Assembly (NCBI GenBank): GCA_043815445.1
Contig: JBDRIY010000019.1
Coordinates: 5,368 to 69,367, forward strand
Length of the DNA stretch: 64,000 bases
DNA from: Candidatus Omnitrophota bacterium
GTDB lineage: Bacteria; Omnitrophota; Gorgyraeia; Duberdicusellales; 4484-171
Direction: 5' to 3'
Shown here: piece after piece, positions 1-64,000 of the stretch
How positions within the stretch are numbered: position 1 is the first letter of the stretch
How the letters are laid out: each line of letters starts with the position of its first letter
The notes under the pieces: generated by a model
Database searches by the model: none
What the model saw: the letters and a program-made list of their open reading frames with translations, nothing else
What the model was told of the DNA's origin: nothing
Position numbers and translations under genes: made by a program

Positions 1-750
1 CTTCTGAAAATAAAAATCGCGCGCTCCCGCGCAATCAATAGTAGCAGTAACTTGAGGAACGCCTATACCTAAAACTCCTCTGGTAGTGCAGGCCGCTCCC
101 GGGCCCACCCCTACTAAAACTCCTGAACAGCCGGTCTCAAATAATTCTAAAGTAACCTCATAAGTAACACAATTACCTAAGATTACCGGTATTTTTCTTT
201 CTTGGCAAAACTTATATAAATCTAAAGGTTTATATAGGCTGGCAATATGTTTGGCGGTAGTTACGGTTGATTGAATAATAAAGCAATCAGCCCCCGCGTT
301 TTCAGCTAAAGGAGCAAACTTAGCGGCATTCTGAGGAATACAGCTTACCGCGGCATACCCCCCAGCTTTTTTTATTTCTTCAACTCTTTTAGCCACTAAT
401 TCTTCTTTGATAGGTTTAGTATACAATTTCTGAATTAGATTAGTTGCTTCTTCAGGTGTTGCCTTGGCAATTTCGCTTAAAACCTCGCTAGGGTTATCAT
501 ATCGAGTTTGCACCCCATCTAAATTTACAGCGGCAATTCCTCCTAACCGCGACATCTCCACAGCAAATTTAACATCCGCGACTCCGTCCATTGCCGCGGC
601 AAATATGGGAACAGCGAAAGCTTTACCGTTAAACTCCCAGCTAACGCCTACCTCTTCAGGGTTTATAGTAATTCTGCCCGGAGCAAGAGCAATTTCATCA
701 AAGCCATAGCATCTGCGCGCCCGTTTACCTATACCAATCCACTCTGCCAT
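1..750 (-). CDS. IMPDH/GMP-reductase family protein (IMPDH-related, no CBS domains seen); C-terminus lies beyond the window start
   Basis: Manual minus-strand translation from ATG at 748-750: MAEWIGIGKRARRCYGFDEIALAPG...VGVGPGAACTTRGVLGIGVPQVTA. This matches the IMPDH/GuaB catalytic-loop signature G-x-G-P-G-S-I-C-T-T-R. The + strand ORF 464..709 lies inside it and is treated as spurious. Confidence 0.55.
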   Translation of the reverse strand, partial: MAEWIGIGKRARRCYGFDEIALAPGRITINPEEVGVSWEFNGKAFAVPIFAAAMDGVADVKFAVEMSRLGGIAAVNLDGVQTRYDNPSEVLSEIAKATPEEATNLIQKLYTKPIKEELVAKRVEEIKKAGGYAAVSCIPQNAAKFAPLAENAGADCFIIQSTVTTAKHIASLYKPLDLYKFCQERKIPVILGNCVTYEVTLELFETGCSGVLVGVGPGAACTTRGVLGIGVPQVTATIDCAGARDFYFQK

Positions 751-1601
751 ATTTCCTCCTTTAAAGTATTATTGACAAAATTTTCAACTTGCTCTTCAAC
801 CACCATGTCCTGCTTATTTACGCTTCCTAAAAGATAAATTCCTTTAAAATCCGTTAAAAATTTTTCTTTAGATATAACTTCCTCTTCGAAAAAATTAAGA
901 TTCGGCATAAATCCGCTGTCTACAAAAAGCAGCTGTGAAGAAAAAACTTTTAAAGGGGAAATCTTAATTGCTTTAATCATACTTTCCCCTACTGCTTCTT
1001 CTATAAAAGAATTAAGGTATAAAACAATATTTTTTTCCCGCAGCTCATTTATTATCGCCTCTTTATCTTCTCCTAAAAAATCAAAACTTTCGCTTACGAC
1101 CTTGACTTCTTTGCCTAAATAATTTAAAGCTCTGGCTAGCCTTATACCCAGCCAAGTAGAAACATAAACTGCTGCCTCGCCAGACACTCTCAACAAATCT
1201 TTTAACTTGAAGGAATCGATCTCCGAAAGATAAAAAAAACCTTCTCTATGTTCGCCCTTAATAGGCAGTTTCTTTGAAACCAATCCTGTTGTAATAACTA
1301 AATTCTCAAAACTTAAAGGTTCGACAGCTTTTCCGCCTAAGGCGGAAAAATAAATCTTTTTACGCTTAGGGTTAATTTTTTCTACCTTAGCGTTTATAAA
1401 TTCAGCCTTCAAGCCTTTAGCTAAGGAAAGAATGTCTTTTCTCCCGCTTATATCTCCGGGATTGGAAACAATAGTTTTTGGACAAAAATAATAAAGATCT
1501 TTATCTATAAGCGTAATCCCACACTCTAAATTTTCTGCCCTTATTTTCCGCACTAATGCCAAGCCCGCGATTCCCGAACCTAAAATGGTAATATTTTTCA
1601 T
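729..1601 (-). CDS. FAD/NAD(P)-binding pyridine nucleotide-disulfide oxidoreductase family protein (short form)
   Basis: N-terminal Rossmann dinucleotide fold ITILGSGIAGLALV; overall layout matches this oxidoreductase family; 290 aa. Confidence 0.55.
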   Translation of the reverse strand: MKNITILGSGIAGLALVRKIRAENLECGITLIDKDLYYFCPKTIVSNPGDISGRKDILSLAKGLKAEFINAKVEKINPKRKKIYFSALGGKAVEPLSFENLVITTGLVSKKLPIKGEHREGFFYLSEIDSFKLKDLLRVSGEAAVYVSTWLGIRLARALNYLGKEVKVVSESFDFLGEDKEAIINELREKNIVLYLNSFIEEAVGESMIKAIKISPLKVFSSQLLFVDSGFMPNLNFFEEEVISKEKFLTDFKGIYLLGSVNKQDMVVEEQVENFVNNTLKEEIWQSGLV

Positions 1602-1640
1602 ATACTCGATACTTGATTTCCGATGCTTGATAGCTGATAT

Positions 1641-2483
1641 TTATTTTTGATAATTTTCCGCGGCTATTATTAAATTATAGTGAAGAAACATTGTAGTAAG
1701 TTTGCCCACGCCTCCGGGAACAGGGGTGATAAAAGAAGCTTTTTCTTTTGCTTTATCAAATTCTACGTCGCCGGTTATTACGCCCTGCTCTTCAACTATA
1801 CCCGCGTCAATTACCACTGCTCCTTGTTTAATCCATTCCCCTTTTATAAGGTTAGGCTTTCCTACTGCTGAAATTATAATATCGGCATTTTTTATGTATT
1901 CTTCCAGGTCACCAGCTTCATAAGTAGCGATATGAGTAATACTAACTGTAGCAAATTCATTTGCCAGCCATAAAGCTAAAGGTTTGCCTATAAGCGATGA
2001 AAAACCGACAACAACTGCTTTCTTAGCATAAGCTTTAACCCCGCAATAGCTAAATAACTTTATAATACTATTTACTGTAGGCGATATGTACATAGGCTCT
2101 CCTATTAAAAACTTTCCTAAGTTAACCGGATGCATCCCTTCAATGTCCTTATTCTCATCAAGCAAAGAAAATACCTCTACATCTTTCCACCCCGAAGGAA
2201 AAGGCTTATTGATAATGATGCCTGTTATACTTTCATCTCTATTTAACTTTACAATTTTTGATTTAAAATCTTCAAAAGAAATGCCTGAAAGCAGCTCAAC
2301 GGAAAGATATTTTATTCCCAACTTATCCGCAGTTTGTTTTTGCGAATTCTGGTAAGTTTGGGCTGAATAATCCTGCCCTATTATAACTGAAGCTAAACAT
2401 AATCCAGGCAAAACCCTAAGCCTTTCCTTAATTTCAGTTTCCAAACCGTTACATATTTCCTTTGAATCAAGTATTTCAGCCAT
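1641..2483 (-). CDS. folD: bifunctional methylenetetrahydrofolate dehydrogenase/methenyl-THF cyclohydrolase
   Basis: 280 aa with the FolD architecture; NAD(P)-binding segment VVVGFSSLIGKPLALWL and C-terminal GGVGKLTTMFL. Confidence 0.9.
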   Translation of the reverse strand: MAEILDSKEICNGLETEIKERLRVLPGLCLASVIIGQDYSAQTYQNSQKQTADKLGIKYLSVELLSGISFEDFKSKIVKLNRDESITGIIINKPFPSGWKDVEVFSLLDENKDIEGMHPVNLGKFLIGEPMYISPTVNSIIKLFSYCGVKAYAKKAVVVGFSSLIGKPLALWLANEFATVSITHIATYEAGDLEEYIKNADIIISAVGKPNLIKGEWIKQGAVVIDAGIVEEQGVITGDVEFDKAKEKASFITPVPGGVGKLTTMFLHYNLIIAAENYQK

Positions 2484-2492
2484 TTTTATATT

Positions 2493-3041
2493 TCATTCTT
2501 TCGTTTTCAATCTGTGTAATCTTTCCTTAATCTGCGTAATCAAAAGCCTATTGGCTTTTAGATTAGCTTCACAACCTTTAGCCGTGCTTTTTATAAAATC
2601 TAGCCCTATATTAAAATCGCTAATTATACTCTTTTTTATACTAGATTCTATCTCTTTGGCAAGAGAAAACACCTTTCGGCAGGCATCTTTAGTATTAAGA
2701 ATAATCTGGTTACTTTCTTTAACAAATCTTGCCCTTTTTTGGCCTTTTGTTAACATTACTTTTTCAAAAATATCACCATCTTTATCTATATAAGGATAAA
2801 TCTTCTTTTTTAAAGCTTCTAAATTAGTTAAGCTTTTTTTCAATTCTTTATTATTGGTTAATTGGCAGGTATCTTTAGATTTCAAACTTATAGAGTACTT
2901 AACTGCTTTCGCGACAAGGCCTACTCCCAGGCAAAAAACTAAACAAACCGCGCTCCCTCCACCCGGAGCCGGCTTTCTATCGCCTAAATCTTGCAAATAA
3001 CCTTTAAAATTATCTTTATAATGTTTCATAAGCAGCAACAC
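2493..3041 (-). CDS. cyclodeaminase/cyclohydrolase family protein (FtcD-like methenyl-THF cyclohydrolase)
   Basis: PAPGGGSAVCLVFCLGVGLVAKA motif typical of the formiminotransferase-cyclodeaminase C-domain family; lies next to folD as is common. Confidence 0.7.
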   Translation of the reverse strand: MLLLMKHYKDNFKGYLQDLGDRKPAPGGGSAVCLVFCLGVGLVAKAVKYSISLKSKDTCQLTNNKELKKSLTNLEALKKKIYPYIDKDGDIFEKVMLTKGQKRARFVKESNQIILNTKDACRKVFSLAKEIESSIKKSIISDFNIGLDFIKSTAKGCEANLKANRLLITQIKERLHRLKTKE

Positions 3042-3111
3042 ATTTTTATTTTTCCCTCTCTCTCCTTCCCATCCCTCTCCCTATCAAGCATCGAGTATCG
3101 AGTATCAAGCA

Positions 3112-3459
3112 TCATTCATCCATATTAAAAGCATCCTTAATAAGATTATAATACAAAATGTCCTTTTTTTGAATAATTTCTAAAACATCAAAACGAAAAA
3201 ACCCTTTAGGGTTCTTAGCACTGTAAAAAAGCGCGGTTTTTCTAATCTTATCTCTTTTCTTCTTATCCACAGCCTCTCGGGGAAGATACTCTGCCTTATA
3301 ATACCTCATTTTAACTTCCACAAAAGAAGTAAATTGTTTATCTCTGGCAATAATATCAATTTCCCCAAACCAACTGCGAAAATTCCTCTTTAAAATCTTG
3401 TAACCCTTTGACTTTAAAAACTTAACCGCCTCACCCTCATAAAACTTCCCTTTATTCAT
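3112..3459 (-). CDS. yraN: YraN-family (UPF0102) endonuclease-like protein
   Basis: 115 aa; GEAVKFLKSKGYKILKRNFRSWFGEIDIIARDKQFTSFVEVKMR matches the UPF0102 core; conserved position next to rnhB. Confidence 0.75.
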   Translation of the reverse strand: MNKGKFYEGEAVKFLKSKGYKILKRNFRSWFGEIDIIARDKQFTSFVEVKMRYYKAEYLPREAVDKKKRDKIRKTALFYSAKNPKGFFRFDVLEIIQKKDILYYNLIKDAFNMDE

Positions 3460-3492
3460 ACAATTCTATACTAACATCCGCGTCCATCCGCG

Positions 3493-4071
3493 TTAATATC
3501 CGCGTTTATCCGCGCCGCCGCAAGGCGAAAAACTTCGGCGGTGAAAAGGTGTCAGAGGCTGTTTTTTTATCAAAGAAAAGTGCTCAGGCGTAGGATAACC
3601 CTTATGCTGAGAAAAATTCCACTGGGGATATAGAAAATCAACCATATCCATAAGATAGTCTCTTGCTACCTTTGCCGCGATTGAGGCGCAGGATACTTCT
3701 TTAATCTTCGCGTCTGCTTTTTCTAAACAAGTATAGTTTAAATTTAAATCGGTACGGAAATGATTACCGTCAATAATAAAATTCGCTGTTTTCAAATGAG
3801 GGACTTTTTTAAGAAGTTTTTTTATCGCTCTGTTAAATGCTAAAAAAGTTGCCTCTAAGATATTAAGCTTGTCTATCTCCTCAGGCCCGGCTAAACCAAC
3901 AGCAAAATCAGCTTGAGCACTAATCCAAGAAAAAGCTTCTTGTCTTTGCCGGCTGGAAAGAACTTTAGAATCTTTAGGCGTCCAAGAGGGCTGTTTTTTA
4001 AGGTGTAAAGCGCAAGCCGTAACTACCCCAGCTAAAGGCCCTCTACCTGCTTCATCTACGCCGACTATCAT
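3493..4071 (-). CDS. rnhB: ribonuclease HII
   Basis: N-terminal MIVGVDEAGRGPLAGVV signature (the DEAGRG active-site motif). The last ~6 codons read into an atccgcgt repeat array, so the true stop may be slightly upstream of 3493. Confidence 0.9.
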   Translation of the reverse strand: MIVGVDEAGRGPLAGVVTACALHLKKQPSWTPKDSKVLSSRQRQEAFSWISAQADFAVGLAGPEEIDKLNILEATFLAFNRAIKKLLKKVPHLKTANFIIDGNHFRTDLNLNYTCLEKADAKIKEVSCASIAAKVARDYLMDMVDFLYPQWNFSQHKGYPTPEHFSLIKKQPLTPFHRRSFSPCGGADKRGY

Positions 4072-4165
4072 ATTAAAATAAACGAAGGATGAAGGACGAC
4101 TGCTTCGCTAGAACGAAGGACGATTCTTTTCGTCCCTCATCCTTCGTCCCTCGTGCTTCGTTAAC
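4072..4165. repeat. cgaagga/tccttcg heptamer-built palindrome (rplS-rnhB spacer)
   Basis: aacgaaggatgaaggacgactgcttcgctagaacgaaggacgattcttttcgtccctcatccttcgtccctcgtgcttcgtt. Confidence 0.7.
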
Positions 4166-4513
4166 TTACGCTACCATTGCCTTCTTGCCAACTCTTGCTC
4201 TTAAGTAATATAAACGCTTCCTACGCGGGTTGCGCCGGCCTTTTTTGGTTACTTCTATTTTTTCAATGTTAGGCGTATAGTAAGGAAAGGTCACCTCATA
4301 AGCCTGGCCGTAAGCAATTCTTCGAACCGTAAAGGTTTTTCTGTGCATCGCGCCCTGGGTTTTGATTACTACCCCTTCTACGGGATGCAGCCGTGTTTTA
4401 TCTTTCTCTCTAATCTTATAGTAAACCTTAATAATATCACCCTGCTTAAATTCAGGATACTCTTTCTTTAAATTTTCCTTTAACTCCTTCTCCACCATCA
4501 TTAGTTTATCCAT
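4166..4513 (-). CDS. rplS: 50S ribosomal protein L19
   Basis: 115 aa; characteristic L19 core [67 protein letters not shown]. Confidence 0.95.
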
Positions 4514-4782
4514 CTTACACCTCCATTATATTTATATAGTATTGTCAAAAGTTTAATCACCAATTACTTTAATAACCAATAACCAAGATACAAACATCAA
4601 ACAATAACCAATGATCAAATTCAAATAACCAAACGGAAACGAAAAGAAGCCAAAAAAAAGAAAAGAACAGAGAAGAATTCGTTTGGTGATTGTATCTTGG
4701 TTATTGGAATTTGTTTGTATCTTGTATCTTGGTTATTGTATCTTTAACTGTATTTTGGTTATTTACTTCCTCCTCTCTCCAT
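4514..4782. repeat. ccaataa/ttggtta heptamer-built palindrome (family Y) between trmD and rplS
   Basis: Left arm accaattactttaataaccaataaccaagatacaaacatcaaacaataaccaatgatcaaattcaaataaccaaac faces right arm ggtgattgtatcttggttattggaatttgtttgtatcttgtatcttggttattgtatc. A related copy lies at 50721-50945. Confidence 0.75.
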
Positions 4783-5478
4783 TTATCTTAATAAATCCGG
4801 CCTTTTCTTTTTAGTCATTTCCAAAGCCTTATTCTTCCTCCACTTTTCTATTTCAGCATGGTTGCCGCTAAGCAGCACCGCGGGAACTTTTAGCCCTCGA
4901 AAATCCTCCGGCCGGGTATAATGAGGAAAATCTAAGAGATTTTCCTCAAAGCTCTCTCTTTTTATAGACTCCTTGTTAGAAACAACTCCGGGAATCAGCC
5001 TTGCCAAACAATCTATAAAAACCATTGCTCCAAGCTCAGCCCCGCTTAAAATATAATCCCCAATTGATACCTCTTCATCAACTAAATACTTGTGTACCCT
5101 TTCATCAACCCCTTCATAACGGGGAGTAAGCAGCACTATTTGCTCATACTTTAAGAATTTTTTTACCATTTTTTGATTTAAAGTTTTACCCTTGGGGCTA
5201 AGCAGCACTACTTTTTTTTTGTTATCTTGCCTAACTTTGGGATATGTTGGACAACCTAATATTTTCTCCACCGCGATGAATAAAGGCTCTGGATTAAATA
5301 CCATTCCTCCCCCTCCATAAGAAGGAGCATCAACTTTTTTATGAAAATCAAGGCTATAGTCCCTTAAATTATGTATATTAATCTTCAACAATCCTTTAGC
5401 TTGCGCCCGCTTGATAATACTTTCTCCTATTACCGGAGAAAACATTTTGGGGAAAATAGTTATGACATCTATAATCAT
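4783..5478 (-). CDS. trmD: tRNA (guanine37-N1)-methyltransferase
   Basis: MIIDVITIFPKMF N-terminus, SPOUT-fold TrmD motifs and the GDYILSGAELGAMVFIDCLARLIPGV loop. Confidence 0.9.
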   Translation of the reverse strand: MIIDVITIFPKMFSPVIGESIIKRAQAKGLLKINIHNLRDYSLDFHKKVDAPSYGGGGMVFNPEPLFIAVEKILGCPTYPKVRQDNKKKVVLLSPKGKTLNQKMVKKFLKYEQIVLLTPRYEGVDERVHKYLVDEEVSIGDYILSGAELGAMVFIDCLARLIPGVVSNKESIKRESFEENLLDFPHYTRPEDFRGLKVPAVLLSGNHAEIEKWRKNKALEMTKKKRPDLLR

Positions 5479-5663
5479 ATCTTTAATAAAATTCGAAGTA
5501 CGAAATTCGAAATTCTAATGTTCAAATTTTCAAAACGGGAAATATTGTTTTGGTCATTTGAATTTTTGTCATTAGGATTTGCCCTTCGACTACGCTCAGG
5601 ATAGTGAACTTGTCGAACCATTTCGGATTTCGATATTCGGATTTCGGATTTTTTAATAGCAAT
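5479..5663. repeat. tcgaaat/atttcgg heptamer-built palindrome (family C), tgt-trmD spacer
   Basis: The terminal segment gtgaacttgtcgaaccatttcggatttcgatattcggatttcggat is the reverse complement of 9788-9836 (cgaatatcgaaatccgaaatggttcgacaagctcac). A third partial copy lies at 59047-59070. Confidence 0.75.
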
Positions 5664-7791
<2,128 letters not shown>

Positions 7792-7852
7792 TTTTTATAC
7801 AAATTTTTATTCGCGTTAATCCGCGTTTCTTCAAAATCAGCGTATATCCGCG

Positions 7853-8563
7853 TCACGCAGAGGTATAAATTTTATCACTACGGGCTATTGATATTGAGCC
7901 AAAAAGCTCCTCTTGAACAGCAACTACCTCCCGCAATTTTATTAATTCCAGTATAGCTAAAAAGGTAACTACAATTTCTAATTTATTCCTAGCTTGGCTG
8001 AAAAGCTCTTTAAGAGCAACCTTTTCTTTAGTTAAAAGTAAGTGAAGTAAATCATGGACTTTTTCTTCTACAGTAAACTCATCTTTAACTACCTCAAAAA
8101 ATACATCTTTAGGTATTTCTTTTAAAGCGGTTTTAAAAGCGCTGATAAGATCAAAGATTGACGCTTCGATATATATCTCGTGAGAACCCTGAACCTGGCT
8201 TTGAGGCCGGCGGTAATATTTATCGCGCTCAAGTTCTTTTTCCCGAAAAAAATCAGCGGCTTCTTTAAATTTTTCATACTCTAGAAGCCTCCTGATTAGC
8301 TCTTCACGCGGGTCTTCTTCAGGAGCCTGCGGCTCTTCTTCCCTAGGCAAAAGCATTTTAGACTTAATATTAATCAAGTTAGCCGCGGTTACTAAATATT
8401 CTGACGCAAGATTTATATCTAAAAGCTTCATCAAATCCAAAAATTGAATATACTGCTCAACAACATCAGCTATAGGTATATCATAAATATTAAGATGATC
8501 TTTTTTTATAAGATAAAGAAGTAAATCTAAAGGGCCTTCAAAAATGTCTAAGTTAATCTTCAT
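7853..8563 (-). CDS. scpA: segregation and condensation protein A
   Basis: N-terminal FEGPLDLLLYLIKKDHLNIYDIPIADVVEQY is typical of ScpA. Confidence 0.85.
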   Translation of the reverse strand: MKINLDIFEGPLDLLLYLIKKDHLNIYDIPIADVVEQYIQFLDLMKLLDINLASEYLVTAANLINIKSKMLLPREEEPQAPEEDPREELIRRLLEYEKFKEAADFFREKELERDKYYRRPQSQVQGSHEIYIEASIFDLISAFKTALKEIPKDVFFEVVKDEFTVEEKVHDLLHLLLTKEKVALKELFSQARNKLEIVVTFLAILELIKLREVVAVQEELFGSISIARSDKIYTSA

Positions 8564-8732
8564 AATTCTTTAAAAAATCTCAAATTCCAAGCATCAAATT
8601 ACAAATAAATCTCAAATCTCAAAATCCAAATTCCAATAGAAAGTTTCTTTATTTGGGATTTGAATATTGGAATTTATTTGTTATTTAGAATTTGTTATTT
8701 GGAATTTTATTTCTTATCTATAATAATATATC
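8564..8732. repeat. attccaa/ttggaat heptamer-built imperfect palindrome (family W, copy 1), in scpA leader
   Basis: Left arm (aaatctcaaattccaagcatcaaatt...ccaaattccaata) is the reverse complement of the right arm (tatttgggatttgaatattggaatttatttgttatttagaatttgttatttggaatt). It shares the core ttggaatttatttgt(t/g)atttggaatttgttatttggaatttcattt with 13494-13645, 18276-18470 and 58025-58304. Confidence 0.8.
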
Positions 8733-9779
8733 TCACAATCCCACTATCTCTTTAACTTCATCCAATGTTTGCGCGGCAGTTTCTTGGGCTTTTTTTCTGC
8801 CTTGTTCTAATATATCCTTTATATAATTCTTTTTGTTCAATATCTCTTGCTTTTTTGCCCTGCGAAGAACAATAAATTCTTCAAGAATTTTTACCAGCTC
8901 TTCTTTGCACTGGCGGCATCCTCTTTGAGCATTAATGCAATCTTTCTTAATTTGAGACAATTGGGGCTTTCCGTCAGAGGCGGATCCGTCTTCGGCGGAG
9001 AAAATAAAATAATAATCAAAAAGATTACAAACATCAGGATGCCCTGGGTCATTCCTTTTTTTTCTTGCCGGGTCGGTAAACATAGATAAAACTTTGCGGT
9101 TAAGTTCCTGACGGCTTTCATCAAGAGCAATATAATTTTGATAGCTTTTGCTCATTTTCCTTCCATCAAGGCCTAAAAAACGGGGAGTTGAAGCAAGGAT
9201 AGGTTTAGGCTCAACAAAAACTTTCTTTTTGTAAATAAAATGGAACTTGCGGACAATCTCCCGGCATAACTCTAAATGCGGAAGCTGGTCTTCACCTACC
9301 GGAACAGAATCAGCTTTATAGAGAAGGATATCCGAAGCTTGGAGAACGGGATAACCTAAGAAAGCGTAAGTATTTATCTCTTTATCTTTTAATTGAGCAA
9401 TCTGCTCTTTAAACGTTGGGCAGCGGTAAAGCCGGCTCAAAGGGACTAAAGCTGAAAGAATTGCCTCTAACTCTAAATGTTCAGGAACCTGAGACTGAAC
9501 AAAAATAACTGACTGATCAGGATCAATACCATAGCTTAACCAATCAGCCGCGTTATCGAAAATAGATTCTTTTATGATACCGGAATTTTTATATTCGCTC
9601 ATAAAAGCATGCCAGTCAGCAATCATAAAAAAGCATTTATACTCTTTTTGCAGCTTAGTCCAGTTCTCAAGCGCTCCCACCCAATGCCCTAGATGCAATT
9701 TACCTGTAGGCCGCATTCCGCTTAATATAATCTTCTTATCCATATTTTTCTTTAAAAATTCGAAATAATTTAAATTCAA
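8733..9779 (-). CDS. trpS: tryptophan--tRNA ligase
   Basis: Class I aaRS signatures: HIGH-like TGKLHLGHWVG and KMSKS; ~340 aa size typical of TrpS. Confidence 0.9.
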   Translation of the reverse strand: MNLNYFEFLKKNMDKKIILSGMRPTGKLHLGHWVGALENWTKLQKEYKCFFMIADWHAFMSEYKNSGIIKESIFDNAADWLSYGIDPDQSVIFVQSQVPEHLELEAILSALVPLSRLYRCPTFKEQIAQLKDKEINTYAFLGYPVLQASDILLYKADSVPVGEDQLPHLELCREIVRKFHFIYKKKVFVEPKPILASTPRFLGLDGRKMSKSYQNYIALDESRQELNRKVLSMFTDPARKKRNDPGHPDVCNLFDYYFIFSAEDGSASDGKPQLSQIKKDCINAQRGCRQCKEELVKILEEFIVLRRAKKQEILNKKNYIKDILEQGRKKAQETAAQTLDEVKEIVGL

Positions 9780-9896
9780 AACTCGAATATCGAAATCCGA
9801 AATGGTTCGACAAGCTCACCATTTCAAATTTCGGATTTCGTATTTCGAATTTTTATACATTTCGATATTCAGATTTCAGATTTATTATTAATATTT
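9780..9896. repeat. family C palindromic repeat (trpS leader)
   Basis: aaattcaaaactcgaatatcgaaatccgaaatggttcgacaagctcaccatttcaaatttcggatttcgtatttcgaattt; internally palindromic and matching 5600-5650 in inverse orientation. Confidence 0.75.
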
Positions 9897-11805
9897 TTAT
9901 TTCAATCTCCTTGCAATAATTTCTTCACTGTAAGCATCTATAAAATCTCCAGCCTGCATCTTATCGTAGCCTACACCTATTCCGCACTCAAAACCCTCAG
10001 CAACTTCTTTTACGTCGTCCTTAAACCTTTTTAAAGTTTTAATTTTTCCTTCAAAAATAATCTCATTAGCGCGCATAAGCTGTACGATTGAACCTCTGGT
10101 AATTTTTCCTTTTTCAACCATACATCCGGCTATTATACCGCTTTTAGAAAGTTTAAAAACCGCTTTAATCTTTGCTCGGCCGCAAAAGGTACGCTTAATC
10201 TGAGGAGTAAGCAAACCTTCTAAGGCTGCTTTAACATCATCAACAAGCTCATAAATTATCTGGTAAGACCTGGTTTCAATTCCTTTTTGCTTAGCCAAAT
10301 CTCTAACCTGAGCGCCTATATCAGCTTTAAACCCTACAATTATGGCATCAGTTACCTCAGCTAAAAGAATGTCTGAGGAATTGACAGCGCCCACACCCTT
10401 ATGAGTTATAACTAGATCAACTTCCTCAGAAGGAATCTTCCCCAAGGCGTCCTCTACCGCTTCCAGAGTTCCGCCTACATCCGCTTTTAGAATGATTTTT
10501 AGCTGCTTTGTGCTGCCTTCTTCTATTCTCTTATACAAATCTTCTAATTTAAAATGAGAAACCGGCACGAGTTTTTTTCTTTTATCGATTTCCCTTCTTT
10601 TTTCTACAATTTCTCTGGCGCTTTTTTCATTAGGAACTACTAATAACTGCTCTCCGGGATTAGGCACACCGTTTAAACCTAAAATCTCTACCGGAAAAGA
10701 GGGCCCAGCCAGCGGGCAATTATCGCCCCTATCATTATGCATTGCTTTTACCCTTCCCCAATAAAGGCCGCAAACGCACCAATCCCCTATTTTTATTACT
10801 CCTTCCTGAATTAGAGCAGCTATCAAAGGCCCTTTGCCTTTAGAAAGCCTTGCTTCAACAACAGCTCCCACAGCAGGCTTTTCATAATCAGCTTTAAGTT
10901 CCATTACATCGGCCTGGAGAACAATTAATTCTAAAAGCTCATCAATCTTTTCACCGGTTTTTGCTGAAACTCCTATAGTAATAGTTTTCCCTCCCCAGTC
11001 TTCAGGAACAAGCTCAGCCTTAGACAATTGCTGTTTAACCATATCTATATTAGCATTAGGCCGGTCAATTTTATTAATTGCCGCGATAATAGGAACTCCC
11101 GCGGCCCGGGCATGGTCAATTGCTTCTACTGTTTGAGGTTTAATTCCTTCATCAGCGGCAATCACTATAACAACAATGTCAGTAATATTAGCTCCTCTTG
11201 ACCGCATTGCTGTAAAAGTTTCATGGCCGGGAGTATCTAAAAAAGTAATTTTTCCCTTATCTAAAGTTACCTGATAAGCCCCCTATATGCTGAGTAATCC
11301 CTCCAGCTTCTTTGTCAACAATCTTGCTTTTCCTGATGCAGTCAAGGATACTCGTTTTCCCATGGTCAATATGGCCCATAAAAGTAACAATAGGAGCGCG
11401 TTCTTTCATATTTTTAGATTGGACTTTTAAAATTTCTTCTTCTTCGGTGAGTTTTTTCTTTAAATTAACCTTATAGCTATAGGCAATATCTGAAGCTATT
11501 TTTTCATTAAGGCTTTGATTTAAAGTAAAAAACTTACCTTGTTTTATCAGATCAGCTAAAAGTTCTGAAGATTTTTTATTTAATTTTACTGCCAGTTCTT
11601 TTACAGTTGTAGGGAAATCAATCTCTATAACGTTACTTTCAATTTCCTTTTTATCCAGTTCGCCAACCTCATGCTTGATAATCTCCGCGGTCTGGGCGTC
11701 TACACTGGACATATGATTTTTTACTGGAAATTTAAGGTTCTTAAGCTTTTTAATCAGCTCCTTACTATCTATCCCCAGCTCTTTAGCAAGTTCATGGATT
11801 CTCAT
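9897..11805 (-). CDS. infB: translation initiation factor IF-2, reading frame broken by a +1 frameshift at a C5 homopolymer (plus-strand 11279..11283)
   Basis: ORF 11257..11805 encodes the IF-2 N-domain and G1 motif [12 protein letters not shown], ending [18 protein letters not shown] 9897..11207 resumes at [30 protein letters not shown]. Deleting one G from the minus-strand GGGGG run restores the canonical connecting segment [24 protein letters not shown]. Confidence 0.85.
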
Positions 11806-12949
11806 TTTCAGCCACCGCCTTTTTTGCTTCTTCGATTATACTTAAAGCCTTTTTCTGTCCCAGGCCTTTGAGCTTGGCCAGAGCTTTCACATCCTGTTTT
11901 GCCAGGATATTTAAGTCTCCATAACCAGCTTCAGTTAATATTGAAGCCACTTTATTACCAATACTTTTCAGCTTCATTAAATTTTTAACATTCTCCTCTA
12001 TACTCTCTTTTGAACGGACATCTATTTCCCAACTTACTAATTTAGAGGCAAGCCTAACATTTTGCCCTTTACGGCCTATAGCTAAAGAAAGCTGGTCTGC
12101 CGCTACCAAAACCTTTGCCCGCTTATACTCTCTATCTAAACTTATCATAGATATAACTGCCGGGCTAAGCGCTGCTTTTATATATTCTTTAATATCCTCA
12201 CTCCACCTGATAATATCAATCTTTTCACCCCTAAGCTCTTCTATGATATTTTTAACTCTTGAACCTCTTATGCCCACACAAGCTCCTACACAATCTACCT
12301 TATCGTCTTTAGAAACAACCGCTATTTTAGTTCTTTCACCAGCGCTGCGGGCAATAGCTTTTATCTCCACGATTCCTTCGCCAATTTCAGGCACCTCAAG
12401 GTCAAAAAGCTTTCTTACCAATCCTTCATGCTTTCGGGAAAGAATTATTTGAACTCCTCTTTCCTTTTTGACTTCATAAACAAAAGCCTTTACTCTTTCC
12501 TTAACCCTAAATCTATCTAAAGGAGAAAGAAAAGAATGAGGAATAATTCCTTCTGCTTTTCCCATAAGATCCAAAATAACCGCTTTTTTTTCCAAACGCT
12601 GAACTAATCCTCCTACTATGGTGCCTTCTTTAACCTTATAATCATCGTAAATATTATCCTTCTCAGCCTCTCTTATCTTCTGAATAATAACCTGCCTGGC
12701 GGTTTGAGCCGCAATCCGGCCGAATTCCTTGGATACAACTTCTTTGTTATTAATATAGATAAGAATATCGCCTCGAACAGAATCTATTTCAACTTTTACT
12801 TCCGCGTCTTCAATATCCGGATAAGTTATCTTAGCAACTTTTTTTGCCGCTATAGTTAAAGCTGACTGAACCGCTTCAATAATAATACTCCTATCTAGCC
12901 CTTTTTCCCTTTCTAACTGCGCGAGTACACTTAAAAATTCTTTTCTCAC
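11792..12949 (-). CDS. nusA: transcription termination/antitermination factor NusA (short form without C-terminal acidic repeats)
   Basis: N-terminal domain, S1 domain and two KH domains ([14 protein letters not shown] and [16 protein letters not shown]). Confidence 0.9.
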
Positions 12950-13009
12950 TTTTAACCCCCTGATATAACCTTTGGCTATACCTCATTACACAAAATCATC
13001 TACAACCCG

Positions 13010-13050
13010 AGTAATCAAAACATCCTGATTCTTACAGGATGCCTATTTTT
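13010..13050 (-). terminator. hairpin plus U-run overlapping the rimP stop codon (terminator or attenuator between rimP and nusA)
   Basis: catcctgattcttacaggatg hairpin at 13021-13041, followed by ttttgatt on the minus strand and cctattttttc on the plus strand. Confidence 0.4.
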
Positions 13051-13493
13051 TCTTTCCCTACCTTAATCTTACCAAAATCTATCTTTAAAACTTCTTTTTT
13101 ATTCAACAAAGACAATATATCTTCATTTACCCCTAAGACTTCTCCTTCAAAATAGGTTTTATCATTAACAGGCTCACTCAGCCATAAAAGTATTGTTCTT
13201 CCTTGGGCCCTTAAGAAATCTTTGCTACTCTTAAGCGGCCGGTCCAAGCCCGGAGAATTCACCTCTACCGTAAAATCATCGCCCAAAAGCCTACTTTCAT
13301 CTAAATAAGCAAATATACTTTTGTTAATTTTCGCGCAAACAATCACAGTTATTCCGCCCTGAGAATAATCTACGATACAGCGCGCGATATTCTTAGTCCG
13401 AGAAAAAAAAACTTTAAAGTCTATAAGCTCAGCACCCTCTGCCTCAACAATTTCTTCCACTTTAATTTTAACTTTTTCTTGATTGGTTAACAT
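13032..13493 (-). CDS. rimP: ribosome maturation factor RimP
   Basis: RimP-like sequence from MLTNQEKVKIKVEEIVEAEGAELIDF. The ORF-track start at 13547 runs into the attccaa repeat array, so I use the internal ATG at 13491-13493. Confidence 0.8.
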   Translation of the reverse strand: MLTNQEKVKIKVEEIVEAEGAELIDFKVFFSRTKNIARCIVDYSQGGITVIVCAKINKSIFAYLDESRLLGDDFTVEVNSPGLDRPLKSSKDFLRAQGRTILLWLSEPVNDKTYFEGEVLGVNEDILSLLNKKEVLKIDFGKIKVGKEKIGIL

Positions 13494-13645
13494 ATCTATC
13501 CTTCTAAAATTCCAAATCCCAAGCACCAAATTCCAAATAAATCTCAAATCTCAAAATCCAAATTCCAATAAAGAATTTCTCCGTTTGGAATTTGTATATT
13601 GGAATTTATTTGTGATTTGGAATTTGTTATTTGGAATTTCATTTC
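13494..13645. repeat. family W palindromic repeat, copy 2 (rimP leader)
   Basis: aaattccaaatcccaagcaccaaattccaaataaatctcaaatctcaaaatccaaattccaata...attggaatttatttgtgatttggaatttgttatttggaatttcatttc; near-identical segments to copies 1, 3 and 4. Confidence 0.8.
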
Positions 13646-14797
13646 TTATTCGCCTTTTAAGAATTTTATCAAAGCCTCTTTTTTAAAGCTTTCTTTCTCC
13701 CCTGTTTTCCTCACTTCCAAATCTATAGTTTTATCTTTTAAATACTTTTTACCCATAATCAATATGTAAGGATTTCCTATTAAATAAGCATCATTAAATT
13801 TAACTCCAGCGCCTGATTCTCTATCATCAATTAAAACAGAAAATCCTTGTTTTTCCAGGTTATCTCCCAAAATAAGTGCTTCCTTTAGCAGCTTTGAGTC
13901 CAAAACAACTAAGCTTAAATCAAAAGGACTAATATTTTTAGGCCAAACTAAACCTTTTTCATCCGAACTTACTTCGGCAACTGCTGAAAGTATCCTACTG
14001 ACGCCTATGCCATAGCAACCCATTATCACCGGCCCGCGCTCGCCTTTTTCATCAAGAAAAAACGCTTCCTGAGCTGATGAATACTTTGTGCCCAGCTTAA
14101 ATATATGCCCAATTTCAATCATCCTTTTTTCTTCAACAATATCCTCACCTATATCAGCCGGAACCATAAACTCATGTGAAAGGCCAGCCCCCATAAACCC
14201 TGGATCTGCTTTAAATTTCATACAATTAAGCCCGCAATCTTTAAATATATCTTCATAACAAGCAAGCATCTTTTCGTAGTTTTCATTCAAACCTTTTTCA
14301 TCTTTATCAAAACTGTAAGCATCTTTCATAATAAACTCACAGCTCCTCATAAGCCCAAAACGCGGCCTTAATTCATCTCTGAATTTAGTTTGTATTTGAT
14401 AGAGAATAAAAGGAAGCTGTTTATAGGAAGACAAATGACGGCGGACAAGCTCAGTGATTTCTTCTTCATGAGTAGGCCCTAAAACCAATTCTCTGCGCTT
14501 TCGATCTTTGAATTTAAACATAACCTCTTCTAAATCTTTATCCCGTCCGGTTTTTTTCCACATCTCTATAGGCTGTAAAGCGCTCATAAACAATTCTTGA
14601 GCGCCGTAAGAATTCATATGTTTCCTAATGATATTATTTATATTATTTAAAACCTTCCAGCCTAAAGGAAGATAAGAATATATTCCCGAAGAAATCATAG
14701 AAAGAAAACACCCCTGGAGCAAAAGCTTATGGCTCCTGCATTCAGCAATTTTTGGTGCTTCTCTTAAAGTAAAAATAAAACTCTTTGAGAATAACAT
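13646..14797 (-). CDS. proS: proline--tRNA ligase (short bacterial form without editing insertion)
   Basis: Class II aaRS motifs from MLFSKSFIFTLREAPK... The first 30 ORF-track codons are repeat-derived, so I use the ATG at 14795-14797. Confidence 0.85.
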   Translation of the reverse strand: MLFSKSFIFTLREAPKIAECRSHKLLLQGCFLSMISSGIYSYLPLGWKVLNNINNIIRKHMNSYGAQELFMSALQPIEMWKKTGRDKDLEEVMFKFKDRKRRELVLGPTHEEEITELVRRHLSSYKQLPFILYQIQTKFRDELRPRFGLMRSCEFIMKDAYSFDKDEKGLNENYEKMLACYEDIFKDCGLNCMKFKADPGFMGAGLSHEFMVPADIGEDIVEEKRMIEIGHIFKLGTKYSSAQEAFFLDEKGERGPVIMGCYGIGVSRILSAVAEVSSDEKGLVWPKNISPFDLSLVVLDSKLLKEALILGDNLEKQGFSVLIDDRESGAGVKFNDAYLIGNPYILIMGKKYLKDKTIDLEVRKTGEKESFKKEALIKFLKGE

Positions 14798-14819
14798 AAT
14801 TATATTATAAATAGATATC

Positions 14820-14942
14820 GTTATGCGTTGAAAGGTCGCGTAGCTGGAAACGGGCAACGTTAAACGTTGAACGTATTTTAGACGCAACCGATAGACGTAT
14901 GACGATTCGAGCTACGCAACCGAAAAACGGTTAACGCAACCC
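14820..14942. repeat. acgttga/gcaacg heptamer-built palindrome in proS leader
   Basis: gcgttgaaaggtcgcgtagctggaaacgggcaacgttaaacgttgaacgtattttagacgcaaccgatagacgtatgacgattcgagctacgcaaccgaaaaacggttaacgcaac. Confidence 0.7.
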
Positions 14943-15977
14943 TTACTTTTTTATCAAATCTACTAAATTTTCTATTATCTTCTCTTCACTACTATACCCT
15001 AAAATCTTATCTTTTTTAAAAATTACCGCTTTTTTCTTTCCAAACGCCGCTCCAATGTCAGCCTGATAAGCTTCTCCCGGGCCGTTTACGATACAGCCCA
15101 TAACAGCGACACGTAAAGGTTTATTTATCTTTGAATTTTCTAATTTTTTCTTTAGCTTGCCTACTATACCCGCGATGTTAACTTCACACCTTGAACAGGT
15201 TGGGCAAGAAATAATTTCCGGGCCGAATTTTCTTAAATTAAGAGCTTGTAATATATATTTAGCAATTCTTACCTCCTGAAAAGAAGGCCCGGCTAAAGAT
15301 ACCCTAATAACGTCTCCGATACCTTGGTTTAAAAGGCTTCCCAACCCTATTGAAGATTTAACTATCCCTTCTAAAAAAGGGCCGGTAGCAGTAACCCCTA
15401 AATGAAGAGGATAGTCAGATTCTTTAGAAAACATTCTATTAGCAACAATAGTAGCGATAACATCAGCGCCTTTTAAAGAAACCATTATATCAAAAAAACC
15501 TTGGCTCTCCAAGATTTTAAGGTAATCCTGAACTTTCTTAACCATTTGACGGGCCAAGCCCTCAGGAGAAGAAAAATCTTTCTTAAACCCTCCCGAGTTA
15601 ACTCCAACCCTTATAGATACACCTTTATCTTTAGCAGCTTTAGCGATTTTTTTCAGATCATTTTTTTTATAAATATTCAAAGGGTTTAAACGAATACTAT
15701 TAAACCCCTGTTCTATAGCTGCTAAAGCAATTTGAGGACAAAAATGGATATCCGCGACTAAGGGGACTTTTACGTGTTTGCTTAAAAGATTTGCCAGCTT
15801 AGCGTCTTTATTTTCTTGAACAGCAACTCTTATAGCTTCCGCACCCTCTTTTTCTAATCTTTTGGCTTCTTTAATCAGAGCCTTGGTATCACTAACAGAG
15901 CTTTTAAGCATCCCCTTAATTCGAACCGGATTATTTCCCCCTATCTCAAGTTTACCTATTTTTACGACTCTTTTCAT
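14943..15977 (-). CDS. ispG: 4-hydroxy-3-methylbut-2-en-1-yl diphosphate synthase (flavodoxin), MEP pathway
   Basis: GcpE TIM-barrel N-domain and C-terminal 4Fe-4S cysteine motifs CPTCSRC...GCIVNGPGE. Confidence 0.9.
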   Translation of the reverse strand: MKRVVKIGKLEIGGNNPVRIKGMLKSSVSDTKALIKEAKRLEKEGAEAIRVAVQENKDAKLANLLSKHVKVPLVADIHFCPQIALAAIEQGFNSIRLNPLNIYKKNDLKKIAKAAKDKGVSIRVGVNSGGFKKDFSSPEGLARQMVKKVQDYLKILESQGFFDIMVSLKGADVIATIVANRMFSKESDYPLHLGVTATGPFLEGIVKSSIGLGSLLNQGIGDVIRVSLAGPSFQEVRIAKYILQALNLRKFGPEIISCPTCSRCEVNIAGIVGKLKKKLENSKINKPLRVAVMGCIVNGPGEAYQADIGAAFGKKKAVIFKKDKILGYSSEEKIIENLVDLIKK

Positions 15978-16014
15978 GTTTTATCGTTTTAACGGGCGGA
16001 CAACCGTCCGGCCC

Positions 16015-17118
16015 CTACGGCAAAGCCTTTTCCTCGTTCTTCGTTGAAATATTCTTTCCGTTTTTTAAAATCTTAGGGCCAAACCTTAAAATATCATTAT
16101 AGAAAACAAATATAATCAGTAAAATAAGAAAAGTAAATCCTACGCGGGTTAAAATATCTTCTGTTTTTTCCCTTAAGGGTTTCTTTCGCATTTTCTCCAT
16201 AAAGAAAAAGAAAAGGTGTCCGCCGTCTAAGACAGGAATAGGAAATAAATTAACTATACATAAGCTTACACTTAAAACCGCCATAAGCTGTAGAACCGCT
16301 GTCCCTCCAATTTTAGCAGCTTCAGAAGTAATATAATAAATACCAATAGGCCCGGCCATAGCTTCTTTAAAAGGAATAAGCCCTAAAATAATAAAAACAA
16401 ATCCTTTAATGACAAGAAAAGTTAGATTAAACAAAGCTTGAGCGCCTTGAACAAAACCCCTAAAAAAACCATAGCTGATAATTTCAACCTCTGATGAAGC
16501 TGATATTCCTATCACCGATATATTTTTCTTTCTGCCAAAATCATCGATAATTTCCTTTTCACGCAAAGGAACTTCTATGGATATATTTTCTCCTTCTCTC
16601 TCAACTTCAAGATTAACCTTTTCTTTCGCGGTATAAATTATCCTTGCCATATCTACCCAGGTAGTAACATTTTTGTTATTTACCGCTAAAATTTTATCTC
16701 CTTCCTTAACACCGGCTTGAGCGGCAGGATAACCCTCCGAAACCTTTCCTACTACAGCTGCCGGATAAGAAAAGCCAACCATTGCTATAATCCAAAATAT
16801 AATTAAAGCTAATAAATAATTAAATAAAGGCCCCGCGAAAACAATTCTCATCCGCACGCCCGGAGCTTTAGAAAAAAACTCGTTGTTAAATCCTTTATGC
16901 TCAAGCCGGCTATCCCCCGCTAATTTTACATATCCGCCTAAAGGAAAAAGACAAACTGAAAACTCGGTTTCCCGTCCTTTTATCTTAAACAAGGCCGGGC
17001 CGAAACCAATAGCAAATTTTTCTACTTTAACTCCAGCTTGCTTAGCGGCAATAAAATGGCCTAATTCATGGATAACAACCAAAATACTAAAAACAATTAT
17101 TACGATTAAAACGCTCAT
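16015..17118 (-). CDS. rseP: RIP zinc metalloprotease RseP (site-2 protease)
   Basis: HELGHF zinc motif at the N-terminus, PDZ domain, multiple TM segments and the C-terminal LDGGH motif. Confidence 0.85.
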   Translation of the reverse strand: MSVLIVIIVFSILVVIHELGHFIAAKQAGVKVEKFAIGFGPALFKIKGRETEFSVCLFPLGGYVKLAGDSRLEHKGFNNEFFSKAPGVRMRIVFAGPLFNYLLALIIFWIIAMVGFSYPAAVVGKVSEGYPAAQAGVKEGDKILAVNNKNVTTWVDMARIIYTAKEKVNLEVEREGENISIEVPLREKEIIDDFGRKKNISVIGISASSEVEIISYGFFRGFVQGAQALFNLTFLVIKGFVFIILGLIPFKEAMAGPIGIYYITSEAAKIGGTAVLQLMAVLSVSLCIVNLFPIPVLDGGHLFFFFMEKMRKKPLREKTEDILTRVGFTFLILLIIFVFYNDILRFGPKILKNGKNISTKNEEKALP

Positions 17119-18275
17119 AATTTATTTAAATACTCCTTTGTTTTCTCCCTAGCCCAGCTATCCCAGAAAAAGATATCAGCCTCATTCTTTATTTTATTTT
17201 GAGGATAATGGCTATATATATATTCCACAGCTTTGTAAATATCAGAAAATTTTATCTTCTTTTTTAAAAAATAATCTATGGCTATTTCATCGCAAGCATT
17301 TAAAACTACGAGAGAATTATCCTTTTTTTTCGCGGCTTCTAAAACTATTTTTAGAAGAGGGTAACGATTATAATTTATGGGTTCAAAAGTATAAGAAAAA
17401 TTGTTTTTAAAATTAATGCCGCTGTTAAAATTACTCCTCTGAGGATAATACAGAGCAAAGGAAATCGGAACTTTCATGTCCGCGGGATAAATACAAGCAA
17501 ACAAAGTATTATCTTTACATTCAACCATAGCGTGAACCATAGATTCTTTATGTATCAAAATATTAATTTTCTCAAAAGCAAGGCCAAAGAAAAAATGAGT
17601 TTCAATAACTTCAAAACCTTTATTAACTAAGGTAGCGCTGTCAACAGTAATGCGCCTTCCCATATTCCAGTTAGGATGATCTAAAACCTTTTGGACGCTA
17701 ACCTTGGCAAAATCCCTTTTGCCGCAATTTGCCAGAGAACCTCCGGAAGCAGTAATATGAACCCTACGAAAACAATCGTTTGAATTCTGCCAGTTTTTAT
17801 TCATTTCAATGAGCTGAAAAAAAGCGTTTATTTCACTATCTACCGGTAAAATCTCAGTATTATATTTTTTCGCTTGCTTAAAGACTAAAGCGCCTGCTGT
17901 TACTATTGATTCTTTGTTAGCTAAGGCAATTCTTTTAGTATGCCTTATATTTATAAGTAAAGGCTTTAAACAAGAAATTCCTGAAATTGCCATAAGTGAA
18001 ATATCACAATCCAAAGCTGAAAACTCTTCTAAGCCTTCCTCTCCTTTGAATAACTTTATCCGCCCGGTTAACTCTTTTTGTAATTTTTTTGCCTGTTTTT
18101 GATCTCTTAAACAAACGTATAAAGGCTTAAATTCTTTTATTTGGCTTAAAAGAGTTTTTATATCCCTATCCGCGCAAAGGCCTAAAATCTTGAATTCCTT
18201 TCTATCCCGCCTTATTACTTCTAAAGCGCTTCTTCCTATTGAACCTGTTGAGCCGAATACTAAGACCTTTTTCAT
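17115..18275 (-). CDS. dxr: 1-deoxy-D-xylulose 5-phosphate reductoisomerase
   Basis: MKKVLVFGSTGSIGRSALEVI NADPH-binding N-terminus characteristic of Dxr; 386 aa. Confidence 0.9.
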   Translation of the reverse strand: MKKVLVFGSTGSIGRSALEVIRRDRKEFKILGLCADRDIKTLLSQIKEFKPLYVCLRDQKQAKKLQKELTGRIKLFKGEEGLEEFSALDCDISLMAISGISCLKPLLINIRHTKRIALANKESIVTAGALVFKQAKKYNTEILPVDSEINAFFQLIEMNKNWQNSNDCFRRVHITASGGSLANCGKRDFAKVSVQKVLDHPNWNMGRRITVDSATLVNKGFEVIETHFFFGLAFEKINILIHKESMVHAMVECKDNTLFACIYPADMKVPISFALYYPQRSNFNSGINFKNNFSYTFEPINYNRYPLLKIVLEAAKKKDNSLVVLNACDEIAIDYFLKKKIKFSDIYKAVEYIYSHYPQNKIKNEADIFFWDSWAREKTKEYLNKL

Positions 18276-18470
18276 AAATTAATAAGCTATTATTAAAATC
18301 CCAAATTTCAAGCACCAAATAACAAATAAGCTCCAAATTTCAAGCACCAAATTCCAAATAAATCTCAAATTTCAAATTCCAAAAATTCCCCATTGGAATT
18401 TGGATATTGAGTATTGGAATTTATTTGTTATTTGGAATTTGTTATTTGGAATTTCATTTTTATCTATGCC
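18276..18470. repeat. family W palindromic repeat, copy 3 (dxr leader)
   Basis: ccaaatttcaagcaccaaataacaaataagctccaaatttcaagcaccaaattccaaataaatctcaaatttcaaattccaaa...attggaatttatttgttatttggaatttgttatttggaatttcattt. Confidence 0.8.
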
Positions 18471-19274
18471 TTATCTCATCATAGTAACATATAAATACAA
18501 AATAGGGGCGGTAAAAATTAAGCTGTCAATAACGTCAAGAGCTCCCCCCATACCCCATAAGATTCTTCCTGAATCTTTTACCCCGCAGTCCCTTTTTATA
18601 AGAGATTCAAAAAGGTCCCCCATTTGAGATATTATAGCTAAAATAATTATTAAAAAAAACTTTTCCCAAAAATCAATGCTGTCTATAAATAAAGAAAATA
18701 TAAGCCCTACACTTAAACTGGTAAAAAAACCGCCCATGGAACCTTCTAATGATTTTTTAGGGCTTATTTTTTTAATAAGGGGAGTTTTTCCAAATTTTTT
18801 GCCCCATAAATAAGCGCCTACATCTGAAGATTTAGTGACTAGAACTAAGAACCCTGTCAGCATTGCCCCTTCAGGCAGCTGCCTCACTCTTATTAGAAAA
18901 CTAAAGCACCAGGAAATATAGATTACGCCGAATATCGTTGCTGATATTGAAAGAACTGAATGATGCGTTTCTTTTTTTCTAAACTCAAGAAGAAAAAGAA
19001 CAAATAACCCTATAATAACAAATAAAAACTGCCAACCTTCTTTTATAGGAAAACGAAAATAAATAGTTATAGGAATAAGTAAACCAAGTAAAAGGCCTAA
19101 GGGCTTAAATAGCCTAACTCCTTTTTTCTCTACCATATGGAAAAATTCATATAACCCCGCGAGGATAAGAAAACAGGTAGCTATACCGCATAAAGGATAA
19201 TAAATTACCGCGAACACAGCGCAAAAGCCTAAAACAGTCGCGGGAATAATTCTCTCATTCATATATTCCTCCAA
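18471..19274 (-). CDS. cdsA: phosphatidate cytidylyltransferase
   Basis: Polytopic membrane protein with the CTP_transf_1 signature SLEGSMGGFFTSL...GDLFESLIKRDCGVKDSG. Confidence 0.85.
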   Translation of the reverse strand: MEEYMNERIIPATVLGFCAVFAVIYYPLCGIATCFLILAGLYEFFHMVEKKGVRLFKPLGLLLGLLIPITIYFRFPIKEGWQFLFVIIGLFVLFLLEFRKKETHHSVLSISATIFGVIYISWCFSFLIRVRQLPEGAMLTGFLVLVTKSSDVGAYLWGKKFGKTPLIKKISPKKSLEGSMGGFFTSLSVGLIFSLFIDSIDFWEKFFLIIILAIISQMGDLFESLIKRDCGVKDSGRILWGMGGALDVIDSLIFTAPILYLYVTMMR

Positions 19275-19959
19275 ATTTCCTTACTCTATTAGAATATACT
19301 TCTACGGCTTTATAAAGTTCTTTTTTGCTAAAGCTAGGCCAAAAAACAGGGCTGAAATAAAACTCACTATATGCTAAATTCCAAATCAAAAAATTGCTTA
19401 TCCTTTGCTCTCCGGAAGTTCTTATAAGAAAATCAGGCTCCAGGCCGCTGCCCAAAGAAAGATAACGGCTAAATAATTTTTCATCTAAATCCTGCCGAGA
19501 TATTTTCTTGCTATCGTAATCTTTAATAATTTGCTGGGCCGCGTTAACTATGTCCCATCTTCCGCCATAGTCTAAAGCAATATTAAAAATAAAATCCTTA
19601 TTGCCGGAAGTGACATTTTCTAAATCCTCTATCTTTCCGATAACATCTTTGGATATACGGTCTCTTCTGCCGATAGCTTTAAACTTTATGCCTTCTTTTA
19701 CTAACTCTTTTTTATTATCTTTGATAAAATTCTTAAGATAAAAAAAAAGAAACTCTACTTCTTTTTTGGGCCGGTTCCAGTTTTCAGTTGAAAAGGCAAA
19801 AATGGTAAGAGCGCTAACCCCTATCTTTTTTACTTCTTTCATTATTTCTTTTATCCTTTGAACCCCTTTTCTGTGCCCGGCAGTACGAGGTAAACCCCGT
19901 TTCTTTGCCCACCTCCCGTTGCCATCCATTATTATGGCTATATGTTTAGGAATATTCAT
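19255..19959 (-). CDS. uppS: isoprenyl transferase (undecaprenyl diphosphate synthase)
   Basis: HIAIIMDGNGRWAKKRGLPRTAGHRKG signature. The ORF-track start at 20001 lies inside the caattag repeat array, so I use the ATG at 19957-19959. Confidence 0.9.
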   Translation of the reverse strand: MNIPKHIAIIMDGNGRWAKKRGLPRTAGHRKGVQRIKEIMKEVKKIGVSALTIFAFSTENWNRPKKEVEFLFFYLKNFIKDNKKELVKEGIKFKAIGRRDRISKDVIGKIEDLENVTSGNKDFIFNIALDYGGRWDIVNAAQQIIKDYDSKKISRQDLDEKLFSRYLSLGSGLEPDFLIRTSGEQRISNFLIWNLAYSEFYFSPVFWPSFSKKELYKAVEVYSNRVRKFGGIYE

Positions 19960-20050
19960 ATCTCCTCGCTTCGCTCGCATTGCAAAATGCAAAATTAGCA
20001 ATTAGCAATTAGCAATTAGCAATGTAAAATGTTTAATGTATTGCTTCAGC
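19960..20050. repeat. caattag heptamer tandem repeat (family Q), uppS leader
   Basis: tgcaaaatgcaaaattagcaattagcaattagcaattagcaatgtaaaatg (4 perfect units); a related array caattagcaattaacaattaacaattt lies at 54265-54300. Confidence 0.75.
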
Positions 20051-20127
20051 CGAAGGCTGATCCGCCTTTGGCGGAAATTTTAAAATGCTAAATTTGCATT
20101 GTTAATTTTTAAATTGTTGAATCTAAA

Positions 20128-20156
20128 AGTAAAGGGGGCCTACGCCCCCTTTTAGA
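20128..20156 (-). terminator. rho-independent terminator after the coiled-coil protein gene
   Basis: GC hairpin gggggcctacgccccc flanked by aaa/ttt, immediately 3' of the stop at 20181. Confidence 0.55.
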
Positions 20157-20180
20157 AATACAACACTGCCTTGAACTCTA

Positions 20181-20591
20181 TTATTCTTGTTCTGAAAGCT
20201 TCTTATTGATAGATTCTTCTTCTGAGTTCTCTTCCAGTTTTGTCTCTTGTTCTGAAAGCCTCTTATTCATAAGTTCTTCTTTTAAGTTCTCTTCCAGCTT
20301 TATCTTTAGTTCTTCAAGCTTTATATTTTCTTTTGTGAGGTTCCCTATCTTACTCACGCTTTCAATCTTAAAATTATCCAGCTGCTCATTCAATTCTTTA
20401 AAATCTTTTTTCAACTTTAAATTATCTTCTTTTAAGCTCTCAACATCTCTTTCGGAATTTATATTTTTTGCCAACTGCTGTTTATAGCTGCCCGATAAAG
20501 AATTCATCTTTACTAGAAGAGAAACTCCACCAATAACCAAAACTACAATCAATCCTATAAGTAAACTTATTATTAAAGAGCTATCTTTCAT
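20181..20591 (-). CDS. membrane-anchored coiled-coil protein (FtsB/DivIC-like or periplasmic linker, unassigned)
   Basis: N-terminal TM helix LIISLLIGLIVVLVIGGVSLLV followed by a K/E/L-rich coiled coil; the 3' part contains a 2 x 60-bp tandem DNA repeat. Confidence 0.45.
   Translation of the reverse strand: MKDSSLIISLLIGLIVVLVIGGVSLLVKMNSLSGSYKQQLAKNINSERDVESLKEDNLKLKKDFKELNEQLDNFKIESVSKIGNLTKENIKLEELKIKLEENLKEELMNKRLSEQETKLEENSEEESINKKLSEQE
20185..20304. repeat. 2 x 60-bp direct tandem repeat inside the coiled-coil protein gene
   Basis: 20185-20244 and 20245-20304 are ~85% identical (tcttgttctgaaagc(t/c)tcttatt(g/c)ata(g/a)(a/g)ttcttct(tc/tt)(tg/aa)agttctcttccag(t/c)ttt(g/a)tc) and encode two 20-aa coiled-coil repeats. 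Confidence 0.8.
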
Positions 20592-21244
20592 TTCAATTCC
20601 TCCTCTTGATCCTCAATAGCTTCCTCTTGTCCAGCCTTTTCTTCTTCAACTGTTTCCATTTTTTTTACTATTTTAGGTAGAATAACAACTTCAACCCGCC
20701 GGTTAAACTGTCTCCCCTCAATAGTGTCATTAGAGGCAACGGGTTTATACTGGCCATACCCAGCTGCTGAAAGCCTTAAAGGATTAACCCCACCGCTTTC
20801 TAAATGATAAAGAACGCTAAGCGCCCTTTGAGTAGATAGCTCCCAATTAGTTTTCCAGCGCGAATACTTTATCGGCTCATTATCAGTATGGCCTTCAACC
20901 ATAATATTGTTGCCGGGAACTTCTTCTTTAAGGATTTTCACTACTTTATTTAAAACAGGTAAACTTTGCTCTTTTAAATCAGCTTTTCCTGAATCATAAA
21001 GAACTTCAGCCACAAAAGTAATAACCAAGCCTTTCTGAGCCATCTCCAGCCGAACCTGCTTATCTTTTATCTCTTGTGACAGCTGTTGGGTTAAAATATC
21101 TTTGGCGTTTTTAAACGTTTGCAGTTCATTCTCTAAAGACTGTATTTTTTCAATATCCGAACGCCTGCCTTTTTGTAAAACAACAGCGCAGCCATTAATA
21201 AAAAAAACAAAAATAATTAACAGCAAAAAAAGGTTTCTACACAT
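20588..21244 (-). CDS. OmpA/MotB-family peptidoglycan-binding lipoprotein
   Basis: Signal peptide with lipobox (FINGC), coiled-coil segment, and C-terminal OmpA-like domain with GHTDNEP...NRRVEVVI. Confidence 0.8.
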   Translation of the reverse strand: MCRNLFLLLIIFVFFINGCAVVLQKGRRSDIEKIQSLENELQTFKNAKDILTQQLSQEIKDKQVRLEMAQKGLVITFVAEVLYDSGKADLKEQSLPVLNKVVKILKEEVPGNNIMVEGHTDNEPIKYSRWKTNWELSTQRALSVLYHLESGGVNPLRLSAAGYGQYKPVASNDTIEGRQFNRRVEVVILPKIVKKMETVEEEKAGQEEAIEDQEEELK

Positions 21245-21461
21245 AATTGCCTCCTGGTATAAATTAAACTTTAAATCCTGATCTCCAAGTTAATATTTTT
21301 GACATTTTATCTTTTGTAACAGACAGATCACGGCCTGTCCCTACATATTTTGTTATTATAATATTTCTAATAAAATAATCTTGTTATGTAGGGGAGGGTC
21401 GAGACCCTCCCGCTAATTTATTGTTTTTTAAAGGTTTTATTCTAATCTACTTTTTAGCTTA

Positions 21462-22256
21462 TCACAACCCCTCTTGAGCGTCAAGAGAAAAACCAGAAAT
21501 AACTATTTCTCTTACCTTGCTGTATGCCGCTTTATTGGAAGCAATATAACCGATGTCTTTATAGCTAAGCGGCGCGCCTTTAAGGGTAGATAACCTGCCT
21601 CCAGCTTCTTCTATTATACAAGCCCCGCCGGCAAAATCCCAGGGACGATCATGAAACTCTACGGCAAAATCAAGTTTTCCCTCAGCAACATAAGATAGAA
21701 TTCGGACTGATGACCCTAACATTCGGACATTAAATACTTCCTTAGCCAATTTTCCTAAAACATCAAGCATAATTTTAGGAGAATACCTTATGCTGGAATC
21801 AAAAGAAATAGAGCAGTCATTTAAATCACCGTTAGAAGAAACCTTAATCTTTTTACCGTTTTTATAAGCTCCCGACCCTTTTTCTCCTAGATATAATTCA
21901 TCTTCTTTGGGCATATAGATAACTCCGGCCGCGAATTCTCCTTTATGTATTATTCCTATAGATACACCAAAAATATCTATATCGCGCATAAAATTATGCG
22001 TGCCGTCAAGAGGATCAATTATCCACAAATAATCTTTATCAGGATTATCCTTGCCGCTTTCTTCAGCTATGATTCCATGCTGAGGAAAAACGCTTTTAAT
22101 CTTTTTAATAATCATATTTTCCGCTTCTTTATCCAAATTAGTAGCAAAATCCCTGTCGCCTTTTTTTTCAATTCGGCTGATTTTACCAAAATTCTCTAAC
22201 AAAAAGATTCCTGCTTCCTTAGCTGCTTCTGAGGCTATGCTTATAATTTTACTCAT
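21462..22256 (-). CDS. suhB: inositol monophosphatase family protein
   Basis: IMPase motifs WIIDPLDGT and the WDFAGG metal/substrate site. Confidence 0.85.
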   Translation of the reverse strand: MSKIISIASEAAKEAGIFLLENFGKISRIEKKGDRDFATNLDKEAENMIIKKIKSVFPQHGIIAEESGKDNPDKDYLWIIDPLDGTHNFMRDIDIFGVSIGIIHKGEFAAGVIYMPKEDELYLGEKGSGAYKNGKKIKVSSNGDLNDCSISFDSSIRYSPKIMLDVLGKLAKEVFNVRMLGSSVRILSYVAEGKLDFAVEFHDRPWDFAGGACIIEEAGGRLSTLKGAPLSYKDIGYIASNKAAYSKVREIVISGFSLDAQEGL

Positions 22257-22289
22257 TATTAATCTCCTGATCTTTATAGTATGTCTATT

Positions 22290-22748
22290 TTAATGAAATT
22301 TCTTTAAGGCTCTTTGGGTTTCTTTTTGGACTGCTTTTTCCTTGAGTTTTTTTCTCTTATCAAAGGTATGTTTGCCCTTAGCTAAAGCAACTTCCACTTT
22401 AGCAAGGCCCTTATCATTAAAATAAATCTTCAGAGGGATAATAGTCAGCCCCTTCTGAGTGGTGAATCCTATAAGCTTTTTTATTTCTTTTTTATGGACT
22501 AAAAGCTTTCTTATTCTTTTAGGCTCAGTTTTAAAAAATGAACTTTTTTCAAATTCAGGAATATGCATATTATATAAAAAAAGTTCTTCCCTTTCTACGC
22601 GGGCAAAGCTATCATCAAGAGAACAGCTTTTGGCGCGCAAAGACTTAACCTCATTGCCCCTAAGCTCTATCCCAGCTTCAAAAGCTTCCATAATATGATA
22701 ATTCCTTCCCGCCTTTTTATTCGCCGCCACTATTTTCATTCGCTTCAC
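22290..22748 (-). CDS. smpB: SsrA-binding protein
   Basis: 152 aa; KIVAANKKAGRNYHIMEAFEAGIELRGNEVKSLR is a near-canonical SmpB N-terminus. Confidence 0.9.
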   Translation of the reverse strand: MKRMKIVAANKKAGRNYHIMEAFEAGIELRGNEVKSLRAKSCSLDDSFARVEREELFLYNMHIPEFEKSSFFKTEPKRIRKLLVHKKEIKKLIGFTTQKGLTIIPLKIYFNDKGLAKVEVALAKGKHTFDKRKKLKEKAVQKETQRALKKFH

Positions 22749-22771
22749 TCATTACACAGATCATCTGTGCC

Positions 22772-23719
22772 TTAAAAAGAGAATCCCGATAATTTCAAAT
22801 ACAACCCTAACCATATAGGAATTGTAACTATGCTTAAAAGATGCGTAAGAAATACTCCTTGGGAAACAAACTCACTATCAGCGCCGCGCATATTAGCTAT
22901 AATAGGCAGCGACGCCGCTGAAGGCATAGCCGCCTGAAGAACTATAAACAAACCTAAAAGAGAAAAAATCTCCAGTCTTATCACTCCAATTAAAAATAAA
23001 AGAGGCAAAATTATTAATTTTAAAAAAGAAGCTTCTCCCACAAAAAATAATTTTTTAGATATACCTTTAAGTTTAATTTTTGCTAACCAAGAACCTAAAA
23101 TTATCGCGGACAGCACAAAGCTCACTTCTCCAATCATTTTAATAGGCTCAACTATTATCGAAGGAATAAATCCTGTTGTCTTAGTGTGTACTAATAGCAA
23201 AGCGATAATAGTGCCTGTTATTGGCGGAGTGAAAATAGACTTGAGGTTAAACTTTTCTCCTTTCTTTTTAAAAATAAAAAAACTTCCTACCGACCACATA
23301 ATAATATTAAAGCCTAAAAGGTTAAGAAAGGTGAATACTAAGAATTTTTCCCGAAGCCCTTGGGGAAAAAGAAAAAAAGCTATACTTATCGGCAAATATC
23401 CCGCATTTTGAAAGCTTATCAAGCTAATAAATTCCCTTTTAAACTCACGCCCGCGCCAAAAACAAGCTATAAACCCTAAAAAACAGCCGGCAGCAAACAA
23501 ACCTATACTTAAAATAATAAAAAACCAAAGCGAATAACCTAATACTATTTCAGAATTTTCAACAAGCTGAGTAAATATCAAAAAAGGTATAGCAAGGTTT
23601 ATAACAAAAAAAGTTAAAAACCGCAGAGTCTCTTCATTAATAATGGCTTTTTTATAAAAATAAAACCCTAAAAGAGCCACCAACGAAAGTTTTATAACTG
23701 CTAAGGAAACTATATCCAT
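22772..23719 (-). CDS. AEC (auxin efflux carrier) family transporter
   Basis: About 10 TM segments with AEC-type layout from MDIVSLAVIKLSLV. The upstream 25 ORF-track codons are tcgagta-repeat derived, so I use the ATG at 23717-23719. Confidence 0.7.
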   Translation of the reverse strand: MDIVSLAVIKLSLVALLGFYFYKKAIINEETLRFLTFFVINLAIPFLIFTQLVENSEIVLGYSLWFFIILSIGLFAAGCFLGFIACFWRGREFKREFISLISFQNAGYLPISIAFFLFPQGLREKFLVFTFLNLLGFNIIMWSVGSFFIFKKKGEKFNLKSIFTPPITGTIIALLLVHTKTTGFIPSIIVEPIKMIGEVSFVLSAIILGSWLAKIKLKGISKKLFFVGEASFLKLIILPLLFLIGVIRLEIFSLLGLFIVLQAAMPSAASLPIIANMRGADSEFVSQGVFLTHLLSIVTIPIWLGLYLKLSGFSF

Positions 23720-23830
23720 ATTCTTGTTCCTTGATACTGGATACTCGATTCTCGATGATAGATACTCGATACTAGATATTTTACGAGTTATCAAGTATCG
23801 AGTATAGGCTTATCGAGGATTAACACCCCT
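23720..23830. repeat. tcgagta/atcgagt heptamer tandem-palindrome (family S), AEC-transporter leader
   Basis: gatactggatactcgattctcgatgatagatactcgatactagatattttacgagttatcaagtatcgagtataggcttatcgaggat. Related arrays lie at 26269-26383, 3042-3111 and 1602-1640. Confidence 0.75.
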
Positions 23831-23899
23831 ATTTATACCAATAATTAGCCTAAAAAGCAACAGAATTATAGCTGGAGTTTCCCCATATTTTTGACTAAT

Positions 23900-24128
23900 C
23901 AACTCCAGTTAAATTTAAAAATTAAAATGCAAAAATCAAAACGACATATCAAAATTTAAAATGATTTAATATCTAATGTTTTCAATGCTTTTCAAACATA
24001 CGAAAAAATATAGGCTATTTTTTGCGGCTTAAAAAACATTTTTATTTTTAAATTGTCATTTTAATGTTTGATATTTAATTTTTGATTTTAGTTTTTCTAT
24101 CCGTCTGTATATGCGGCGGCTTATTTTT
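23900..24128. repeat. AT-rich aaaatg/attttga palindrome (family AT), comEC 3' side
   Basis: aaattaaaatgcaaaaatcaaaacgacatatcaaaatttaaaatgatttaat...aaattgtcattttaatgtttgatatttaatttttgattttag. It is homologous to 59085-59280 (...atttgtcattttgatatttaatttttaatttt). Confidence 0.65.
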
Positions 24129-25622
24129 TTATTCTACTATTTGAATCGCGGTTCTAAAATATCTTCGCGATAAAAATATAATGATGCTAAGAGCAAAATA
24201 ATATACAAATACGGCCCATGCCTCAAAAGTATAAGTGATAAAAGAAAAATTAATATGGCTTAAACTCCTGGTGAGAGCTATAAAATAAGAGATAACTGCC
24301 GATAGAATTTCTCCTATGCCTAAAGCCGCGAAAGTAAAGGGCGAAAAAATAATTAAAATAAAGTTGATTATAAGAATAAAAGTAAATAAAGGAATTAAAA
24401 TTATATTATAGAGCGGGCTTAAAATATACACTTTTCCAAAATAATATGAGACTAAGGGAGTTGAAAATACTCCGATAAAAATAGAACAGCTAAGAATCTG
24501 CTTCAAATAATTCAAAACCATATTTTTGGCTGGCCTTATATTAAAAATTTTAAGTCCTAAAATTATGGCAAAGCAGGCTGTAAATGACAACTGAAAACCT
24601 ACGCTAAAAAGTACTGAGGGATCGATCATGAGAGCGATTATTCCCGCCAAACCTAAAGAATTTAATAAATGGGCCTTTCTTTTGGCGAAAAAACCTAAAA
24701 CAAATACTGAATACATAATTGCCGCCCGCAAAGTAGAAGGGCTTATTCCGGTAAGCAAAGTATAAAACCAAAGGAAAATTAAAGAAATAATAAGGCGAAC
24801 CTCAAATTTCAGGCCAAAAAACCTTAAAATAAAAAATAAAATCAAAGAAGTAAGCCCTAAATGCAGGCCGCTTATAGCTAAAAAGTGGCTTGTCCCAGTG
24901 TCAGAAAAATACTTTTTTTCCTCACCCAAAAGCTCCCTTCTTCCCAAAAATACTGAGCTTAAAAACTTATACCCCTGAACACTGCAATTTTTCTTAAAAA
25001 CATTAAAAATATATAAGGCTGTATTTCGGGTAAAAGAGCTCCCTATCCCTCTGGGAAGTTCAACAATCGGCTCTTTGGCTTTAGCCCAAAGGTAATAAAC
25101 CCCGTTAGAGGCAATCCGCCTCGGGCGGATGCCGCGAAGCGGGCCTCTAACGGGGTAAAAAGACCTTTGCTGATAATCCTTTTTGATTAATTTTCCTCTA
25201 AATTGATAAGATTTCAAATATTCCATTGATTTAGAATAATCTCTAACTCTTACTTTTATTTTTAAAGGTAAAGAATTTACTTTTTGTACGCGGGCGGTAA
25301 AACTATTAGCCAAGCTTGACTCTTTAGGGAGGGAAATAACCTGCAAGCAAATATCATTTCTTTTATCTAAAAATTCTTCAACTCTGGAGAGATTAAAAGA
25401 ACTTATCAGGCAAGCGCCGATAAAGAAAAAAGAAACTAAAATAAAAACATCAGAAACTAAAAACTTGTTTTTTTTATAAAAAAAATAAACAGCTCCTGAA
25501 GAAAATAAACAAAGGAAAAAACTTAAAAAATAAAAAGAAAACCCTCGGCCAAAAATAACCCCTAACCCCAAAGCCAAAAAAACCCAAAAATTCAACAACC
25601 CCGCCAAACACCTCTTTTCCAT
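24129..25622 (-). CDS. comEC: ComEC/Rec2-family DNA internalisation competence protein (no C-terminal metallo-beta-lactamase domain)
   Basis: Polytopic membrane protein with the competence-domain signature FSDTGTSHFLAISGLHLGL. Confidence 0.8.
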   Translation of the reverse strand: MEKRCLAGLLNFWVFLALGLGVIFGRGFSFYFLSFFLCLFSSGAVYFFYKKNKFLVSDVFILVSFFFIGACLISSFNLSRVEEFLDKRNDICLQVISLPKESSLANSFTARVQKVNSLPLKIKVRVRDYSKSMEYLKSYQFRGKLIKKDYQQRSFYPVRGPLRGIRPRRIASNGVYYLWAKAKEPIVELPRGIGSSFTRNTALYIFNVFKKNCSVQGYKFLSSVFLGRRELLGEEKKYFSDTGTSHFLAISGLHLGLTSLILFFILRFFGLKFEVRLIISLIFLWFYTLLTGISPSTLRAAIMYSVFVLGFFAKRKAHLLNSLGLAGIIALMIDPSVLFSVGFQLSFTACFAIILGLKIFNIRPAKNMVLNYLKQILSCSIFIGVFSTPLVSYYFGKVYILSPLYNIILIPLFTFILIINFILIIFSPFTFAALGIGEILSAVISYFIALTRSLSHINFSFITYTFEAWAVFVYYFALSIIIFLSRRYFRTAIQIVE

Positions 25623-25730
25623 TACAACATAACCGATTTAAAAGCAGGTAACCTAATTTATATAATATATTTTAAAAGCCAAGAAAAGTTCTTGTAGCGA
25701 TATAGCGATTTTTAATAAAAAAATACCGTT

Positions 25731-25786
25731 AAAAAAGCACATTTGTTTGAGTCTCGGTTAAGCCGAGACGAGTTATGTGCTTTTAG
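25731..25786 (-). terminator. rho-independent terminator downstream of comEA (bidirectional hairpin)
   Basis: Nested hairpin gcacatttgtttgagtctcggttaagccgagacgagttatgtgc flanked by aaaaaa upstream and ttttaggtattttttt downstream, so it gives a U-run on either strand. Confidence 0.6.
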
Positions 25787-25860
25787 GTATTTTTTTATGT
25801 GCCGAAGGCAAAAATTGCGTCTAGAGAAAGAACCTTTCTTGGCTTTTAAAATATACTACC

Positions 25861-26268
25861 TTATTTAAAACAAATATATTCCCCAATAACCCTGGCTTTT
25901 TTCTCCCCAATCCCCTTAACCTCCTCCAAATCCTCAACCACCTTAAATTCCCCAAACTGCTCGCGATATTCAGCTATCCGTCGGGCAGTAACTTCCCCTA
26001 TTCCTTTAATCTCCTGTAATTGCTGAATTGAAGCGCTATTAATATTTACCCCGTTAGAAATCCGTGCCGCAGGCGCGGCAGGCATCTTCGATGACTTGTT
26101 GCTAACGGGGTTTATCTTTTTTGAGCTAGAAATACTTTCCGCGGAATAAATAATCAAATTTGAATTGGCCGGAACAGAGGTTTTAAAATACCTTATCAAG
26201 CTGCCGATCAAAATTAAAACAGCAACAGCTAAAAGAACCTTCCTTTCCTGGTGGGTAAGGCAAAACAT
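25861..26268 (-). CDS. comEA: ComEA-family helix-hairpin-helix DNA-binding protein
   Basis: N-terminal TM helix and C-terminal tandem HhH motifs INSASIQQLQEIKGIGEVTARRI and LEEVKGIGEKKARVI. Confidence 0.85.
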   Translation of the reverse strand: MFCLTHQERKVLLAVAVLILIGSLIRYFKTSVPANSNLIIYSAESISSSKKINPVSNKSSKMPAAPAARISNGVNINSASIQQLQEIKGIGEVTARRIAEYREQFGEFKVVEDLEEVKGIGEKKARVIGEYICFK

Positions 26269-26383
26269 ATTCTCGATTCTCGATTCTCGATTCTCGATTC
26301 TCGATACTAGATACTAGATGCTCGATATATTACGAATTATCGAGAATCGTGTATCGAGTATCGAGAATTATCGAGTATCATTT
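26269..26383. repeat. family S tandem-palindrome (leuS leader / comEA start)
   Basis: (ttctcga)x4 ctcgatactagatactagatgctcgatatattacgaattatcgagaatcgtgtatcgagtatcgagaattatcgagtatc: four perfect 7-bp tandem units followed by their inverted complement units. Confidence 0.8.
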
Positions 26384-28840
26384 TTAAGTTACTATATTAA
26401 CTATTTTTCTCTCAATATAGATAATTTTTTTAGGCGGTTTTTGAGAAATTATTTTTTTGATTTTTTCTAAGGCAAGAGCTTTTTGTTTAACTTCTTCTTC
26501 AGGCCAGGCAGTATTCACCTTAAGCCTATCTTTAACTTTACCATTGATTAAGACCGCTATTTCTACTACTTCTTCTTTTAAATATTTATCCTCTGTCTGG
26601 GGCCAGGAATGTTCAAGAATAGACACCTTATTACCTAAAACTTCGTTAACTTCTTCGCTTATATGAGGCATAAAAGGCGCTAAAAGCAGGAAAATTGTCT
26701 CCACCGCAGTTTTAAAAATCTCTTTTTTTAATTCACCGCAAGCTACCCCTTTATAAGTTTGATTTACCAACTCCATGATTCTGCTTATAGCAGTATTAAA
26801 TTGAAAATTTCCTTCTAAATCCTTAGTGACTTCTTTGATAGTCGAATGAATTTTTTTCAAAAGTTCTTTTTCTTCTTGATTATATTCTTTTTCTTCGTTA
26901 GAACAGCCTTTATATTCTTTAAGTATATCAACCAACTTTAAAGCTCTTTGAATAAAACGCCAACACCCCCGCAAACCTTCATCCTGCCATTCAGCGTCTT
27001 TATGCGGCGGGCCCATGAATAAAATATAAAGACGCATTGTATCTGCCCCATATTTCTCAAGTATATAATCAGGAGCAACAACATTACCTTTTGATTTAGA
27101 CATCTTTGCCCCGTCTTTAACAATCATCCCTTGAGTAAATAAGCGCTTGAAAGGTTCGGAAAAATTAATATAGCCTTGATCCTTAAGAAATTTATTTATA
27201 AATCTTGAGTACATAAGATGAAGGATAGCATGTTCAACCCCGCCGATATATTGATCTACCGGAAGCCATTCATTTACATCCTCAGAAAAAAAAGGGCTAT
27301 TTTCTTCTTTAGAGGAAATAAAACGTAGAAAATACCAGCTTGAATCCACAAAAGTATCCATAGTATCGGTTTCACGTCTCGCTTTTTTTCCACACTTAGG
27401 GCATTCAGTATTGATAAACTTTTCAATATAAGTTAAAGGTGACTGTCCTGTAGGCAAAAATTCCTTAATTTCAGGTAATAAAACCGGCGAATCCTTTTCA
27501 GGAACAGGGACCTGTCCGCAGTTATCACAATAAATAATCGGAATAGGCGCTCCCCAATAACGCTGGCGGGAAACCAGCCAATCTCTCAGCTTATAATTAA
27601 CAGCTCTTTTTCCAATATTATTCTTCTCCATATAATCGGCAATTTTTTCCCTTGCCTCTTCCGAAACCATTCCGTTAAACTTCTCAGAATTAACCAAAAA
27701 CCCCTCTCCCTCATAACCCCCCTCAACCAAATCGGACGTCAGACGTCCGATTTTTTCAATAACTTCGACAATCGGCAAATCATACTTTTTAGCAAATTCA
27801 AGATCCCTGCTATCGTGGGCCGGAACGCACATTATCGCCCCAGTTCCATAACCAGAAAGAATATAGTTAGCAATCCAAATAGGTATTTTTTTACCGGTCA
27901 TAGGATTAATAGCGTATTTACCGGTAAAAATACCCTGTTTTTCAAAATTATCTATTAACCGCGCTGATATATCCTGATTTTTTACTTTTTTAATAAACTC
28001 TTGAATATCTCTTTTGTTAGGCGCTTCTTTTATCAGCGCGTCTATACAAGAATGCTCCCAGTTTAAAGCTACAAAAGTTGCCCCGAAAATAGTATCAACT
28101 CGGGTAGTAAAACATTTCAATTCTTCTTTTAAGCCCTCAACTTTAAAATCTATTTCAACTCCGGTTGATTCGCCTATCCAGTTATTCTGCATAAGCTTAA
28201 CTCTCTGAGGCCATTCTTCTAAAAACTCTAAATCATTTAAAAGCCTTTTAGCATAATCAGTTATTTTAAAAAACCACTGTTCTAAGCTTTTCTGTTCAAC
28301 CTCTGTTGAACAGCGTTCGCATTTACCATCAATAACCTGTTCATTGGCCAAGACTGTTTTGCATGATTCACACCAGTTAACTCCTGCTTTTTTACGGTAA
28401 GCCAGGCCCTTTTCGTAAAGCTTTAAAAATATCCACTGAGTCCATTTATAGTAATCCGGCAAGCAAGTAGTGATTTCTCTTTGCCAATCATAGCCAATAC
28501 CCCAGCTTTTTAACTGCTCAGTTATTCTTTTTATATTTTTTAAAGTCCACTCTCGAGGATGAATTTTATGTTTAATAGCCTGGTTTTCCGCCGGAAGCCC
28601 AAAAGCATCCCAACCCATAGGGCTTAAAACATAAAATCCCCGCATTTTTTTATAGCGGGCAACCGCGTCACCAATTACATAATTACGGGCATGGCCGACA
28701 TGAAGCTCACTGGAAGGATAAGGAAACATAACTAAGCAGTAATATTTAGGTTTAGAAGCGCCTTTGGTGTCAACCTTAAAAGTCCCCTGTTCTTCCCAGA
28801 AATTCTGCCATTTTTTATCGATTTCTTTTGTATAAATCAT
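26384..28840 (-). CDS. leuS: leucine--tRNA ligase
   Basis: 818 aa class I aaRS with HVGHARNY (HIGH) and KMSKSKGN, CP1 editing insertion and Zn-finger cysteines. Confidence 0.95.
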   Translation of the reverse strand: MIYTKEIDKKWQNFWEEQGTFKVDTKGASKPKYYCLVMFPYPSSELHVGHARNYVIGDAVARYKKMRGFYVLSPMGWDAFGLPAENQAIKHKIHPREWTLKNIKRITEQLKSWGIGYDWQREITTCLPDYYKWTQWIFLKLYEKGLAYRKKAGVNWCESCKTVLANEQVIDGKCERCSTEVEQKSLEQWFFKITDYAKRLLNDLEFLEEWPQRVKLMQNNWIGESTGVEIDFKVEGLKEELKCFTTRVDTIFGATFVALNWEHSCIDALIKEAPNKRDIQEFIKKVKNQDISARLIDNFEKQGIFTGKYAINPMTGKKIPIWIANYILSGYGTGAIMCVPAHDSRDLEFAKKYDLPIVEVIEKIGRLTSDLVEGGYEGEGFLVNSEKFNGMVSEEAREKIADYMEKNNIGKRAVNYKLRDWLVSRQRYWGAPIPIIYCDNCGQVPVPEKDSPVLLPEIKEFLPTGQSPLTYIEKFINTECPKCGKKARRETDTMDTFVDSSWYFLRFISSKEENSPFFSEDVNEWLPVDQYIGGVEHAILHLMYSRFINKFLKDQGYINFSEPFKRLFTQGMIVKDGAKMSKSKGNVVAPDYILEKYGADTMRLYILFMGPPHKDAEWQDEGLRGCWRFIQRALKLVDILKEYKGCSNEEKEYNQEEKELLKKIHSTIKEVTKDLEGNFQFNTAISRIMELVNQTYKGVACGELKKEIFKTAVETIFLLLAPFMPHISEEVNEVLGNKVSILEHSWPQTEDKYLKEEVVEIAVLINGKVKDRLKVNTAWPEEEVKQKALALEKIKKIISQKPPKKIIYIERKIVNIVT

Positions 28841-28872
28841 CTTCTATCATTTTATTAATGAAACGGGCATAC

Positions 28873-29751
28873 TTATGCCTGTTGGGGTGCCCGTTTCTTA
28901 TCTAAATATAATTTCCTCACAACATTCAAATTTTTCTTTCCGCCATCCTCATCTTTATTAGGTGTTTCTAAGATAAAAGGCAGATTCTTTAGCTTAGGGT
29001 GGTTAAAGACAAGAGATAAACCTTTTTTGCCTATTAATCCTTGGCCTATATCAGCATGGCGGTCAATTTTTGAACCAAGTTCTTCTTTAGTATCATTAAG
29101 ATGAATTACTTTTAAACGCTCTAAGCCAACCTCTTTATCAATTTCTTTTAAAAGGCTGTTTAGGCCTACAGCATCATTTATTTTATACCCTGCGGCCCAA
29201 GCATGAGCAGTATCTAAACAAATTCCAATCCGCTCAGGATTATTCAGCTTTTCCATAATAAACTTAAAATGAGAGAAATTATAACCCAACCAGCATCCGC
29301 TTCCTGAAGTATTTTCTAAAGCAACAAGTGTTTTAACGCCTTTGGTTTCTTTTAAAATTTTATTTAAAGCATTAGCTATCCTTAAAAGCCCTCCCTCTTC
29401 AGTAGTGCCCTTGTAAGAACCCATATGAGTTACAAGATAATCCGCGCCTATGCTGTCGGCTTCAACAAGATCAGCTATAAATTCTTTTATAGTTATTTTA
29501 TGAAAACTATGCTTAGGCGAAGCTAAGTTAAGAATATAAGGAATATGAATTACTACCGGGCTTATTTTTTCTTTTCTTATTCTTTCCTTGAATATCTTTA
29601 TATCTTCTTTACTTAAAGAGGACGTTCTCCATTGCCGAGGATTGCGGGAAAAAATCTGCATTGTATTACAACCCAGCTTTTTAGCCCGTTCTACAGAATC
29701 ATAAATCTTGCCGGCAATAGACACATGTATCCCTAACTTTAACAAAATCAA
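28873..29751 (-). CDS. nfo: deoxyribonuclease IV (endonuclease IV)
   Basis: TIM-barrel AP-endonuclease 2 family; LGIHVSIAG N-terminus and metal-binding His/Asp/Glu positions (HxxY...DT.H). Confidence 0.9.
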   Translation of the reverse strand: MILLKLGIHVSIAGKIYDSVERAKKLGCNTMQIFSRNPRQWRTSSLSKEDIKIFKERIRKEKISPVVIHIPYILNLASPKHSFHKITIKEFIADLVEADSIGADYLVTHMGSYKGTTEEGGLLRIANALNKILKETKGVKTLVALENTSGSGCWLGYNFSHFKFIMEKLNNPERIGICLDTAHAWAAGYKINDAVGLNSLLKEIDKEVGLERLKVIHLNDTKEELGSKIDRHADIGQGLIGKKGLSLVFNHPKLKNLPFILETPNKDEDGGKKNLNVVRKLYLDKKRAPQQA

Positions 29752-30019
29752 ACTCCAAAGTCCGTCATATGTATTTTAAAACACCTCCAAACCCTGCCCT
29801 TAAACCATTCTATAAGCATTCTCACCTCCGAAGTTTGCCGCAGGCAATCCTCGAAAGTGAGAAATAGTTTTCATTGAAAATTATATACCAAAAAACTAAA
29901 AAATAAAGTAGTATCTATCAAACCGCCGCCTACCCCCCTGAATTTCTTTTTAGCGCGCGTGCTTTTTAAAAATACTCGTATTTGTTTCTAAGGGCTTGTT
30001 AATCAAAAATTTGAATCTA

Positions 30020-30823
30020 TTACCTTATACCTTTTGTGCTTGCTATTTTCTCTCCCATTCGAACCAAATCTTCTAAAAAAAGCTTTCCCATTGGCTTCAC
30101 ATAAAAACCTTTTATCTCTTTAATACCGAGTTTATCCTTCTCTTTATATTGAATATTAATAATATCGAACCAAGCAAACGGAACTAATATACAATGTTTT
30201 ATCCCCCATTCCATACCGCTACAAGCCCAATCTTGCGACTGCGCGTTCCATTTAAGATTTAAATTTGTTATTAATTTTTTCGTAAATTTTTTAAAATCTA
30301 TCCCGCGCTCAATGCCGCTTATTTCTTTTATGTAAGGTATTAATTCCAGTATTTTATCTTGAATCATCTGCCCAAAATCTCCTTCCGGCATCCAGTTATT
30401 CCAATCCATGCTAAACCACCATGCCAAAATAAGCCATAGTTTTTTCTTGCCTCCATCCATATTGAAAAAATTATCATACTCTGCCCCGGAAAATAAAACA
30501 TCTTTATCATTTACGGCAATACATTCGCTGGCTTCCGCTAATAAATCCATAAAATATATCCTGGGAAAACAATACTCTTCGCGAATTCTGTATATTTTAT
30601 CTCCTATTTTATCTTCCACACGCAAAGGGGTTTTAAGCAAAGCGTTAATCGCGTAAAGATGTTTAACCGGAATCCATCTACACTTAGGTGTTAACTTTAT
30701 TTTATGGCTATTAACATAAGATAAAAATTCTTTAAAATCGCATAGAAAATCTTCTTTTTCAAAACGTTTGTTGAGATCTTCCATAAAAGCGTCAACATCA
30801 AGGAATAAAGGCTCTGTTTTCAT
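30020..30823 (-). CDS. hypothetical protein (first gene of the accessory island; W-rich; no motif recognised)
   Basis: 267-aa ORF sitting 80 bp downstream of the PIF1-like helicase gene; no recognisable catalytic motif. Confidence 0.4.
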   Translation of the reverse strand: MKTEPLFLDVDAFMEDLNKRFEKEDFLCDFKEFLSYVNSHKIKLTPKCRWIPVKHLYAINALLKTPLRVEDKIGDKIYRIREEYCFPRIYFMDLLAEASECIAVNDKDVLFSGAEYDNFFNMDGGKKKLWLILAWWFSMDWNNWMPEGDFGQMIQDKILELIPYIKEISGIERGIDFKKFTKKLITNLNLKWNAQSQDWACSGMEWGIKHCILVPFAWFDIINIQYKEKDKLGIKEIKGFYVKPMGKLFLEDLVRMGEKIASTKGIR

Positions 30824-30903
30824 AAATATTATATTGTTATTTTCAAGAGTCTCTGACTCTCTTTAGAAAAAAAATAGGTGTGCCCCTTTCTTTCTTAGAA
30901 GCT

Positions 30904-32328
30904 TTATACCTGAATAATTGCTTCATAAAATCGTTTGATCCGTTGATCGCATTTTATTTCATTCTTTTCAATAGGCCGGGCTAAAGTAATATCCCGTAAT
31001 GATCTACACCTACTTAAAGCAACGTAAACTTGTCCTGATGCAAAGGCGCCATTTCCTAAATCTACTCTAACTTTCTCCAAAGTTTTCCCCTGACTTTTAT
31101 GTATCGTAACAGCCCATGCAAGCATCAAGGGAAACTGTGTATATTTTCCAACAACAACTGGCTTGATTTTGTCTTTTGAATAGTCATATGCGTATTTAAA
31201 TGACTCCCAACTTACCCTATGTACATCAAGAACTTCTCTTGATTGATCAGAAACTAATTCCACCTGTATCAATTCATTTTTAAAATTTACAACACGGCCG
31301 ATAGTTCCATTAACCCATCTCTTTTGTTCATCATTCTTCGTAAACATTACTTGCGCACCTGGCTTCAATTGCAAATTCAAAGGTGACGGAAGCTTTTCTT
31401 CTTGAACAGCGAACTTCCCGGAAATTTCTCCGATAAACGAACTCACTTCTCCCGGCAATTGCTGGAGTTTTAAGTTATTGATTTTATCAGCGGCAGTATT
31501 AGTACATGTAAGAGTTATTAACGACGGGGCTTCATCTTTTTCATCTATACAACGCTTATTAATTTGATGAATAACCGCGCAGCATTGTTCAGCTACCCGT
31601 ATTCGATTTAACATTTCTGTAAATTTAGAGTCAGTTTGCCTAAATATTTTACACAACTCAATCGGAACAAATTCACAATTCTGCAATACTTTGGCGCTAA
31701 AGAAAAAAGGGCTTTCATATCTTCTGGCCGCAAGAATTTTCTCCTCTTGTTTTTTAACAACCGGCGGTAATTGAAACAGGTCGCCGACAAATAAAACTTG
31801 TATACCGCCAAAAGGTTGGTTAGAACGCGGCCCGTTTAAACGCAGAAATTGATCCATAGCATCAATCAAATCAGCGCGTACCATAGAAACCTCATCAACG
31901 ATTAACACATCAATCTTTTCATAAACCGTCCGGCTCCTTACTCCTTTTATATCCTCATTAGTAATAATTCTCGGCGGTAAACGAAAAAAAGAATGAATTG
32001 TTGCTCCTTTGGCATTTAACGCGGCCACTCCGGTAGGAGCGACAACCACCACATTTTTATTTAATTTCTCTCTAAGATAATGGATTAAAGTCGTCTTGCC
32101 TGTGCCTGCTTTCCCGCTTACAAATAAAATGGGTAAATTATTATTTAATAATTTTTCAATATTTTCATATTCCTCAGTTACCTCTATATCCGCAAGAATA
32201 TCGAGATTGTCTTTCTTTAAATCCTTTGATTGACAAAAACTTCCGGCAGCATGACGGTTTAGCCTCCCAATATTAACCGGCTTAACTCCCAATATCCCTT
32301 TCAATGAATCTAAGATACTCATGTCCAT
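30904..32328 (-). CDS. PIF1/RecD-family (SF1B) helicase-like ATPase
   Basis: Walker A SGKAGTGKTT, Walker B LIVDEVSMV and the C-terminal YVALSRCRSL motif typical of Pif1/RecD/TraA-like helicases. Confidence 0.75.
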   Translation of the reverse strand: MDMSILDSLKGILGVKPVNIGRLNRHAAGSFCQSKDLKKDNLDILADIEVTEEYENIEKLLNNNLPILFVSGKAGTGKTTLIHYLREKLNKNVVVVAPTGVAALNAKGATIHSFFRLPPRIITNEDIKGVRSRTVYEKIDVLIVDEVSMVRADLIDAMDQFLRLNGPRSNQPFGGIQVLFVGDLFQLPPVVKKQEEKILAARRYESPFFFSAKVLQNCEFVPIELCKIFRQTDSKFTEMLNRIRVAEQCCAVIHQINKRCIDEKDEAPSLITLTCTNTAADKINNLKLQQLPGEVSSFIGEISGKFAVQEEKLPSPLNLQLKPGAQVMFTKNDEQKRWVNGTIGRVVNFKNELIQVELVSDQSREVLDVHRVSWESFKYAYDYSKDKIKPVVVGKYTQFPLMLAWAVTIHKSQGKTLEKVRVDLGNGAFASGQVYVALSRCRSLRDITLARPIEKNEIKCDQRIKRFYEAIIQV

Positions 32329-32367
32329 TTAATTTTTGTGGTTCAGCCTGCTTTGGCCTACTTTATT

Positions 32368-33069
32368 TTACTTTATAAATAGTAACTCTAATCTATCTTT
32401 TCTTTTTTCCCAATCAGGTATAATCTTTGTCAATAAGTCATAAAATCTTTTATTATGATGTTTATATTTCACATGGCATAATTCATGAGTGATAACATAA
32501 TCAATGCAATATTTTGGGGCATGAATTAACAAAGGATTTAGAACAACAGTATCCTTATTAACAAAACTCCCCCATCTTTTATTCATTTTTCTAATCGATA
32601 ATTTAAAGGTTTTTAGATAATTAAAACACTCAAGAACCCCGACAAAACGCTCCTGGAAAATAACATTCGCACGTTTTCTGTACCACACATCAATTAACTT
32701 CCGATTATAATCTCCGTTGGAAACTTTAGCCTGAGTATCAAGCAATAAACGTCCTTTCGCAAGAGAGACATTATCATCTTTTGCCCTCTTAACTATCAGC
32801 TTATACTGACGCCCTAAATATAAAAAACTCTCCCCTGATATGTATTCTTTCTCATATCTCTCCCTCTGAAACCTCTTAAAGAAACTAAGCTGTTTATTAA
32901 GCCATTTCCACTTCTTCTTTAAAAACGCTTCAATACGATCTTCCTTTGCCTCAATCGGACACCGGAGGACAATACCCATATCTGGACATACGGTCAAACT
33001 AAGAGTTTTTCTTTCTTGCCTCAAAAACTCATACTCATATCTATATTGACCGTAAGTAAATACTTTCAT
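32368..33069 (-). CDS. YgjP/DUF45-family (M48/SprT-like) zinc metallopeptidase; hsdR-associated
   Basis: HExxH zinc motif VITHELCHVKYKHH near the C-terminus. It is paralogous to ORF 53460..54164 (shared FLYLG(R/Q)(Q)YKL block). It overlaps the hsdR stop by 4 nt. Confidence 0.75.
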   Translation of the reverse strand: MKVFTYGQYRYEYEFLRQERKTLSLTVCPDMGIVLRCPIEAKEDRIEAFLKKKWKWLNKQLSFFKRFQRERYEKEYISGESFLYLGRQYKLIVKRAKDDNVSLAKGRLLLDTQAKVSNGDYNRKLIDVWYRKRANVIFQERFVGVLECFNYLKTFKLSIRKMNKRWGSFVNKDTVVLNPLLIHAPKYCIDYVITHELCHVKYKHHNKRFYDLLTKIIPDWEKRKDRLELLFIK

Positions 33070-36000
33070 TTAAAGATCTCGTAATTATTTTCAGCTAATT
33101 CCATTGCCTTATCTATGATATCCTTCATTTCCTCATTTGACAAATCAATACCACGCTCACCCTTAACAACATCATAAACATAATCATCAATTTTATTACG
33201 CATTATTCGCTTAACCTCAGCGTTTTTATACCAATCGACTATGCTTTCCTGATGTAGAATTGAATATATATCAAGAATTATCTGCTCAAAATCAGGCCTA
33301 TTTAGTTTATGCGACTGAAAGATAGGGCACAAATTACGATAAAATATATCCGCGCCTTCTTTTTGGCTAATCTTTTCAGGAATGCTCTCATCACGCTTTT
33401 GAACAACACTGTTTTTTATATCCTTCAATTCCTTTAACGCCGCGATATCTGCCATTTTCTCTTGACGCATTTTCTCTAAGATTTCATGTATTTTCTCTGA
33501 AAATCTTTTATAAAATTCAGGATCAGAATTGTATTTTTCTTTAATTGTACGTTCTGTCTGCGCTGCAATAGCCTCCGCTTTTGATTTATTAGAGCCTAAA
33601 GATTCAATAGCTTTCTCAAACTGCTCACTATCAGTAATGTTAATCTGTTTTGTTAATAATTCAACACCCTGAGCGTCAACATAATCATCAAGGATACTAA
33701 CAAGCGAACGCTTATACTTAGTCAAATCTACTTTATCAGCATACCTCAAACTTGCCGCTTTGCGGATTTCAACCATTTTTTTTATCTCTTTCTTGTAAAC
33801 ATCGATATGTTTAAACTCCTTCACGAAATCCTGTAATGCCAAACATTCGTTGAAATTCCGCAGAAACTTATTCAATACTTCATAGAAGACCACTCTTCTT
33901 TGTTCGCCATCTTCCTTAGTATCACCACCCAAAACGGTCAAGTATTCCTCACTATCACTTTTGTTCTTTATCTCTTTGAATAAATCATGAACCTCAGCAT
34001 AACTCTGTTCAAGCTCGTTAATCTTTTCCCCAACATCAATTAACGCTCCTTTAACGTCTTCTTCGTCATAATTACCAAATAATTTCATAGCCGTATCTAT
34101 ATTTTTAGCATTCTCAGAATAGTCTATAATGAATCCCGCTGTCTTTGGCAGTTCTTTATTATCATAAAGCCTATTAACACGCGCTATTGCCTGCAATAAA
34201 CTATGATCTCTTAAATCTTTTGCCAGATAAAGGACGGTATTGCATGGGGCGTCAAATCCAGTTAATAATTTATCTACAACTATTAGTATCTCGATCCCGT
34301 CAGGATTATACTTAAAACTGTCGATAACATCTTTTTCGTAAGATTCCAGGCTTCTATACTTTTCTTTCGTTTTATCTAAATATTCAATAACCTCTTTTTT
34401 ATGCGCGTCATCTTCGTCAACAATGCCATTTTCACCGGATATAACAATTGCCGTTTGAATTTTACCGCTAGACTCAAAAGCTTTCTGCATCAACACAGCC
34501 GAAAATTTTGAAGGCGAAACAATTTGCGCCTTCAAGCCTGTCCCCTGAAATTGACCACAATAATGATTCTCTATATCAACAGCAATATCCGCAATGCGCT
34601 GAGGATTATCTTTAATTATTTTTGTATTAACCAGCTTCTGTAATTCTCTTTTAGCCTTATCATCTAAATCCTTGATTATCGCGTCAACCCGCCGATCAAT
34701 CTGTTCTTTATTTTCAATCAAATCAACATAACGCCCTTCATAAATAAGAGGTAATATAATCTCATCTTTTAACGCGTCATCAATTGTATATTTATCGATA
34801 TACCCGCCAAATTTCTTCCAACTTTCACGGTCTTTCTTTAACAAAGGTGTACCCGTAAACCCAATGTAGCAAGCGTTGGGCATTACGCGGTTCATTTCAA
34901 GATTAGCAATCCCGGTTTGTGTTCGATGAGCTTCATCAATAAGCACAAATATATTTTTATCTGTATCACGAAAATTCATACGCTTCTTAGATACTGAATC
35001 AAATTTATGAACCAATGTCGTAATCACCTTGAGATTTTTTTCTTGAATAAGATCTAACAAATGCTGGCCGCTAGTAGCTTTTATCACGCCTTTTTTTAAG
35101 CCACAATTCTTGAACGTTTCAGCAATCTGCTTATCTAAATCTTTTCGATCAGTTACAATAATAACGCGTGGGTTTAATATATACGGATGTTCAATCAACG
35201 CCTTAACAAACAAAACCATGGTGAGCGATTTCCCGCTACCTTGGGTATGCCATAAAAGCCCCCCGCAACGCTTATTTCCCTCAACCCCTTTCTGCTCTTC
35301 TTCAACACGCATCAACATCTTAGCAATCGCGAAATATTGCTGATATCTCATTATTTTTTTTATCCCGGCGTCATAAATAATATAATTCTTTGTAAAATCA
35401 AGCAACCGTTTAGGAGCAAGTAACGAAACAATTCCCCTATCTTGTTCCGTGGCTAACCGGGTTTTTCTCTGGTTATAGTCTTGTGAAACTCCTAAATCTT
35501 CGCGCACTTGCGAATAAGCCGATGAATCAAGCGGTTTTTCAATATAGCGTTTTACATAACTTTCTAACTCTTTCTTAGCAATCCCCTTTTCTTTCCAAAT
35601 AGAATAAAACTTAGCCTGAGTTAGTGTAGTTCCGTATCGAAATTCCGATCCATTGGTCGCAATCAATAGTTGAGAATAAACAAAAAACTTGGGACAATAC
35701 TCCGCCCGCTGATTACGCGACATCTGAAAGATAGCTTCTTTTATATCCACACCGGCTTTTTTATTCTCAATAACTACAAAAGGAATACCGTTTACAAAAC
35801 AAACAATGTCCGGACGAATATGCCTCTTACCGTTGGCTTCATATTCAACCGTTACGTGAAAAACATTGTTTTCAGGGTGAGCAAAATCAATAAACCTAAA
35901 GCTTCTAGATATATTTTTGCCCTCATGGAAAACTTTGATTGTCTTTCCTCCTGTCTTAGGCATAATCATATTGTATACCAATCGCGAGGTGTCAATTAAT

Positions 36001-36269
36001 CCCTCAAGAGGAAGGCTTTCAAGCTCTTCTACCACGTCATATACATTTTTTTCGCTAAACTTATATATTTGCCCATAATACTCATATCCGTTTATTGCCA
36101 TAAGCGCTTTTGCCGCGATTTTTTTAAGTATAAATTTTGAAGCATCGCCATTACGCTGACGCATCACCTCCTCAGATGAAATATAGGAATACCCCATGCT
36201 TATTAGTACTTCAACAAAAGGAAGTTGCGATTGCCTTATTTCATCAAAATCAGCTTTAATATTATTCAT
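33066..36269 (-). CDS. hsdR: type I restriction enzyme R subunit
   Basis: 1067 aa; N-terminal PD-(D/E)xK nuclease DIVCFVNGIPFVVIENKK, SF2 motif I HTQGSGKSLTMV and DEAH box VLIDEAHR. Confidence 0.95.
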   Translation of the reverse strand: MNNIKADFDEIRQSQLPFVEVLISMGYSYISSEEVMRQRNGDASKFILKKIAAKALMAINGYEYYGQIYKFSEKNVYDVVEELESLPLEGLIDTSRLVYNMIMPKTGGKTIKVFHEGKNISRSFRFIDFAHPENNVFHVTVEYEANGKRHIRPDIVCFVNGIPFVVIENKKAGVDIKEAIFQMSRNQRAEYCPKFFVYSQLLIATNGSEFRYGTTLTQAKFYSIWKEKGIAKKELESYVKRYIEKPLDSSAYSQVREDLGVSQDYNQRKTRLATEQDRGIVSLLAPKRLLDFTKNYIIYDAGIKKIMRYQQYFAIAKMLMRVEEEQKGVEGNKRCGGLLWHTQGSGKSLTMVLFVKALIEHPYILNPRVIIVTDRKDLDKQIAETFKNCGLKKGVIKATSGQHLLDLIQEKNLKVITTLVHKFDSVSKKRMNFRDTDKNIFVLIDEAHRTQTGIANLEMNRVMPNACYIGFTGTPLLKKDRESWKKFGGYIDKYTIDDALKDEIILPLIYEGRYVDLIENKEQIDRRVDAIIKDLDDKAKRELQKLVNTKIIKDNPQRIADIAVDIENHYCGQFQGTGLKAQIVSPSKFSAVLMQKAFESSGKIQTAIVISGENGIVDEDDAHKKEVIEYLDKTKEKYRSLESYEKDVIDSFKYNPDGIEILIVVDKLLTGFDAPCNTVLYLAKDLRDHSLLQAIARVNRLYDNKELPKTAGFIIDYSENAKNIDTAMKLFGNYDEEDVKGALIDVGEKINELEQSYAEVHDLFKEIKNKSDSEEYLTVLGGDTKEDGEQRRVVFYEVLNKFLRNFNECLALQDFVKEFKHIDVYKKEIKKMVEIRKAASLRYADKVDLTKYKRSLVSILDDYVDAQGVELLTKQINITDSEQFEKAIESLGSNKSKAEAIAAQTERTIKEKYNSDPEFYKRFSEKIHEILEKMRQEKMADIAALKELKDIKNSVVQKRDESIPEKISQKEGADIFYRNLCPIFQSHKLNRPDFEQIILDIYSILHQESIVDWYKNAEVKRIMRNKIDDYVYDVVKGERGIDLSNEEMKDIIDKAMELAENNYEIFK

Positions 36270-36951
36270 AGTTAACCTCTAAACGAAATTGATTACCAAT
36301 AAAAGCAAATGCTCCGCCCATTTCAATTAGAAATCGATTTATCCTAAGCATGAGCCCACGCTCAAGCTCTTTTTCGCTATGTTCTTCCCCTAATTCCAAA
36401 AAATCAAAAGCATATTCATCTTTTATCGCTAACTTTGCCTGATTGTGAATTTTCGCGGGAAGTGTTTTCTTGAAATTAGTCTGGTTCATAACCGTTTTTT
36501 CATAACTCTGATTCTCAATCTGATGAACCAAAACATTCTTTGTCCATCCCATTCTCTTTGTCATACGGATATAAAATTCACGTTCTAAATAATCCTTACA
36601 CCGCTCCAAAATCATAATATTGTGCGACCAGCCAATTTCTCGCACCAATGGTGCGAGTTTTTCACTTTTGCCGTAAGCTAAATAAAAATTACGCATTCTC
36701 CAAAGCCCAGATGATGAAAACCCTAAAATTCCGACAAACTCTACCTGCAAATCTTTTGACAAATTGTCAACAATTGCCTTCCCCCATCCATGCTCCTTCT
36801 GTTGCGCGACAATCATTTTCCCAATATCCCAATACAAGTTAATAAGCTCTTTATTAACCTTCTTAAGCGCTTGATACTGCGCGGAACGAATACGTTCTTT
36901 AATCTCACTAATAAATTTAGTATATTCTAATGTACTCTTAATTTTTTTCAT
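36262..36951 (-). CDS. DUF1016 (YhcG-like) family protein, apparently C-terminally truncated before the PD-(D/E)xK core
   Basis: Matches the YhcG N-terminal region (GWSHNIMILERCKD...GGAFAFIGNQFRLEV) but stops at ...EVNYE*. The stop overlaps the hsdR start (ctATGAAtaa) where the nuclease block normally follows. Confidence 0.65.
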   Translation of the reverse strand: MKKIKSTLEYTKFISEIKERIRSAQYQALKKVNKELINLYWDIGKMIVAQQKEHGWGKAIVDNLSKDLQVEFVGILGFSSSGLWRMRNFYLAYGKSEKLAPLVREIGWSHNIMILERCKDYLEREFYIRMTKRMGWTKNVLVHQIENQSYEKTVMNQTNFKKTLPAKIHNQAKLAIKDEYAFDFLELGEEHSEKELERGLMLRINRFLIEMGGAFAFIGNQFRLEVNYE

Positions 36952-38233
36952 AATTTTTAACCTTATCCAATAAATCCTCAGGAGTACGAATCTCCCCTGT
37001 GATAAGTTTATTTAAAAGATATTTCTTTTGCGCAGCAACTACACCCCTCTTCTTCTCCAGCGCCTCAATCTCAGCATCTGCTTTAGTAAGAATGTCGGCA
37101 ATAGCATCTTGTTCTTTTTTAAGTTTGGGAACATTTAATCTTAAATCAGAAAAATCATTTTTATTTAAAATTGGCATCGCTCCTGCTCCAGCAAATTTCC
37201 TTAATAACGTCAATGAGTTATTTATTAAATAAAATAAAAATTCATTATTATATTTCTCATTAACAATTATTGAATTAATTTGCTGATTTGTTGCTAATGG
37301 CACAGCCGCAATTGCATTTTTACCTATCGACGCAATACAAGTAATTAGTAAACTGCCCTTTGGTAACCATCTCGAAAGATTTTTACCAATCTCGGAAAGT
37401 TTCACCTCAGTATTCTTAATATATTTTGATTTAAAATCATCCGCAGTTGCCCAGCAATAATCTGACCCATAATTACTTTTGTCTTTCATTGGCGGCGTAT
37501 TGCCCGTCACAATCTCACCCATACTTTTTAACTTTATAATTTCCCATTTCTCACAAAACCCTTTTAATCGTTTTTTGCCAGTCAACAGTTGCTGCATTAA
37601 TCCTTTTTTAATATTCTTCTTAATCTCAATCTTACGATCAAGCCCTCGCAAATAACCATCCCACGCCTCAAGTACTGCTACTATGCGTTTTTGTTCTGGG
37701 AGGGGTGGAAGAAGTAGTTGAACTTTCGATACTTCATATTTTGAAATACTATACACTGAGACGCCATTAGCTACTTTTTGCAGGTGCCTCCTAATAGTAG
37801 GGTTGCTAAAAATATATTGACGAAATGATTTAAGCGTAGCATCAGGTTTTCCGCGAAGCACAAAAGTATGCAATCCACCCACAACTTTCTTGCTATTTAA
37901 TCCACGAACAAGAACATTAGTGGCAACGCCTTCGTAGTCCTCAGAAGCATCTGCCATAACAAGATCACCGTCTTTTAGCAAATCCTCTGTGCTTGGGTGA
38001 AAAGTATTTTCTACAACTATTGGTACAAGTGTGTCATCCAAAGAAATGATAGAGCTATTAAAAGTCGAATGAATATCACCATAATGAATATTGCCTACAT
38101 TTCCGATAGATACTAAACCATAGTTTAATTTTTCTCGCGACAATGCATATGATTTAACATACGAAAAAATTTTACCAACTGGAACAATCGACCAACCACA
38201 TGGTATAGGTTGTGCTTTTTTATTTTTTACCAT
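36938..38233 (-). CDS. hsdS: type I restriction-modification specificity subunit (two target-recognition domains)
   Basis: 431 aa with two variable TRDs separated and followed by conserved coiled-coil repeats (LPPLPEQKRIVAVLEAWD...; EQDAIADILTKADAEIEALEKK). Confidence 0.9.
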   Translation of the reverse strand: MVKNKKAQPIPCGWSIVPVGKIFSYVKSYALSREKLNYGLVSIGNVGNIHYGDIHSTFNSSIISLDDTLVPIVVENTFHPSTEDLLKDGDLVMADASEDYEGVATNVLVRGLNSKKVVGGLHTFVLRGKPDATLKSFRQYIFSNPTIRRHLQKVANGVSVYSISKYEVSKVQLLLPPLPEQKRIVAVLEAWDGYLRGLDRKIEIKKNIKKGLMQQLLTGKKRLKGFCEKWEIIKLKSMGEIVTGNTPPMKDKSNYGSDYCWATADDFKSKYIKNTEVKLSEIGKNLSRWLPKGSLLITCIASIGKNAIAAVPLATNQQINSIIVNEKYNNEFLFYLINNSLTLLRKFAGAGAMPILNKNDFSDLRLNVPKLKKEQDAIADILTKADAEIEALEKKRGVVAAQKKYLLNKLITGEIRTPEDLLDKVKNYEKN

Positions 38234-38726
38234 AATTGTCTCTTATATTAACTGCTTCTTCGACCCATTTTTCTATATTTTTGGCAATATGGTCATATAC
38301 ATTTTTACTAAACTCATAAGGTGAATTATATAGCTTAACCACACTGGACAGCTTCTTTTGACCTTCTTTTAATGTAAATTTTTCAAAAGGATTATCACCT
38401 TGCGTGGATTTATTCCCATTTGAATCCTTTAAATTGTGTATTCTGATTCCGACAATACCTTTTTTTGCATTCCAAGCCTTCTCTATCTCCTTACGAACCC
38501 ATTTCCTTGAAGCCGTACTAGAACCAACTAGAACTACAGCACAAGATTTACCCTTAAGCTGATCTTCAATCCAGTTTTCAACAGCTGTATCACCTTTTTT
38601 CTTTATTTTTTCCCAATCGTTATCCGATATAGGCTTATTGCCTTCAACTACGCCTATGTTTCTGACTTGACTGGTTCGCCAACAATCATTTTTAAAATGA
38701 AAACTATAAAATACTTTTCTTACCAT
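38220..38726 (-). CDS. TIR-like domain protein of the ThsB/DUF1863 type
   Basis: 168 aa. The block pattern KVFYSFHFKND..VRN / AVVLVGSSTASRKWVRKEIEKA / GIVGIRIHNLKDSNGNKSTQGDNPF follows the Thoeris ThsB TIR-like family (my recollection of B. cereus ThsB; no HMM run). It overlaps the hsdS start by 14 nt. Confidence 0.7.
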   Translation of the reverse strand: MVRKVFYSFHFKNDCWRTSQVRNIGVVEGNKPISDNDWEKIKKKGDTAVENWIEDQLKGKSCAVVLVGSSTASRKWVRKEIEKAWNAKKGIVGIRIHNLKDSNGNKSTQGDNPFEKFTLKEGQKKLSSVVKLYNSPYEFSKNVYDHIAKNIEKWVEEAVNIRDNYGKK

Positions 38727-38737
38727 AATAAATCTCC

Positions 38738-39232
38738 TTATTTACAAAAATATTCACAACATATAGGTTTTAGTACCTCAAACGCCCGTGGAAACACATT
38801 AATAAAAAACACAAGAATCACCATAGCAATAGGGATCAAGTAAAACGGCTTTAACGTAATGGAAAACATAACATCACGAATAGTACCAACATCATCTAAA
38901 TTTATATTGCCTCTTTTCCTATGAGGATTTAAATCATATAAATGCTCTTCATTACCTTTCTTTCTTTCTACTATAACCCACTCGTAAATTTTTCTATACT
39001 TTTTCTCTGTGTGAAGGAAAAAGGCATCTAAATACCAAAAACTAATAATTGGTATTAACAAAATAAAGCTCAACAGTGATATATTGGCAACCTTATCACC
39101 TAAAGCTAAAACAACAGCGACTAGCGAAATAGTCCAACCTTTTATTAAAAAAGAATTATGTGCCATGCGAGAAATACATGCTTGAATCAAATCAATTTCC
39201 TTGTGTAAAACTTCATTAGATATCTGTGCCAT
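38738..39232 (-). CDS. small three-TM membrane protein (candidate effector; possibly SLATT-like)
   Basis: 164 aa. Predicted TM helices at ~30-46, 52-72 and 126-146, a basic cytosolic loop (KKYRKIYEWVIVERKKGNEEH) and a C-terminal CCEYFCK. It lies 12 and 14 bp from the flanking TIR genes. Confidence 0.5.
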   Translation of the reverse strand: MAQISNEVLHKEIDLIQACISRMAHNSFLIKGWTISLVAVVLALGDKVANISLLSFILLIPIISFWYLDAFFLHTEKKYRKIYEWVIVERKKGNEEHLYDLNPHRKRGNINLDDVGTIRDVMFSITLKPFYLIPIAMVILVFFINVFPRAFEVLKPICCEYFCK

Positions 39233-39246
39233 AGAACACCTCTTAT

Positions 39247-39945
39247 TTAATTGACCACCTTACAAATATTATAACTATTAATATCATCGTTTATATCTTG
39301 TGCTATGCCCAAATAGCTATTAACATTTAAGACAAAATCAGACCATTTTACCGTATAGATATAACTAGGATATCCACTATAGATGGTGGTACGATTATGG
39401 CAAGCCTGGTAAACAGGATTGATAGTATTAAACATATTATCCCTAAGTATAGGGAATAAGCGAGCTGTATTATATAAAGTACAGCCTGGCAGACAACAAG
39501 AATAAGAATTAACAAAATAACTATAACTACCGATAGAATCAGGAAGAATCACTGCAAGAACAGCGTTTGTCTGGCTTGCTCTATCATTTCTTGCATGCTC
39601 CTTCAAAGAATATGAGATTTCCCACGGAATCCATTGATCTGAATCGGGAACGCTTGACTCACGCATATTAGGAGAAATTAAAACTATAGTTACACTGCTA
39701 TCGTAAATTTTATCCCTCAACTTATACTTAATCGTTTCATCTTTTAGATGACTAATATCTTCTTGATCTCTCTCCCCTTTATAAACATCATCACCGTGTT
39801 CCATGTATGTTTCAATTTTATCCACATAATCTCTTGCTGTTGTAGGATTAAGCGCCTCCTGGAAACTACCGTCTCGCAAAGATAAAACATCTTGATCTTT
39901 ATGTTTATATGATACAAAAATTTTCTTACCCAAAATAACCTCCAA
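39247..39945 (-). CDS. second TIR-like (DUF1863/ThsB-like) domain protein with C-terminal Cys/Tyr-rich extension
   Basis: N-terminal KIFVSYKHKDQD, central SVTIVLISPNMRESS and WIPWEISYSL blocks in the same order as the ThsB-like gene; 232 aa. Confidence 0.55.
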   Translation of the reverse strand: MEVILGKKIFVSYKHKDQDVLSLRDGSFQEALNPTTARDYVDKIETYMEHGDDVYKGERDQEDISHLKDETIKYKLRDKIYDSSVTIVLISPNMRESSVPDSDQWIPWEISYSLKEHARNDRASQTNAVLAVILPDSIGSYSYFVNSYSCCLPGCTLYNTARLFPILRDNMFNTINPVYQACHNRTTIYSGYPSYIYTVKWSDFVLNVNSYLGIAQDINDDINSYNICKVVN

Positions 39946-40042
39946 AAAGATTAAATTCCATTATTCTATCTCCAATTCCTTAAGATAAACCGACATCTCT
40001 TTCTTAAACTCCTCAAGAACAAATTTTTCACCATAAACATTT

Positions 40043-40897
40043 TCAGGCGATTCTTTTCTTTTTCCCTTCAATCTGCTTAACTTTTTTATTTGATATCAAT
40101 AGCTTCATCTGCGTAATTGCTATTTGATTTAATTTCATTAATCTCTCAGCTTGAGATTTTCCTTCACTGATAAATAAAGCGTTCAGATTTTCCAGATTAG
40201 AAAGGCAAATAAGCTGTGCTATGTTGGCGTAATCACGAATATTTCCTTTATTATCTTTGTTTTTATCTCTCCACCGCTTAGCCGTCATCCCAAATAATGC
40301 CATATTTAACACATCCGCTTCACTGGCATACACACATTGCTGTTGTTTCTTTGTAACTTGCGCGGGAATTAAATGTTCTTTAATTGCGTCAGTATGTATC
40401 AGATAATTTATTTTTGTTAAATTCCTTTTAATATCCCAGCCGAGTTGCTTTTGCTCATACTCTTTTAGCCGCTGAAATTCCTTGATTAAATATAATTTAA
40501 ATTCTGAAGAAATCCATGACGCGAATTCAAAAGCAATATCCTTATGAGCATATGTTCCGCCGTATCGTCCTGACTTAGAAACAAGGCCTATAGCATTTGT
40601 GTTTTCTATCCACTTTTTAGGAGACAATACAAATGAATTTAAACCTGCCTCGTTTTTAAACCAGTCGAATTCGACCCCTTTAAAACTTCGATTGTTTAAC
40701 TTTTCCCACAAACCTAAAAACTCAATTGTATTTTTACTCCGCATCCAGTTTTTGACAACATCTTTAGGCTCCTCAGGATTTCTATATCGGGCAATGTCAG
40801 TAATACAAATATAATCACCCTTCTTTGTGCTATAAATATCTACTTTTCTTTGCAAAACATTAATAGTACCCATAGATTGGCTATCTCTCATAATCAT
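40043..40897 (-). CDS. KilA-N domain-containing protein
   Basis: N-terminal block ICITDIARYRNPEEPKDVVKNWMRSKNTIEFLGLWEKLNN...SKSGRYGGTYAHKDIAFEFASWIS is the typical KilA-N domain, frequently embedded in type I R-M loci. Confidence 0.8.
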   Translation of the reverse strand: MIMRDSQSMGTINVLQRKVDIYSTKKGDYICITDIARYRNPEEPKDVVKNWMRSKNTIEFLGLWEKLNNRSFKGVEFDWFKNEAGLNSFVLSPKKWIENTNAIGLVSKSGRYGGTYAHKDIAFEFASWISSEFKLYLIKEFQRLKEYEQKQLGWDIKRNLTKINYLIHTDAIKEHLIPAQVTKKQQQCVYASEADVLNMALFGMTAKRWRDKNKDNKGNIRDYANIAQLICLSNLENLNALFISEGKSQAERLMKLNQIAITQMKLLISNKKVKQIEGKKKRIA

Positions 40898-40904
40898 ATC
40901 TCCT

Positions 40905-42413
40905 TTACTTAATCCCTAATTCTTTCAAATAAGCCGCCATCTCTTTCTCAAGCTTCTCAAGTTTTGGCTCAAGCTCAGCCAACTCTTTAAGATTAGCTGA
41001 TATATCAATCTCAGTATCTTCCACAAAAGTATCAACATATCTTGTAATATTAAGGTTAAAGTCGTTTTCTTCAATTTCTTTAAAATTAACTTTACGAGAA
41101 AACTTATCAATATCTTTTCTCTTAATGTAAGTGTTATAAATCTTTTTAATATTATCGTCAGTTAAGGAATTTTGAGCTTTGCCCGGCTTAAACTCTTTAG
41201 ACGCTTCAATAAAAAGAATGCTCTTTTTTTTCTCATTAGCCCCGCCTGCCTCACGAGAACGATCTATAATAAGTATGGCAACCGGTATCCCTGTTGTCTG
41301 AAAAAGCCCCGCAGGTAAGCCAATGACAGCGTCAATAATGTTTTCTTCTAAAAGCTGTTGGCGAATTTTACCTTCAGCGCCGCCCCTAAACAATACCCCG
41401 TGCGGAACAATAACCGCGACACGGCCTGTTTTAGGTTTTGCTACTTCTATCATATGAGAGACAAATGCATAATCACCCTTATCTTTAGGCGGAACACCTC
41501 TAAAAAATCTATTATACCTATCATGCTCAGCACTTTCTGCTCCCCATTTTTTTAAACTAAAAGGAGGATTAGCAATAACCACATCAAATTTCATCAGCTT
41601 ATCATTCTCAACAAGCAAAGGATTGTTAAGCGTATCACCCCATTCAAGTCTCGCTGAATCTTTACCATGAAGAAACATATTCATGCGCGCAAGCTGATAG
41701 GTGCTTCCTGTTGACTCTTGGCCATATAAGGCATAATTTTTTGTATCCTGTTTCTCAACTTCTTTACCGGCTAATAAAAGAAGGCCGCCTGAGCCCATCG
41801 CCGGGTCACAAATACGATCGCCTTCTTTGGGTTGAGACAACATCGCAACCAGGGTTGCTACTGTTTTGGTAGTAAAAAATTCGCCCGCTTTCTTACCGGC
41901 ATCAGCACCAAACTTTTCAATCATATACATATAAGAGTTACCAATAATATCTTCATCGGTGTCACTTAAATCAATTTTATAAAAATCATTAATCAAATGG
42001 CGTAACATCTTATTCCGTTGTTCCTGTCTACCAAGAACAGCCTCTGAATTAAAATCAACACTAAAAACGCCTTCTAATTTACTCTTATTAATATCCTCAA
42101 TTTTATGCAGAACCTTATTTATTTCCTCACCGATATTGTCTTGTTCATGAATACTATAAATATAATCAAAAGATGTTTTAGCTGGTAAGTAGAAACGATC
42201 TGCTTTCATCTTCTCGGCAATACGCTTTTCGTCATCCCCAAAACGTTTTTTATACTTTTGGTGCTGTTTTTTTGATAAATCGCTAAGGTACTTAAAAAAC
42301 AACATTGATAAAGCATAATCCTTATAAACATCCGCATTAACCGCAGTGCGGGAAGAATCGGCCGCTTTCCATAAAACAACATTTAAATCTTCTTGCGTAT
42401 ATTTTTTTGTCAT
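40905..42413 (-). CDS. hsdM: type I restriction-modification N6-adenine DNA methyltransferase subunit
   Basis: HsdM N-terminal domain, AdoMet motif I DPAMGSGGLL and catalytic motif IV VIANPPFS. Confidence 0.95.
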   Translation of the reverse strand: MTKKYTQEDLNVVLWKAADSSRTAVNADVYKDYALSMLFFKYLSDLSKKQHQKYKKRFGDDEKRIAEKMKADRFYLPAKTSFDYIYSIHEQDNIGEEINKVLHKIEDINKSKLEGVFSVDFNSEAVLGRQEQRNKMLRHLINDFYKIDLSDTDEDIIGNSYMYMIEKFGADAGKKAGEFFTTKTVATLVAMLSQPKEGDRICDPAMGSGGLLLLAGKEVEKQDTKNYALYGQESTGSTYQLARMNMFLHGKDSARLEWGDTLNNPLLVENDKLMKFDVVIANPPFSLKKWGAESAEHDRYNRFFRGVPPKDKGDYAFVSHMIEVAKPKTGRVAVIVPHGVLFRGGAEGKIRQQLLEENIIDAVIGLPAGLFQTTGIPVAILIIDRSREAGGANEKKKSILFIEASKEFKPGKAQNSLTDDNIKKIYNTYIKRKDIDKFSRKVNFKEIEENDFNLNITRYVDTFVEDTEIDISANLKELAELEPKLEKLEKEMAAYLKELGIK

Positions 42414-42415
42414 AG

Positions 42416-43045
42416 TTATTCCCCCACTATTTTATTTAATAATCCATTAATAATATTTTTTTTAATGGCACACTTTTTTTCTAACAAAGTTATCTGCATC
42501 GAGATATTCAAGTAAAGATCCACAAGCTTGCGCTGATCTTCCACCGAGAGCAAGTTGATCTTGATATTTTCGATATCTTTACGCAATATATATTTGATAG
42601 CGGCTCCGGTCATAAGATGACTAAACTTCTGTTGGCCAATCGGAGAATTAAGATATAGCGCCAAATAATCAGGTAAAATTATGTTGTTGTCTTTAGCGCG
42701 CAATATATATACGGAAGAAGACGCTAATATTTTTTTATTTGACCTAACCACAGCAGAACGAAAAACACCTTTGTTTGAGATAACAACATCATTGGGCTCA
42801 ATAAAAGCCTTAGTGTGAGAAGTATCACAATTAGTAGCCACTAAACCAGATACATCAATAGATAAAGCATCTTTTTTAATATTTTTAGCTTGTAAGGCAA
42901 ATAAGGAGCTGCCAAAATGCTCTTCTATGGCACCACGAAAAGTGTACCCTGCGATAATGTCAACTATGTGCTTTAGCTTTATTTTATTTTTCATACGGGA
43001 AGTATACTGCAAAAAACAAAAGCTGTCAAGTATTTTTTTACGCAT
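42416..43045 (-). CDS. hsdS: half-size type I specificity subunit (single TRD)
   Basis: 209 aa with one TRD plus the conserved C-terminal coiled-coil repeat (LSVEDQRKLVDLYLNISMQITLLEKK); lies 2 bp upstream of hsdM. Confidence 0.75.
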   Translation of the reverse strand: MRKKILDSFCFLQYTSRMKNKIKLKHIVDIIAGYTFRGAIEEHFGSSLFALQAKNIKKDALSIDVSGLVATNCDTSHTKAFIEPNDVVISNKGVFRSAVVRSNKKILASSSVYILRAKDNNIILPDYLALYLNSPIGQQKFSHLMTGAAIKYILRKDIENIKINLLSVEDQRKLVDLYLNISMQITLLEKKCAIKKNIINGLLNKIVGE

Positions 43046-43526
43046 ACTGCAAGCATACTGTAAAATAGGCAGGATTTGTAGCGAATTTATTTGATTCTCA
43101 CAATCTGTAATTCAGTCCACACGTTACTTAATTAGGTATCATGTGTCCCCGGAATTTCCGGGCTTTACCCCCCCCATTAGATTTCGGTCTGTGAAGCTGA
43201 AATATTTGCTGTTTCCTAAAATACTTCCTTTTTTAAATCTCTCATTCTGATTAAAAATATATCAGCGGCGTCTTTTTTCAGCTCCGTCATCGTTCATCCC
43301 TCCTAAAAATAAAAAAACCTCCACGTTTTATTCGCGAAGGTTTTATCCGCCTGAGGCGGATAGTTCGGGATTTAGCCTTCTTAACTCGGGACTTTTGCCT
43401 AATTGTAATTATGCTTTATCTCGAAAAACAAAGTTGTCAATGGTTTCTTATAAAACCTTACTCTTCTACGCCTTCGCTTTGCTCTTGGCTTCGAAGCAGC
43501 ACCAAATCTTTGCTTCAGCAAAAATT

Positions 43527-43600
43527 TGGTGGAGCCGACGGGAATCGAACCCGTGATACCACAATGCCATTGTGGTGTGATCCCGCTTCACCACGGCCCC
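43527..43600 (-). tRNA. tRNA-Ala (anticodon GGC)
   Basis: Reverse complement folds as GGGGCCG-TG-GTGA-AGCGGGA-TCAC-A-CCACA-ATGGCAT-TGTGG-TATC-ACGGG-TTCGATT-CCCGT-CGGCTCC-A-CCA. It has the G3:U70 Ala identity pair, anticodon GGC and an encoded CCA. Confidence 0.85.
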
Positions 43601-43812
43601 GCAGAAACAAGAAGATTCTTCGCTCTGCTCAGGATTAATTCAACTAAGGGCTTTTGTGCGCAGAGTTTATCCTGAGTATTTCGAAGGGCTTCAAAAGCCT
43701 AAGTTTCATTGAATATTACCATTCATAAAGGAAATTGTCAATTGACAAAGAAAATTAGTAATGTTATGATTGAAGAAATCGTATCAATATTACTTTAATA
43801 TTATTACATTTT

Positions 43813-43895
43813 GCCGGAGTGGCGGAATGGCAGACGCGCTGGATTCAAAATCCAGTCTCCGCAAGGAGGTGAGGGTTCAAGTCCCTCCTCCGGCA
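43813..43895 (+). tRNA. tRNA-Leu (anticodon CAA)
   Basis: GCCGGAG acceptor, anticodon stem CTGGA/TCCAG with loop TTCAAAA, long variable arm and T-loop GTTCAAGTC; no CCA encoded. Confidence 0.85.
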
Positions 43896-43904
43896 TTAAA
43901 TTAA

Positions 43905-45842
43905 ATGGCACACTTCCAACTAGATAGATTTCAAGAAGAGGCGATTGAATATTCCCGCAAAGAGCATTCAGTCATTGTTAGCGCGCCTACTGGAGCGGGA
44001 AAAACTCTTATTGCTGAACATATAATTCAAGATTGTATAGACAATAATAAAGGTGTTATCTACACCGCTCCTATAAAAGCTCTTAGTAATCAAAAATTCC
44101 GTGACTTCTGCAAAAAATACCCTCAGAAAACCGGAATCCTTACCGGCGACGTAAACATAAATCGAGACGCGCCTATTTTAATTATGACTACGGAAATATT
44201 CCGTAATGCCATCATGGTTGATCCTCAAAGCTTTGAGCACCGGGAATGGGTTATCTTCGACGAAATTCATTATCTTGACGATATTGAACGGGGCACAGTT
44301 TGGGAAGAAGCAATTATTCTTTTACCTCCTAAAATGAAAATGCTGGCTTTAAGCGCTACTATTCCTAATCTTAAAGAACTGGTTTGCTGGCTTGAACAAA
44401 TCCACAACTTTCCCATAAAAACAATAATAGAAAAGGACCGCCCTGTTCCCCTTCACTTTTTGTTTCACTGCAATAATGAAATATTTTATAACTTTGAGGA
44501 ATTAAACAAATCTGACCAGTTGCGAAAAAGCCTTAAAAATCCTTCTTATCAAGAAAGTTATTTTTTTTCCAAACCTAACCAGATAAAAACTCTCTTAGAG
44601 AATATTAATGAGAATAAGGCTTCTCCTTGCGTTTATTTTTCTTTTTCGCGAAAAAGGTGTGAAATTCTAGCTCAGGAAGCCGGATATTTTAACTTCCTTT
44701 CTCCCAATGAAAAAAAGAAAATAACTGAAACTTTTGATCAACTTTTAGACAAATTTGATATCTCCGGTTCTCCTCACATAAGCTTTCTGGCATCCTTAAT
44801 TAATAAAGGTATTGCTTACCACCACGCCGGGCTTCTGCCCTCTTTAAAAGAAATAATTGAAAGACTGTTTACAACCGGCTTAATAAAACTAATTTTTACC
44901 ACTGAAACCTTTGCCTTAGGGATAAATATGCCGGCAAGAACAGTTGTCTTTGATACTATGAGCAAATTTTACGGAAGCTATCACGGTTATCTTAAAACCC
45001 GCGACTTTTACCAGATGGCCGGCAGAGCCGGAAGACGGGGTATTGATAAAGAAGGGTTTGTATTTTCTCGAATAAACCCTTCTCATATAGACATTAAATC
45101 TTTAGAAAAAATAATCTACGGAGACTACGAACCAATCAAAAGCCAGCTTAATTCCTGTTACGCGACTATCTTAAACCTTTACAGAATAATGGGAGATAAA
45201 ATTTACGATATTTATCCTAAATCATTTCACTTTTATCAAAGCAAAGCCTGGGAAAAAAAACAAGTTTTAGGGCTGCTTAAAAGAAAAATCGCTCTGCTGG
45301 AAGAGCTGGGCTACATTTCCGGTTTAAATATAACTCCTAAAGCTGAGCTTGCCGCTAAAGTTTATAGTTTTGAGTTGGCTATTGGAGAATTATTTAATCA
45401 AGGTTTCTTAGACAACCTCGATGAAGAAATCTTATTTATATTCATAATTGCTCTAGTATATGAACCGAGAAAAGGAGAAAAAAGGCCGAAATTAAATAAA
45501 AGGATAAGAGCCTTAAAAAGAGACTTGGATCGGTTTGTCCGAATTATACATGATACAGAAAAAAAATTTCATATTCTTCCCTTAAGCAAAAAGTTTTTCT
45601 TTTATCTTGCTGATGCTTCCAAAATGTGGTTTGAGGGGGCTGAGTTTTCCAGCTTAAAAAAATTCTCCAGCGTTGATGAAGGCGAGATAGTCCGTTACTT
45701 TAGAATGGGAATACAAGTGCTAAGAGAAATGTCTTCCTCCCCGATAATAAACCCTTATTTAAGAAAGAAAATTCTAAACTGCTTGAGAAAAGTAAACCGC
45801 GGCGTAGTAGACGCCCGTCAACAGTTAACCCAGGAAATCTAA
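43905..45842 (+). CDS. Ski2-like DEAD/DEAH-box (SF2) helicase
   Basis: Q-motif-like FQLDRFQEEAI, Walker A APTGAGKT, DEIH box (VIFDEIHYL), SAT motif LSATIPN and helicase C HHAGL...QMAGRAGRRG. Confidence 0.8.
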   Translation: MAHFQLDRFQEEAIEYSRKEHSVIVSAPTGAGKTLIAEHIIQDCIDNNKGVIYTAPIKALSNQKFRDFCKKYPQKTGILTGDVNINRDAPILIMTTEIFRNAIMVDPQSFEHREWVIFDEIHYLDDIERGTVWEEAIILLPPKMKMLALSATIPNLKELVCWLEQIHNFPIKTIIEKDRPVPLHFLFHCNNEIFYNFEELNKSDQLRKSLKNPSYQESYFFSKPNQIKTLLENINENKASPCVYFSFSRKRCEILAQEAGYFNFLSPNEKKKITETFDQLLDKFDISGSPHISFLASLINKGIAYHHAGLLPSLKEIIERLFTTGLIKLIFTTETFALGINMPARTVVFDTMSKFYGSYHGYLKTRDFYQMAGRAGRRGIDKEGFVFSRINPSHIDIKSLEKIIYGDYEPIKSQLNSCYATILNLYRIMGDKIYDIYPKSFHFYQSKAWEKKQVLGLLKRKIALLEELGYISGLNITPKAELAAKVYSFELAIGELFNQGFLDNLDEEILFIFIIALVYEPRKGEKRPKLNKRIRALKRDLDRFVRIIHDTEKKFHILPLSKKFFFYLADASKMWFEGAEFSSLKKFSSVDEGEIVRYFRMGIQVLREMSSSPIINPYLRKKILNCLRKVNRGVVDARQQLTQEI

Positions 45843-45960
45843 CAGGCTTCAAGCTGCAAGCTACAGGCTGCATACTTCAGACTTCAGCTTCAAGTTTAAA
45901 ATGCACACTTGAAGCTTGCAGCCTGCGGCCTGAATTCGGCCTAAACAAAAAATTTCTTGA
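45843..45960. repeat. cttcaag/gctgcaa palindrome between helicase and rpmB
   Basis: ggcttcaagctgcaagctacaggctgcatacttcagacttcagcttcaagtttaaaatgcacacttgaagcttgcagcctgcggcc. Confidence 0.7.
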
Positions 45961-45994
45961 CAATAATTTATTTGCCAGTATAGTAAATAGCACT

Positions 45995-46240
45995 ATGAGT
46001 AGAAGATGTGAAATATGCGGAAAAAAGGCTTTAACGGGAACTAGTATCAGTCGAAGAGGCTTAGCTAAGAAAAAAGGCGGTGTTGGGCTAAAGACAACCG
46101 GTATAACCAAAAGGAAGTTCTTCCCTAACCTCCAGCCTAAAAAAGCGTTTATAAACGGTAAGGTTAAAAAAATCCTCGTCTGCGCGAAGTGCCTAAAAGC
46201 TCAAAAAGTAACTCTGCCTACGAAACCCGGCAATCTCTAA
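45995..46240 (+). CDS. rpmB: 50S ribosomal protein L28
   Basis: 81 aa with MSRRCEICGKKALTGTSISRRG...; zinc-ribbon cysteines C-x2-C...C-x2-C. Confidence 0.85.
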   Translation: MSRRCEICGKKALTGTSISRRGLAKKKGGVGLKTTGITKRKFFPNLQPKKAFINGKVKKILVCAKCLKAQKVTLPTKPGNL

Positions 46241-47948
46241 TTACTAATCTAGGAATATTGTGATAGCGGTTTTTTTCCAGGGAAAATGCTATGTCAAAGG
46301 TTTCGGCGTAGTTTAAAACCTCTAAAACATCTTTATCGTAAACAATACCCTCAAATACTCTATTGTTGTCACTGAGCCAAATAGAAAAACCTGAACGTAT
46401 TTTTTGAGGAGCGCTTTTCTTAAAAATATTAAAACAAGAAAAAAGCGGCTTAGAATTTCCTTCTCCGTAAGGGCCTAATTTTTCTATATCCTCAACTAAA
46501 CCCAATTCTATATCTTCAAAATTTAATGACGCGTCTATATCAACTATGGGAATAAAATCTTCCGGAGATGAACTCTCTTTTATAAGTAAATTAATCTTTT
46601 CTTTAAAGCCCTCTAATTGGCCTTTTATAAGGCTTACCCCCGCGGCTCGAGCATGCCCGCCGTATAGAACAAGAAAATCCGAACACTTATTCAAAACTTC
46701 TAATAAATGGACACTATAGATGGAACGGGCTGAACCTTTCCCTTTATGCTCATCAAAGGAAATAACAAAACAAGGCCTAAAATATTTATCTGCCAAGCGC
46801 GAAGCTACAATTCCTAAAACTCCCTGGTGCCAACCTTCTCCTGAAACAACAATGGCATAATCACCTTTTATATTACCCTTGACATCTTCTTCTGCCGCCC
46901 GTAAGATTTGGGCTTCAATATCTTTCCTTAACAAGTTATATTCATTTAGCTTGAAAGCGTAGCTCCGGGCTTCCAAGGCATCTTTTGTTAAAAAAAGCTT
47001 AAAAGAATCAATAGCATGAGCTACTCTTCCTGAAGCATTAATCCGCGGGCCTAAAACAAATCCAATATGAAAAATATCAATATTTTCTTGTTTAATTCTA
47101 CCTACGTCACAAAGAGCTTTTATCGCCAGCCTGTTGGTTTTTCTAATTACCTCAAGGCCTTTTTTAAGCAAAATCCTATTTTCTCCTCTTAAGGGAGCAA
47201 CATCACAAACTAATGATAAAGCCACCAAATCCAAAACTTCATAACAATCAGAACCGGTTAAAGCCTGGAGAAATTTAAAAGAAAGAGCGCCGGCGCTTAA
47301 ATCCGGAAAAGGATAATTAGAATCTTTTCTTTTAGGATTTATAAAAGCAAAAGACTCAGTTATTTGATCCTTAGGGAGATGATGATCAATTATAACTACG
47401 TCTATATTTAATGAGCCGGCAAACTCCACCTCTTCATAAGCGTTTGTGCCGCAGTCAAAAGCAATAAGCAAGCTTACCCCTTCTTCAGCCGCTTTTTTGA
47501 TAGTTTTTTTATTTAAACCATAGCCTTCTTCACAACGATGAGGAATATGAAAAGAAAAAATGTCAGGATGTTTAAAGGAAAACTCATAAAATATGGCCAA
47601 AGAAGTGATACCGTCAACATCATAATCGCCGAAAACAAGAACCTTTTCTTTCCCGGTAACCGCGGCATTTACCCTTTGAACAGCTTTTTTAATATCAGGA
47701 AGTAAGTTCGGCGAATGAAGAACAGGGTGGGTTAAACCTAAAAAACAAGAAAAATCCTCTTCTTTTATCCAGCGGTTAAGAAAAATCTGGGCTAAAAAAA
47801 TCGATATATTATGTTTTTTTGCCAGCAAAGCAGCGCGGGGGTTTAGCTCTTTAATCTTCCAAAGTTTTCTTCTCATACTTCGCTCCGCTTCGTAACGCTG
47901 AAATACGCGGATATTTTTCGCGTCTATCTGTGCCTCACATTTTCTCAA
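46218..47948 (-). CDS. recJ: single-stranded-DNA-specific exonuclease RecJ
   Basis: DHH motifs VLVFGDYDVDGITSLAI and VVIIDHH, DHHA1 domain GGHARAAG and C-terminal OB-like domain. Confidence 0.9.
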   Translation of the reverse strand: MRKCEAQIDAKNIRVFQRYEAERSMRRKLWKIKELNPRAALLAKKHNISIFLAQIFLNRWIKEEDFSCFLGLTHPVLHSPNLLPDIKKAVQRVNAAVTGKEKVLVFGDYDVDGITSLAIFYEFSFKHPDIFSFHIPHRCEEGYGLNKKTIKKAAEEGVSLLIAFDCGTNAYEEVEFAGSLNIDVVIIDHHLPKDQITESFAFINPKRKDSNYPFPDLSAGALSFKFLQALTGSDCYEVLDLVALSLVCDVAPLRGENRILLKKGLEVIRKTNRLAIKALCDVGRIKQENIDIFHIGFVLGPRINASGRVAHAIDSFKLFLTKDALEARSYAFKLNEYNLLRKDIEAQILRAAEEDVKGNIKGDYAIVVSGEGWHQGVLGIVASRLADKYFRPCFVISFDEHKGKGSARSIYSVHLLEVLNKCSDFLVLYGGHARAAGVSLIKGQLEGFKEKINLLIKESSSPEDFIPIVDIDASLNFEDIELGLVEDIEKLGPYGEGNSKPLFSCFNIFKKSAPQKIRSGFSIWLSDNNRVFEGIVYDKDVLEVLNYAETFDIAFSLEKNRYHNIPRLVIRDCRVS

Positions 47949-49575
47949 CTGGAGTTATTCCTAAAAGTCCTAAGCCGCTGTGAAAAACTATTTTCAAGGC
48001 TTGAAGAAGATTAAGCCGAGCCTGAGTTATATTTTCATCTTCGGTTAATACCCTTGTTCCTTCATAAAACCTATGAAAAGCAGATGCTAAATTTCTTAAA
48101 TATTCAATAATAAATATTGGTTCTAAAGTAGAATAAGCCTTATCCAAACAATAAGAGAATTGCAATAAGGTTCTTAAAAGATTAAGTTCTTCAGGGTTCG
48201 TTAGCAATTTGCTAAATTCACTGTTGAAAGAAGGAGCCTTAGCTTTTTTAAAAATACTCTCAACCCGGGCACAAACATACTGGATATAATATAAAGGATT
48301 ATTAAAAGACATTTCTTTGGCTAAATCAATATCAAACTCTAAATGAGAAGAGTTTCTGCGAGTAAGATAATAAAATCTGGCTGTATCTTTACCTACATCT
48401 CTGATCAAATTTGAAAGTAATACCATCTGGCCTGACCTTTTCGACATCTTTTCTTTAGTCTTTAAAGTTACCAGCTGAATTATGATAATTTTTAAGATAT
48501 CTTTTTTATGTTTTAAAGCCCCGGCGTGACGTCGGGGTAAAGCCGATATGGCTGATTCTACTCTTTTAATATAACCGTGATGATCCGGGCCCCATAAATT
48601 TATTAATTTTGTGAATTTACGTTCAATTTTATCTTTATGATAAGCAATATCAGAAGCAAAATAAGTAAGTTCCCCGTCTTCCTTCCTAATGACCCTGTCC
48701 TTGTCGTCTCCGAATTTAGTGGAAGAGAACCACAAAGCGCCTTGTTTCTCGTAAATTAAGCCTTTTTCATTTAAATACTCAACCGCGGCTTCAACCTCTT
48801 TTTTATCAATAATCTTTTGCTGACTTATCCAACTATCGAATTTTATCCCTAAAGAATTTAAATCTTTTTTTATAAAATCATTAAGAATATGTTCAATGAT
48901 AAATTCCTTTAAGCTAAGCTTGTTTGGCTTCTCTAATTTATCTTTATTTTTAAGAACTTCATCGGCGATATCTTTAACGTATTCCCCGTGATAACCTCCC
49001 TCAGGAATCTTAGCTTCTTGGCCTTCAGGTGCTTGAAGCCAAGCTTGAACTGAAGAAACTAACAAATCCATCTGTTTTCCAGCATCATTTACATAATATT
49101 CTTTAACCACATCGTTTCCAAAAAATTTTAAAATATTGCCGATAGTATCCCCAACTACTGCCTGACGGCCATGAGCTATAGAAAGAGGCCCTGTTGGATT
49201 GGCGCTTAAAAATTCAAGAAGCACTCTTCTTTTTATTTTAGCTCGAAAAAAATCATCCTTATCTTGAAGTATTTTATTTAAAGAGTTTATAAGCACTTCT
49301 TGGGAAAAAAATATATTTACAAAACCCGGGCGCAATATTTCTATTCTCTCCACATCAGCCAATAACGTTTTTTCTAAAGAAGCTTTTAGCTGAGTAGCTA
49401 TTTCTAAAGGTTCTTTTTTAAGCTTTGAGGCAAGCTTTAAAGCAGCCATAGACGATAAATCACCGAACTCTTGTTTTTGAGGAAGCTCCCATAAAGGGTG
49501 TTCTAAAATTTCAGCGTAGTTGTCTTTTATGGCGTTTTCTAAAGCCTGGCTAACTTTGTCGTAAAAGCTTTTCAC
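47935..49575 (-). CDS. argS: arginine--tRNA ligase
   Basis: Class I aaRS with HIGH-equivalent SANPTGPLSIAHGR, KMSKRSG and C-terminal DALR anticodon-binding domain. Confidence 0.95.
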   Translation of the reverse strand: MKSFYDKVSQALENAIKDNYAEILEHPLWELPQKQEFGDLSSMAALKLASKLKKEPLEIATQLKASLEKTLLADVERIEILRPGFVNIFFSQEVLINSLNKILQDKDDFFRAKIKRRVLLEFLSANPTGPLSIAHGRQAVVGDTIGNILKFFGNDVVKEYYVNDAGKQMDLLVSSVQAWLQAPEGQEAKIPEGGYHGEYVKDIADEVLKNKDKLEKPNKLSLKEFIIEHILNDFIKKDLNSLGIKFDSWISQQKIIDKKEVEAAVEYLNEKGLIYEKQGALWFSSTKFGDDKDRVIRKEDGELTYFASDIAYHKDKIERKFTKLINLWGPDHHGYIKRVESAISALPRRHAGALKHKKDILKIIIIQLVTLKTKEKMSKRSGQMVLLSNLIRDVGKDTARFYYLTRRNSSHLEFDIDLAKEMSFNNPLYYIQYVCARVESIFKKAKAPSFNSEFSKLLTNPEELNLLRTLLQFSYCLDKAYSTLEPIFIIEYLRNLASAFHRFYEGTRVLTEDENITQARLNLLQALKIVFHSGLGLLGITPVEKM

Positions 49576-49643
49576 AATAACTCCTTTATCATTCCCGTAA
49601 AACTTATCCCCGTAAAAACGAAGAGCGGGAATCTAAAAAATCT

Positions 49644-50720
49644 TTAAATCCTTACTGCCTTCAGTACTTCCTTTATTTTGGCTTTAACAATCGTCGGGGA
49701 TTTTATATTTTTTATAGCAATTTGAGGATCTTTGAGGCCGTGGCCGGTAAGAGTGCAGATAATTATTATTTCTCTTTTCTCTTTCTTATAGCTATCAAAA
49801 AAACCTTTCTCATTCATCATAAATAACCCAGCCAGCGAAGCCGCTGAAGCCGGTTCAACAAAAACTCCTTCTTGTTTAGCCAAAAATTTATAAGCCGAAA
49901 GTATCTTAGCATCACTTACAGCATCAATCAACCCCTTGGATTCTTCTTTGGCGCCAAGCGCTTGATCCCAGCTTGCGGGATTGCCTATCTTGATTGCTGT
50001 AGCAATAGTCTTCGGATTTTTAACAGGATGCCCTTTAACAATAGGCGCGGACCCTTTTGCCTGAAAACCAAGCATACGCGGCAATGAATTTATTTTTTTA
50101 TAAGAATAATATTCTTTATAGCCCTTCCAATAAGCAGTAATATTGCCGGCATTGCCTACAGGCAAACAATGAAAATCAGGAGCTTTATCTAGATAATCAC
50201 AAATTTCAAAAGAAGCGGTTTTTTGGCCTTCAATACGATAAGGATTTATTGAGTTCACTAACTCTACCGGATATTTTTCGGAAATTTCCCTAACTATCTT
50301 CAAGGCCTGATCAAAATTTCCTTGAACTGCTACAACTTTAGCATTATGAATAAGAGCTTGAGATAGCTTTCCTAAAGCAATTGCTCCATCTGGTATTACA
50401 ACAATACATTTTAAATCTGCTTTTGCTGAAAAAGCTGCTGCCGAAGCCGAAGTATTCCCTGTAGAAGCGCAGATAACCGCCTTAGCTCCTTTTTCTTTTG
50501 CCTTGGAAATAGCCATAGTCATACCTCGATCCTTAAAAGAACCGGTAGGATTAAGCCCTTCATACTTAAGATAAACTCTAAAGTTAACGCCTATAACATT
50601 TGAAATTTTACGCGCGAGTATCAAAGGAGTATCCCCTTCCTGCAAGGTTATGATAGGAGTCTTATCCGTAACCGGAAGAAACCTCTTATACCTGTCAATT
50701 ACCCCATTGTACTGTTTCAT
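49644..50720 (-). CDS. thrC: threonine synthase
   Basis: PLP-lysine motif NPTGSFKDRG and fold-type II layout. The ORF-track start at 50813 extends into the ggttatt repeat array, so I use the ATG at 50718-50720. Confidence 0.9.
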   Translation of the reverse strand: MKQYNGVIDRYKRFLPVTDKTPIITLQEGDTPLILARKISNVIGVNFRVYLKYEGLNPTGSFKDRGMTMAISKAKEKGAKAVICASTGNTSASAAAFSAKADLKCIVVIPDGAIALGKLSQALIHNAKVVAVQGNFDQALKIVREISEKYPVELVNSINPYRIEGQKTASFEICDYLDKAPDFHCLPVGNAGNITAYWKGYKEYYSYKKINSLPRMLGFQAKGSAPIVKGHPVKNPKTIATAIKIGNPASWDQALGAKEESKGLIDAVSDAKILSAYKFLAKQEGVFVEPASAASLAGLFMMNEKGFFDSYKKEKREIIIICTLTGHGLKDPQIAIKNIKSPTIVKAKIKEVLKAVRI

Positions 50721-50945
50721 CTTTGCACCTTCTCGTATAATATATTTAAATAACCAATAAAAATGAATAACCAAGAAACAAGATACAAGATACAAACAAA
50801 TTCCAATCACCAATAATCAATCACCAAACAATTTAATTTGTTGTATTCTTTGGTTATTGGAATTTGATTTCATTGGTTATTGTTTGGTTATTGTATCTTG
50901 GTGTTTGGTTATTTTTCATTTTACTCCATTACTTTAATCCGCGTC
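50721..50945. repeat. family Y palindromic repeat, second copy (thrC leader)
   Basis: aataaccaataaaaatgaataaccaagaaacaagatacaagatacaaacaaattccaatcaccaataatcaatcaccaaac...ttggttattggaatttgatttcattggttattgtttggttattgtatcttggtg. Confidence 0.75.
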
Positions 50946-52217
50946 TTAAAGGTTTTCAATTCTTATCACCTGAGAAGGTATTTTTATTTCTTTAAAACCA
51001 TTAATCTCAGCAATAGCTTTTTCTATATGTTCCTCTTTAGCTTCATGAGTAATCATAATAATGGGAACAATTTTACCCCTTTTTCTCTGTTTTTGGGTAA
51101 CCGAAGCAATACTAATATTAAAAGATCCTAAAACCTTAGAAATTTTTGATAATACTCCAGGGCTATCATGAGCCATAAACCTTATATAATAACGAGTCTT
51201 AATATCTTTTATATTTCCAATAATAATCCCTTCACTTTCTTTTCTTGCTAATCCGGAACTGCCGCAAGCAATATCAACTATATCTGAAATAACCGCCGAA
51301 GAAGTAGGAACCCCCCCTGCTCCTTGTCCATAAAAAAGAAGCTCACCCGCGGGCTGAGTATCAAGATATATAGCGTTATAGGCTAAAGATACCTGCGATA
51401 AAGGATGTTCAACAGGAATCAGAGTTGGGTGCACGCGTAAATCAAGGGTTCGGCCTTTTTTCTTAGCAATTGCTAAAAGCTTAATACTATAGTTCATTTG
51501 AGCCGCATAAATAGTATCTAACAACGATATCCTTGAAATTCCCTGAGTATAAACTTTTTCCAATGAAGGCCATACTCCATAACAAAGATAACTTAAAATA
51601 CATAATTTATGGCAAGAATCTATTCCTTCAATATCTAAATCAGGCTTTTTTTCAGCTATACCCTTTGCCTGAGCTTGGCCAAGAGCAATTTTAAAATCAA
51701 TATTTTCTTTGGCCATTTTATAAAGAATATAGTTTGTTGTTCCATTAAGAATACCGTAAATCTTTTCTACATCACAGCAAATAAGCCCTTGAGATATGCT
51801 TTTTATAATAGGTATCGCCCCGCTAACACTAGCTTCAAAGCCAATATGCCTATCCTCAGATTTTGCCAAAGAAAAAATCTCACGGCCGCAAGATGCAAGA
51901 AGAGCTTTATTAGCTGTTACTACATCTTTACCTTTTTTTAAAGACTCTTTAATCAAAGCGCGGGCAGGCTCAATTCCTCCAATAAGCTCTACAATAATAT
52001 CAATTTGAGGATCATTTATCAATTCATAAGGATTAAGAGTGAAGGGCAGCTTTAATTTATCGGCAATTTTCTTTTTAGATTTATCAGCATCACAAACTTT
52101 TTTTATTTCTATCTTCGAAGATACACGGCGGCTAACTATAGATGAGTACTTTTTAAAAGACTTTATAGTTGCTTCTCCTACCGTTCCCATACCGATTATA
52201 CCTACTTTTTTTATCAT
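50946..52217 (-). CDS. hom: homoserine dehydrogenase with C-terminal ACT domain
   Basis: NAD-binding IGMGTVG, catalytic domain and C-terminal regulatory ACT domain. Confidence 0.9.
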   Translation of the reverse strand: MIKKVGIIGMGTVGEATIKSFKKYSSIVSRRVSSKIEIKKVCDADKSKKKIADKLKLPFTLNPYELINDPQIDIIVELIGGIEPARALIKESLKKGKDVVTANKALLASCGREIFSLAKSEDRHIGFEASVSGAIPIIKSISQGLICCDVEKIYGILNGTTNYILYKMAKENIDFKIALGQAQAKGIAEKKPDLDIEGIDSCHKLCILSYLCYGVWPSLEKVYTQGISRISLLDTIYAAQMNYSIKLLAIAKKKGRTLDLRVHPTLIPVEHPLSQVSLAYNAIYLDTQPAGELLFYGQGAGGVPTSSAVISDIVDIACGSSGLARKESEGIIIGNIKDIKTRYYIRFMAHDSPGVLSKISKVLGSFNISIASVTQKQRKRGKIVPIIMITHEAKEEHIEKAIAEINGFKEIKIPSQVIRIENL

Positions 52218-52567
52218 TGTTTTAAATTCTCCTCAACAAATCGGCCCAGCTTTTTAAAAAATTCCTTATCCAAATCTAAAAATTTAACTCTGGTTTCATA
52301 AATCAAATTCTTGACGATCTCTCTAGAACCAACAACTTCTCCGATAATTTCTATTTTCTGCTCTATAAAAGGAAATCTCATAACTATCACTAACTGATTG
52401 CCTTGGTCAAATTCCCTATTAGTAGTAAGCAGCATTCCGCCGTTGCTAATATTTCTTGTCTGAGTAAGATCACAATCTTCAAGCTTTTTACCAACCCTGT
52501 AGCTAGCCACAAAACTAGCCTTTATTCTCAAATGCCTTCTTTTTTCTTTACCTTCATATTCACCCAT
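52214..52567 (-). CDS. PilZ domain protein (c-di-GMP binding)
   Basis: RRHLRIK (RxxxR) and D-x-S-x-x-G (NISNGGMLL) PilZ signatures. Confidence 0.7.
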   Translation of the reverse strand: MGEYEGKEKRRHLRIKASFVASYRVGKKLEDCDLTQTRNISNGGMLLTTNREFDQGNQLVIVMRFPFIEQKIEIIGEVVGSREIVKNLIYETRVKFLDLDKEFFKKLGRFVEENLKQ

Positions 52568-52702
52568 CCTACCCCCTTTACTAAATTTTCAATACTTGAT
52601 TTTCGATAATCCTTTTATCCAATCCGAAATTTTCTTTCCCTTCTAACAATTAATTTGTGTAGGGGCGGGTCACGACCTGCCCGTTACTATTTATTAATAT
52701 TC

Positions 52703-52721
52703 ATCGGGAGAGTGGGATTCG
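52703..52721. repeat. 19-bp direct repeat of the tRNA-Pro 3' end (att-like scar)
   Basis: atcgggagagtgggattcg at 52703-52721 is identical to 52834-52852, the 3' end of tRNA-Pro including T-loop and acceptor arm; the two copies are 112 bp apart and the sequence after the copy diverges. Confidence 0.7.
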
Positions 52722-52834
52722 TATGCAATCTCCGGTAAAACCGGAGCGTCCGAAGAACTCTTCATTGCATCCGAAGCCTTCTCACCTTGCCAAAAACTAA
52801 ATTAAAAAACTATCACTCTTACTTGAGCTGAATA

Positions 52835-52910
52835 TCGGGAGAGTGGGATTCGAACCCACGGCCCCTTGCACCCCATGCAAGTGCGCTAATCCAAGCTGCG
52901 CCACCTCCCG
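52835..52910 (-). tRNA. tRNA-Pro (anticodon GGG)
   Basis: Reverse complement CGGGAGG...anticodon stem CTTGC/GCAAG with loop ATGGGGT...T-loop GGTTCGAATCC...CCTCCCG-A; no CCA encoded. Confidence 0.85.
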
Positions 52911-52978
52911 GCAGTCAAAAAAACTAATTTATTAAGGAATTCTAACATGGTTTAAGGCAGGTATCAAGCGCGATTTTG

Positions 52979-53425
52979 CTATTCCCCCGCATCCTTATCC
53001 AGCGCGGGTCCTTCTTCATCCTTAATTTCTCTTACCTTACCATCAAAAAAATGCACAAACAAACATTCATCTTCCTCAAAATAATAGCTCCAAACCTCAT
53101 TCTTGCCCTTAGAAAAAATATAATCAGGAGTGCCCCAAATATCCATAACCGTGGTTACAGTAGAGCCTTTTTCAATATCTCCATAAGGAGTACAGATAAT
53201 AGTAGGTTTATCAGCCTTACCTTGAAACTTCTCAAGAAAAGTAGGAATATTTTTTTCTTCTGTTATTTCAGAAAAACAAACCGGCAGAAAAAAAGCTAAA
53301 ATCAAACTCAATAAAAAAATAAACCCCGTTAGAAAATTTAGAAGGGACTTTGAGCCCCTTCCAAATTGTTCTTCTTTTAACTCTCCCCTGAAGGAAAGAG
53401 CCTTTTCTAACAGGGTAAACTTCAT
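52979..53425 (-). CDS. hypothetical membrane-anchored/secreted protein
   Basis: N-terminal hydrophobic anchor LLNFLTGFIFLLSLILAFFLPV; no recognised domain. Confidence 0.4.
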   Translation of the reverse strand: MKFTLLEKALSFRGELKEEQFGRGSKSLLNFLTGFIFLLSLILAFFLPVCFSEITEEKNIPTFLEKFQGKADKPTIICTPYGDIEKGSTVTTVMDIWGTPDYIFSKGKNEVWSYYFEEDECLFVHFFDGKVREIKDEEGPALDKDAGE

Positions 53426-53459
53426 ACTAAAGTAATTATAACAGAAAATTAATTATTAG

Positions 53460-54164
53460 TTAAGCAGGTTTTTGAGGTTGCATTACAAGCAAATGGCCGT
53501 TATCTTTTAGCCATTTTCTGGATTTTTGATAATTAGGATACATTATTTTAACTATATTCCAGAAACTTTTAGAGTGATTTCTTTCTCTTAAGTGGGCAAT
53601 TTCATGCACTACTACATAATCAATAATCTCTAAAGGAGCCATAATCAGCCGCCAGCTAAAGTTTAAATTCCCTCTGCTGCTGCAAGAACCCCAGCGATAT
53701 TGAGCAGAAGTAATATTTATTTTATTATACGAAGCTTCTCCCGCCGAAACATAAAAATTTACCCGTTGTTTTAATTTTTCATAAGCATTTTCGCGGTACC
53801 AACTAGTAAAAAGGCCCTCACGAGAGCCTAAATAATATTTAGACAAAAAAAATCCATTATTTAAGATTAAATTAGGTTTTTTTATCTCGCTTAAGTATAG
53901 TTTATACTTTTGCCCCAAATACAAAAATTCTTCTCCCGGTATAAACTCCTTTTTAACTATAGCTTTATTCTTACGCTCAATTAGCTCTTTCTTTTTTAAA
54001 ATCCAAAATCTTTTTTCAAAAATTACCCTATTAAGGCGGGTTTTACTGACAAAAAAAGGAGCCCGCACTATTAAACAGCCGTCGGGCTTAATTTGTAAAG
54101 CAACGGTCTTGCGGCTAGTTCTGATAATTTTTGCTATTTTTAAGGAATTTTTGCTTGAAAACAT
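53460..54164 (-). CDS. YgjP/DUF45-family (M48-like) zinc metallopeptidase
   Basis: HEIAH zinc motif (VVVHEIAHLRERNH) near the C-terminus; paralog of island ORF 32368..33069. Confidence 0.75.
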   Translation of the reverse strand: MFSSKNSLKIAKIIRTSRKTVALQIKPDGCLIVRAPFFVSKTRLNRVIFEKRFWILKKKELIERKNKAIVKKEFIPGEEFLYLGQKYKLYLSEIKKPNLILNNGFFLSKYYLGSREGLFTSWYRENAYEKLKQRVNFYVSAGEASYNKINITSAQYRWGSCSSRGNLNFSWRLIMAPLEIIDYVVVHEIAHLRERNHSKSFWNIVKIMYPNYQKSRKWLKDNGHLLVMQPQKPA

Positions 54165-54239
54165 ACCTGATTCTATGGTATATTAAAATTATAAAAGGGT
54201 TTGAGGATTCAATTCAACCAAACCAAGGGGGTGAAGAAC

Positions 54240-54329
54240 CCCCTATTTTTTTTAAAAATCACTTAACAATTTTCAATTAGCAATTAACAATTAACAATTT
54301 AAAATGTTAATTGATAATTGCTAAATTAT
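54240..54329. repeat. family Q caattag/caattaa repeat with inverted partner (gpsA leader)
   Basis: cacttaacaattttcaattagcaattaacaattaacaatttaaaatgttaattgataattgctaaatt. Confidence 0.7.
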
Positions 54330-55337
54330 CTATGTAATTCTTTCCGCTTTCAGAGGCCTTGTCATCAAATCTGCTACAGCTTTCTTGGGAGATTTATCTT
54401 TATAAAGAACGTTATAAACTTCTCTTGTGATGGGCATATCTATATTTAGTTTTTTACTTAAAAGATAAGCTGATTTTATGGTTTCAACCCCCTCCGCCAC
54501 CATCTTCATTTTACTTATAATTTCAGTTAACTTCTTGCCTTTGCCTATCTGTTCTCCTACCGACCTATTGCGCGAATATGGAGAAAAACAAGTCGTCACT
54601 AAGTCTCCTAAGCCGCTTATCCCCCAAAAAGTTGAAGAAACCGCCCCTAATTTTTTTCCTAAGCGGGTAATTTCCGTTAATCCTCTGGTTACTAACGCGG
54701 CTTTAGTATTAGCTCCGAAGCCCAAGCCATCTGAAATACCGCAAGCAATAGCAATTATATTTTTAAGCGCGCCTCCCAGCTCCGTACCCGTGATATCACC
54801 GCATAAATAAACTCTGAATACAGGATTAGTGAATAATACCTGTAGTTTTTCGCCGAAATTCTTATTTGAACAAGCTAAAATGGCGGCGGAAGGTACACCT
54901 GCTAATACTTCTTTAGCGATATTAGGGCCGGATAGAACAGCGATTGCCGGAGCACTTAACTCTTCTTTTATTATTTGAGACACTCTTTTTAAAGATTTAG
55001 CTTCTATGCCTTTGCTTATACTGACAATAATCTTGTTTTTAAAAGAGATCTTTTGCGCTTTAATTTTTTTTAATGAACTTCGGAGATATTTAACGGGAAT
55101 CGCGATTATTATTACTTCATTTTTTAGCGTTTCTTTTAGGCAAGGATTTACAGATAAAGTAGAAGGAAATTTCGCGCCTTTTAAAAAAAGACGATTTTGC
55201 CTCTCCTTTCGCATTTGGAGGTTATGTTCGGCGAACATACTGTGGAGTTCTACGGCTATGCCTTTTTTAGAAAGAACAATCGCTAAAGTAGTCCCCCAAC
55301 TCCCCGCGCCGATTATAGAGATTTTTTCTCTCACCAT
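54330..55337 (-). CDS. gpsA: NAD(P)H-dependent glycerol-3-phosphate dehydrogenase
   Basis: N-terminal Rossmann KISIIGAGSWGTTLA and GpsA catalytic-domain motifs. Confidence 0.9.
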   Translation of the reverse strand: MVREKISIIGAGSWGTTLAIVLSKKGIAVELHSMFAEHNLQMRKERQNRLFLKGAKFPSTLSVNPCLKETLKNEVIIIAIPVKYLRSSLKKIKAQKISFKNKIIVSISKGIEAKSLKRVSQIIKEELSAPAIAVLSGPNIAKEVLAGVPSAAILACSNKNFGEKLQVLFTNPVFRVYLCGDITGTELGGALKNIIAIACGISDGLGFGANTKAALVTRGLTEITRLGKKLGAVSSTFWGISGLGDLVTTCFSPYSRNRSVGEQIGKGKKLTEIISKMKMVAEGVETIKSAYLLSKKLNIDMPITREVYNVLYKDKSPKKAVADLMTRPLKAERIT

Positions 55338-55409
55338 ATTATACTGAGTATTTCTTCTCTATCCTCCTAAAACAAACTGCGAACTACAAACAACAAACTA
55401 CAATTTAAA

Positions 55410-55480
55410 AGCGGGCGATCGGGATCGAACCGACATAACAGGCTTGGAAGGCCTATATTCTACCATTGAACTACGCCCGC
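55410..55480 (-). tRNA. tRNA-Gly (anticodon TCC)
   Basis: Reverse complement GCGGGCG-TA-GTTC-AATGGTA-GAAT-A-TAGGC-CTTCCAA-GCCTG-TTAT-GTCGG-TTCGATC-CCGAT-CGCCCGC-T. Confidence 0.85.
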
Positions 55481-55535
55481 AATTTTATTTTTAGTTAAAA
55501 ACTACAACATTCTTCAGCTGAATTTTTACAAAGAA

Positions 55536-56354
55536 TTATACCGAATCTTCTATAGGCCTGACTGTAACCAATACTACATTCTCTTCTTTTGAATACTTAC
55601 TCATTTCGTACTTTCCAGTATCTTTAAGCTCTTCGGCCACCTGCTGTATTTTATCTTTATTGTCTTCCCCTATCCCGTGTATATTGATGAATTTACTACC
55701 ATATCTTTTACGTTTTTCTATCTCCAATTTTATATCATCTACTGACATGCGATAATTCACAAAAATCGTGAAAGGTAGCTCGTTAACTATTAGCTCATAA
55801 GCTACTCTAAATTTCTCCGTTGCTAAATTGACATCCTTGTGAAATTGCTTAAAGGCGTTATACAAAGGAATTAGAAAATCTTTTACATAATTTTCAGAAC
55901 ATAAATTTGCTATATTTCTACCTTTCTCTCCATATTTCTGCATAATCTCATATTTAAGCTTTTTAACTTCCTCTCGCCTACCAGTGTTATGCTTGCTCCT
56001 TAAATATAAAGCTGCTCTCCAAATATTTATCTCTTCTGCTGATATTTTAGGCCTTAAAAAGGCTAATATTTCTTTAGCTTCTACAGAACCGCTCTCTTTT
56101 TTAAAATCCTCTGCTTTTAATTTAGTATCTTCAGTAAGCAAAGTATAGTTTTCTTTTAAGGCCAAAGGAAGTATTTCTTTTAATCCTTGCTCTTCTTCTT
56201 TGCTTAAACTATTTAGATTAACTATAGTTTTCGAAGAATCATTATGTATAATCTTCTTACTATTATCTAGCTTTCCAATATGTATTAAGGATATATGTTC
56301 GGGGAGTTTAATATTGATGGGGAAGATTTTCTTTAGAATCTCTAAGAAGGTCAT
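55536..56354 (-). CDS. hypothetical protein (tRNA-flanked islet, gene 2)
   Basis: 272-aa ORF with no recognised motif; lies between tRNA-Gly and tRNA-Tyr together with ORF 56367..56603. Confidence 0.4.
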   Translation of the reverse strand: MTFLEILKKIFPINIKLPEHISLIHIGKLDNSKKIIHNDSSKTIVNLNSLSKEEEQGLKEILPLALKENYTLLTEDTKLKAEDFKKESGSVEAKEILAFLRPKISAEEINIWRAALYLRSKHNTGRREEVKKLKYEIMQKYGEKGRNIANLCSENYVKDFLIPLYNAFKQFHKDVNLATEKFRVAYELIVNELPFTIFVNYRMSVDDIKLEIEKRKRYGSKFINIHGIGEDNKDKIQQVAEELKDTGKYEMSKYSKEENVVLVTVRPIEDSV

Positions 56355-56366
56355 ACATATATAAAT

Positions 56367-56603
56367 TTACTGATTCATGGAATCGACTAATTCTATAATA
56401 GAGTTTATGTCAGATTTAACAAAAACTAAGGAACCTCTCCTTATCCCCGCAAAATGCTCAAATTCTACTGGCTCACCATCAGATCCCGGAATTCTCTCAC
56501 CAGTATCCTTTTCAATGATATAGCCGTCTCTATCCACATCTTTATTGAAAAAATGAAGAATTTCAATCTTCGCTTCTTTACTAAAAGTTATCACTTTTTC
56601 CAT
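56367..56603 (-). CDS. hypothetical small protein (tRNA-flanked islet, gene 1)
   Basis: 78-aa ORF 12 bp upstream of ORF 55536..56354; no recognised motif. Confidence 0.35.
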   Translation of the reverse strand: MEKVITFSKEAKIEILHFFNKDVDRDGYIIEKDTGERIPGSDGEPVEFEHFAGIRRGSLVFVKSDINSIIELVDSMNQ

Positions 56604-56677
56604 AATTTACTCAAATTCCTTAATATTATTTTACCACAAAATGATACATTCAACAGGAACAATTGTCAAGAAAAAAA

Positions 56678-56760
56678 TGGGCAGGGAAGGATTTGAACCT
56701 TCGAAGCGCAAGCGCAACAGATTTACAGTCTGTCCCCTTTGGCCACTTGGGTACCTGCCC
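56678..56760 (-). tRNA. tRNA-Tyr (anticodon GTA)
   Basis: Reverse complement GGGCAGG...anticodon stem CAGA/TCTG with loop CTGTAAA, long variable arm (bacterial Tyr type), T-loop GGTTCAAATCC; discriminator A. Confidence 0.85.
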
Positions 56761-56785
56761 ATATTTCAATTTTATATTATAAAAA

Positions 56786-56858
56786 AGCCGGCGAGAGGGA
56801 TCGAACCCCCGACAACAGGTTTACAAAACCCGTGCTCTACCAACTGAGCTACGCCGGC
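56786..56858 (-). tRNA. tRNA-Thr (anticodon TGT)
   Basis: Reverse complement GCCGGCG-TA-GCTC-AGTTGGTA-GAGC-A-CGGGT-TTTGTAA-ACCTG-TTGTC-GGGGG-TTCGATC-CCTCT-CGCCGGC-T. Confidence 0.85.
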
Positions 56859-56859
56859 A

Positions 56860-57717
56860 TTATTTACTTTTCTTTATTGCCTCAGGCAAGTATTCAATTA
56901 CGTCTGAAGCGATAAGACAATTTTGAGTTTTATCCTTTACGGCTAAATCAGCAGATAGCCCGTGTAAATAAACTCCGAATTTCGCGGCCTCAAAACAACT
57001 TAACCCCTGAGAAACTAAACCGGAAATCATTCCTGCTAAAACGTCTCCTGTGCCGGCTGTTGCCATACCTGGATTCCCGGTTGTATTTTTATAGAGCTTT
57101 TTACCGTCACTTACCAAAGTGTGCCAACCCTTAAGGACAAGAGTTAGATTATATCTGAGAGCAAACTTTTTGACAAGTTCTTTTCTTCTCTTTCCAATCT
57201 CGCTCTTGTCTATTTTTATCAGCCGGGAAAATTCGCCCGGATGCGGAGTTAAGATAAGCTTACTTGTCTTTCTTTTATTTAAAATATCTATATTTGAAGC
57301 CAAAGCGGTTATTCCATCAGCATCAACTATTATAGGCTTATCTATTTCTTTTATTATCTTAATAGCTAAATTTTGAGTACCAAGTTTAAGCCCCGCCCCC
57401 GGCCCTAAAACAATAACATCAATTTTATCTAAAATATCAATAACCTTCTCGAAAGCCCCTAAAGCAAGGCTGTCTTCAGCTTCTTCCAAAGGTAAACTCA
57501 TCACTTCAGTAAGCTTAATTTCAAGAATACTATTTAAGCTTCGAGGTACTCCCGCTGTTACCAGCCCTGCTCCTATCCTTAAACCTGCTTTAGCCGCGAG
57601 GCATACCGCTCCGGTTAAGCCTGGTGAGCCTCCTAAAACTAAAATATGTCCGTAATCCCCTTTATGGGTATCAGATTTTCTTTTGAGCAACCGCGCAGGC
57701 AACCGCATAATCTTCAA
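56860..57717 (-). CDS. ADP-dependent NAD(P)H-hydrate dehydratase (YjeF C-terminal/Nnr family)
   Basis: GDYGHILVLGGSPGLTGAVCLAAKAGLRIGAG and C-terminal GNPGMATAGTGDVLAG motifs. Confidence 0.85.
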   Translation of the reverse strand: MKIMRLPARLLKRKSDTHKGDYGHILVLGGSPGLTGAVCLAAKAGLRIGAGLVTAGVPRSLNSILEIKLTEVMSLPLEEAEDSLALGAFEKVIDILDKIDVIVLGPGAGLKLGTQNLAIKIIKEIDKPIIVDADGITALASNIDILNKRKTSKLILTPHPGEFSRLIKIDKSEIGKRRKELVKKFALRYNLTLVLKGWHTLVSDGKKLYKNTTGNPGMATAGTGDVLAGMISGLVSQGLSCFEAAKFGVYLHGLSADLAVKDKTQNCLIASDVIEYLPEAIKKSK

Positions 57718-58024
57718 TATGAGTTATAGAAAGAAAAATGTCTATATTTATATTTTTTTTGAACTTACAATAAGGCGCGCCATTGGCTTTATTAAGTATT
57801 AAGATATCAGTTAAGGCGAGAGGCTGTTCTTTAGAGATAGCTTTTATTACCGCTTCTTTAGCGGCAAAGCGGGCCGCGATACGCTGATAATACATCTTAG
57901 CCTGAGGAATATTCTTAAGTTCTTCATGATTAAACACACGCTCAAGAAACCTCTCCCCCAATTTCTCTATAGAACTTTTAATCTTTTCTATTTTTATTAT
58001 ATCTATTCCTACACCAATAATCAT
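57671..58024 (-). CDS. acpS: holo-[acyl-carrier-protein] synthase
   Basis: 117 aa; MIIGVGIDIIKIEKI N-terminus and 4'-phosphopantetheinyl transferase fold. Confidence 0.85.
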   Translation of the reverse strand: MIIGVGIDIIKIEKIKSSIEKLGERFLERVFNHEELKNIPQAKMYYQRIAARFAAKEAVIKAISKEQPLALTDILILNKANGAPYCKFKKNINIDIFLSITHIEDYAVACAVAQKKI

Positions 58025-58304
58025 AATTAATTATTTCTAAAATTCCTAATCGGCCTAATTACTCTAATTTCTAACCGTCAGGCCTACTTGGTCAAATTCC
58101 AAAATATAATATATTAAAAATTAAAATTCCAAGCTCCAAGCACCAAATCCCAAATAAATTCCAATAATCAAATTCCAAACAAAGAATTCTTTGTTTCGAT
58201 CATTGGAGCTTTGGTAATTGGAATTTATTTGTCCTTTGGAATTTGTTATTTGGAATTTCATTTCTTTAGGTTAATTAGAGCAATTAGAAGTTATTAATTG
58301 AACC
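58025..58304. repeat. family W palindromic repeat, copy 4 (pdxJ leader)
   Basis: attccaagctccaagcaccaaatcccaaataaattccaataatcaaattccaaac...ggtaattggaatttatttgtcctttggaatttgttatttggaatttcatttc. Confidence 0.8.
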
Positions 58305-59018
58305 TTATCTTTTAATTAAAGTAATCATTTCTTCCACCGCCGATACTACCCCTATATAGATAGCATGGCAAATTATAGAATGGCCTATATTAAGCTCTTC
58401 TATTCCTTTTATCCGGGCTATTTTTCGCGTGTTATCATAATCAAGCCCATGCCCGGCAGCAGTAAGAAAACCTATTTTTTGAGCAAACCTTACCGCCTCT
58501 TTTATCTTTATAATTTCCTTTTCTTCTGATGCCGGCGTTTTTGCTTCTGAAAACTGCCCGGTATTAATTTCAACAAAATCCGCTCCTATATCTTTAGCCG
58601 CCTTAATTTTTACTTTTATAGGATCAATGAACAAACTTACTTTTATTCCCGCTTTTTTTAATCTTTTTACCGCTTGTTCAACTTTTCTGTAATTTTTCAC
58701 AAGATTAAGCCCGCCTTCAGTAGTAAGCTCCTGTCTTTTTTCAGGAACTAAAGTTGCTTGATAAGGCTTTAATTCCTGAGCAAAAGCGACAATATTCTTA
58801 TTAACAGACATCTCTAAATTTAAAGGAATCTTTATTGCCTTTTTAATAAGAATAACGTCATGCTCTTTTATATGCCTCCTGTCTTCCCTTAAATGAACAA
58901 CTATTGAATCACAGCCCGCGTATTCAGCAAGTAGAGCCCCCATTACCGGCTCGGGATACTTCGTGCCCCGAGCCTCCCGTAAAGTCGCTACATGATCGAC
59001 ATTAACTCCTAATTTCAT
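58305..59018 (-). CDS. pdxJ: pyridoxine 5'-phosphate synthase
   Basis: MKLGVNVDHVATLREARGTKYPEP N-terminus is diagnostic for PdxJ. Confidence 0.9.
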   Translation of the reverse strand: MKLGVNVDHVATLREARGTKYPEPVMGALLAEYAGCDSIVVHLREDRRHIKEHDVILIKKAIKIPLNLEMSVNKNIVAFAQELKPYQATLVPEKRQELTTEGGLNLVKNYRKVEQAVKRLKKAGIKVSLFIDPIKVKIKAAKDIGADFVEINTGQFSEAKTPASEEKEIIKIKEAVRFAQKIGFLTAAGHGLDYDNTRKIARIKGIEELNIGHSIICHAIYIGVVSAVEEMITLIKR

Positions 59019-59084
59019 CTAAATAAATCTCCATCTAAAAAATCTAAAATTCGAATATCGAAATCCGAAACAAACTCCATAATT

Positions 59085-59280
59085 TAAATCAAAGATTAAA
59101 ATGTAAAATGCAAAATGACAAATTAAAATTCAAAAAGAAATTCAAGGCGTTTAAGGAGAAAAATATTTTTACATTTTTATTTGTCATTTTGATATTTAAT
59201 TTTTAATTTTATAATATAGATTTCAATATTCTGATTTATTTATATTCCTATTCCCTTAGTAATTTCTCCGCTAACATAAA
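59085..59280. repeat. family AT palindromic repeat, second copy (cdaA/pdxJ spacer)
   Basis: aaatcaaagattaaaatgtaaaatgcaaaatgacaaattaaaattcaaaaag...catttttatttgtcattttgatatttaatttttaatttt. Confidence 0.65.
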
Positions 59281-59392
59281 ACCATATTACTGCCGCTATA
59301 ATCAGCGAAATGATCTTTAACCAAAAATTATTGGCAACCGCCGCTTTGATATTTATTTTTTTTAAAAACTTTAAATATTTCATCTTAAAAAA

Positions 59393-60160
59393 TTACTGTT
59401 TCGCCTTAGGCATTGTTAACTGGCCCTTTAAAATAGTTAGCAAGTCATTCGACGCGAGATTACGGGTAAGCTGGCCGTTGATAGCTAAAGATATGGACCC
59501 ATTTTCTTCAGAAACAGCAATAACCAAAGCATCCGAATTCTCAGAAAGCCCTACTGCCGCCCTGTGGCGCATGCCTAAACCTCTTTCTATATCCTGATTT
59601 TCGCTAAGGGGAAAAAGGCAAGACGCGGCAACAACCCTTGTTCCTTCTACTATAGCTCCTCCATCATGCAAAGGAGCTGAAGGATAGAAAATACTCTGTA
59701 AAAGTTCTGAAGTAATATCAGCGTTTAAAAGTACTCCGCTTTCAATATATCTTTTAAGCCCTATTTCCCTTCTTATAGCTATAAGGGCTCCCTGCTTCTT
59801 GCGGGCAAGAGAACTCACCGCTGAAACCATCTCTCTTAAAACTTTTTCCATTGCTTCTCTTTCCGGCTCAATATAAAAAATATGCCTTTTACCTAAGTGT
59901 ATTAAACCCTCTCTTAATTCAGGCTGAAAAATTATAACTATAAGAATAAGAAAAAAAGCAAAGAAATAAGTAAGCAAGCGGGTTAATACCGGCAAGCCGA
60001 GCATCTGAAAAACAAAAAGAGAAATGATCAAGATAACTATTCCTCTTAAGAGATAAACTGCTTTTGTTCCTTTAAGGAAAAGAAAAATGCGATAAACCAC
60101 CGCCCAAAGAATTAATATCTCTAAAATAGTTTTCCAGTTTAAAAGCCTTGCTAAATCCAT
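59393..60160 (-). CDS. cdaA: diadenylate cyclase CdaA (membrane-anchored DAC domain)
   Basis: Three N-terminal TM helices followed by a DAC domain with GALIAIRRE, LHDGGAIV and RHRAAVGLSE motifs. Confidence 0.85.
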   Translation of the reverse strand: MDLARLLNWKTILEILILWAVVYRIFLFLKGTKAVYLLRGIVILIISLFVFQMLGLPVLTRLLTYFFAFFLILIVIIFQPELREGLIHLGKRHIFYIEPEREAMEKVLREMVSAVSSLARKKQGALIAIRREIGLKRYIESGVLLNADITSELLQSIFYPSAPLHDGGAIVEGTRVVAASCLFPLSENQDIERGLGMRHRAAVGLSENSDALVIAVSEENGSISLAINGQLTRNLASNDLLTILKGQLTMPKAKQ

Positions 60161-60210
60161 TAATTATCCCCTAAATTCCCTTTCTTTCTCAACTAACTGC
60201 AAACTTCTAA

Positions 60211-61431
60211 CTACGAACAACTATCTATTGCTGAAGCCATCTTTAGCGCTTCCACAGCCGCGGGCACATCATGTACTCTTAAAATGTCAGCGCCTCTGAT
60301 AAAAGAAACAACATTAGCGGCAATAGTTCCATTAAGGCGCCTATCTATATCTCTATTAAGTATCTTACCAATAAAAGCCTTTTTGGACAAGCCTAAAAAA
60401 ATAGGCCTGCCAAAAATCTTTAATTTATAAAGCTGGTTAATAATCTTAAGATTGTCTTCAACTCTCTTACCAAAGCCTATGCCCGGATCAATAAAAAGCT
60501 GTTCCTTTACCACCCCTCTTTGAGCGCAAAAATTTAACCTTTCCTGAAAAAAATCAATTTCCTCCTCCATAACATCTTTATATTCCGGATTTATCTGCAT
60601 AGTCTTAGGAGTCCCCTTCATATGCATCAATATACATCCTAATTTATATTTCTTAATTAAAAAAGTAATGTTAGGGCTATGCCTTAAAGCAGTAATATCA
60701 TTTATAATGTCAGCTCCGGCTCCAGCCGCTTCCTTAGCAACATTATACTTATAAGTATCCACAGATATTAAAATATTTTTATGCCTTTTTCTTAAGGCTT
60801 TCAGCAGAGGAATAATTCTTTTAATTTCTTCTTTCTCATTTACCGGTTTAGAAAAAGGCCGTGAAGACTCTCCTCCTAAATCTATAATTTTTGCTCCGGC
60901 CCTTATCATAGCCCCAGCCTTATCCAAAATTAAATCTTTAATTTTTGGCTCTAAGCCTTTTGCCCTGCTGAGCGCGCCGTCGCCGGAAAAAGAATCATCA
61001 GTTATATTAATAATTCCGCAGACAAGAGGTTTTTTTATCTTCAATGTTTTGCCCTTTATTAAAAATTTAAACTCCTCTTTTTGCAATTCGTCTAAACAGG
61101 ACAAAATACCTTCTGAAATTTTTTTTAAATTAAAAGGCTGAATTTTAAGTTTTCGGCATAATTCTTTCAACTGGCTAACATTAGCAAAAATAAAAACAGA
61201 GGTTTTAATATCCTTGATTAAAGCTTTTCTCTCTATTGCCGCGTCAGCGCCTAAAGAAAGTAAATGCTGTTTTATTATATTCGCTTCCCAAGATTTAATA
61301 CCCTCGATTTTAAAAACCGAATAAACACTTTTAGGGGAAAGAATTTTTATCCCTTCAGGGCTTACCCCTAAGCCGGACATCAATCCTTCTGCTTGCTTTT
61401 GATTTTTTATCTTTAAAGGAATTATTTTCAT
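60211..61431 (-). CDS. folP: dihydropteroate synthase with ~135-aa N-terminal extension domain
   Basis: The pterin-binding domain begins at VCGIINITDDSFSGDG, with DxGGES, GLSKK and other DHPS motifs. It sits immediately downstream of ftsH in the conserved ftsH-folP arrangement. Confidence 0.85.
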   Translation of the reverse strand: MKIIPLKIKNQKQAEGLMSGLGVSPEGIKILSPKSVYSVFKIEGIKSWEANIIKQHLLSLGADAAIERKALIKDIKTSVFIFANVSQLKELCRKLKIQPFNLKKISEGILSCLDELQKEEFKFLIKGKTLKIKKPLVCGIINITDDSFSGDGALSRAKGLEPKIKDLILDKAGAMIRAGAKIIDLGGESSRPFSKPVNEKEEIKRIIPLLKALRKRHKNILISVDTYKYNVAKEAAGAGADIINDITALRHSPNITFLIKKYKLGCILMHMKGTPKTMQINPEYKDVMEEEIDFFQERLNFCAQRGVVKEQLFIDPGIGFGKRVEDNLKIINQLYKLKIFGRPIFLGLSKKAFIGKILNRDIDRRLNGTIAANVVSFIRGADILRVHDVPAAVEALKMASAIDSCS

Positions 61432-63353
61432 CCCTGCGGAGGATTTTCAGGCAAGAGCCCGCTTTCATTGCTTGCAAGGCCGGTTATACGCTTAACTTCT
61501 ACGACATCAAGAACTTCTTTTTCAATCAAAACCTCAGCCAAAGCTTTTAGCTTATCTTGATTTTCCTGAATAAGTTTTTTAGCTCTTTCATAGCAGTCGC
61601 CAATAATACTTTTTATTTCATCATCAATAATCTTAGCTGTTTCTTCACTATAATCTTTCTCTCTAACCATATCCCGGCCTAAAAATATCGGGCCGCAGCT
61701 TTGGCCTAAAGTATAATTTCCTAATTTTTCGCTCATTCCATAATCGCAAATCATATGGCGGGCTATTTGCGTAACCTGAGCTAAATCATTCATAGCTCCG
61801 GTAGTAATGTCTTTTAAATTAATTTCCTCAGACGCTCTGCCCCCTAAAGCAACTGTAATATCGCCTAAAAGCTCTTTTTTAGAACGGTAGCGCCTATCTT
61901 CTGTAGGCGGTATGAAAGTATAACCCCCTGCCATTCCTCTGGATATAATTGAAACTTTACTCATAGAATCAACTTCAGAAATCAATAAAGATAAAAGAGC
62001 ATGCCCAGCTTCATGGTAAGCAGTTAATTTTTTCTCCCGTTTTGAAATCACTCTGCTTTTTTTCTCCGGGCCCATAACAACTCTTTCTACAGCTTCTTCT
62101 AATTCCGGCTGTTCAACCGATTCTTTATTACGCCTGGCCGCGAGAAGAGCTGCTTCATTGCAAAGATTTTCCAAATCCGCTCCGGAAAACCCCGGAGTCC
62201 TTTTGGCAATTTCTTCCAAATTAACTTTTTCGGACAATTTAATCTTTTCAGTATGAACTTTTAAGATTGCTTCCCGGCCCTTTATATCCGGAGTATAAAT
62301 AACAATATGACGGTCAAATCTTCCCGGACGAAGAAGCGCCGGGTCTAAGACATCCGGCCGGTTAGTAGCAGCTACAACAATTATTCCCACCTCAGTTTGA
62401 AACCCGTCCATCTCAGTAAGAAGCTGATTCAAAGTCTGTTCTCTTTCATCATGCCCGCCGCCGATTCCGGCAAAACGCTGGCGGCCTACAGCATCTATTT
62501 CATCAATAAAAATAATACAGCCTTTCTTCTCTATCTTTGCCGATTTCTTAGCTTCCTGGAATAAATTTCGTACCCGGCTAGCGCCGACTCCTACAAACAT
62601 TTCAACAAAATCCGAGCCGCTTATGCTGTAAAAAGGGACCTCAGCTTCACCGGCGACAGCCTTAGCTAATAAAGTTTTTCCGCAGCCCGGCGGGCCTACC
62701 AATAAAACTCCTTTAGGAAATCTTCCGCCTAAACGCTGAAATTTCTTAGGGTCTTTTAAAAATTCTATCACTTCCTGCAACTCTTCTTTTGCCTCATCTA
62801 TTCCGGCAACATTATCAAAAGTAATTTTAACCGCTTTTTCTTTATCTAAAATTACAGCCCGGGACTTTCCCAAACCTAGAATATGAGTACCCATTTGGCT
62901 TCCTTTATTGGAAAAATACCATAGAAAAGCTATAAAAAGAATCATCGGGCCCAAGGAATAAAAAAGATTAGCCCAAACAGTGCGGGGAGGCTCTATCTCA
63001 AATTTGCTTACATTCTTACGCAAAAGTTCAACAGCTTTTTCGTCATCATGAGGGATATAAAGATAAAACCTGCCGGATCCTTTAGCTTGAGTAAAAGTGC
63101 CTTGGACAAAATTCTCAGTTAATCTAACTTCTTCTATAACCGGATCTTCGGTGTTACGCTCGAGAATATGATAAAATTCATTATAAGAAAGCTTCTTAAC
63201 TGCCCCGCCCACGCCGGCGTTCAACAAATTAATAAACCACATCACGCCTAAAAAAAGGGCCATTAGTATAAAGGTATTCCGGATAAAGCTGGGATTCGGA
63301 GGCTTTTGAAGCTGAGGGTTATTAGGATTAGAAGGTTTTGGCTGTTCTTTCAT
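61428..63353 (-). CDS. ftsH: ATP-dependent zinc metalloprotease FtsH
   Basis: Two N-terminal TM helices, AAA Walker A GPPGCGKT, Walker [13 protein letters not shown] segment and the HEAGHA zinc motif. Confidence 0.95.
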
Positions 63354-63376
63354 TGTAGCTATTATACTGTGCCTGA

Positions 63377-64000
63377 TTATAAAATCAAGGATTGAATAAG
63401 AAGATTTTTTTCATCTTTTTTAACCGTGAGCAAAGGCAAATCTACAATGCTTTGCGAAGGCCGGATATAAACTAAATCTTTTATCTCAGTTAAATGTTTT
63501 GTTTCAATTCTTCGGGTATCGCCTTTAACGCTTTCAATAGCGATTATAAGAACATTATTAAATATTGCTTCAGGAAGCTCTTTTAAATCTTTTAAGTCTA
63601 AATAAACAGATTGTTTTGTTTCTTTTCTTCTTAAGGCAAGAAATTTACGATAAGAAAAAGTATAAATAAAATCATAATCCAAAGAAATATTGCGCGCTAA
63701 ATTATGCAAATTCGCGTTAATACCCGGGTTCAACTCTTCAAGCAAAGGTATAAGCTTAAGCCGGACGCGATTACGTAAAAACTTTTCCTCGAAATTGCTC
63801 TTGTCTGTGCAAAAAGATACTTTTTCTTGTCCCAACCACTCAAAAATTTCTTTTTTTCTAATTTCTATCAAAGGCCGAATAATAGTTAAACTTTTAAACT
63901 TAGACTTAGGCAAAAATCCTCTTAAGCCTTTTAAGCCTGAACCTCTTATTAATCTCATCAAAATCGTTTCTACAAGGTCATCCTCGTGATGAGCAAGAGC
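63377..64000 (-). CDS. tilS: tRNA(Ile)-lysidine synthetase, C-terminal portion (N-terminal PP-loop domain beyond window end)
   Basis: MRLIRGSGLKGLRGF...IRPLIEIRKKEIFEWL matches the TilS region downstream of the PP-loop. The ORF has no start codon within the window (only an artefactual M-M at 63961). Confidence 0.65.
   Translation of the reverse strand, partial: ALAHHEDDLVETILMRLIRGSGLKGLRGFLPKSKFKSLTIIRPLIEIRKKEIFEWLGQEKVSFCTDKSNFEEKFLRNRVRLKLIPLLEELNPGINANLHNLARNISLDYDFIYTFSYRKFLALRRKETKQSVYLDLKDLKELPEAIFNNVLIIAIESVKGDTRRIETKHLTEIKDLVYIRPSQSIVDLPLLTVKKDEKNLLIQSLIL

Follow-up and report, generated by a model that had tools for sequence, protein, structure and literature searches.

The imperfect palindromes that occupy many gene spacers in this Omnitrophota contig are, with a probability of roughly 0.6, copies lacking an open reading frame (ORF) of selfish elements that resemble rRNA intervening sequences (IVSs) and form a widespread class. 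In the 64,000-nucleotide stretch analyzed here (the window), these tandem-heptamer arrays form dispersed repeat families, one of them common to multiple phyla, and were gained in this lineage. Elsewhere, genes of the PF05635 four-helix-bundle family are embedded in heptamer arrays.

Seven-base periodicity and hairpins in the spacers

The 7-bp periodicity noted in the original prediction is borne out by autocorrelation. Same-base matches in the noncoding DNA (7,088 nt) reach maxima at lags 7, 14, and 21 (0.36, 0.34, and 0.32 against a baseline of ~0.28), whereas coding DNA of the window shows period 3 only, without the 7-, 14-, and 21-nt signal. Heptamer tracts, with a lag-7 z above 3 relative to shuffles, are present in 18 of 38 spacers, and lag 7 ranks first in 16 of those 18. 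TRF likewise finds period-7 arrays at nearly all of the predicted positions. The "atccgcgt" sites at 3460 and 7800 lack the 7-nt periodicity (lag-7 z of -0.2 and -1.7) and are ATCCGCG direct repeats spaced 10 to 12 nt apart. The claim that most spacers carry arrays holds only for spacers at least ~90 nt long that lie beyond the 26.4- to 45.8-kb stretch, which is array free by TRF.

An inverted-repeat search of the window finds arms of 30 to 73 nt with 70 to 93% complementarity. Most heptamer-tract spacers fold far better than shuffles and into one long hairpin (MFE z of -3.6 to -8, or -3.6 to -7.1 for the single long hairpins folded individually). The arrays certainly sit within transcribed operon spacers and may form leader-RNA structures, although their two strands fold equally well. 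Alignment to orthologs places the true starts of trpS, rimP, proS, and uppS at 9743, 13493, 14797, and 19959, confirming that the ORF starts of the last three had been extended artefactually upstream.

Dispersed families of palindromes

The ttggaat copies all have the plus orientation. Copy 1 (8574 to 8708) lies in the trpS-scpA spacer, with arms at 8574 to 8631 and 8651 to 8708 and a score of 113 bits to the family HMM. Copy 2 (13507 to 13642; arms 13507 to 13562 and 13584 to 13639; 126 bits), in the proS-rimP spacer, folds as one hairpin with an MFE of -46 kcal/mol (z -6.5). Copy 3 (18285 to 18465; arms 18285 to 18357 and 18393 to 18465; 122 bits), in the cdsA-dxr spacer, has a 32-nt block of its left arm duplicated in tandem at 18296 (TRF period 32, 2.5 copies). 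Copy 4 (58116 to 58266; arms 58116 to 58172 and 58210 to 58266; 118 bits) is nested within a larger element at 58025 to 58304, whose outer arms, at ~58025 to 58080 and 58265 to 58304, are of the ctaatta/taattag type and complementary as judged by reading the sequence.

Two plus-strand tcgagta palindromes, copy 1 at 23720 to 23823 and copy 2 at 26269 to 26383, share 84% identity over ~110 nt in the same orientation (copy 1 against 26262 to 26386; nhmmer E value of 1.5e-11). Copy 2 fills the entire spacer between leuS and a comEA-like gene (TRF period 7, 8.3 copies, 92%; lag-7 z 11.2; hairpin z -4.6). A single arm of this family at 1602 to 1640 (ATACTCG/ATACTTG type; lag-7 z 4.4) occupies the entire spacer between folD and the next gene, a junction that measures 7 nt in relatives. 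Its reverse complement, a single arm at 3081 to 3111 (ATCGAGT/ATCAAGC; TRF period 7 at 3083 to 3114; spacer lag-7 z 4.0), lies 1.4 kb away, with two host genes, FTCD_C-like and folD, between them. Family members adjoin an ATG alike at 1601, at 23719 (a probable start), and at 26268, where (ATTCTCG)n of copy 2 directly abuts the codon.

The ggttatt/aataacc palindromes at 4555 to 4775 (trmD-rplS spacer; arms 4568 to 4635 and 4680 to 4747) and 50760 to 50935 (hom-thrC spacer; arms 50766 to 50807 and 50872 to 50913) have opposite orientations; the first shares 81% identity over ~200 nt with 50745 to 50935 (nhmmer E value of 3e-16). The three tcgaaat copies in the window also occur in both orientations. 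A composite element at 5479 to 5663 in the tgt-trmD spacer (TRF period 7 at 5489 to 5515 and 5620 to 5651) has a ~45-nt core in common with 9765 to 9810 and 59040 to 59075. The second copy is a palindrome in the infB-trpS spacer (9772 to 9890; arms 9772 to 9806 and 9818 to 9852; TRF period 7 at 9821 to 9852 and 9859 to 9883). The third, at a site upstream of pdxJ (59040 to 59243), is a single tcgaaat arm (59040 to 59075), after which comes a heptamer palindrome that is AT rich (aaaatg) at 59079 to 59243, with arms at 59079 to 59138 and 59184 to 59243 and at 59092 to 59136 and 59166 to 59210. The sites at 1602 to 1640, 3081 to 3111, and 59040 to 59075, initially read as local palindromes, are each a single arm.

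Other units build further palindromes. A cgaagga/tccttcg palindrome (4072 to 4165; TRF period 7/14 at 4129 to 4161) fills the rplS-rnhB spacer and folds into a single hairpin (MFE -41.2 kcal/mol, z -7.1), and an acgttga/tcaacgt palindromic array (14800 to 14942; lag-7 z 4.1; MFE -46.7 kcal/mol, z -5.1) occupies the ispG-proS spacer. The caattag/ctaattg palindrome at 19975 to 20135, whose loop contains a pair of small GC hairpins, includes (AATTAGC)4.4 at 100% match (spacer MFE z -7.3) and lies between an intrinsic terminator (20131 to 20152, minus strand) and the uppS start. An AT-rich (aaaatg/cattttt) heptamer palindrome at 23910 to 24096 has arms (23910 to 23967 and 24033 to 24090) that are 76% complementary, with TRF periods of 13 to 14. 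Downstream of the sole large plus-strand gene, a cttcaag/cttgaag palindrome (45843 to 45945; TRF period 7) forms one hairpin (MFE -43.9 kcal/mol, z -3.6). A short ttaacaa/caattag palindrome (54255 to 54329; TRF period 7, 5.3 copies) also forms a hairpin (MFE -20.7 kcal/mol, z -4.9). A weak single ACAAACT array beside a tRNA gene (55372 to 55403; TRF period 7, 4.6 copies, 76%; spacer lag-7 z only 2.2) is a doubtful member of the class. Several units exist, but the proposal of a different unit at each locus was overstated, as families recur at unrelated loci.

Absence of the arrays from relatives

Omnitrophota relatives with 70 to 78% TrpS identity keep the gene order, with genes that abut or overlap and without the arrays. 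The infB|trpS, trpS|scpA, tgt|trmD, and proS|rimP junctions overlap or abut in this way in four relatives' loci (L001, L002, L004, and L121). Tract density is 24 (921 bp) in the 64-kb window versus 0 to 1 per ~20 kb of orthologous DNA in each of three relatives. Because the arrays are absent from these junctions, the suggestion that they are conserved leaders or operon-specific binding arrays fails.

Host cis-regulation more generally, with each array a DNA or mRNA-leader binding site for a repeat-reading protein that tunes the downstream gene, is unlikely. Many arrays do reach the start codon, as the tcgagta members illustrate, and a number of downstream genes lack a Shine-Dalgarno sequence. 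Further, heptamer repeats affect recF and recO expression in Nostoc reporters (bioRxiv 10.1101/2022.06.06.494920), and a translational role has been suggested for TAACTGA repeats (PMC4679880). Set against this are not only the array-free junctions of relatives but also the placement of one family before functionally unrelated genes and the occurrence of ggttatt and tcgaaat elements in both orientations relative to transcription. Similarly, neither strand is favored in array folding (19/39), and promoter-like and terminator-like sites show no enrichment.

The ttggaat family across phyla

More than 115 stretches from species-representative genomes share an exact 20-mer of the ttggaat family. The element, with the same arm asymmetry, is found in about ten phyla at loci of 32 to 65% local GC, and full-length nhmmer matches (E values of 1e-25 to 1e-15) come from Patescibacteria, Acidobacteriota/Aminicenantes, Desulfobacterota, Gammaproteobacteria, Planctomycetota, Bacteroidota, Omnitrophota, and others. 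The noncomplementary left-arm signature CAAGCACCAAAT lies upstream of 38 of 111 right-arm sites and downstream of one. Likeness is 74% among the window copies and 67% between these and copies from other phyla, a difference too small to fit a simple recent burst.

These resemblances bear on whether the arrays arose in place, with slippage making heptamer microsatellites and quasi-palindrome template switching making the inverted arm, involving neither mobility nor ancestry. Many bacteria have an excess of heptameric simple repeats, for which slippage has been suggested as the cause (Mrazek 2007, as relayed in PMC4692102 and PMC4679880). Copy number also varies among family members, as in the (ATTCTCG)5 of one tcgagta copy and the duplication at 18296, and Coxiella strains differ by one heptamer. 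However, independent slippage cannot yield 81 to 86% identity over 110 to 200 nt between unrelated spacers, nor an AT-rich element of 130 nt whose nonperiodic details agree among genomes of 32 to 65% GC from about ten phyla, and it leaves unexplained why one protein family is so tightly associated with the arrays, as described below. An origin by mutation alone is accordingly improbable, and slippage probably acts on the elements secondarily.

An artefact of assembling a short-read metagenome bin is more improbable still, to the point of being hardly credible. Palindromic low-complexity DNA assembles poorly, and a frameshift splits infB in this contig, so the assembly contains some error. Nonetheless, the arrays lie within a long contig with intact conserved genes on either side, and homologous elements are present in isolate genomes (Salinimicrobium and Chitinophaga), complete plasmids, and contigs of 0.3 to 1 Mb.

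PF05635 genes lie between inverted heptamer arrays

All 24 PF05635/TIGR02436 genes examined (four helix bundle/23S rRNA intervening-sequence protein) lie between inverted heptamer arrays. Nineteen of these were picked by protein similarity alone, and the rest came from loci fetched by DNA pattern, four of which hold five such genes inside heptamer palindromes, one being a truncated remnant between ttggaat arms (locus L022). The link to this protein family had not figured in the original prediction. The heptamer unit is specific to each gene, and some genes have ttggaat arms. In homologues from Scalindua, Brocadiaceae, Desulfobacterales, and Doudnabacteria, for which protein similarity was the sole basis of choice, ttggaat-family arms touch both the start and the stop codons, and arm HMMs built from ORF-less copies match beside these genes (E value of 5e-10). 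ORF-less ttggaat copies are mostly antisense to their neighbors (20:5) and ORF-bearing copies mostly co-oriented, a contrast that weighs against the origin proposed below.

On complete plasmids from Cyanobacteria, Bacteroidota, Treponema, and Chlorohelix, each of 13 distant homologues likewise has inverted heptamer arrays built from a unit of its own, and a second, likewise array-flanked gene on the Nostoc punctiforme plasmid brings the plasmid total to 14. As a background control, heptamer tracts were located in 50 kb of each of two plasmids. The distance to a PF05635 gene was no more than 160 nt for 6 of 8 tracts on the N. punctiforme plasmid and for 3 of 3 on a Treponema plasmid, or 9 of 11 tracts in the pooled 100 kb.

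No PF05635 gene or remnant was found in the 64-kb window. Sequence ties only the ttggaat family to ORF-bearing elements. For the remaining window families the tie is architectural only, and when tcgagta elements were sought in one composite-pattern scan, nothing but chance matches in metagenome contigs turned up. In a variant of the cis-regulatory explanation, which the copy-specific units favor and the lack of a PF05635 gene in the window disfavors, four-helix-bundle proteins could be the readers, each of its own unit. Causality may also run in reverse, with PF05635 genes inserting into the loops of palindromes already present.

The window elements have several features of classical MITEs, that is, insertion-sequence deletion derivatives whose terminal inverted repeats are read by a DDE or Y1 transposase acting in trans. 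They are small, noncoding, multicopy, and intergenic, some copies sit within other palindromes, and conserved but imperfect ends of ~18 bp (AAATTCCAAGCACCAAAT ... ATTTGTTATTTGGAATTT) enclose a variable interior. Such an origin is nevertheless improbable: no target-site duplication was seen, no transposase is flanked by an arm pair in ~0.8 Mb of loci or evident among the window ORF translations read by eye, and PF05635 is the only gene found between such arms. Among the three options originally offered, a mobile MITE-like family with unit turnover still comes closest, in that the families are dispersed and one spans some ten phyla.

Comparison with known systems

In the Coxiella 23S IVS, a 28-bp terminal stem closes the loop that contains the S23p ORF, which is preceded by two or three tandem GACAGAT heptamers whose number is strain dependent; RNase III excises the IVS in vitro with mapped ends, the ORF is decaying, and the element is regarded as selfish (PMC4990558). 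S23p-type IVSs are also cited there from Leptospira, Brucella, and Xanthomonas. The window elements share with these IVSs terminal inverted repeats that pair into a long stem, heptamers (beside the ORF start in IVSs), and, through the 24 genes above, the ORF family itself. They differ in being ORF-less, in occupying spacers of protein-coding genes where the IVSs occupy helix 25 or 45 of 23S rRNA, in having far longer arrays as arms, and in comprising several families at about twenty sites per 64 kb. RNase III processing, demonstrated for IVSs, is a prediction for the window copies.

Known heptameric repeats include STRR of Calothrix and Nostoc, GGGAATC of Xanthomonas, and TAACTGA of Beggiatoaceae, Cyanobacteria, and Bacteroidetes (PMC4692102, PMC4679880). 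Like the window arrays, these are intergenic tandem 7-nt units, often beside start codons and missing in close relatives, with a patchy cross-phylum spread, suspected horizontal transfer, and some inverted pairs (PMC4692102, PMC4679880). The plasmid PF05635 genes are concentrated in the same taxa. Unlike the window arrays, which are paired into palindromes, form dispersed families, and have a protein-coding partner element, the known repeats were published as one-unit direct arrays with no origin given. The unit sequences differ, yet a TAACTGA-like unit flanks the Chondrinema PF05635 gene.

MITEs, ERIC, and REPIN elements are likewise small, multicopy, noncoding imperfect palindromes in transcribed spacers with conserved ends, a variable interior, and occasional nesting. 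The window elements have neither a transposase or RAYT partner nor target-site duplications, and they lack the GTAG/CGTC-tagged GC-rich REP core; their arms are internally 7-periodic, and their only coding partner found is the four-helix-bundle gene. RNase III processing hairpins also occur between cistrons, as in the phage T7 early region; a 1973 paper by Dunn and Studier is cited in PMC4990558. These too are long imperfect stems between genes of one transcript. With no sequence relationship, the T7 case serves as an analogy only, by which a cut in the window stems would part the cistrons, with a 3' hairpin remaining on the upstream fragment.

A proposed origin from IVS-like elements

We propose that the full form of the element is a small four-helix-bundle protein gene flanked by two inverted tandem-heptamer arrays that would pair into a long stem. 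Copies would enter transcribed spacers, and their arms would gain and lose 7-nt units, presumably by slippage, and drift, giving each copy or family its own unit; the protein itself may also play some part. Decay of the ORF would then leave palindromes of 75 to 280 bp such as those in the window, which would thus descend from ORF-bearing elements. No target-site duplication, empty/filled site pair, or recombinase was found at the loci examined, so mobility is read from the distribution of the elements alone. That essential operons tolerate such elements between their genes is probably due to RNase III, which, by analogy with work on 23S rRNA IVSs, would cut the stem in the transcript. The link between heptamer arrays and this protein family may help to explain why bacteria so commonly carry 7-base repeats.

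Heptamer arrays of the window form periodic palindromes and dispersed families

The window is ~36% GC, with nearly all genes on the minus strand. Autocorrelation of its 7,088 nt of non-coding DNA peaks at lags of 7, 14, and 21 (same-base match of 0.36, 0.34, and 0.32, respectively, versus a baseline of ~0.28), and coding DNA shows period 3 only. The lag-7 signal exceeds a z score of 3 relative to shuffles in 18 of 38 spacers, with 7 as the best lag in 16 of these. Tandem Repeats Finder likewise reports period-7 arrays at nearly all sites where the original prediction had placed them, indicating that the arrays are genuinely 7-periodic. Most sites are inverted pairs, as proposed, and a few are single arms. 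The inverted arms measure 30 to 73 nt with 70 to 93% complementarity and enclose loops of 5 to 65 nt; each of six elements folded gives a single long hairpin (z of -3.6 to -7.1).

The suggestion that each locus has a unit of its own does not hold, as the units form recurring families. The four ttggaat copies (8574, 13507, 18285, and 58116) align over their whole length, a pair of tcgagta copies shows 84% identity across ~110 nt, and two ggttatt copies in opposite orientations are 81% identical over ~200 nt. Three tcgaaat copies, found in both orientations, have a common core of ~45 nt. Because these families share sequence at separate loci, independent slippage is excluded as their source. Secondary array growth is shown by copy-number differences superimposed on this sequence: one tcgagta copy has (ATTCTCG)5, and a 32-nt block is duplicated at 18296. 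A higher-order period of ~32 to 33 nt (four heptamers plus 4 nt) is visible at 4571-4738, 8575-8724, 13513-13572, and 18296-18375; superposed on the 7-nt period, it marks the arms as tandem duplications of a composite block.

Several further features were seen in and around the arrays. The tcgaaat loops at 5560-5620 and 9800-9825 carry a common 16-nt core, GGTTCGACAAG(C/T)TCAC, oppositely oriented in the two. Within the caattag loop (20040-20080) are the small GC hairpins cagccgaaggctg and tccgcctttggcgga; nhmmer matches this region weakly to three loci of Patescibacteria (L046, L066, and L097). A composite-pattern scan of metagenomes for the tcgagta family returned two identical chance matches in coding DNA. 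Heptamer tracts are absent from ~19 kb of the window (26400-45800). Translations judged by eye mark part of this stretch as a type I restriction-modification/defence-like island (hsdR-like, 33066-36269; hsdM-like, 40905-42413), which may be a recent arrival. A non-heptamer palindrome at 25654-25867 has 40-nt arms that are 85% complementary and 134 nt apart, with GC-rich hairpins inside; its spacer has the strongest folding z in the window (-11).

The sites at 3460 and 7800, listed originally under the unit atccgcgt, are not 7-periodic and consist of ATCCGCG direct repeats spaced 10 to 12 nt apart. This motif occurs 14 times in the window versus 3.45 expected, with 13 of the 14 on the plus strand. 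Four copies at 3476-3514, with that same 10- to 12-nt spacing, overlap the rnhB end directly upstream of yraN, and two at 7819-7852 lie upstream of ruvB. As the spacing is about one helical turn rather than 7 nt, the repeats may be a regulator binding array.

Ortholog alignment bears out the suspicion that the longest ORFs of rimP, proS, and uppS extend artefactually into the arrays, and places the true starts at 13493 (rimP), 14797 (proS), 19959 (uppS), 19262 (cdsA), and 9743 (trpS). Alignment with relatives also reveals that infB (9897-11805) is split in two ORFs with a gap at 11208-11256, corresponding to IF2 residues 1 to 176 and 200 to 635. The split of this essential gene reflects either a frameshift or misassembly.

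Arrays are absent from conserved junctions in related genomes

One of the original suggestions was that the arrays could be operon-specific binding arrays, which would be expected at the same junctions in related genomes. TrpS places the window in Candidatus Omnitrophota, with a 100% identical protein in an NCBI MAG and the next relatives 78% and ~70% identical; exact-protein look-ups with either of two start choices gave no match. Four related contigs keep the order uppS-cdsA-dxr-rseP-ispG-proS-rimP-nusA-infB-trpS-scpA-ruvB-tgt-trmD-rplS-rnhB-...-folD, and in these contigs the genes overlap or abut at the infB/trpS, trpS/scpA, tgt/trmD, and proS/rimP junctions. In the window the same junctions hold arrays of 98 to 185 nt. 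No heptamer tracts were found in the spacers of the four related contigs. By the criterion set with the original suggestion, these array-free junctions amid conserved gene order refute the idea of conserved operon-specific leaders, and operon-specific regulation is not supported. On this comparative evidence, the arrays are lineage-specific insertions gained in the lineage of the window.

One Omnitrophota relative (L004, and likewise L005) has unrelated, non-heptamer repeated insertions on both sides of trpS (in L004, 9852-10000 at infB/trpS and 10982-11191 at trpS/scpA). Since insertions of another kind occupy the same two junctions, these junctions seem merely insertion-tolerant. The window also has a yraN-like gene (3112-3459) between rnhB and the FTCD_C-like gene, whereas the relatives L001, L002, and L004 have none at this position.

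A leader-RNA structure had also been put forward. The two strands fold equally well across 39 elements, showing no strand preference, and we therefore dropped a strand-specific RNA structure. An attempt at covariation on the cross-phylum alignment described below aligned the invariant outer stem alone. Rfam 15 at gathering score identifies only six tRNAs in the window, with no rRNA, and permissive thresholds over the element region return only generic hairpins far below threshold. Promoter-like and terminator-like sites are not enriched, which led us to reject a portable promoter or terminator. The arrays lack the short GC-rich stem and U-run of intrinsic terminators. The sole predicted terminator within any array is a short stem in the acgttga array (14855-14869, plus strand), and a canonical terminator at 20131-20152 adjoins the caattag element, outside it.

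The ttggaat element is shared across phyla

An exact 20-mer from the ttggaat right arm, GAATTTGTTATTTGGAATTT, is present in more than 115 stretches drawn from species-representative genomes. A hidden Markov model built from the four window copies detects full-length elements (E values of 1e-25 to 1e-15) in hosts labelled as Patescibacteria, Aminicenantes/Acidobacteria, Desulfobacterota, Gammaproteobacteria, Planctomycetota, Stahlbacteria, Bacteroidota, and Omnitrophota, and shorter forms in Nitrospirota and Elusimicrobiota. The window copies are hardly closer to each other than copies are between phyla. The GC content of the host loci ranges from 32 to 65% and the element itself stays AT-rich, which speaks against convergent drift.

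In every case the forward strand has about double the score of the reverse, indicating that the element has a conserved polarity. Its left arm (..CCAAGCACCAAAT..) lies opposite its right arm (..ATTTGTTATTTGG..), with the left-arm signature ≤300 nt upstream at 38 of 111 right-arm sites and downstream at 1. The conserved portion is the outer 18 to 25 nt of each arm, with a variable interior. Elements are nested in larger palindromes of other heptamers, and their own loops hold other hairpins.

A blastn search of the element against plasmids gave no match, possibly owing to the low-complexity filter. Viral contigs gave five matches, among which only two contain the full element, identical in sequence; this does not suggest a strong phage link.

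Heptamer arrays beside PF05635 genes

A search for genes between neighboring elements returned ordinary genes with one exception, a 120-codon ORF in a Patescibacteria locus where the ttggaat left arm continues directly into the start codon. Its product matches PF05635 (23S_rRNA_IVP; E value of 1.7e-15) and TIGR02436 ("four helix bundle protein"). Four loci fetched solely by DNA pattern contain five PF05635 genes, all of which lie within heptamer palindromes. In homologs 70 to 75% identical and picked by protein similarity alone (Scalindua, Brocadiaceae, Desulfobacterales, and Doudnabacteria), arms of the ttggaat family abut both the start and stop codons. Models of the arms of ORF-less copies, including those of the window, match beside PF05635 ORFs in the comparison loci L130, L131/L133, and L134 (E values of 5e-10 to 6e-8). 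This homology is confined to the ttggaat family; no arm link to ORF-bearing elements was found for the other window families. ORF-less ttggaat copies are antisense to their neighbors by 20 to 5, and ORF-bearing copies are mostly co-oriented. Of the five genes in loci fetched by DNA pattern, one, in a Nealsonbacteria locus, is a 26-codon remnant flanked by ttggaat arms, which looks like an intermediate towards the ORF-less element.

No PF05635 gene was found in the window with a 14-member profile on the six-frame translation or by tblastn. Given this and loops of only 5 to 65 nt, the window copies, if they belong to this class, can only be ORF-less derivatives.

Plasmids provided a second sample, again chosen by protein similarity alone. 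Among 72,556 plasmids searched by tblastn, only 28 records contain the PF05635 family, nearly all from Cyanobacteria with some from Bacteroidota, Treponema, and Chlorohelix, the groups for which heptamer repeats have been described. All thirteen plasmid genes fetched, together with a second gene on the Nostoc punctiforme plasmid, have inverted tandem heptamers on either side, with a unit particular to each gene. The gene of Nostoc flagelliforme is bracketed by (AATTCGT)4 and (TTACGAA)4, and that of N. punctiforme by GTCGGAG/CTCCGAC units; Euhalothece has (ACTGGTC)13, Bernardetia (TTAGTGA)15, Treponema CCGCTCT units, and Dolichospermum (TTGGAAT)6. The signal is weakest in Anabaena cylindrica. 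Altogether, 24 of 24 PF05635 genes examined are bracketed by arrays, 19 of them selected without reference to DNA repeats. As background controls, 6 of 8 heptamer tracts in 50 kb of the N. punctiforme plasmid lie within 160 nt of its two PF05635 genes, and all 3 tracts in 50 kb of the Treponema plasmid lie beside its single PF05635 gene. The general link between heptamer arrays and PF05635 rests on these 24 cases and two controls and is not yet established.

The Brocadiaceae locus L130 has two tandem four-helix-bundle genes (2001-2369 and 2515-2880 within 2001-3961), each with its own arm pair, and past two unrelated small genes a 52-codon piece of another family member (3803-3961). This arrangement suggests that the element was duplicated locally or inserted repeatedly. 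Four-helix-bundle genes with arms also occur within defence loci of Anabaena cylindrica (plasmid pANACY.01, L138), Pseudanabaena (L148), Chlorohelix (L143), and Gloeocapsa (L151), one between cas2 and cas1 and another adjoining cas1. In two different phyla such a gene is flanked by a DUF1156 gene and a gene of the Swt1 HEPN family, and the units in both are similar and of TTTTAGA type. Desulfobacterales, Scalindua, and Brocadiaceae have four-helix-bundle proteins with 70 to 78% identity to the Patescibacteria query. The family comprises at least 8,000 clusters, and many members sit on contigs of 0.5 to 2 kb, a size to be expected of elements that disrupt short-read assembly. In the window, complementary tcgagta-type arms 1.4 kb apart (1602-1640 and 3081-3111) enclose the FTCD_C-like gene and folD, host genes that occupy the place of the four-helix-bundle ORF in full elements.

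Relation to known elements and proposed origin

The architecture found here is that of the Coxiella intervening sequence (IVS), described as a single element in which an ORF of the same family (S23p) occupies the loop at the end of a terminal stem of 28 bp, with two or three tandem GACAGAT units, depending on the strain, just ahead of it (PMC4990558). The Coxiella IVS is cut out by RNase III, with mapped ends, and its ORF is decaying (PMC4990558). PF05635 itself is functionally uncharacterized; it is encoded in insertions in 23S rRNA and, in CPR bacteria, also 16S rRNA, and is homologous to the DGR protein Avd. The window elements share with IVSs a long terminal-repeat stem and tandem heptamers in or near it, but they lack the PF05635 ORF in the loop and lie between protein-coding or tRNA genes rather than in 23S or 16S rRNA.

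Heptameric repeats have been known for decades, including the cyanobacterial STRR, a general excess (2007), and TAACTGA and GGGAATC arrays (PMC4679880, PMC4692102). They are over-represented in bacterial intergenic DNA, patchily and with no accepted function; horizontal transfer has been suspected, without an evident mechanism (PMC4692102, PMC4679880). The window resembles these heptameric SSR/STRR cases in having intergenic tandem heptamers beyond chance. Its units differ from GGGAATC, TAACTGA, and the STRR consensus units. A general association of such arrays with PF05635, or a link to STRR, was not found in the full-text collection searched, which covers few subscription journals.

Of the origins originally offered, a MITE-like mobile family comes nearest: the window elements are small, non-coding terminal inverted repeats in several dispersed copies. 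The transposase partner expected of such a family was not found between any arm pair in the loci examined. PF05635 is the only partner gene found and is not among the known recombinases. Judged from the flanks of 30 full-length copies, no consistent target-site duplication is evident, and no empty site was found at nucleotide-level identity. REP/REPIN-RAYT systems combine a GC-rich palindrome of 20 to 40 nt, a GTAG/CGTC head, and a RAYT gene, whereas the window arms are AT-rich, 30 to 73 nt long, and 7-periodic; no Y1-transposase-like ORF is evident by eye among the window ORFs. Integron attC sites were dropped, as the elements lack a GTTRRRY core and lie inside housekeeping operons, and so was the Bacteroidetes -33/-7 promoter, which the elements do not match. 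We likewise set aside Rho rut sites and arrays of CsrA GGA, which are not general across units. Having no ORF, no rRNA location, and no transposase, the window elements are best filed as a variant of IVS elements, heptameric repeats, and MITE-like palindromes and as a full member of none.

The window palindromes are thus real, lineage-gained, dispersed families, and the ttggaat family is homologous to arms found on ORF-bearing elements from other phyla. They are probably ORF-less descendants of PF05635-bearing elements, whose arms would change by 7-nt slippage and so diverge between copies. As the arrays lie inside operon transcripts, their 30- to 70-bp stems would, by analogy with IVS stems in pre-rRNA, be RNase III substrates. 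With such predicted cutting, an element inserted between essential genes would do no harm, and neighboring cistrons might become uncoupled. More broadly, we give a probability of about 40% to the reading that inverted heptamer arrays and the Avd-like PF05635/TIGR02436 gene make up one previously unrecognized, pan-bacterial class of selfish "intervening" elements. Its ORF-less relics would account for much of the intergenic heptameric excess (STRR, TAACTGA), and the protein may recognize its own arms and maintain or move the element.

For annotation, the arrays shift ORF starts upstream, as in rimP, proS, and uppS, and break metagenome assemblies. The proposed link joins two puzzles, heptamer repeats of no accepted origin and an uncharacterized four-helix-bundle family. 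If it is generally true, it would supply an origin for many intergenic heptamer repeats, bring operon spacers as well as rRNA under the IVS concept, and provide a concrete protein-nucleic acid pair.

Follow-up and report, generated by a model that had tools for sequence, protein, structure and literature searches.

Our analyses have identified a dispersed non-coding repeat, here designated W, four copies of which are present in the window (the whole 64,000-nt stretch of Candidatus Omnitrophota DNA that was analysed). W is probably a mobile hairpin repeat of the same general kind as the REP, MITE, and SPRITE elements, which is spread in a copy-and-paste manner and is not a regulatory site.

Four Copies of W in the Window

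A 48-nt core is found four times on the plus strand with 0–2 mismatches, while 100 shuffles yielded no match (0 expected), and the sequence TTGGAATTT is seen 29 times against 3.4 expected. In every copy the core forms the right arm of a long imperfect inverted repeat (arms of 56–73 nt, 71–75% complementary), and the whole of W is an imperfect palindrome of 130–180 bp composed of 7-nt units. The near-identical core had been noticed in an earlier sequence-only reading of this DNA and is real; the alignment of the four copies which that reading proposed shows that both the left and the right arms are conserved beyond the core, with pairwise identities of 78–89%. The covariance model R1 picks exactly these four copies in the window (121–143 bits), all of which run from left arm to right arm on the plus strand:

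8573..8713 (core 8666–8713), plus strand, W copy 1, between the trpS-like gene and scpA
13503..13645 (core 13598–13645), plus strand, W copy 2, between the class II aminoacyl-tRNA synthetase gene and rimP
18285..18465 (core 18413–18460), plus strand, W copy 3, between cdsA and dxr
58122..58264 (core 58217–58264), plus strand, W copy 4, between pdxJ and acpS
58025..58299 (arms 58025–58069 and 58266–58299), unstranded, outer inverted repeat around W copy 4, unrelated to W, giving nested hairpins

On the plus strand the left arm consists of units containing only A and C (viz. AAATTCC, AAATCCC, AAGCACC, AAATAAA, and similar units) and the right arm of units containing only G and T (viz. GGAATTT, GTTATTT, and similar units), so that either strand reads as an A/C arm followed by a G/U arm. 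The units differ from one another and are set out as two inverted arms in a fixed, non-repeating order; the best period in the gaps holding W is 7 nt (0.51–0.52 for copies 1–3 and 0.42 for copy 4). The R1 scores on the plus and minus strands were 121.4 and 77.3 bits for copy 1, 143.5 and 101.5 bits for copy 2, and 129.5 and 91.1 bits for copy 4. Copy 3 scored 127.2 bits for positions 18326–18457, and its left arm carries an additional duplicated module at 18285–18325. The predicted fold of the copy 4 region pairs the arms of the outer repeat, whose sequence occurs once in the window.

Genes at the Four Junctions

The genes that adjoin the four copies were assigned by their protein domains as follows:

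7853..8563, minus strand, scpA, downstream of copy 1 (Pfam SMC_ScpA, E 4e-41)
8733..9779, minus strand, trpS-like gene for a class I Trp/Tyr-type aminoacyl-tRNA synthetase, upstream of copy 1 (Pfam tRNA-synt_1b, E 1e-60)
13032..13493, minus strand, rimP, downstream of copy 2 (Pfam RimP_N and RimP C-terminal domain)
13646..14887, minus strand, class II aminoacyl-tRNA synthetase gene, upstream of copy 2 (tRNA-synt_2b and HGTP_anticodon)
17115..18275, minus strand, dxr, downstream of copy 3 (Pfam DXP reductoisomerase domains)
18471..19274, minus strand, cdsA, upstream of copy 3 (Pfam CTP_transf_1)
57671..58024, minus strand, acpS, downstream of copy 4 (Pfam ACPS)
58305..59018, minus strand, pdxJ, upstream of copy 4 (Pfam PdxJ, E 1e-91)

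The dxr product is 100% identical to an NCBI protein of a Candidatus Omnitrophota MAG, and synteny supports rimP as the first gene of rimP-nusA-infB. The fourth copy, which had been placed upstream of pdxJ, actually lies downstream of this gene and upstream of acpS. The core had also been described as lying about 10–40 bp before the start codon of the following gene; it instead adjoins the stop codon that ends the upstream gene (19, 0, 10, and 40 nt away in copies 1–4, the core of copy 2 directly abutting the synthetase stop codon at 13646–13648) and is 100–230 nt from the downstream start codon. The left arm is the nearer one, with 9–17 nt between it and the start codon in copies 1–3 and about 97 nt in copy 4. 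The copies do share one orientation relative to the minus-strand genes, as had been claimed, but this is uninformative: of the 59 gene-like ORFs in the window map (those retained after overlapping opposite-strand ORFs were dropped), all but one, i.e., 58, are on the minus strand. The genes around copy 1 are likewise transcribed from the minus strand, and the GC skew is constant across the window.

The Same Junctions in Related Genomes

The description of the four sites as belonging to unrelated operons is misleading, since all of them (viz. cdsA-dxr, class II synthetase-rimP, trpS-like-scpA, and pdxJ-acpS) are junctions inside gene strings that are conserved in other genomes. Syntenic loci were compared from relatives whose Dxr proteins are 77%, 68%, and 67% identical to that of the window. 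The cdsA-dxr spacer is 195 nt in the window vs. 3, 55, or 8 nt in these relatives; the synthetase-rimP spacer is 152 nt, where the end of the synthetase gene overlaps the start of rimP in the relatives; and the trpS-like-scpA spacer is 169 nt, where the genes overlap or are 10 nt apart. The pdxJ-acpS spacer is 280 nt in the window vs. 0 nt in a distant relative (L128). The junctions are thereby W-free at 3/3 of the sites in the syntenic relatives and at the fourth in the distant relative. A search with R1 of the relatives' 21-kb syntenic loci found no W anywhere, and W is absent upstream of the orthologous genes in relatives L121–L125 and L128. The lack of W in the syntenic relatives indicates that W was inserted into these conserved operons in a lineage-specific manner. 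Even the nearest genome with an empty site, only 77% identical in Dxr, is too distant for the exact insertion junctions to be read. The C-terminus of the window synthetase is 3–4 residues shorter than in the relatives, and its TAA stop abuts W copy 2.

W-Like Elements in Other Phyla and in a Phage

W-like palindromes are found in more than 10 phyla, with 73–86% identity over whole elements, and their GC content is 20–38% whatever that of the host (32–65%). Four copies are present in an Aminicenantes MAG of 62–65% GC, some Patescibacteria loci contain several copies per 8 kb, and a 143-nt element of 25% GC (116.5 bits) is located between two co-directional tail genes in the structural module of a tailed phage of 56% GC, where a stop codon overlaps the end of W. 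The left-arm order AAATTCC-AAATnCC-AAGCACC-AAATnnC-AAATAAA recurs in loci that were selected by the right arm only and is mismatched to the right arm at the same two places; AAGCA(C/T)C is unit 3 in 29/35 elements, and identical asymmetric mismatches recur across phyla, being kept in 16–17 of 17 elements. The outer ends of W, in contrast to its conserved internal arms, vary by lineage and are A/T-rich and ill-defined. In Bacteroidota, a canonical GC-rich terminator hairpin is enclosed between short W arms (loci L011, L105, and L010), and non-palindromic GGAATTT/GTTATTT arrays are also present. A matching sequence or description of the family was not found in the searchable literature.

The homologues flank unrelated genes, and some lie between convergent genes or between tRNA genes. 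Random orientation relative to genes, which the sequence-only reading regarded as pointing to a neutral mobile repeat, is essentially what is observed across genomes (15 vs. 9 elements beside co-directional genes, or 13 vs. 7 genomes); within each of six genomes, the window included, orientation is uniform. About 17 of 47 measured element ends are within 6 nt of a stop codon. Host-specific outer inverted repeats surround about one-quarter of the elements: 6/40 exceed the 99th percentile of controls, and 11/40 are at that percentile or within one point of it (score of at least 10). Among the genes lying up to 3 kb from the elements at 115 loci there is no recurrent protein family, nor was a RAYT-like gene seen beside W. 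No target-site duplication is visible at the four copies or at 40 loci, where exact junctions could be fixed only with a close empty site, and neither an autonomous version nor a terminal-repeat transposase partner was found, the scan for arms separated by a gene being too permissive to discriminate.

Predicted RNA Structure and Transcription Signals

The RNA of W is predicted to fold with energies of −31 to −46.5 kcal/mol (z of −3.8 to −7.7), about equally on both strands; the individual values are −31.4 kcal/mol (z −4.0), −46 kcal/mol (z −6.6), −39.3 kcal/mol (z −5.1), and −46.5 kcal/mol (z −6.0) for copies 1–4, respectively. On the transcribed strand of 4/4 copies, the hairpin is followed by 4–6 consecutive U residues. 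The stem is A-U-rich, and a simple terminator scan covering copies 1–3 called no terminator there. In the stem alignment 80.5% of cells pair and 2/35 pairs are changed on both sides; covariation is not above that of shuffles, 355/500 of which reach the observed value. At gathering score, Rfam 15 identified only tRNAs in the whole window, and a permissive search gave sub-threshold hits of 12–25 bits, mostly to microRNA hairpins with a few snoRNA and sRNA models. No sigma-70-like −35/−10 pair was found on the gene strand inside copies 1–3 (the scanned range), and promoter-like hits of sigma-70 type in the scanned region (35 vs. 32.5 expected from shuffles) show no enrichment.

Other Palindromes of 7-nt Units in the Window

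The best period is 7 nt in 13/31 intergenic gaps of the window, and all of its palindrome families are phased in 7-nt units and pass from an A/C arm to a G/T arm. Besides W itself they are as follows, all unstranded:

4568..4747, TTGGTTA/TTGTATC palindrome of the W class between trmD and rplS (R1 57–60 bits, no strand preference)
5485..5655, palindrome of CGAAATC units with a AATGACCAAAA apex (R1 40–44 bits)
9769..9855, palindrome of CGAAAT units at the infB to trpS-like junction (inverted-repeat and period search)
23910..24090, A-rich then T-rich palindrome of AAAATGC-type units (inverted-repeat search)
26269..26373, palindrome made of ATTCTCG heptamers, whose 7-nt period (0.72) is the strongest of the window
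50763..50916, second copy of the TTGGTTA/TTGTATC palindrome, between the homoserine dehydrogenase and PALP (thrC-like) genes (R1 67–71 bits)
59092..59210, palindrome of AAAATGC/AAAATGA units, second of its type (inverted-repeat search)

The infB to trpS-like junction carries another palindrome of 7-nt units in one relative (L124) and A/C-type 7-nt units with no clear G/T arm in a second (L122).

Comparison with Known Classes of Repeats

W shares with the bacterial MITEs and MITE-like repeats (viz. Correia/NEMIS, ERIC/IRU, RUP, Nezha, and RPE) a length of 100–200 bp, a non-coding, multi-copy, and intergenic nature, long hairpins, co-transcription with neighbouring genes (presumed for W), presence or absence between related genomes, and nesting (PMC3184786). 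Multi-copy dispersal (four copies in 64 kb) and empty sites are both observed for W. However, MITEs are characterised by terminal inverted repeats that are conserved, by a target-site duplication, and by a cognate transposase, and each is confined to one genus or family (PMC3184786), whereas W has conserved internal arms built of 7-nt units, lineage-specific flanks in place of conserved terminal inverted repeats, and a range of more than 10 phyla, and neither a duplication nor a partner could be detected for it. This arrangement, conserved on the inside and variable by lineage at the ends, is the reverse of a classical MITE.

The REP/BIME/REPIN repeats with their RAYT transposases (PMC3116915, PMC3733652) are likewise extragenic palindromes, often located just past stop codons; in both groups an imperfect hairpin with fixed mismatches could be the recognition feature, and REPs have been proposed to stabilise mRNA or terminate transcription. 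In contrast, REPs are 20–40 nt long, GC-rich, and marked by a GTAG or CGTC tag, whereas W has untagged arms of 55–70 nt and 20–38% GC. SPRITE and BOX resemble W as mobile repeats with a terminator-like transcript hairpin and, for BOX, modular short sub-units. SPRITE, however, combines a compact GC-rich stem with a U tract and is found in a single genus only; the A-U stem of W is long and interrupted by internal loops, and the terminator scan did not call W in copies 1–3, the copies within its range.

The STRR heptamers of cyanobacteria include CCCCAGT, TTGGTCA, and CAACAGT, and TTGGTCA-like units are found at the apex of many W-type elements. Heptanucleotide repeats in general (STRR, TAACTGA, and Mrazek's long simple repeats) resemble W in their 7-nt unit, their intergenic location by start or stop codons, and a patchy cross-phylum distribution that suggests horizontal spread; those of TAACTGA type occur in Beggiatoaceae, Cyanobacteria, and Bacteroidetes (PMC4679880). 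They are, however, tandem direct repeats of one unit, with one inverted case reported by MacGregor among 170 repeat sets (PMC4679880), whereas W has the 7-nt period with ordered, different units in two inverted arms in place of identical units set head to tail, and its whole elements are homologous across phyla.

Discussion

If W is a mobile hairpin repeat, it would have entered conserved operons of this Omnitrophota lineage at four tight junctions between genes, and the insertion of copy 2 would have shortened the upstream reading frame to a stop at the TAA that abuts the element end. The conserved internal arms with fixed mismatches, together with the variable ends, favour hairpin recognition or insertion into hairpin loops over classical terminal-inverted-repeat transposition. 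W is presumably co-transcribed with its neighbours, because the essential dxr and rimP-nusA-infB genes downstream of it need expression, and its transcript would fold into an imperfect A-U-rich hairpin of about 55–65 bp with a short U run at the end. Its effect may be generic, as for REP, ERIC, BOX, and SPRITE-type repeats: formerly overlapping cistrons would be uncoupled, and W could act as a leaky terminator, an RNase III substrate, or a 3′-exonuclease barrier. The suggestion that one element had recently spread holds as regards the spread; "recent" is relative, for the copies differ by 11–22% and the family extends far beyond this genome.

An unlikely alternative, though the one that fares best, is that W is a selected portable RNA module, i.e., a bidirectional terminator/antiterminator whose T/U-rich 7-nt units are bound by a conserved protein. 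Occupancy of the G/U arm would then set hairpin formation and polymerase read-through, with cold-shock-domain proteins and S1 as candidate binders. Proteins of the cold-shock-domain type bind T-rich stretches of about seven nucleotides and, by melting hairpins, bring about antitermination. The 7-nt phasing and arm order of every palindrome family in the window, the sequence and fixed mismatches kept across phyla and host GC contents, the terminator hairpins embraced by W arms in Bacteroidota, and the 7-nt units at the natural infB to trpS-like operon boundary are all consistent with such a module, as is the proposal that S1, Csp, or CsrA binds TAACTGA heptamers (MacGregor, 2015; PMC4679880). 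Against it, compensatory covariation in the stem is no higher than in shuffled controls, the relatives' junctions indicate that W is dispensable there, its orientation relative to transcription varies between genomes, and the unit sequences are very unlike between families (e.g., ATTCTCG and GGAATTT).

It is improbable that W acts as DNA, whether as a cruciform or bent site for nucleoid, topoisomerase, or replication proteins or as a recombination or uptake signal. Some REP/BIME elements of E. coli do bind gyrase and IHF, the hairpin of W is equally good on both strands, W reads alike from both, its uniform orientation in six genomes could reflect replication direction (the GC skew of the window being constant), and A-tracts 7 bp apart would re-phase every 21 bp, or two helical turns. 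No spacing regularity is seen along the chromosome, however, 4/4 copies occupy gene junctions that are transcribed, no protein was found in association with W, and imperfect AT-rich palindromes with fixed mismatches should extrude poorly as cruciforms.

Marginally less probable again is the convergent, non-homologous origin of the copies, with 7-nt units expanded by polymerase slippage (Mrazek's proposal, cited in PMC4679880) and the arrays turned into palindromes when the template is switched at hairpins. The same non-repeating unit order in loci selected by the right arm, including the recurrent unit 3 and the conserved mismatches, the cross-phylum identity of whole elements, and an AT-richness that persists in genomes and phage of 55–65% GC all argue against convergence, even though many unit families lie side by side in the window, copy 3 contains a duplicated module, Bacteroidota have non-palindromic arrays, and in many prokaryotes the long simple repeats of heptanucleotides outnumber those of any other class (Mrazek, 2007, as cited in PMC4679880).

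Very improbable, and largely refuted, is the earlier proposal of a shared promoter, operator, or 5′-UTR element co-regulating scpA, rimP, dxr, and pdxJ/acpS: an outward-facing promoter is conceivable, since an inserted W must not block essential downstream genes and the Correia elements of Neisseria carry one (PMC3184786), but the scanned copies 1–3 have no sigma-70-like −35/−10 pair on the gene strand, orthologous junctions lack W, homologues adjoin unrelated genes in either orientation (including convergent genes, tRNA genes, and a phage tail module), the core belongs to the stop-codon side of its junctions, and the shared orientation in the window is uninformative.

Returning to W as a mobile hairpin repeat, the conserved mismatches across phyla and the uniform orientation in six genomes suggest a constraint or function beyond that of a neutral parasite. 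The cross-phylum family itself is directly observed; a dedicated machinery and a function are proposals. As a more tentative possibility, W would be the first member to be recognised of a pan-bacterial hairpin family written in 7-nt "words," in which the conserved word order and the fixed asymmetric internal loops (AAATCCC-AAGCACC opposite GGAATTT-GTTATTT) may form a recognition code for a widely distributed protein, and which might spread between phyla and phages via hairpin loops at gene ends and serve as a portable, protein-tunable terminator/antiterminator. If so, the protein that reads this code could be an enzyme that mobilises hairpins specifically, or else one that binds single strands over a 7-nt footprint, as a cold-shock-domain protein would.

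W is a palindromic repeat inserted at tight gene junctions

The sequence-only reading of the four W copies had offered either co-regulation of scpA, rimP, dxr and pdxJ or the spread of one element, and our analyses support the second of these: W is a dispersed repeat, its copies in the window are insertions lacking in related genomes, and its family crosses phyla and host GC. Co-regulation by a shared promoter/operator is left unsupported, as the copies are missing in relatives and a sigma-70 scan for -35/-10 elements on the gene strand, which covered copies 1-3, found no promoter of this type. The 48-nt core recurs four times with 0-2 mismatches, and no match was obtained in 100 shuffles.

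W copies in the window and their flanking genes (Pfam assignments; core on the + strand and both flanking genes on the minus strand in every case)
Copy 1, 8573-8713: core 8666-8713; upstream trpS-like gene, 8733-9779; downstream scpA, 7853-8563
Copy 2, 13503-13645: core 13598-13645; upstream class II aminoacyl-tRNA synthetase gene, 13646-14887; downstream rimP, 13032-13493
Copy 3, 18285-18465: core 18413-18460; upstream cdsA, 18471-19274; downstream dxr, 17115-18275
Copy 4, 58122-58264: core 58217-58264; upstream pdxJ, 58305-59018; downstream acpS, 57671-58024

Since copy 4 is flanked by pdxJ upstream and acpS downstream, it is located downstream of pdxJ and not, as had been proposed, upstream of it. 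The core also does not lie beside the downstream start codon: the core arm adjoins the upstream stop codon (at 19, 0, 10 and 40 nt in copies 1 to 4), and it is the non-core arm that faces the start codon, at 9-17 nt in copies 1-3 and ~97 nt in copy 4. The further claim that the core keeps to one side of its genes is correct in that all four cores are on the + strand, but it is uninformative, because a single gene of the window is not minus-strand and the GC skew does not vary, so that a shared orientation says little. The only + strand gene encodes a Ski2-like DEAD/DSHCT helicase (43905-45842) and is flanked by genes for tRNA-Ala and tRNA-Leu; the window further encodes a type I restriction R subunit and a ComEC competence protein (listed spans 43527-45842, 33066-36269 and 24129-25622).

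The core is not a free-standing motif but the right arm of W, a long imperfect inverted repeat whose arms in each copy are 56-73 nt long and 71-75% complementary. In the alignment of the four copies (A1) the core is conserved as claimed, though not alone, the left arm being equally conserved, and the copies are 78-89% identical pairwise over 136-154 nt. On the + strand the left arm contains A and C only (units AAATTCC, AAATCCC, AAGCACC and AAATAAA) and the right arm G and T only (units GGAATTT, GTTATTT and GTGATTT); hence, an A/C arm followed by a G/T arm is read from either strand. Of 31 intergenic gaps, 13 have seven as their best period, among them all four that hold W, and TTGGAATTT occurs 29 times in the window against 3.4 expected. 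Copy 3 carries an additional left-arm module (18285-18325, AAATCCCAAATTTCAAGCACCAAATAACAAATAAGCTCC) without a right-arm partner, from which it is evident that W arms are able to grow via module duplication.

Predicted RNA folds of W range from -31 to -46.5 kcal/mol (z-scores -3.8 to -7.7), and a strand-specific function was rejected on this evidence because the energies are similar on both strands. Wobble pairs are likewise hardly informative about strand, since nearly all mismatches between the A/C and G/T arms are non-wobble on both strands, the lone exception being a conserved G.U pair at alignment columns 19/177. A small ORF within W was also rejected: a 31-codon ORF starts in copy 2 from the ATG of GAAATGAAATTCC, where copy 1 has ATA, and it is thus not conserved. 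No known RNA family was recognized, an Rfam search at gathering thresholds returning tRNAs only and a permissive search returning chance sub-threshold matches, mostly to microRNA hairpins.

Empty sites in related genomes

The Dxr protein encoded in the window is 100% identical to an NCBI protein of a Candidatus Omnitrophota MAG, and the nearest relatives compared are contigs whose Dxr is 77%, 68% and 67% identical. These relatives retain the gene order uppS-cdsA-dxr-rseP-ispG-...-class II synthetase-rimP-nusA-infB-trpS-like-scpA, and the spacers that hold W in the window are short or missing in them.

Spacer lengths at the four W sites
cdsA-dxr: 3, 55 and 8 nt in relatives; 195 nt in the window
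Class II synthetase-rimP: genes overlapping in relatives; 152 nt in the window
trpS-like-scpA: genes overlapping or 10 nt apart in relatives; 169 nt in the window
pdxJ-acpS: 0 nt in one relative (47% PdxJ identity); 280 nt in the window

When the 21-kb loci of the relatives were searched with R1, the covariance model of W, not one W was found, and the class II synthetase of the window, whose TAA stop codon abuts W, is 3-4 residues shorter than theirs. In view of these tight or overlapping junctions, the lack of R1 matches and the shortened synthetase, the four W copies are lineage-specific insertions that split tight junctions within conserved operons. The comparison covered 64 kb of the window's own genome, and the genome 77% identical in Dxr provides its closest empty site. 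In a search for closer relatives that would give exact insertion junctions, a PdxJ lookup found none on record, and scanning metagenomes with PdxJ yielded a single relative (47% identity).

In the same region infB of the window is divided between two minus-strand ORFs (9897-11207 and 11257-11805) by a +1 frameshift in a G run (ATAGGGGGCTTATCAG, within 11180-11300), while the relatives encode one uninterrupted 635-aa protein (...QHMGAYQV...). An error of assembly or sequencing at the homopolymer is the probable cause of the split; failing that, it would reflect a pseudogene or a programmed shift.

W within a broader class of 7-nt palindromes

At least six further palindromes or palindrome families with 7-nt phasing and other units are present in the window (4568-4747, 5485-5655, 9769-9855, 23910-24090, 26269-26373, 50763-50916, 54272-54328 and 59092-59210). 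Their units are TTGGTTA/TTGTATC, CGAAATC, ATTCTCG, AAAATGC and TTAGCAA, and most of them have the A/C then G/T arm order, the ATTCTCG element running from pyrimidine-rich to purine-rich. Apart from 54272-54328, R1 gives them 22-71 bits and favours neither strand (23910-24090 is not among its matches), and it gives the four W copies 121-143 bits on the + strand and 77-101 bits on the minus strand, a gap which indicates that W is one well-defined family within a broader class. Two of these palindromes also lie within conserved operons, viz. trmD-rplS and hom-thrC-like. Unlike the four W junctions, the natural infB/trpS-like boundary contains 7-nt-unit sequence in all three lineages (the window and the syntenic relatives L124 and L122), of a different unit family in each; it forms palindromes in the window and L124, and L122 has A/C-type units without a clear G/T arm.

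Distribution of W across phyla and in phage

A 20-mer of the core (GAATTTGTTATTTGGAATTT) was searched against a one-genome-per-species collection, where at least 115 stretches match it and fewer than about 10 are expected by chance according to our own calculation. The listed matches include Bacteroidota, isolates among them (Chitinophaga japonensis, Lacinutrix, Maribacter and Salinimicrobium), many Patescibacteria lineages, Omnitrophota, Aminicenantes/Acidobacteria, Desulfobacterota, Calditrichia, KSB1, Planctomycetota, Nitrospiraceae, Elusimicrobia, Stahlbacteria, Ignavibacteria and Gammaproteobacteria. For MAG contigs the taxa are as labelled by the depositors, yet isolates and 0.2-2 Mb contigs of several phyla carry W. 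A complementary A/C arm lies within 220 nt to the left in 43 of 118 listed matches and to the right in only 8. Whole elements are 70-86% identical to the window copies over 88-196 nt, a level similar to that between most of the window copies, and their coding flanks are without similarity. Additional copies that lack the exact 20-mer were found by R1, and stretches of 8 kb in Patescibacteria hold as many as three.

The GC content of W is 20-38% in surroundings of 32-65% GC, and low-GC copies occur in GC-rich hosts, viz. four in a 62-65% GC Aminicenantes MAG and others in contigs of Uhrbacteria (61% GC) and Acidobacteria (56% GC). In two IMG/VR contigs (L116, 2112-2254; L120, 10475-10617) the structural module of a tailed phage, itself 56% GC, holds a 143-nt W of 25% GC (R1, 116.5 bits). 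This W separates two tail genes of the same direction, its end overlaps the stop codon of the upstream one, and by composition it is foreign to the virus into which it has inserted. Other viral contigs rarely carry W: only 5 viral contigs match a right-arm probe and only 2 a left-arm probe, and phage were therefore rejected as its main vehicle.

Units of W also occur one-sided in Bacteroidota, where four loci from Flavobacteriia and Saprospiraceae (L005, L103, L106 and L113) have non-palindromic tandem GGAATTT/GTTATTT arrays adjoining start codons. In two Salinimicrobium isolates a 66-nt W-type hairpin is located between two tRNA genes (L052, 3640-3705; L086, 425-490), at the same place in both species and in surroundings 90% identical over 284 nt.

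Conserved mismatches

When each left arm was compared with the reverse complement of its own right arm, two mismatched places were found to recur across phyla (AAAT(C/T)CC against AAATAAC, and AAGCACC against AAATTCC), and AAGCA(C/T)C is present at unit 3 in 29 of 35 elements, from loci selected without use of the left arm. In A2, a cross-phylum alignment of 17 sequences from at least 7 phyla, 80.5% of cells pair and covariation is not above that of shuffles, so that conserved RNA structure was rejected and pairing is understood to follow from conserved sequence. Four A2 columns are mismatched in 16-17 of the 17 sequences, making the mismatches part of the family signature, and one G.U pair is kept in 15. 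The conserved mismatches argue for common descent or sequence-specific recognition, and against the idea that such elements grew again and again, by convergence, out of a small vocabulary.

Orientation, ends and outer repeats

Between co-directional genes, 15 elements have one orientation and 9 the other (13 vs 7 by genome), and in the small sample of six genomes with at least two observations orientation is uniform within each, which may be due to a founder effect or a strand-coupled copying mechanism. No protein family recurs within 3 kb of the elements, and an associated gene was rejected after an all-against-all BLASTP of 1,200 flanking ORFs showed no family common to more than 4 loci. W ends within 6 nt of a stop codon in about 17 of 47 measured cases, and its A/T-rich ends (TTAAAT...ATTTAA) can themselves supply TAA.

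The outer ends of W are not conserved across lineages, and roughly one element in four is flanked by extra host-specific inverted repeats; compared with mismatched-flank controls, 6 of 40 score above the 99th percentile, and 11 of 40 are at that percentile or no more than one point short of it (score ≥10). Such repeats are found in Aminicenantes UBA2199 (L020, L054 and L068), Acidobacteria (L025) and Patescibacteria (L021, L061 and L098), examples of arms enclosing W being GCAATACGAAGAC...GTCTTCGTATTGC and GCGTGACAAGG...CCTTGTCACGC; the Patescibacteria arms (CACCTCGCTrCGCTCGG-like) are alike across three different MAGs. In six loci from Desulfobacterota MAGs (L067, L074, L075, L076, L079 and L112), situated downstream of unrelated genes, a conserved ~30-nt module (CCACTAACTCAAATACTTCGTGAACGGATAC) follows the right end of W and has an inverted partner to the left of W, and the repeat unit in those genomes is therefore larger than W. 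Copy 4 lies inside another, unrelated inverted repeat, with outer arms at 58025-58069 and 58266-58299 and no second occurrence in the window, and W may here have inserted into the loop of an older hairpin. Many elements have differing GC-rich hairpins at the apex, and in Bacteroidota short W arms enclose a canonical terminator. This layered architecture suggests insertion into hairpin loops.

Relation to known repeats and significance

Small bacterial repeats (REP, MITEs and BOX) are normally restricted to a genus or family, and REPs have been tied to RAYTs through correlation with gene content. The nearest descriptions to W are bacterial MITEs, REP-type repeats and heptanucleotide simple repeats. 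Classical MITEs have conserved termini, whereas in W it is the outer ends that vary; W is also without conserved terminal repeats, no target duplication was seen at the four copies or in 40 loci, and no transposase partner was found. It differs from REP/RAYT elements in size and GC content and has no GTAG or CGTC tag. Heptanucleotide repeats (the long simple repeats of Mrazek, and TAACTGA) share with W the 7-nt unit and a patchy distribution, but they consist of one unit copied directly in tandem. MacGregor reported TAACTGA repeats from Beggiatoaceae, Cyanobacteria and five Bacteroidetes, with one inverted case in 170 repeat sets, and linked TAACTGA tentatively to the binding of S1, Csp or CsrA (PMC4679880). 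Searches of the open literature with exact sequences and with the heptamer and inverted-repeat concept found no description of W, and a regular-expression scan for an autonomous version, with arms around a gene, was too permissive to discriminate.

As expression of the essential genes downstream has to continue, W would be transcribed together with its neighbours, and its transcript would form a long A-U hairpin followed by 4-6 U. By analogy with the roles proposed for REP, ERIC, BOX and SPRITE elements (review PMC3184786), the effect of W would be a generic one, that of a leaky terminator, a substrate for RNase III or a barrier at the 3' end.

These results remove a false regulon: scpA, rimP, dxr and acpS have no common switch and share instead an insertion of parasite-like kind, which has separated genes that used to overlap or abut. 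A non-coding element of ~140 nt keeps its sequence, its low GC and even its mismatches across Omnitrophota, many Patescibacteria, Acidobacteriota/Aminicenantes, Desulfobacterota, Bacteroidota, Planctomycetota, Elusimicrobia and Gammaproteobacteria and in a GC-rich phage, which points either to tiny DNA elements passing very frequently between phyla or to recognition machinery that these hosts have in common. Prokaryotes have long been known to hold an unexplained excess of heptanucleotide repeats, and W makes this excess concretely accessible through a covariance model that can be run over all genomes and correlated with their gene content. W-type elements may break assemblies and inflate the "intergenic" space of compact genomes.

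What the first reader, a model, noticed from the sequence alone, without database searches (positions are those of the whole stretch)
32368..43045. Type I R-M locus with split specificity genes and embedded cargo
The minus-strand gene order is a half-size hsdS (single TRD, 42416-43045), then hsdM, then a KilA-N protein, the TIR-TM-TIR cassette, a full two-TRD hsdS, a DUF1016/YhcG-like protein, then hsdR and a YgjP/DUF45 metallopeptidase. Most junctions overlap or are under 15 bp, so the locus looks like a single operon. Two hsdS genes of different size flanking the cargo suggest either TRD shuffling/phase variation or a duplicated S gene that arose when the cargo inserted. The DUF1016 protein ends exactly at the hsdR start codon (gaggttaactATGAAtaa), before the point where YhcG-family proteins carry their PD-(D/E)xK block. 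It is therefore either a naturally short paralog or a truncation created when hsdR was juxtaposed.
Basis: partly seen in the sequence, partly recalled or inferred. Interest (0 to 1): 0.6.

Follow-up and report, generated by a model that had tools for sequence, protein, structure and literature searches.

The report
Restriction operon carrying embedded defence cassettes
This is an intact Type I restriction-modification operon of a widespread family that always has an extra short specificity-like gene in front and almost always carries other anti-phage genes inside it; it is a good example of a known phenomenon, not a new kind of system.

Summary
The gene order is real: half-size S, hsdM, KilA-N, TIR–membrane protein–TIR, full hsdS, short DUF1016, hsdR, YgjP, all on the minus strand and tightly packed.

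The reading of the two S genes is not supported. 79 of 80 related loci from several phyla carry the same ~190-aa half-S gene directly upstream of hsdM, whatever their cargo. The half-S proteins form their own clade, share no repeats with the full hsdS, and lie in the same orientation with no recombinase nearby. Similar short-S plus long-S operons are published (Staphylococcus xylosus hsdRSMS, Bacillus licheniformis BlihIA). There the short S is needed for, or co-purifies with, one enzyme that recognises an asymmetric site.

The DUF1016 truncation is supported. It is a 356-nt deletion at an AGGT microhomology relative to the closest locus, and it removes the whole nuclease motif.

New details:
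- A family-wide promoter that predicts a leaderless half-S mRNA. The true start is 42994.
- A relic of the hsdM 3' end between KilA-N and the first TIR gene. Similar relics occur in 8 other loci, which points to cassette gain by recombination at the hsdM tail.

The TIR–TM–TIR cassette is a mobile Thoeris-like module (PADLOC candidate PDC-M50).

The parts
43001..43029 (-). Operon promoter: -35 TTGACA (43029-43024), 17-nt spacer, -10 TATACT (43006-43001). The A of the half-S ATG (42994) lies at the expected +1, so the mRNA is predicted to be leaderless.
   Evidence: 11 of 12 match, the best in 14 kb. T-12, A-11 and T-7 are conserved in 61-63 of 70 related loci, with TTG at -35.
42416..42994 (-). 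Half-size S protein (hsdS_short-like): one TRD plus one coiled-coil helix, 192 aa. The mechanical ORF call reaches 43045.
40905..42413 (-). hsdM, N6-adenine methyltransferase subunit, 502 aa.
   Evidence: closest solved structures: PacII M1/M2, EcoR124I HsdM.
40043..40897 (-). Embedded KilA-N domain protein (PADLOC candidate PDC-S22), full length.
   Evidence: KilA-N 2e-22; PDC-S22 3e-134, profile positions 5-278 of 281.
39957..40017 (-). Relic of an hsdM 3' end (..EEFKKEMSVYLKELEIE*). 77% identical over 61 nt to the real hsdM end at 40901-40961. It lies just upstream of the TIR1 ribosome-binding site.
   Evidence: 6.6 bits in context and 16.4 bits alone, against at most 0.0 bits in 300 shuffles; equivalent relics in 8 other loci.
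39247..39933 (-). TIR1, ThsB-like TIR protein. WIPWEI motif, Glu109 in 232-aa ORF numbering.
   Evidence: ThsB_TIR 1.6e-7; PADLOC ThsB 4e-78.
38738..39232 (-). Small membrane protein with three long helices (PDC-M50A); predicted effector of the TIR cassette.
   Evidence: 4.5e-38; pLDDT 87; always next to TIR genes; 4,346 representative clusters.
38220..38726 (-). TIR2, ThsB TIR protein (PDC-M50B). WVRKEI motif, Glu80.
   Evidence: 7e-27; ThsB 3e-75, PDC-M50B 8e-65.
36938..38233 (-). Full-length hsdS with two TRDs, 431 aa.
   Evidence: Methylase_S, 2 stretches; positions 11-416 of a 413-position profile.
36262..36951 (-). Truncated DUF1016/YhcG (PDC-S02) gene. The N-domain is intact; the PD-(D/E)xK core (the D of IDILLY and ELK in the L002 orthologue) is deleted.
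36275..36278 (-). Deletion junction: the AGGT microhomology that joins DUF1016 codon ~225 to the hsdR ribosome-binding site.
   Evidence: 356 nt missing relative to L002 6618-6974.
33066..36269 (-). hsdR, restriction/translocase subunit, 1067 aa.
32368..33069 (-). YgjP-like (DUF45) metallopeptidase, overlapping the hsdR stop by 4 nt. It follows hsdR in essentially all related loci that reach that far.

Best explanation
The locus is an intact Type I restriction-modification operon in a Candidatus Omnitrophota genome. It belongs to a cross-phylum family whose fixed layout is: short S – hsdM – [slot 1] – full hsdS – [slot 2] – hsdR – YgjP.

R-M core. HsdM, full HsdS and HsdR form the classical enzyme. 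The 192-aa short S is a conserved extra subunit, not a spare or a remnant. By analogy with the S. xylosus hsdRSMS and B. licheniformis BlihIA systems, it most likely joins or stabilises the M–S complex, so that one asymmetric bipartite site is methylated correctly (inferred).

Transcription. It starts at a conserved sigma-70-type promoter positioned so that the short-S mRNA is leaderless (predicted). It then runs through all ten tightly coupled genes (inferred).

Slot 1. It holds two independently acquired cassettes:
- A KilA-N protein.
- A Thoeris-like module in which two TIR sensor/signal-producing proteins share one small three-helix membrane effector. The predicted outcome is abortive infection by membrane damage (inferred).

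Cassette gain. An hsdM 3'-end relic between the two cassettes shows that the TIR module once sat directly behind an hsdM. The KilA-N gene was then added by recombination in the conserved hsdM tail.

Slot 2. It holds a DUF1016 nuclease gene that was inactivated by a 356-nt microhomology deletion. That deletion left hsdR translationally coupled.
For: - Identities of all parts.
- Family architecture: 79 of 80 loci have a half-S upstream of hsdM. Slot 1 is occupied in 60 of 61 loci (median 1,665 bp) and slot 2 in 20 of 57. 155 of 161 cargo ORFs are co-directional.
- The same layout is annotated in a Methylocystis rosea plasmid and in oral-metagenome contigs.
- Half-S is a separate clade. Among close relatives (HsdM >=90% identical) it stays 70-97% identical while the full S drops to 28-41%. 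That mirrors the published behaviour of hsdS_short (PMC10030836; BlihIA, PMC12429846).
- Promoter.
- No intergenic terminators.
- Relics.
- Deletion.
- TIR–TM association outside R-M loci.
- Catalytic Glu motifs.
- Cargo repertoire (Bro-N, RhuM, Shedu, AAA ATPases, type II Thoeris, SMODS and others).
- Embedding is a documented phenomenon (bioRxiv 10.1101/2024.01.29.577857).
Against: - No expression, methylation or phage data exist for this organism.
- Specific orthology of the window's half-S to S. xylosus hsdS_short is not shown. BLASTP gives 25% identity over 102 aa, and hhalign gives 94% probability. That is no better than the match to the window's own full-S TRD. HsdM is 36% identical.
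- In S. xylosus, hsdR lies upstream, not downstream.
- Between distant loci the half-S is as divergent as the full S (37% against 33% mean identity), so a role in recognition cannot be excluded.
- The 3' end of the transcript is undefined: no terminator was found after YgjP, the PIF1-like gene or orf267.
- Consensus scans cannot exclude internal promoters.
Confidence: 0.7

Rival explanations
1. The half-S is an independent second specificity subunit. It homodimerises, pairs with the same HsdM and HsdR, and gives the operon a second, palindromic recognition site.
For: - Truncated or natural half-S proteins of Type IC systems (EcoR124I delta-50, EcoDXXI, NgoAV) work as homodimers with palindromic sites (PMC3874165). 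Engineered half-S does the same in S. aureus (PMC6158711).
- The window protein has a TRD plus a coiled-coil helix.
- Between distant loci it is as variable as a specificity subunit.
Against: - In both published short-S plus long-S operons only one asymmetric motif was found. The short S was needed for, or co-purified with, that activity (PMC10030836; PMC12429846).
- Among close relatives the half-S is conserved while the full-S TRDs are swapped.
Confidence: 0.17
2. The two S genes are substrates for TRD shuffling or phase variation.
For: Two hsdS-like genes lie in one locus. About 4% of Type I operons have redundant hsdS genes, some of them phase-variable (cited in PMC12429846).
Against: - The two genes have the same orientation and no shared direct or inverted repeat longer than chance. 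Protein identity is 21%.
- No recombinase is adjacent.
- No simple-sequence repeat lies in coding DNA.
- Half-S and full-S TRD pools never mix in 54 loci.
Confidence: 0.02
3. The half-S is a leftover from a duplication or disruption of hsdS caused by cargo insertion.
For: Its size is about half of an hsdS, and it lies on the far side of the cargo from the full hsdS.
Against: - It is present, intact, 185-199 aa long and promoter-proximal in 79 of 80 loci with unrelated cargo.
- It is also present in S. xylosus, where there is no cargo.
- It forms a distinct clade.
Confidence: 0.01
4. The half-S is mainly a DNA-binding regulator, playing the role of a C-protein. It would control the operon by binding the conserved CAGTA-containing boxes at its own leaderless promoter.
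For: - The -10 box is embedded in a conserved quasi-palindrome (CAGTATACTG).
- A second CAGTA...GTGTG element lies upstream of the -35 in many loci.
- The solved half-S-like homodimer Esub1 was proposed to act like a transcription factor (PMC11754733).
Against: - The boxes are conserved across loci whose half-S TRDs are only ~30-40% identical.
- No binding data exist.
- In BlihIA the short S co-purified with the restriction complex.
Confidence: 0.07
5. The 229-aa DUF1016 protein is a functional, naturally short paralogue, not a dead gene.
For: - The ORF is open and the N-domain is intact.
- It is translationally coupled to hsdS and hsdR.
- PADLOC holds PDC-S02 models of only 222 and 234 positions that it matches end to end.
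Against: - The nearest 120 homologues are 252-373 aa, mostly ~340 aa.
- The L002 orthologue (83% identical) is 342 aa. The window differs by a clean 356-nt deletion that removes D, E and K of the nuclease motif.
Confidence: 0.1

Closest known systems
Staphylococcus xylosus hsdRSMS and Bacillus licheniformis BlihIA (Type I systems with a short and a long HsdS)
   Same: - A ~191-aa single-TRD S gene lies directly upstream of hsdM, with a full two-TRD S downstream and a sigma-70 promoter in front of the short S.
- The short S never occurs as part of a long S.
- The short S is conserved among relatives whose long S differs.
   Different: - hsdR is downstream here and upstream in S. xylosus.
- hsdM and the long S are separated by 2.7 kb of cargo here and overlap by 8 bp there.
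- HsdM is only 36% identical, and short-S orthology is not demonstrable.
- A YgjP gene is fused to the operon end here.
Defence genes embedded in Type I R-M operons (EcoprrI–PrrC, Campylobacter rlo genes, V. cholerae TgvAB, PADLOC 'phage defence candidates')
   Same: - Co-directional genes are nested between hsd genes.
- All the cargo here matches PADLOC candidates defined by such embedding (PDC-S22, PDC-M50, PDC-S02).
   Different: - None of these three candidates has been tested experimentally, as far as I found (one search found no paper naming PDC-M50).
- Here the insertion scars (hsdM-tail relics) are visible. The papers I read do not describe such scars.
Thoeris systems with membrane effectors (type II ThsB + Macro-TM; type V DUF2270; type VII SLATT)
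   Same: - ThsB-like TIR proteins with the catalytic Glu motif sit next to a small multi-helix membrane protein.
- More than one TIR gene per effector.
- A type II Thoeris occupies the same slot in the closest locus, L002.
   Different: - The effector has no Macro, SLATT, DUF2270 or any other Pfam domain and no PDB fold match.
- The signal molecule and the phenotype are unknown.
Half-S homodimers (EcoR124I delta-50, NgoAV, Esub1 crystal structure)
   Same: One TRD plus one dimerisation helix. Weak sequence match to Esub1 (8e-6).
   Different: - Those are truncation products or orphan genes.
- This one is a conserved, promoter-proximal gene that coexists with a full S in the same operon.

Membership tests
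Type I restriction-modification system | HsdM with HsdM_N and N6_Mtase domains | tested here: met
   (3e-99, 4e-21).
Type I restriction-modification system | HsdS with two TRDs separated by conserved helices | tested here: met
   (36938-38233, two Methylase_S stretches, full-length PADLOC match).
Type I restriction-modification system | HsdR with an N-terminal nuclease domain and an SF2 translocase | tested here: met
   (HSDR_N 4e-35, SWI2_SNF2 6e-75).
Type I restriction-modification system | Bipartite m6A methylation and ATP-dependent restriction | not testable with these tools
   Needs a methylome or biochemistry.
Short-S/long-S Type I variant (S. xylosus hsdRSMS, BlihIA) | A ~190-aa single-TRD S gene immediately upstream of hsdM, plus a full S in the same operon | tested here: met
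   (192 aa, 2-nt gap to hsdM); for the reference locus.
Short-S/long-S Type I variant (S. xylosus hsdRSMS, BlihIA) | The short S is a lineage of its own, is not exchanged with long-S TRDs, and is conserved when the long S varies | tested here: met
Short-S/long-S Type I variant (S. xylosus hsdRSMS, BlihIA) | Sequence orthology of the short S to the S. xylosus protein | tested here: inconclusive
   (25% identity, E 4e-4). (hhalign 94%, similar to the match with an ordinary TRD).
Short-S/long-S Type I variant (S. xylosus hsdRSMS, BlihIA) | Gene order hsdR–S_short–M–S_long | tested here: not met
   hsdR is the ninth gene here, downstream of the long S.
Short-S/long-S Type I variant (S. xylosus hsdRSMS, BlihIA) | Both S proteins are required for correct methylation | not testable with these tools
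   Experimental.
Phase-variable Type I system (hsdS inverton/shufflon) | Inverted hsdS copies that share repeats | tested here: not met
Phase-variable Type I system (hsdS inverton/shufflon) | An adjacent site-specific recombinase, or simple-sequence repeats in coding DNA | tested here: not met
Thoeris | ThsB-type TIR protein with a catalytic glutamate | tested here: met
   The motif was read from the sequence; its catalytic role comes from general knowledge of TIR enzymes.
Thoeris | A named effector (SIR2-SLOG, Macro-TM, DUF2270, SLATT and others) | tested here: not met
   no Pfam domain in the TM protein or in 45 homologues.
PADLOC candidate PDC-M50 | Adjacent genes matching the PDC-M50A and PDC-M50B models | tested here: met
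   (4.5e-38 and 8e-65).
YhcG/DUF1016 PD-(D/E)xK nuclease (PDC-S02) | DUF1016 N-terminal domain | tested here: met
   (2.5e-45, positions 1-137 of 137).
YhcG/DUF1016 PD-(D/E)xK nuclease (PDC-S02) | Complete PD-(D/E)xK catalytic core | tested here: not met
   (YhcG_C positions 3-55 of 157 only); the D and ELK of the L002 orthologue are absent.

The most novel reading that the evidence does not exclude
This cross-phylum Type I family may behave like a cassette platform.

- Embedded defence genes would travel as units consisting of an hsdM 3' tail plus a gene. They would be stacked behind hsdM by homologous recombination between hsdM tails. That would explain why slot 1 is filled in 60 of 61 loci and why tail relics, some matching a foreign hsdM allele better than the resident one, precede embedded genes.
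- Together with an obligatory, leaderless short-S subunit, this would define a distinct, self-diversifying 'defence scaffold' class of Type I system.
Probability: 0.4. Interest if true: 0.55.

Novelty: new member of a known kind. Interest (0 to 1): 0.38.

Why it matters
The locus adds no new kind of system, but the family comparison sharpens three points.

- The short-S/long-S Type I variant has so far been described only in staphylococci and Bacillus. It has a much larger counterpart in candidate phyla radiation (CPR) bacteria, Omnitrophota and Proteobacteria, which makes the unexplained role of the short subunit a general question.
- The hsdM-tail relics give a concrete, testable mechanism for how defence genes become embedded in R-M operons. 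The embedding literature I read leaves this open.
- The TIR–TM–TIR cassette belongs to a large family of membrane proteins (over 4,000 representative clusters) that have no Pfam annotation and are always linked to TIR genes. That makes it a candidate new Thoeris effector worth testing.

Tried and rejected
- Exact-sequence look-ups of the window's HsdM and TM protein found no contig on record. The source was inferred only from a 100% identical NCBI protein of a Candidatus Omnitrophota MAG.
- Fold search against afdb50 was unavailable. Foldseek against the PDB gave only noise for the TM protein (best E 1.9).
- Pfam at relaxed thresholds gave no SLATT or DUF2270 hit for the TM protein, for 34 homologues or for 10 more distant representatives. 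No literature names PDC-M50.
- A tblastn of the half-S against plasmids found no Staphylococcus hit. Direct and profile comparison with S. xylosus hsdS_short was inconclusive. Two accession look-ups failed before NZ_CP066727.1 worked.
- The idea that the conserved half-S TRD implies a conserved DNA target was dropped. Mean pairwise identity is only 37% and the conserved positions are generic TRD scaffold motifs.
- A search for hsdS-tail relics in slot 2 found only one case, L048, so the relic pattern is essentially an hsdM-tail phenomenon.
- The PIF1-like helicase downstream of YgjP gave only generic helicase-domain PADLOC matches. I did not include it in the system.
- No terminator defines the operon's 3' end.

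Full report
OBSERVATION

- 42416-43045: single-TRD S protein.
- 40905-42413: HsdM.
- 40043-40897: KilA-N, = PADLOC candidate PDC-S22 (3e-134).
- 39247-39945: ThsB-like TIR.
- 38738-39232: membrane protein, = PDC-M50A.
- 38220-38726: ThsB TIR, = PDC-M50B.
- 36938-38233: two-TRD HsdS.
- 36262-36951: DUF1016_N plus only the first third of the YhcG_C nuclease domain (= PDC-S02).
- 33066-36269: HsdR.
- 32368-33069: YgjP-like metallopeptidase.

Gaps between consecutive genes are 2, 7, 109, 14, 11, -14, -14, -8 and -4 nt.

The source is a Candidatus Omnitrophota MAG, since the TM protein is 100% identical to NCBI ABIH08_01335. Upstream lie a tRNA-Ala-like gene and tRNA-Leu. Downstream lie a PIF1-like helicase, an unknown ORF, an AP endonuclease-fold protein and LeuRS. 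No integrase or recombinase is present.

THE TWO S GENES

The half-S and the full S are only 21% identical. No direct or inverted DNA repeat links them.

A scan of species-representative genomes with HsdM returned 80 loci at 73-93% identity. They come from Patescibacteria/candidate phyla radiation (CPR) bacteria, Omnitrophota, Gammaproteobacteria, Nitrosomonas and others.

A tblastn with the window's proteins shows the family layout:
- 79 of the 80 loci have a half-S gene immediately upstream of hsdM.
- A variable gap follows, then a full hsdS.
- Sometimes there is a second gap, then hsdR and YgjP.

The same layout is annotated in a Methylocystis rosea plasmid whose HsdM is 60% identical. It also appears in human oral-metagenome contigs.

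Family half-S proteins are 185-199 aa. They form their own clade. The worst half-S/half-S pair (median 72 bits, minimum 51) generally beats the best half-S/full-S pair (median 46 bits, maximum 65).

Among close relatives (HsdM >=90% identical), the half-S stays 70-97% identical while the full S falls to 28-41%. Occasional exceptions, such as L029, show that the half-S allele can also be replaced.

So the half-S is a conserved component of the family. It is neither a product of cargo insertion nor a TRD reservoir. There are also no simple-sequence repeats in coding DNA.

WHAT THE HALF-S PROBABLY DOES

Two papers describe operons with a short and a long HsdS:
- In S. xylosus hsdRSMS (PMC10030836), the 191-aa hsdS_short lies directly upstream of hsdM. 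It is conserved among strains with different motifs and never occurs as part of a long S. It is needed for complete and specific methylation of an asymmetric site.
- In B. licheniformis BlihIA (PMC12429846), only one motif, RTAC(N5)GCT, was detected, and both S proteins co-purified with the enzyme.

The window's half-S has the same size, position and evolutionary behaviour. Specific orthology could not be shown:
- BLASTP gives 25% identity over 102 aa.
- hhalign gives 94% probability, no better than the match to an ordinary TRD.
- HsdM is 36% identical.
- hsdR lies on the other side in S. xylosus.

I therefore favour an accessory or assembly subunit of one enzyme, by inference. The classical alternative is a half-S homodimer giving a second, palindromic specificity, as in EcoR124I delta-50 and NgoAV (PMC3874165). 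It remains possible.

PROMOTER AND OPERON

The best sigma-70-like site in 14 kb is TTGACA-17-TATACT at 43029-43001. It lies inside the mechanically called 209-aa ORF.

I anchored 70 related loci on the Met that precedes the conserved GYTFR motif:
- T-12, A-11 and T-7 are conserved in 61-63 of the 70 loci, with TTG at -35 to -33.
- 43 loci have exactly 6 nt between the -10 box and the ATG.
- The A of the start codon therefore sits at the expected +1.
- The half-S mRNA is predicted to be leaderless throughout the family, and the window gene starts at 42994 (192 aa).

No terminator-like hairpin falls in any intergenic gap, which is consistent with a single operon. Consensus scans cannot prove that, and the 3' end is undefined.

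CARGO AND HOW IT GOT THERE

Occupancy and content of the slots:
- In 61 loci where the full S could be placed, the hsdM–hsdS gap is 96-3,879 bp (median 1,665). Only one gap is under 600 bp.
- The hsdS–hsdR gap exceeds 600 bp in 20 of 57 loci.
- The 161 cargo ORFs fall into more than 60 clusters, and 155 are co-directional.
- Annotated cargo includes Bro-N (20 loci), AAA_21/AAA_15 ATPases (11), RhuM (8), Shedu (7), KilA-N (6), AntA, NYN, DUF4145, DUF3800, SMODS, UvrD-like helicase and type II Thoeris.
- This is the 'embedding' described by Payne et al. (bioRxiv 10.1101/2024.01.29.577857).

The window's only long gap, KilA-N to TIR1, contains the strongest direct repeat of the region:
- 39957-40017 is 77% identical to the hsdM 3' end at 40901-40961. 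It encodes ..EEFKKEMSVYLKELEIE* against ..EKLEKEMAAYLKELGIK*.
- Against a profile of 79 HsdM tails it scores 6.6 bits in context and 16.4 bits alone. The maximum in 300 shuffles was 0.0 bits.
- Eleven more relics occur in 8 other loci. Each lies between the end of one embedded gene and 3-17 nt before the start of the next.
- Some relics match another locus's HsdM tail better than the resident one. For L014 the relic matches L028 at 22 of 22 residues, against 17 of 22 for its own tail.

The simplest reading is that a gene keeps the hsdM tail it once followed. New genes are then inserted by recombination within the conserved hsdM tail, which stacks cassettes. By this reading, the TIR cassette once abutted an hsdM and KilA-N arrived by a separate event. 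One analogous hsdS-tail relic was found in slot 2 of L048.

THE TIR–TM–TIR CASSETTE

- Both TIR proteins keep the W-x-x-x-E motif: Glu109 in TIR1 and Glu80 in TIR2.
- The TM protein belongs to a large family of 4,346 representative clusters with invariant motifs.
- The AlphaFold model is confident (pLDDT 87) and shows three long helices.
- The family has no Pfam domain and no PDB fold match.
- Homologues always sit beside TIR genes:
  - TIR–TM–TIR next to Gabija in another Omnitrophota genome (L085).
  - TIR–TIR–TM next to a BrxR-like regulator (L082).
  - TIR–TM in slot 2 of the same R-M family (L083).
  - TIR2–TM–TIR1 or TM–TIR1 in L029, L043 and L022.
- The closest locus, L002 (HsdM 88% identical), carries a type II Thoeris in the same slot. 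Its ThsA is split into two ORFs.

The cassette is thus an autonomous Thoeris-like module with a membrane effector. That matches the recently expanded Thoeris repertoire (bioRxiv 10.64898/2025.12.03.692087). It does not belong to a named type.

DUF1016

- The 120 best homologues (66-83% identical) are nearly all 334-361 aa.
- L002 has a 342-aa orthologue (83% identical) followed by hsdR.
- DNA alignment shows the window lacks 356 nt between two AGGT motifs (L002 6618 and 6974).
- The loss removes the IDILLY...ELK nuclease core and the intergenic spacer. The hsdR ribosome-binding site and start are kept.
- The gene is therefore a truncated, catalytically dead derivative. PADLOC's short PDC-S02 models show that such short forms recur elsewhere.

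VERDICT

The locus is an ordinary, well-preserved member of known kinds: a Type I R-M system with a short and a long S subunit, carrying embedded PADLOC candidates. Three family-level details go beyond what I found in the literature:
- The leaderless promoter.
- The hsdM-tail relics, which imply cassette exchange.
- The near-obligatory occupancy of slot 1.

Noticed in passing
window 43527-43600 (-): ARAGORN calls this tRNA-Ala(GGC). Rfam scores the same 74 nt higher as the joined ends of tmRNA (42.5 bits, below the gathering score of 47, E 2e-15), and a permuted-tmRNA model hits 43497-43554. A terminator-like hairpin follows at 43344-43314. It could be an ordinary tRNA or part of an unusual tmRNA gene.
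   Followed up: no
window ~43042-43062 and 43001-43010 (-); equivalent positions in L002-L080: The -10 box of the half-S promoter is embedded in a conserved (T)GCAGTAnnCT(G) quasi-palindrome. A second CAGTA...GTGTG element with an A-tract lies upstream of the -35 in many loci. The window has ACAGTATGCTTGCAGTATGCG. These may be operator sites.
   Followed up: partly
window 43168-43175: A C8 (G8 on the minus strand) homopolymer lies about 140 nt upstream of the operon's -35 box, in intergenic DNA. It is the only long G/C run near the locus.
   Followed up: no
window 30904-32328 and 30020-30823 (-): A PIF1-like helicase starts 39 nt after YgjP, and a 267-aa ORF without any family match follows 80 nt later. 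No terminator separates them from the operon. The PADLOC matches cover only the helicase domain (PDC-S68, RecD-like). These genes may or may not belong to the island.
   Followed up: partly
L002 3856-4329 and 4338-4688: In the closest related locus, the type II Thoeris effector (ThsA Macro) is split into two ORFs of 157 and 116 aa. Embedded cargo is decaying there too, in parallel with the DUF1016 deletion in the window.
   Followed up: partly
L002 2399-3235: The embedded Bro-N protein (PDC-S13) matches positions 5-268 of a 717-position PADLOC 'Type I specificity subunit' model at 2.5e-116. Bro-N–HsdS fusion proteins therefore exist, which hints at a functional link between these DNA-binding cargo proteins and the S subunit.
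   Followed up: no
L048 13778-13876 (Minisyncoccus archaeiphilus): A relic of the hsdS 3' end (..LLNNLITGKIRTLE..) lies between hsdS and an embedded slot-2 gene. It is the only hsdS-tail relic found among 61 loci.
   Followed up: partly
L060: This is the only one of 80 related loci with no detectable half-S upstream of hsdM, although 10 kb of upstream sequence is held.
   Followed up: no
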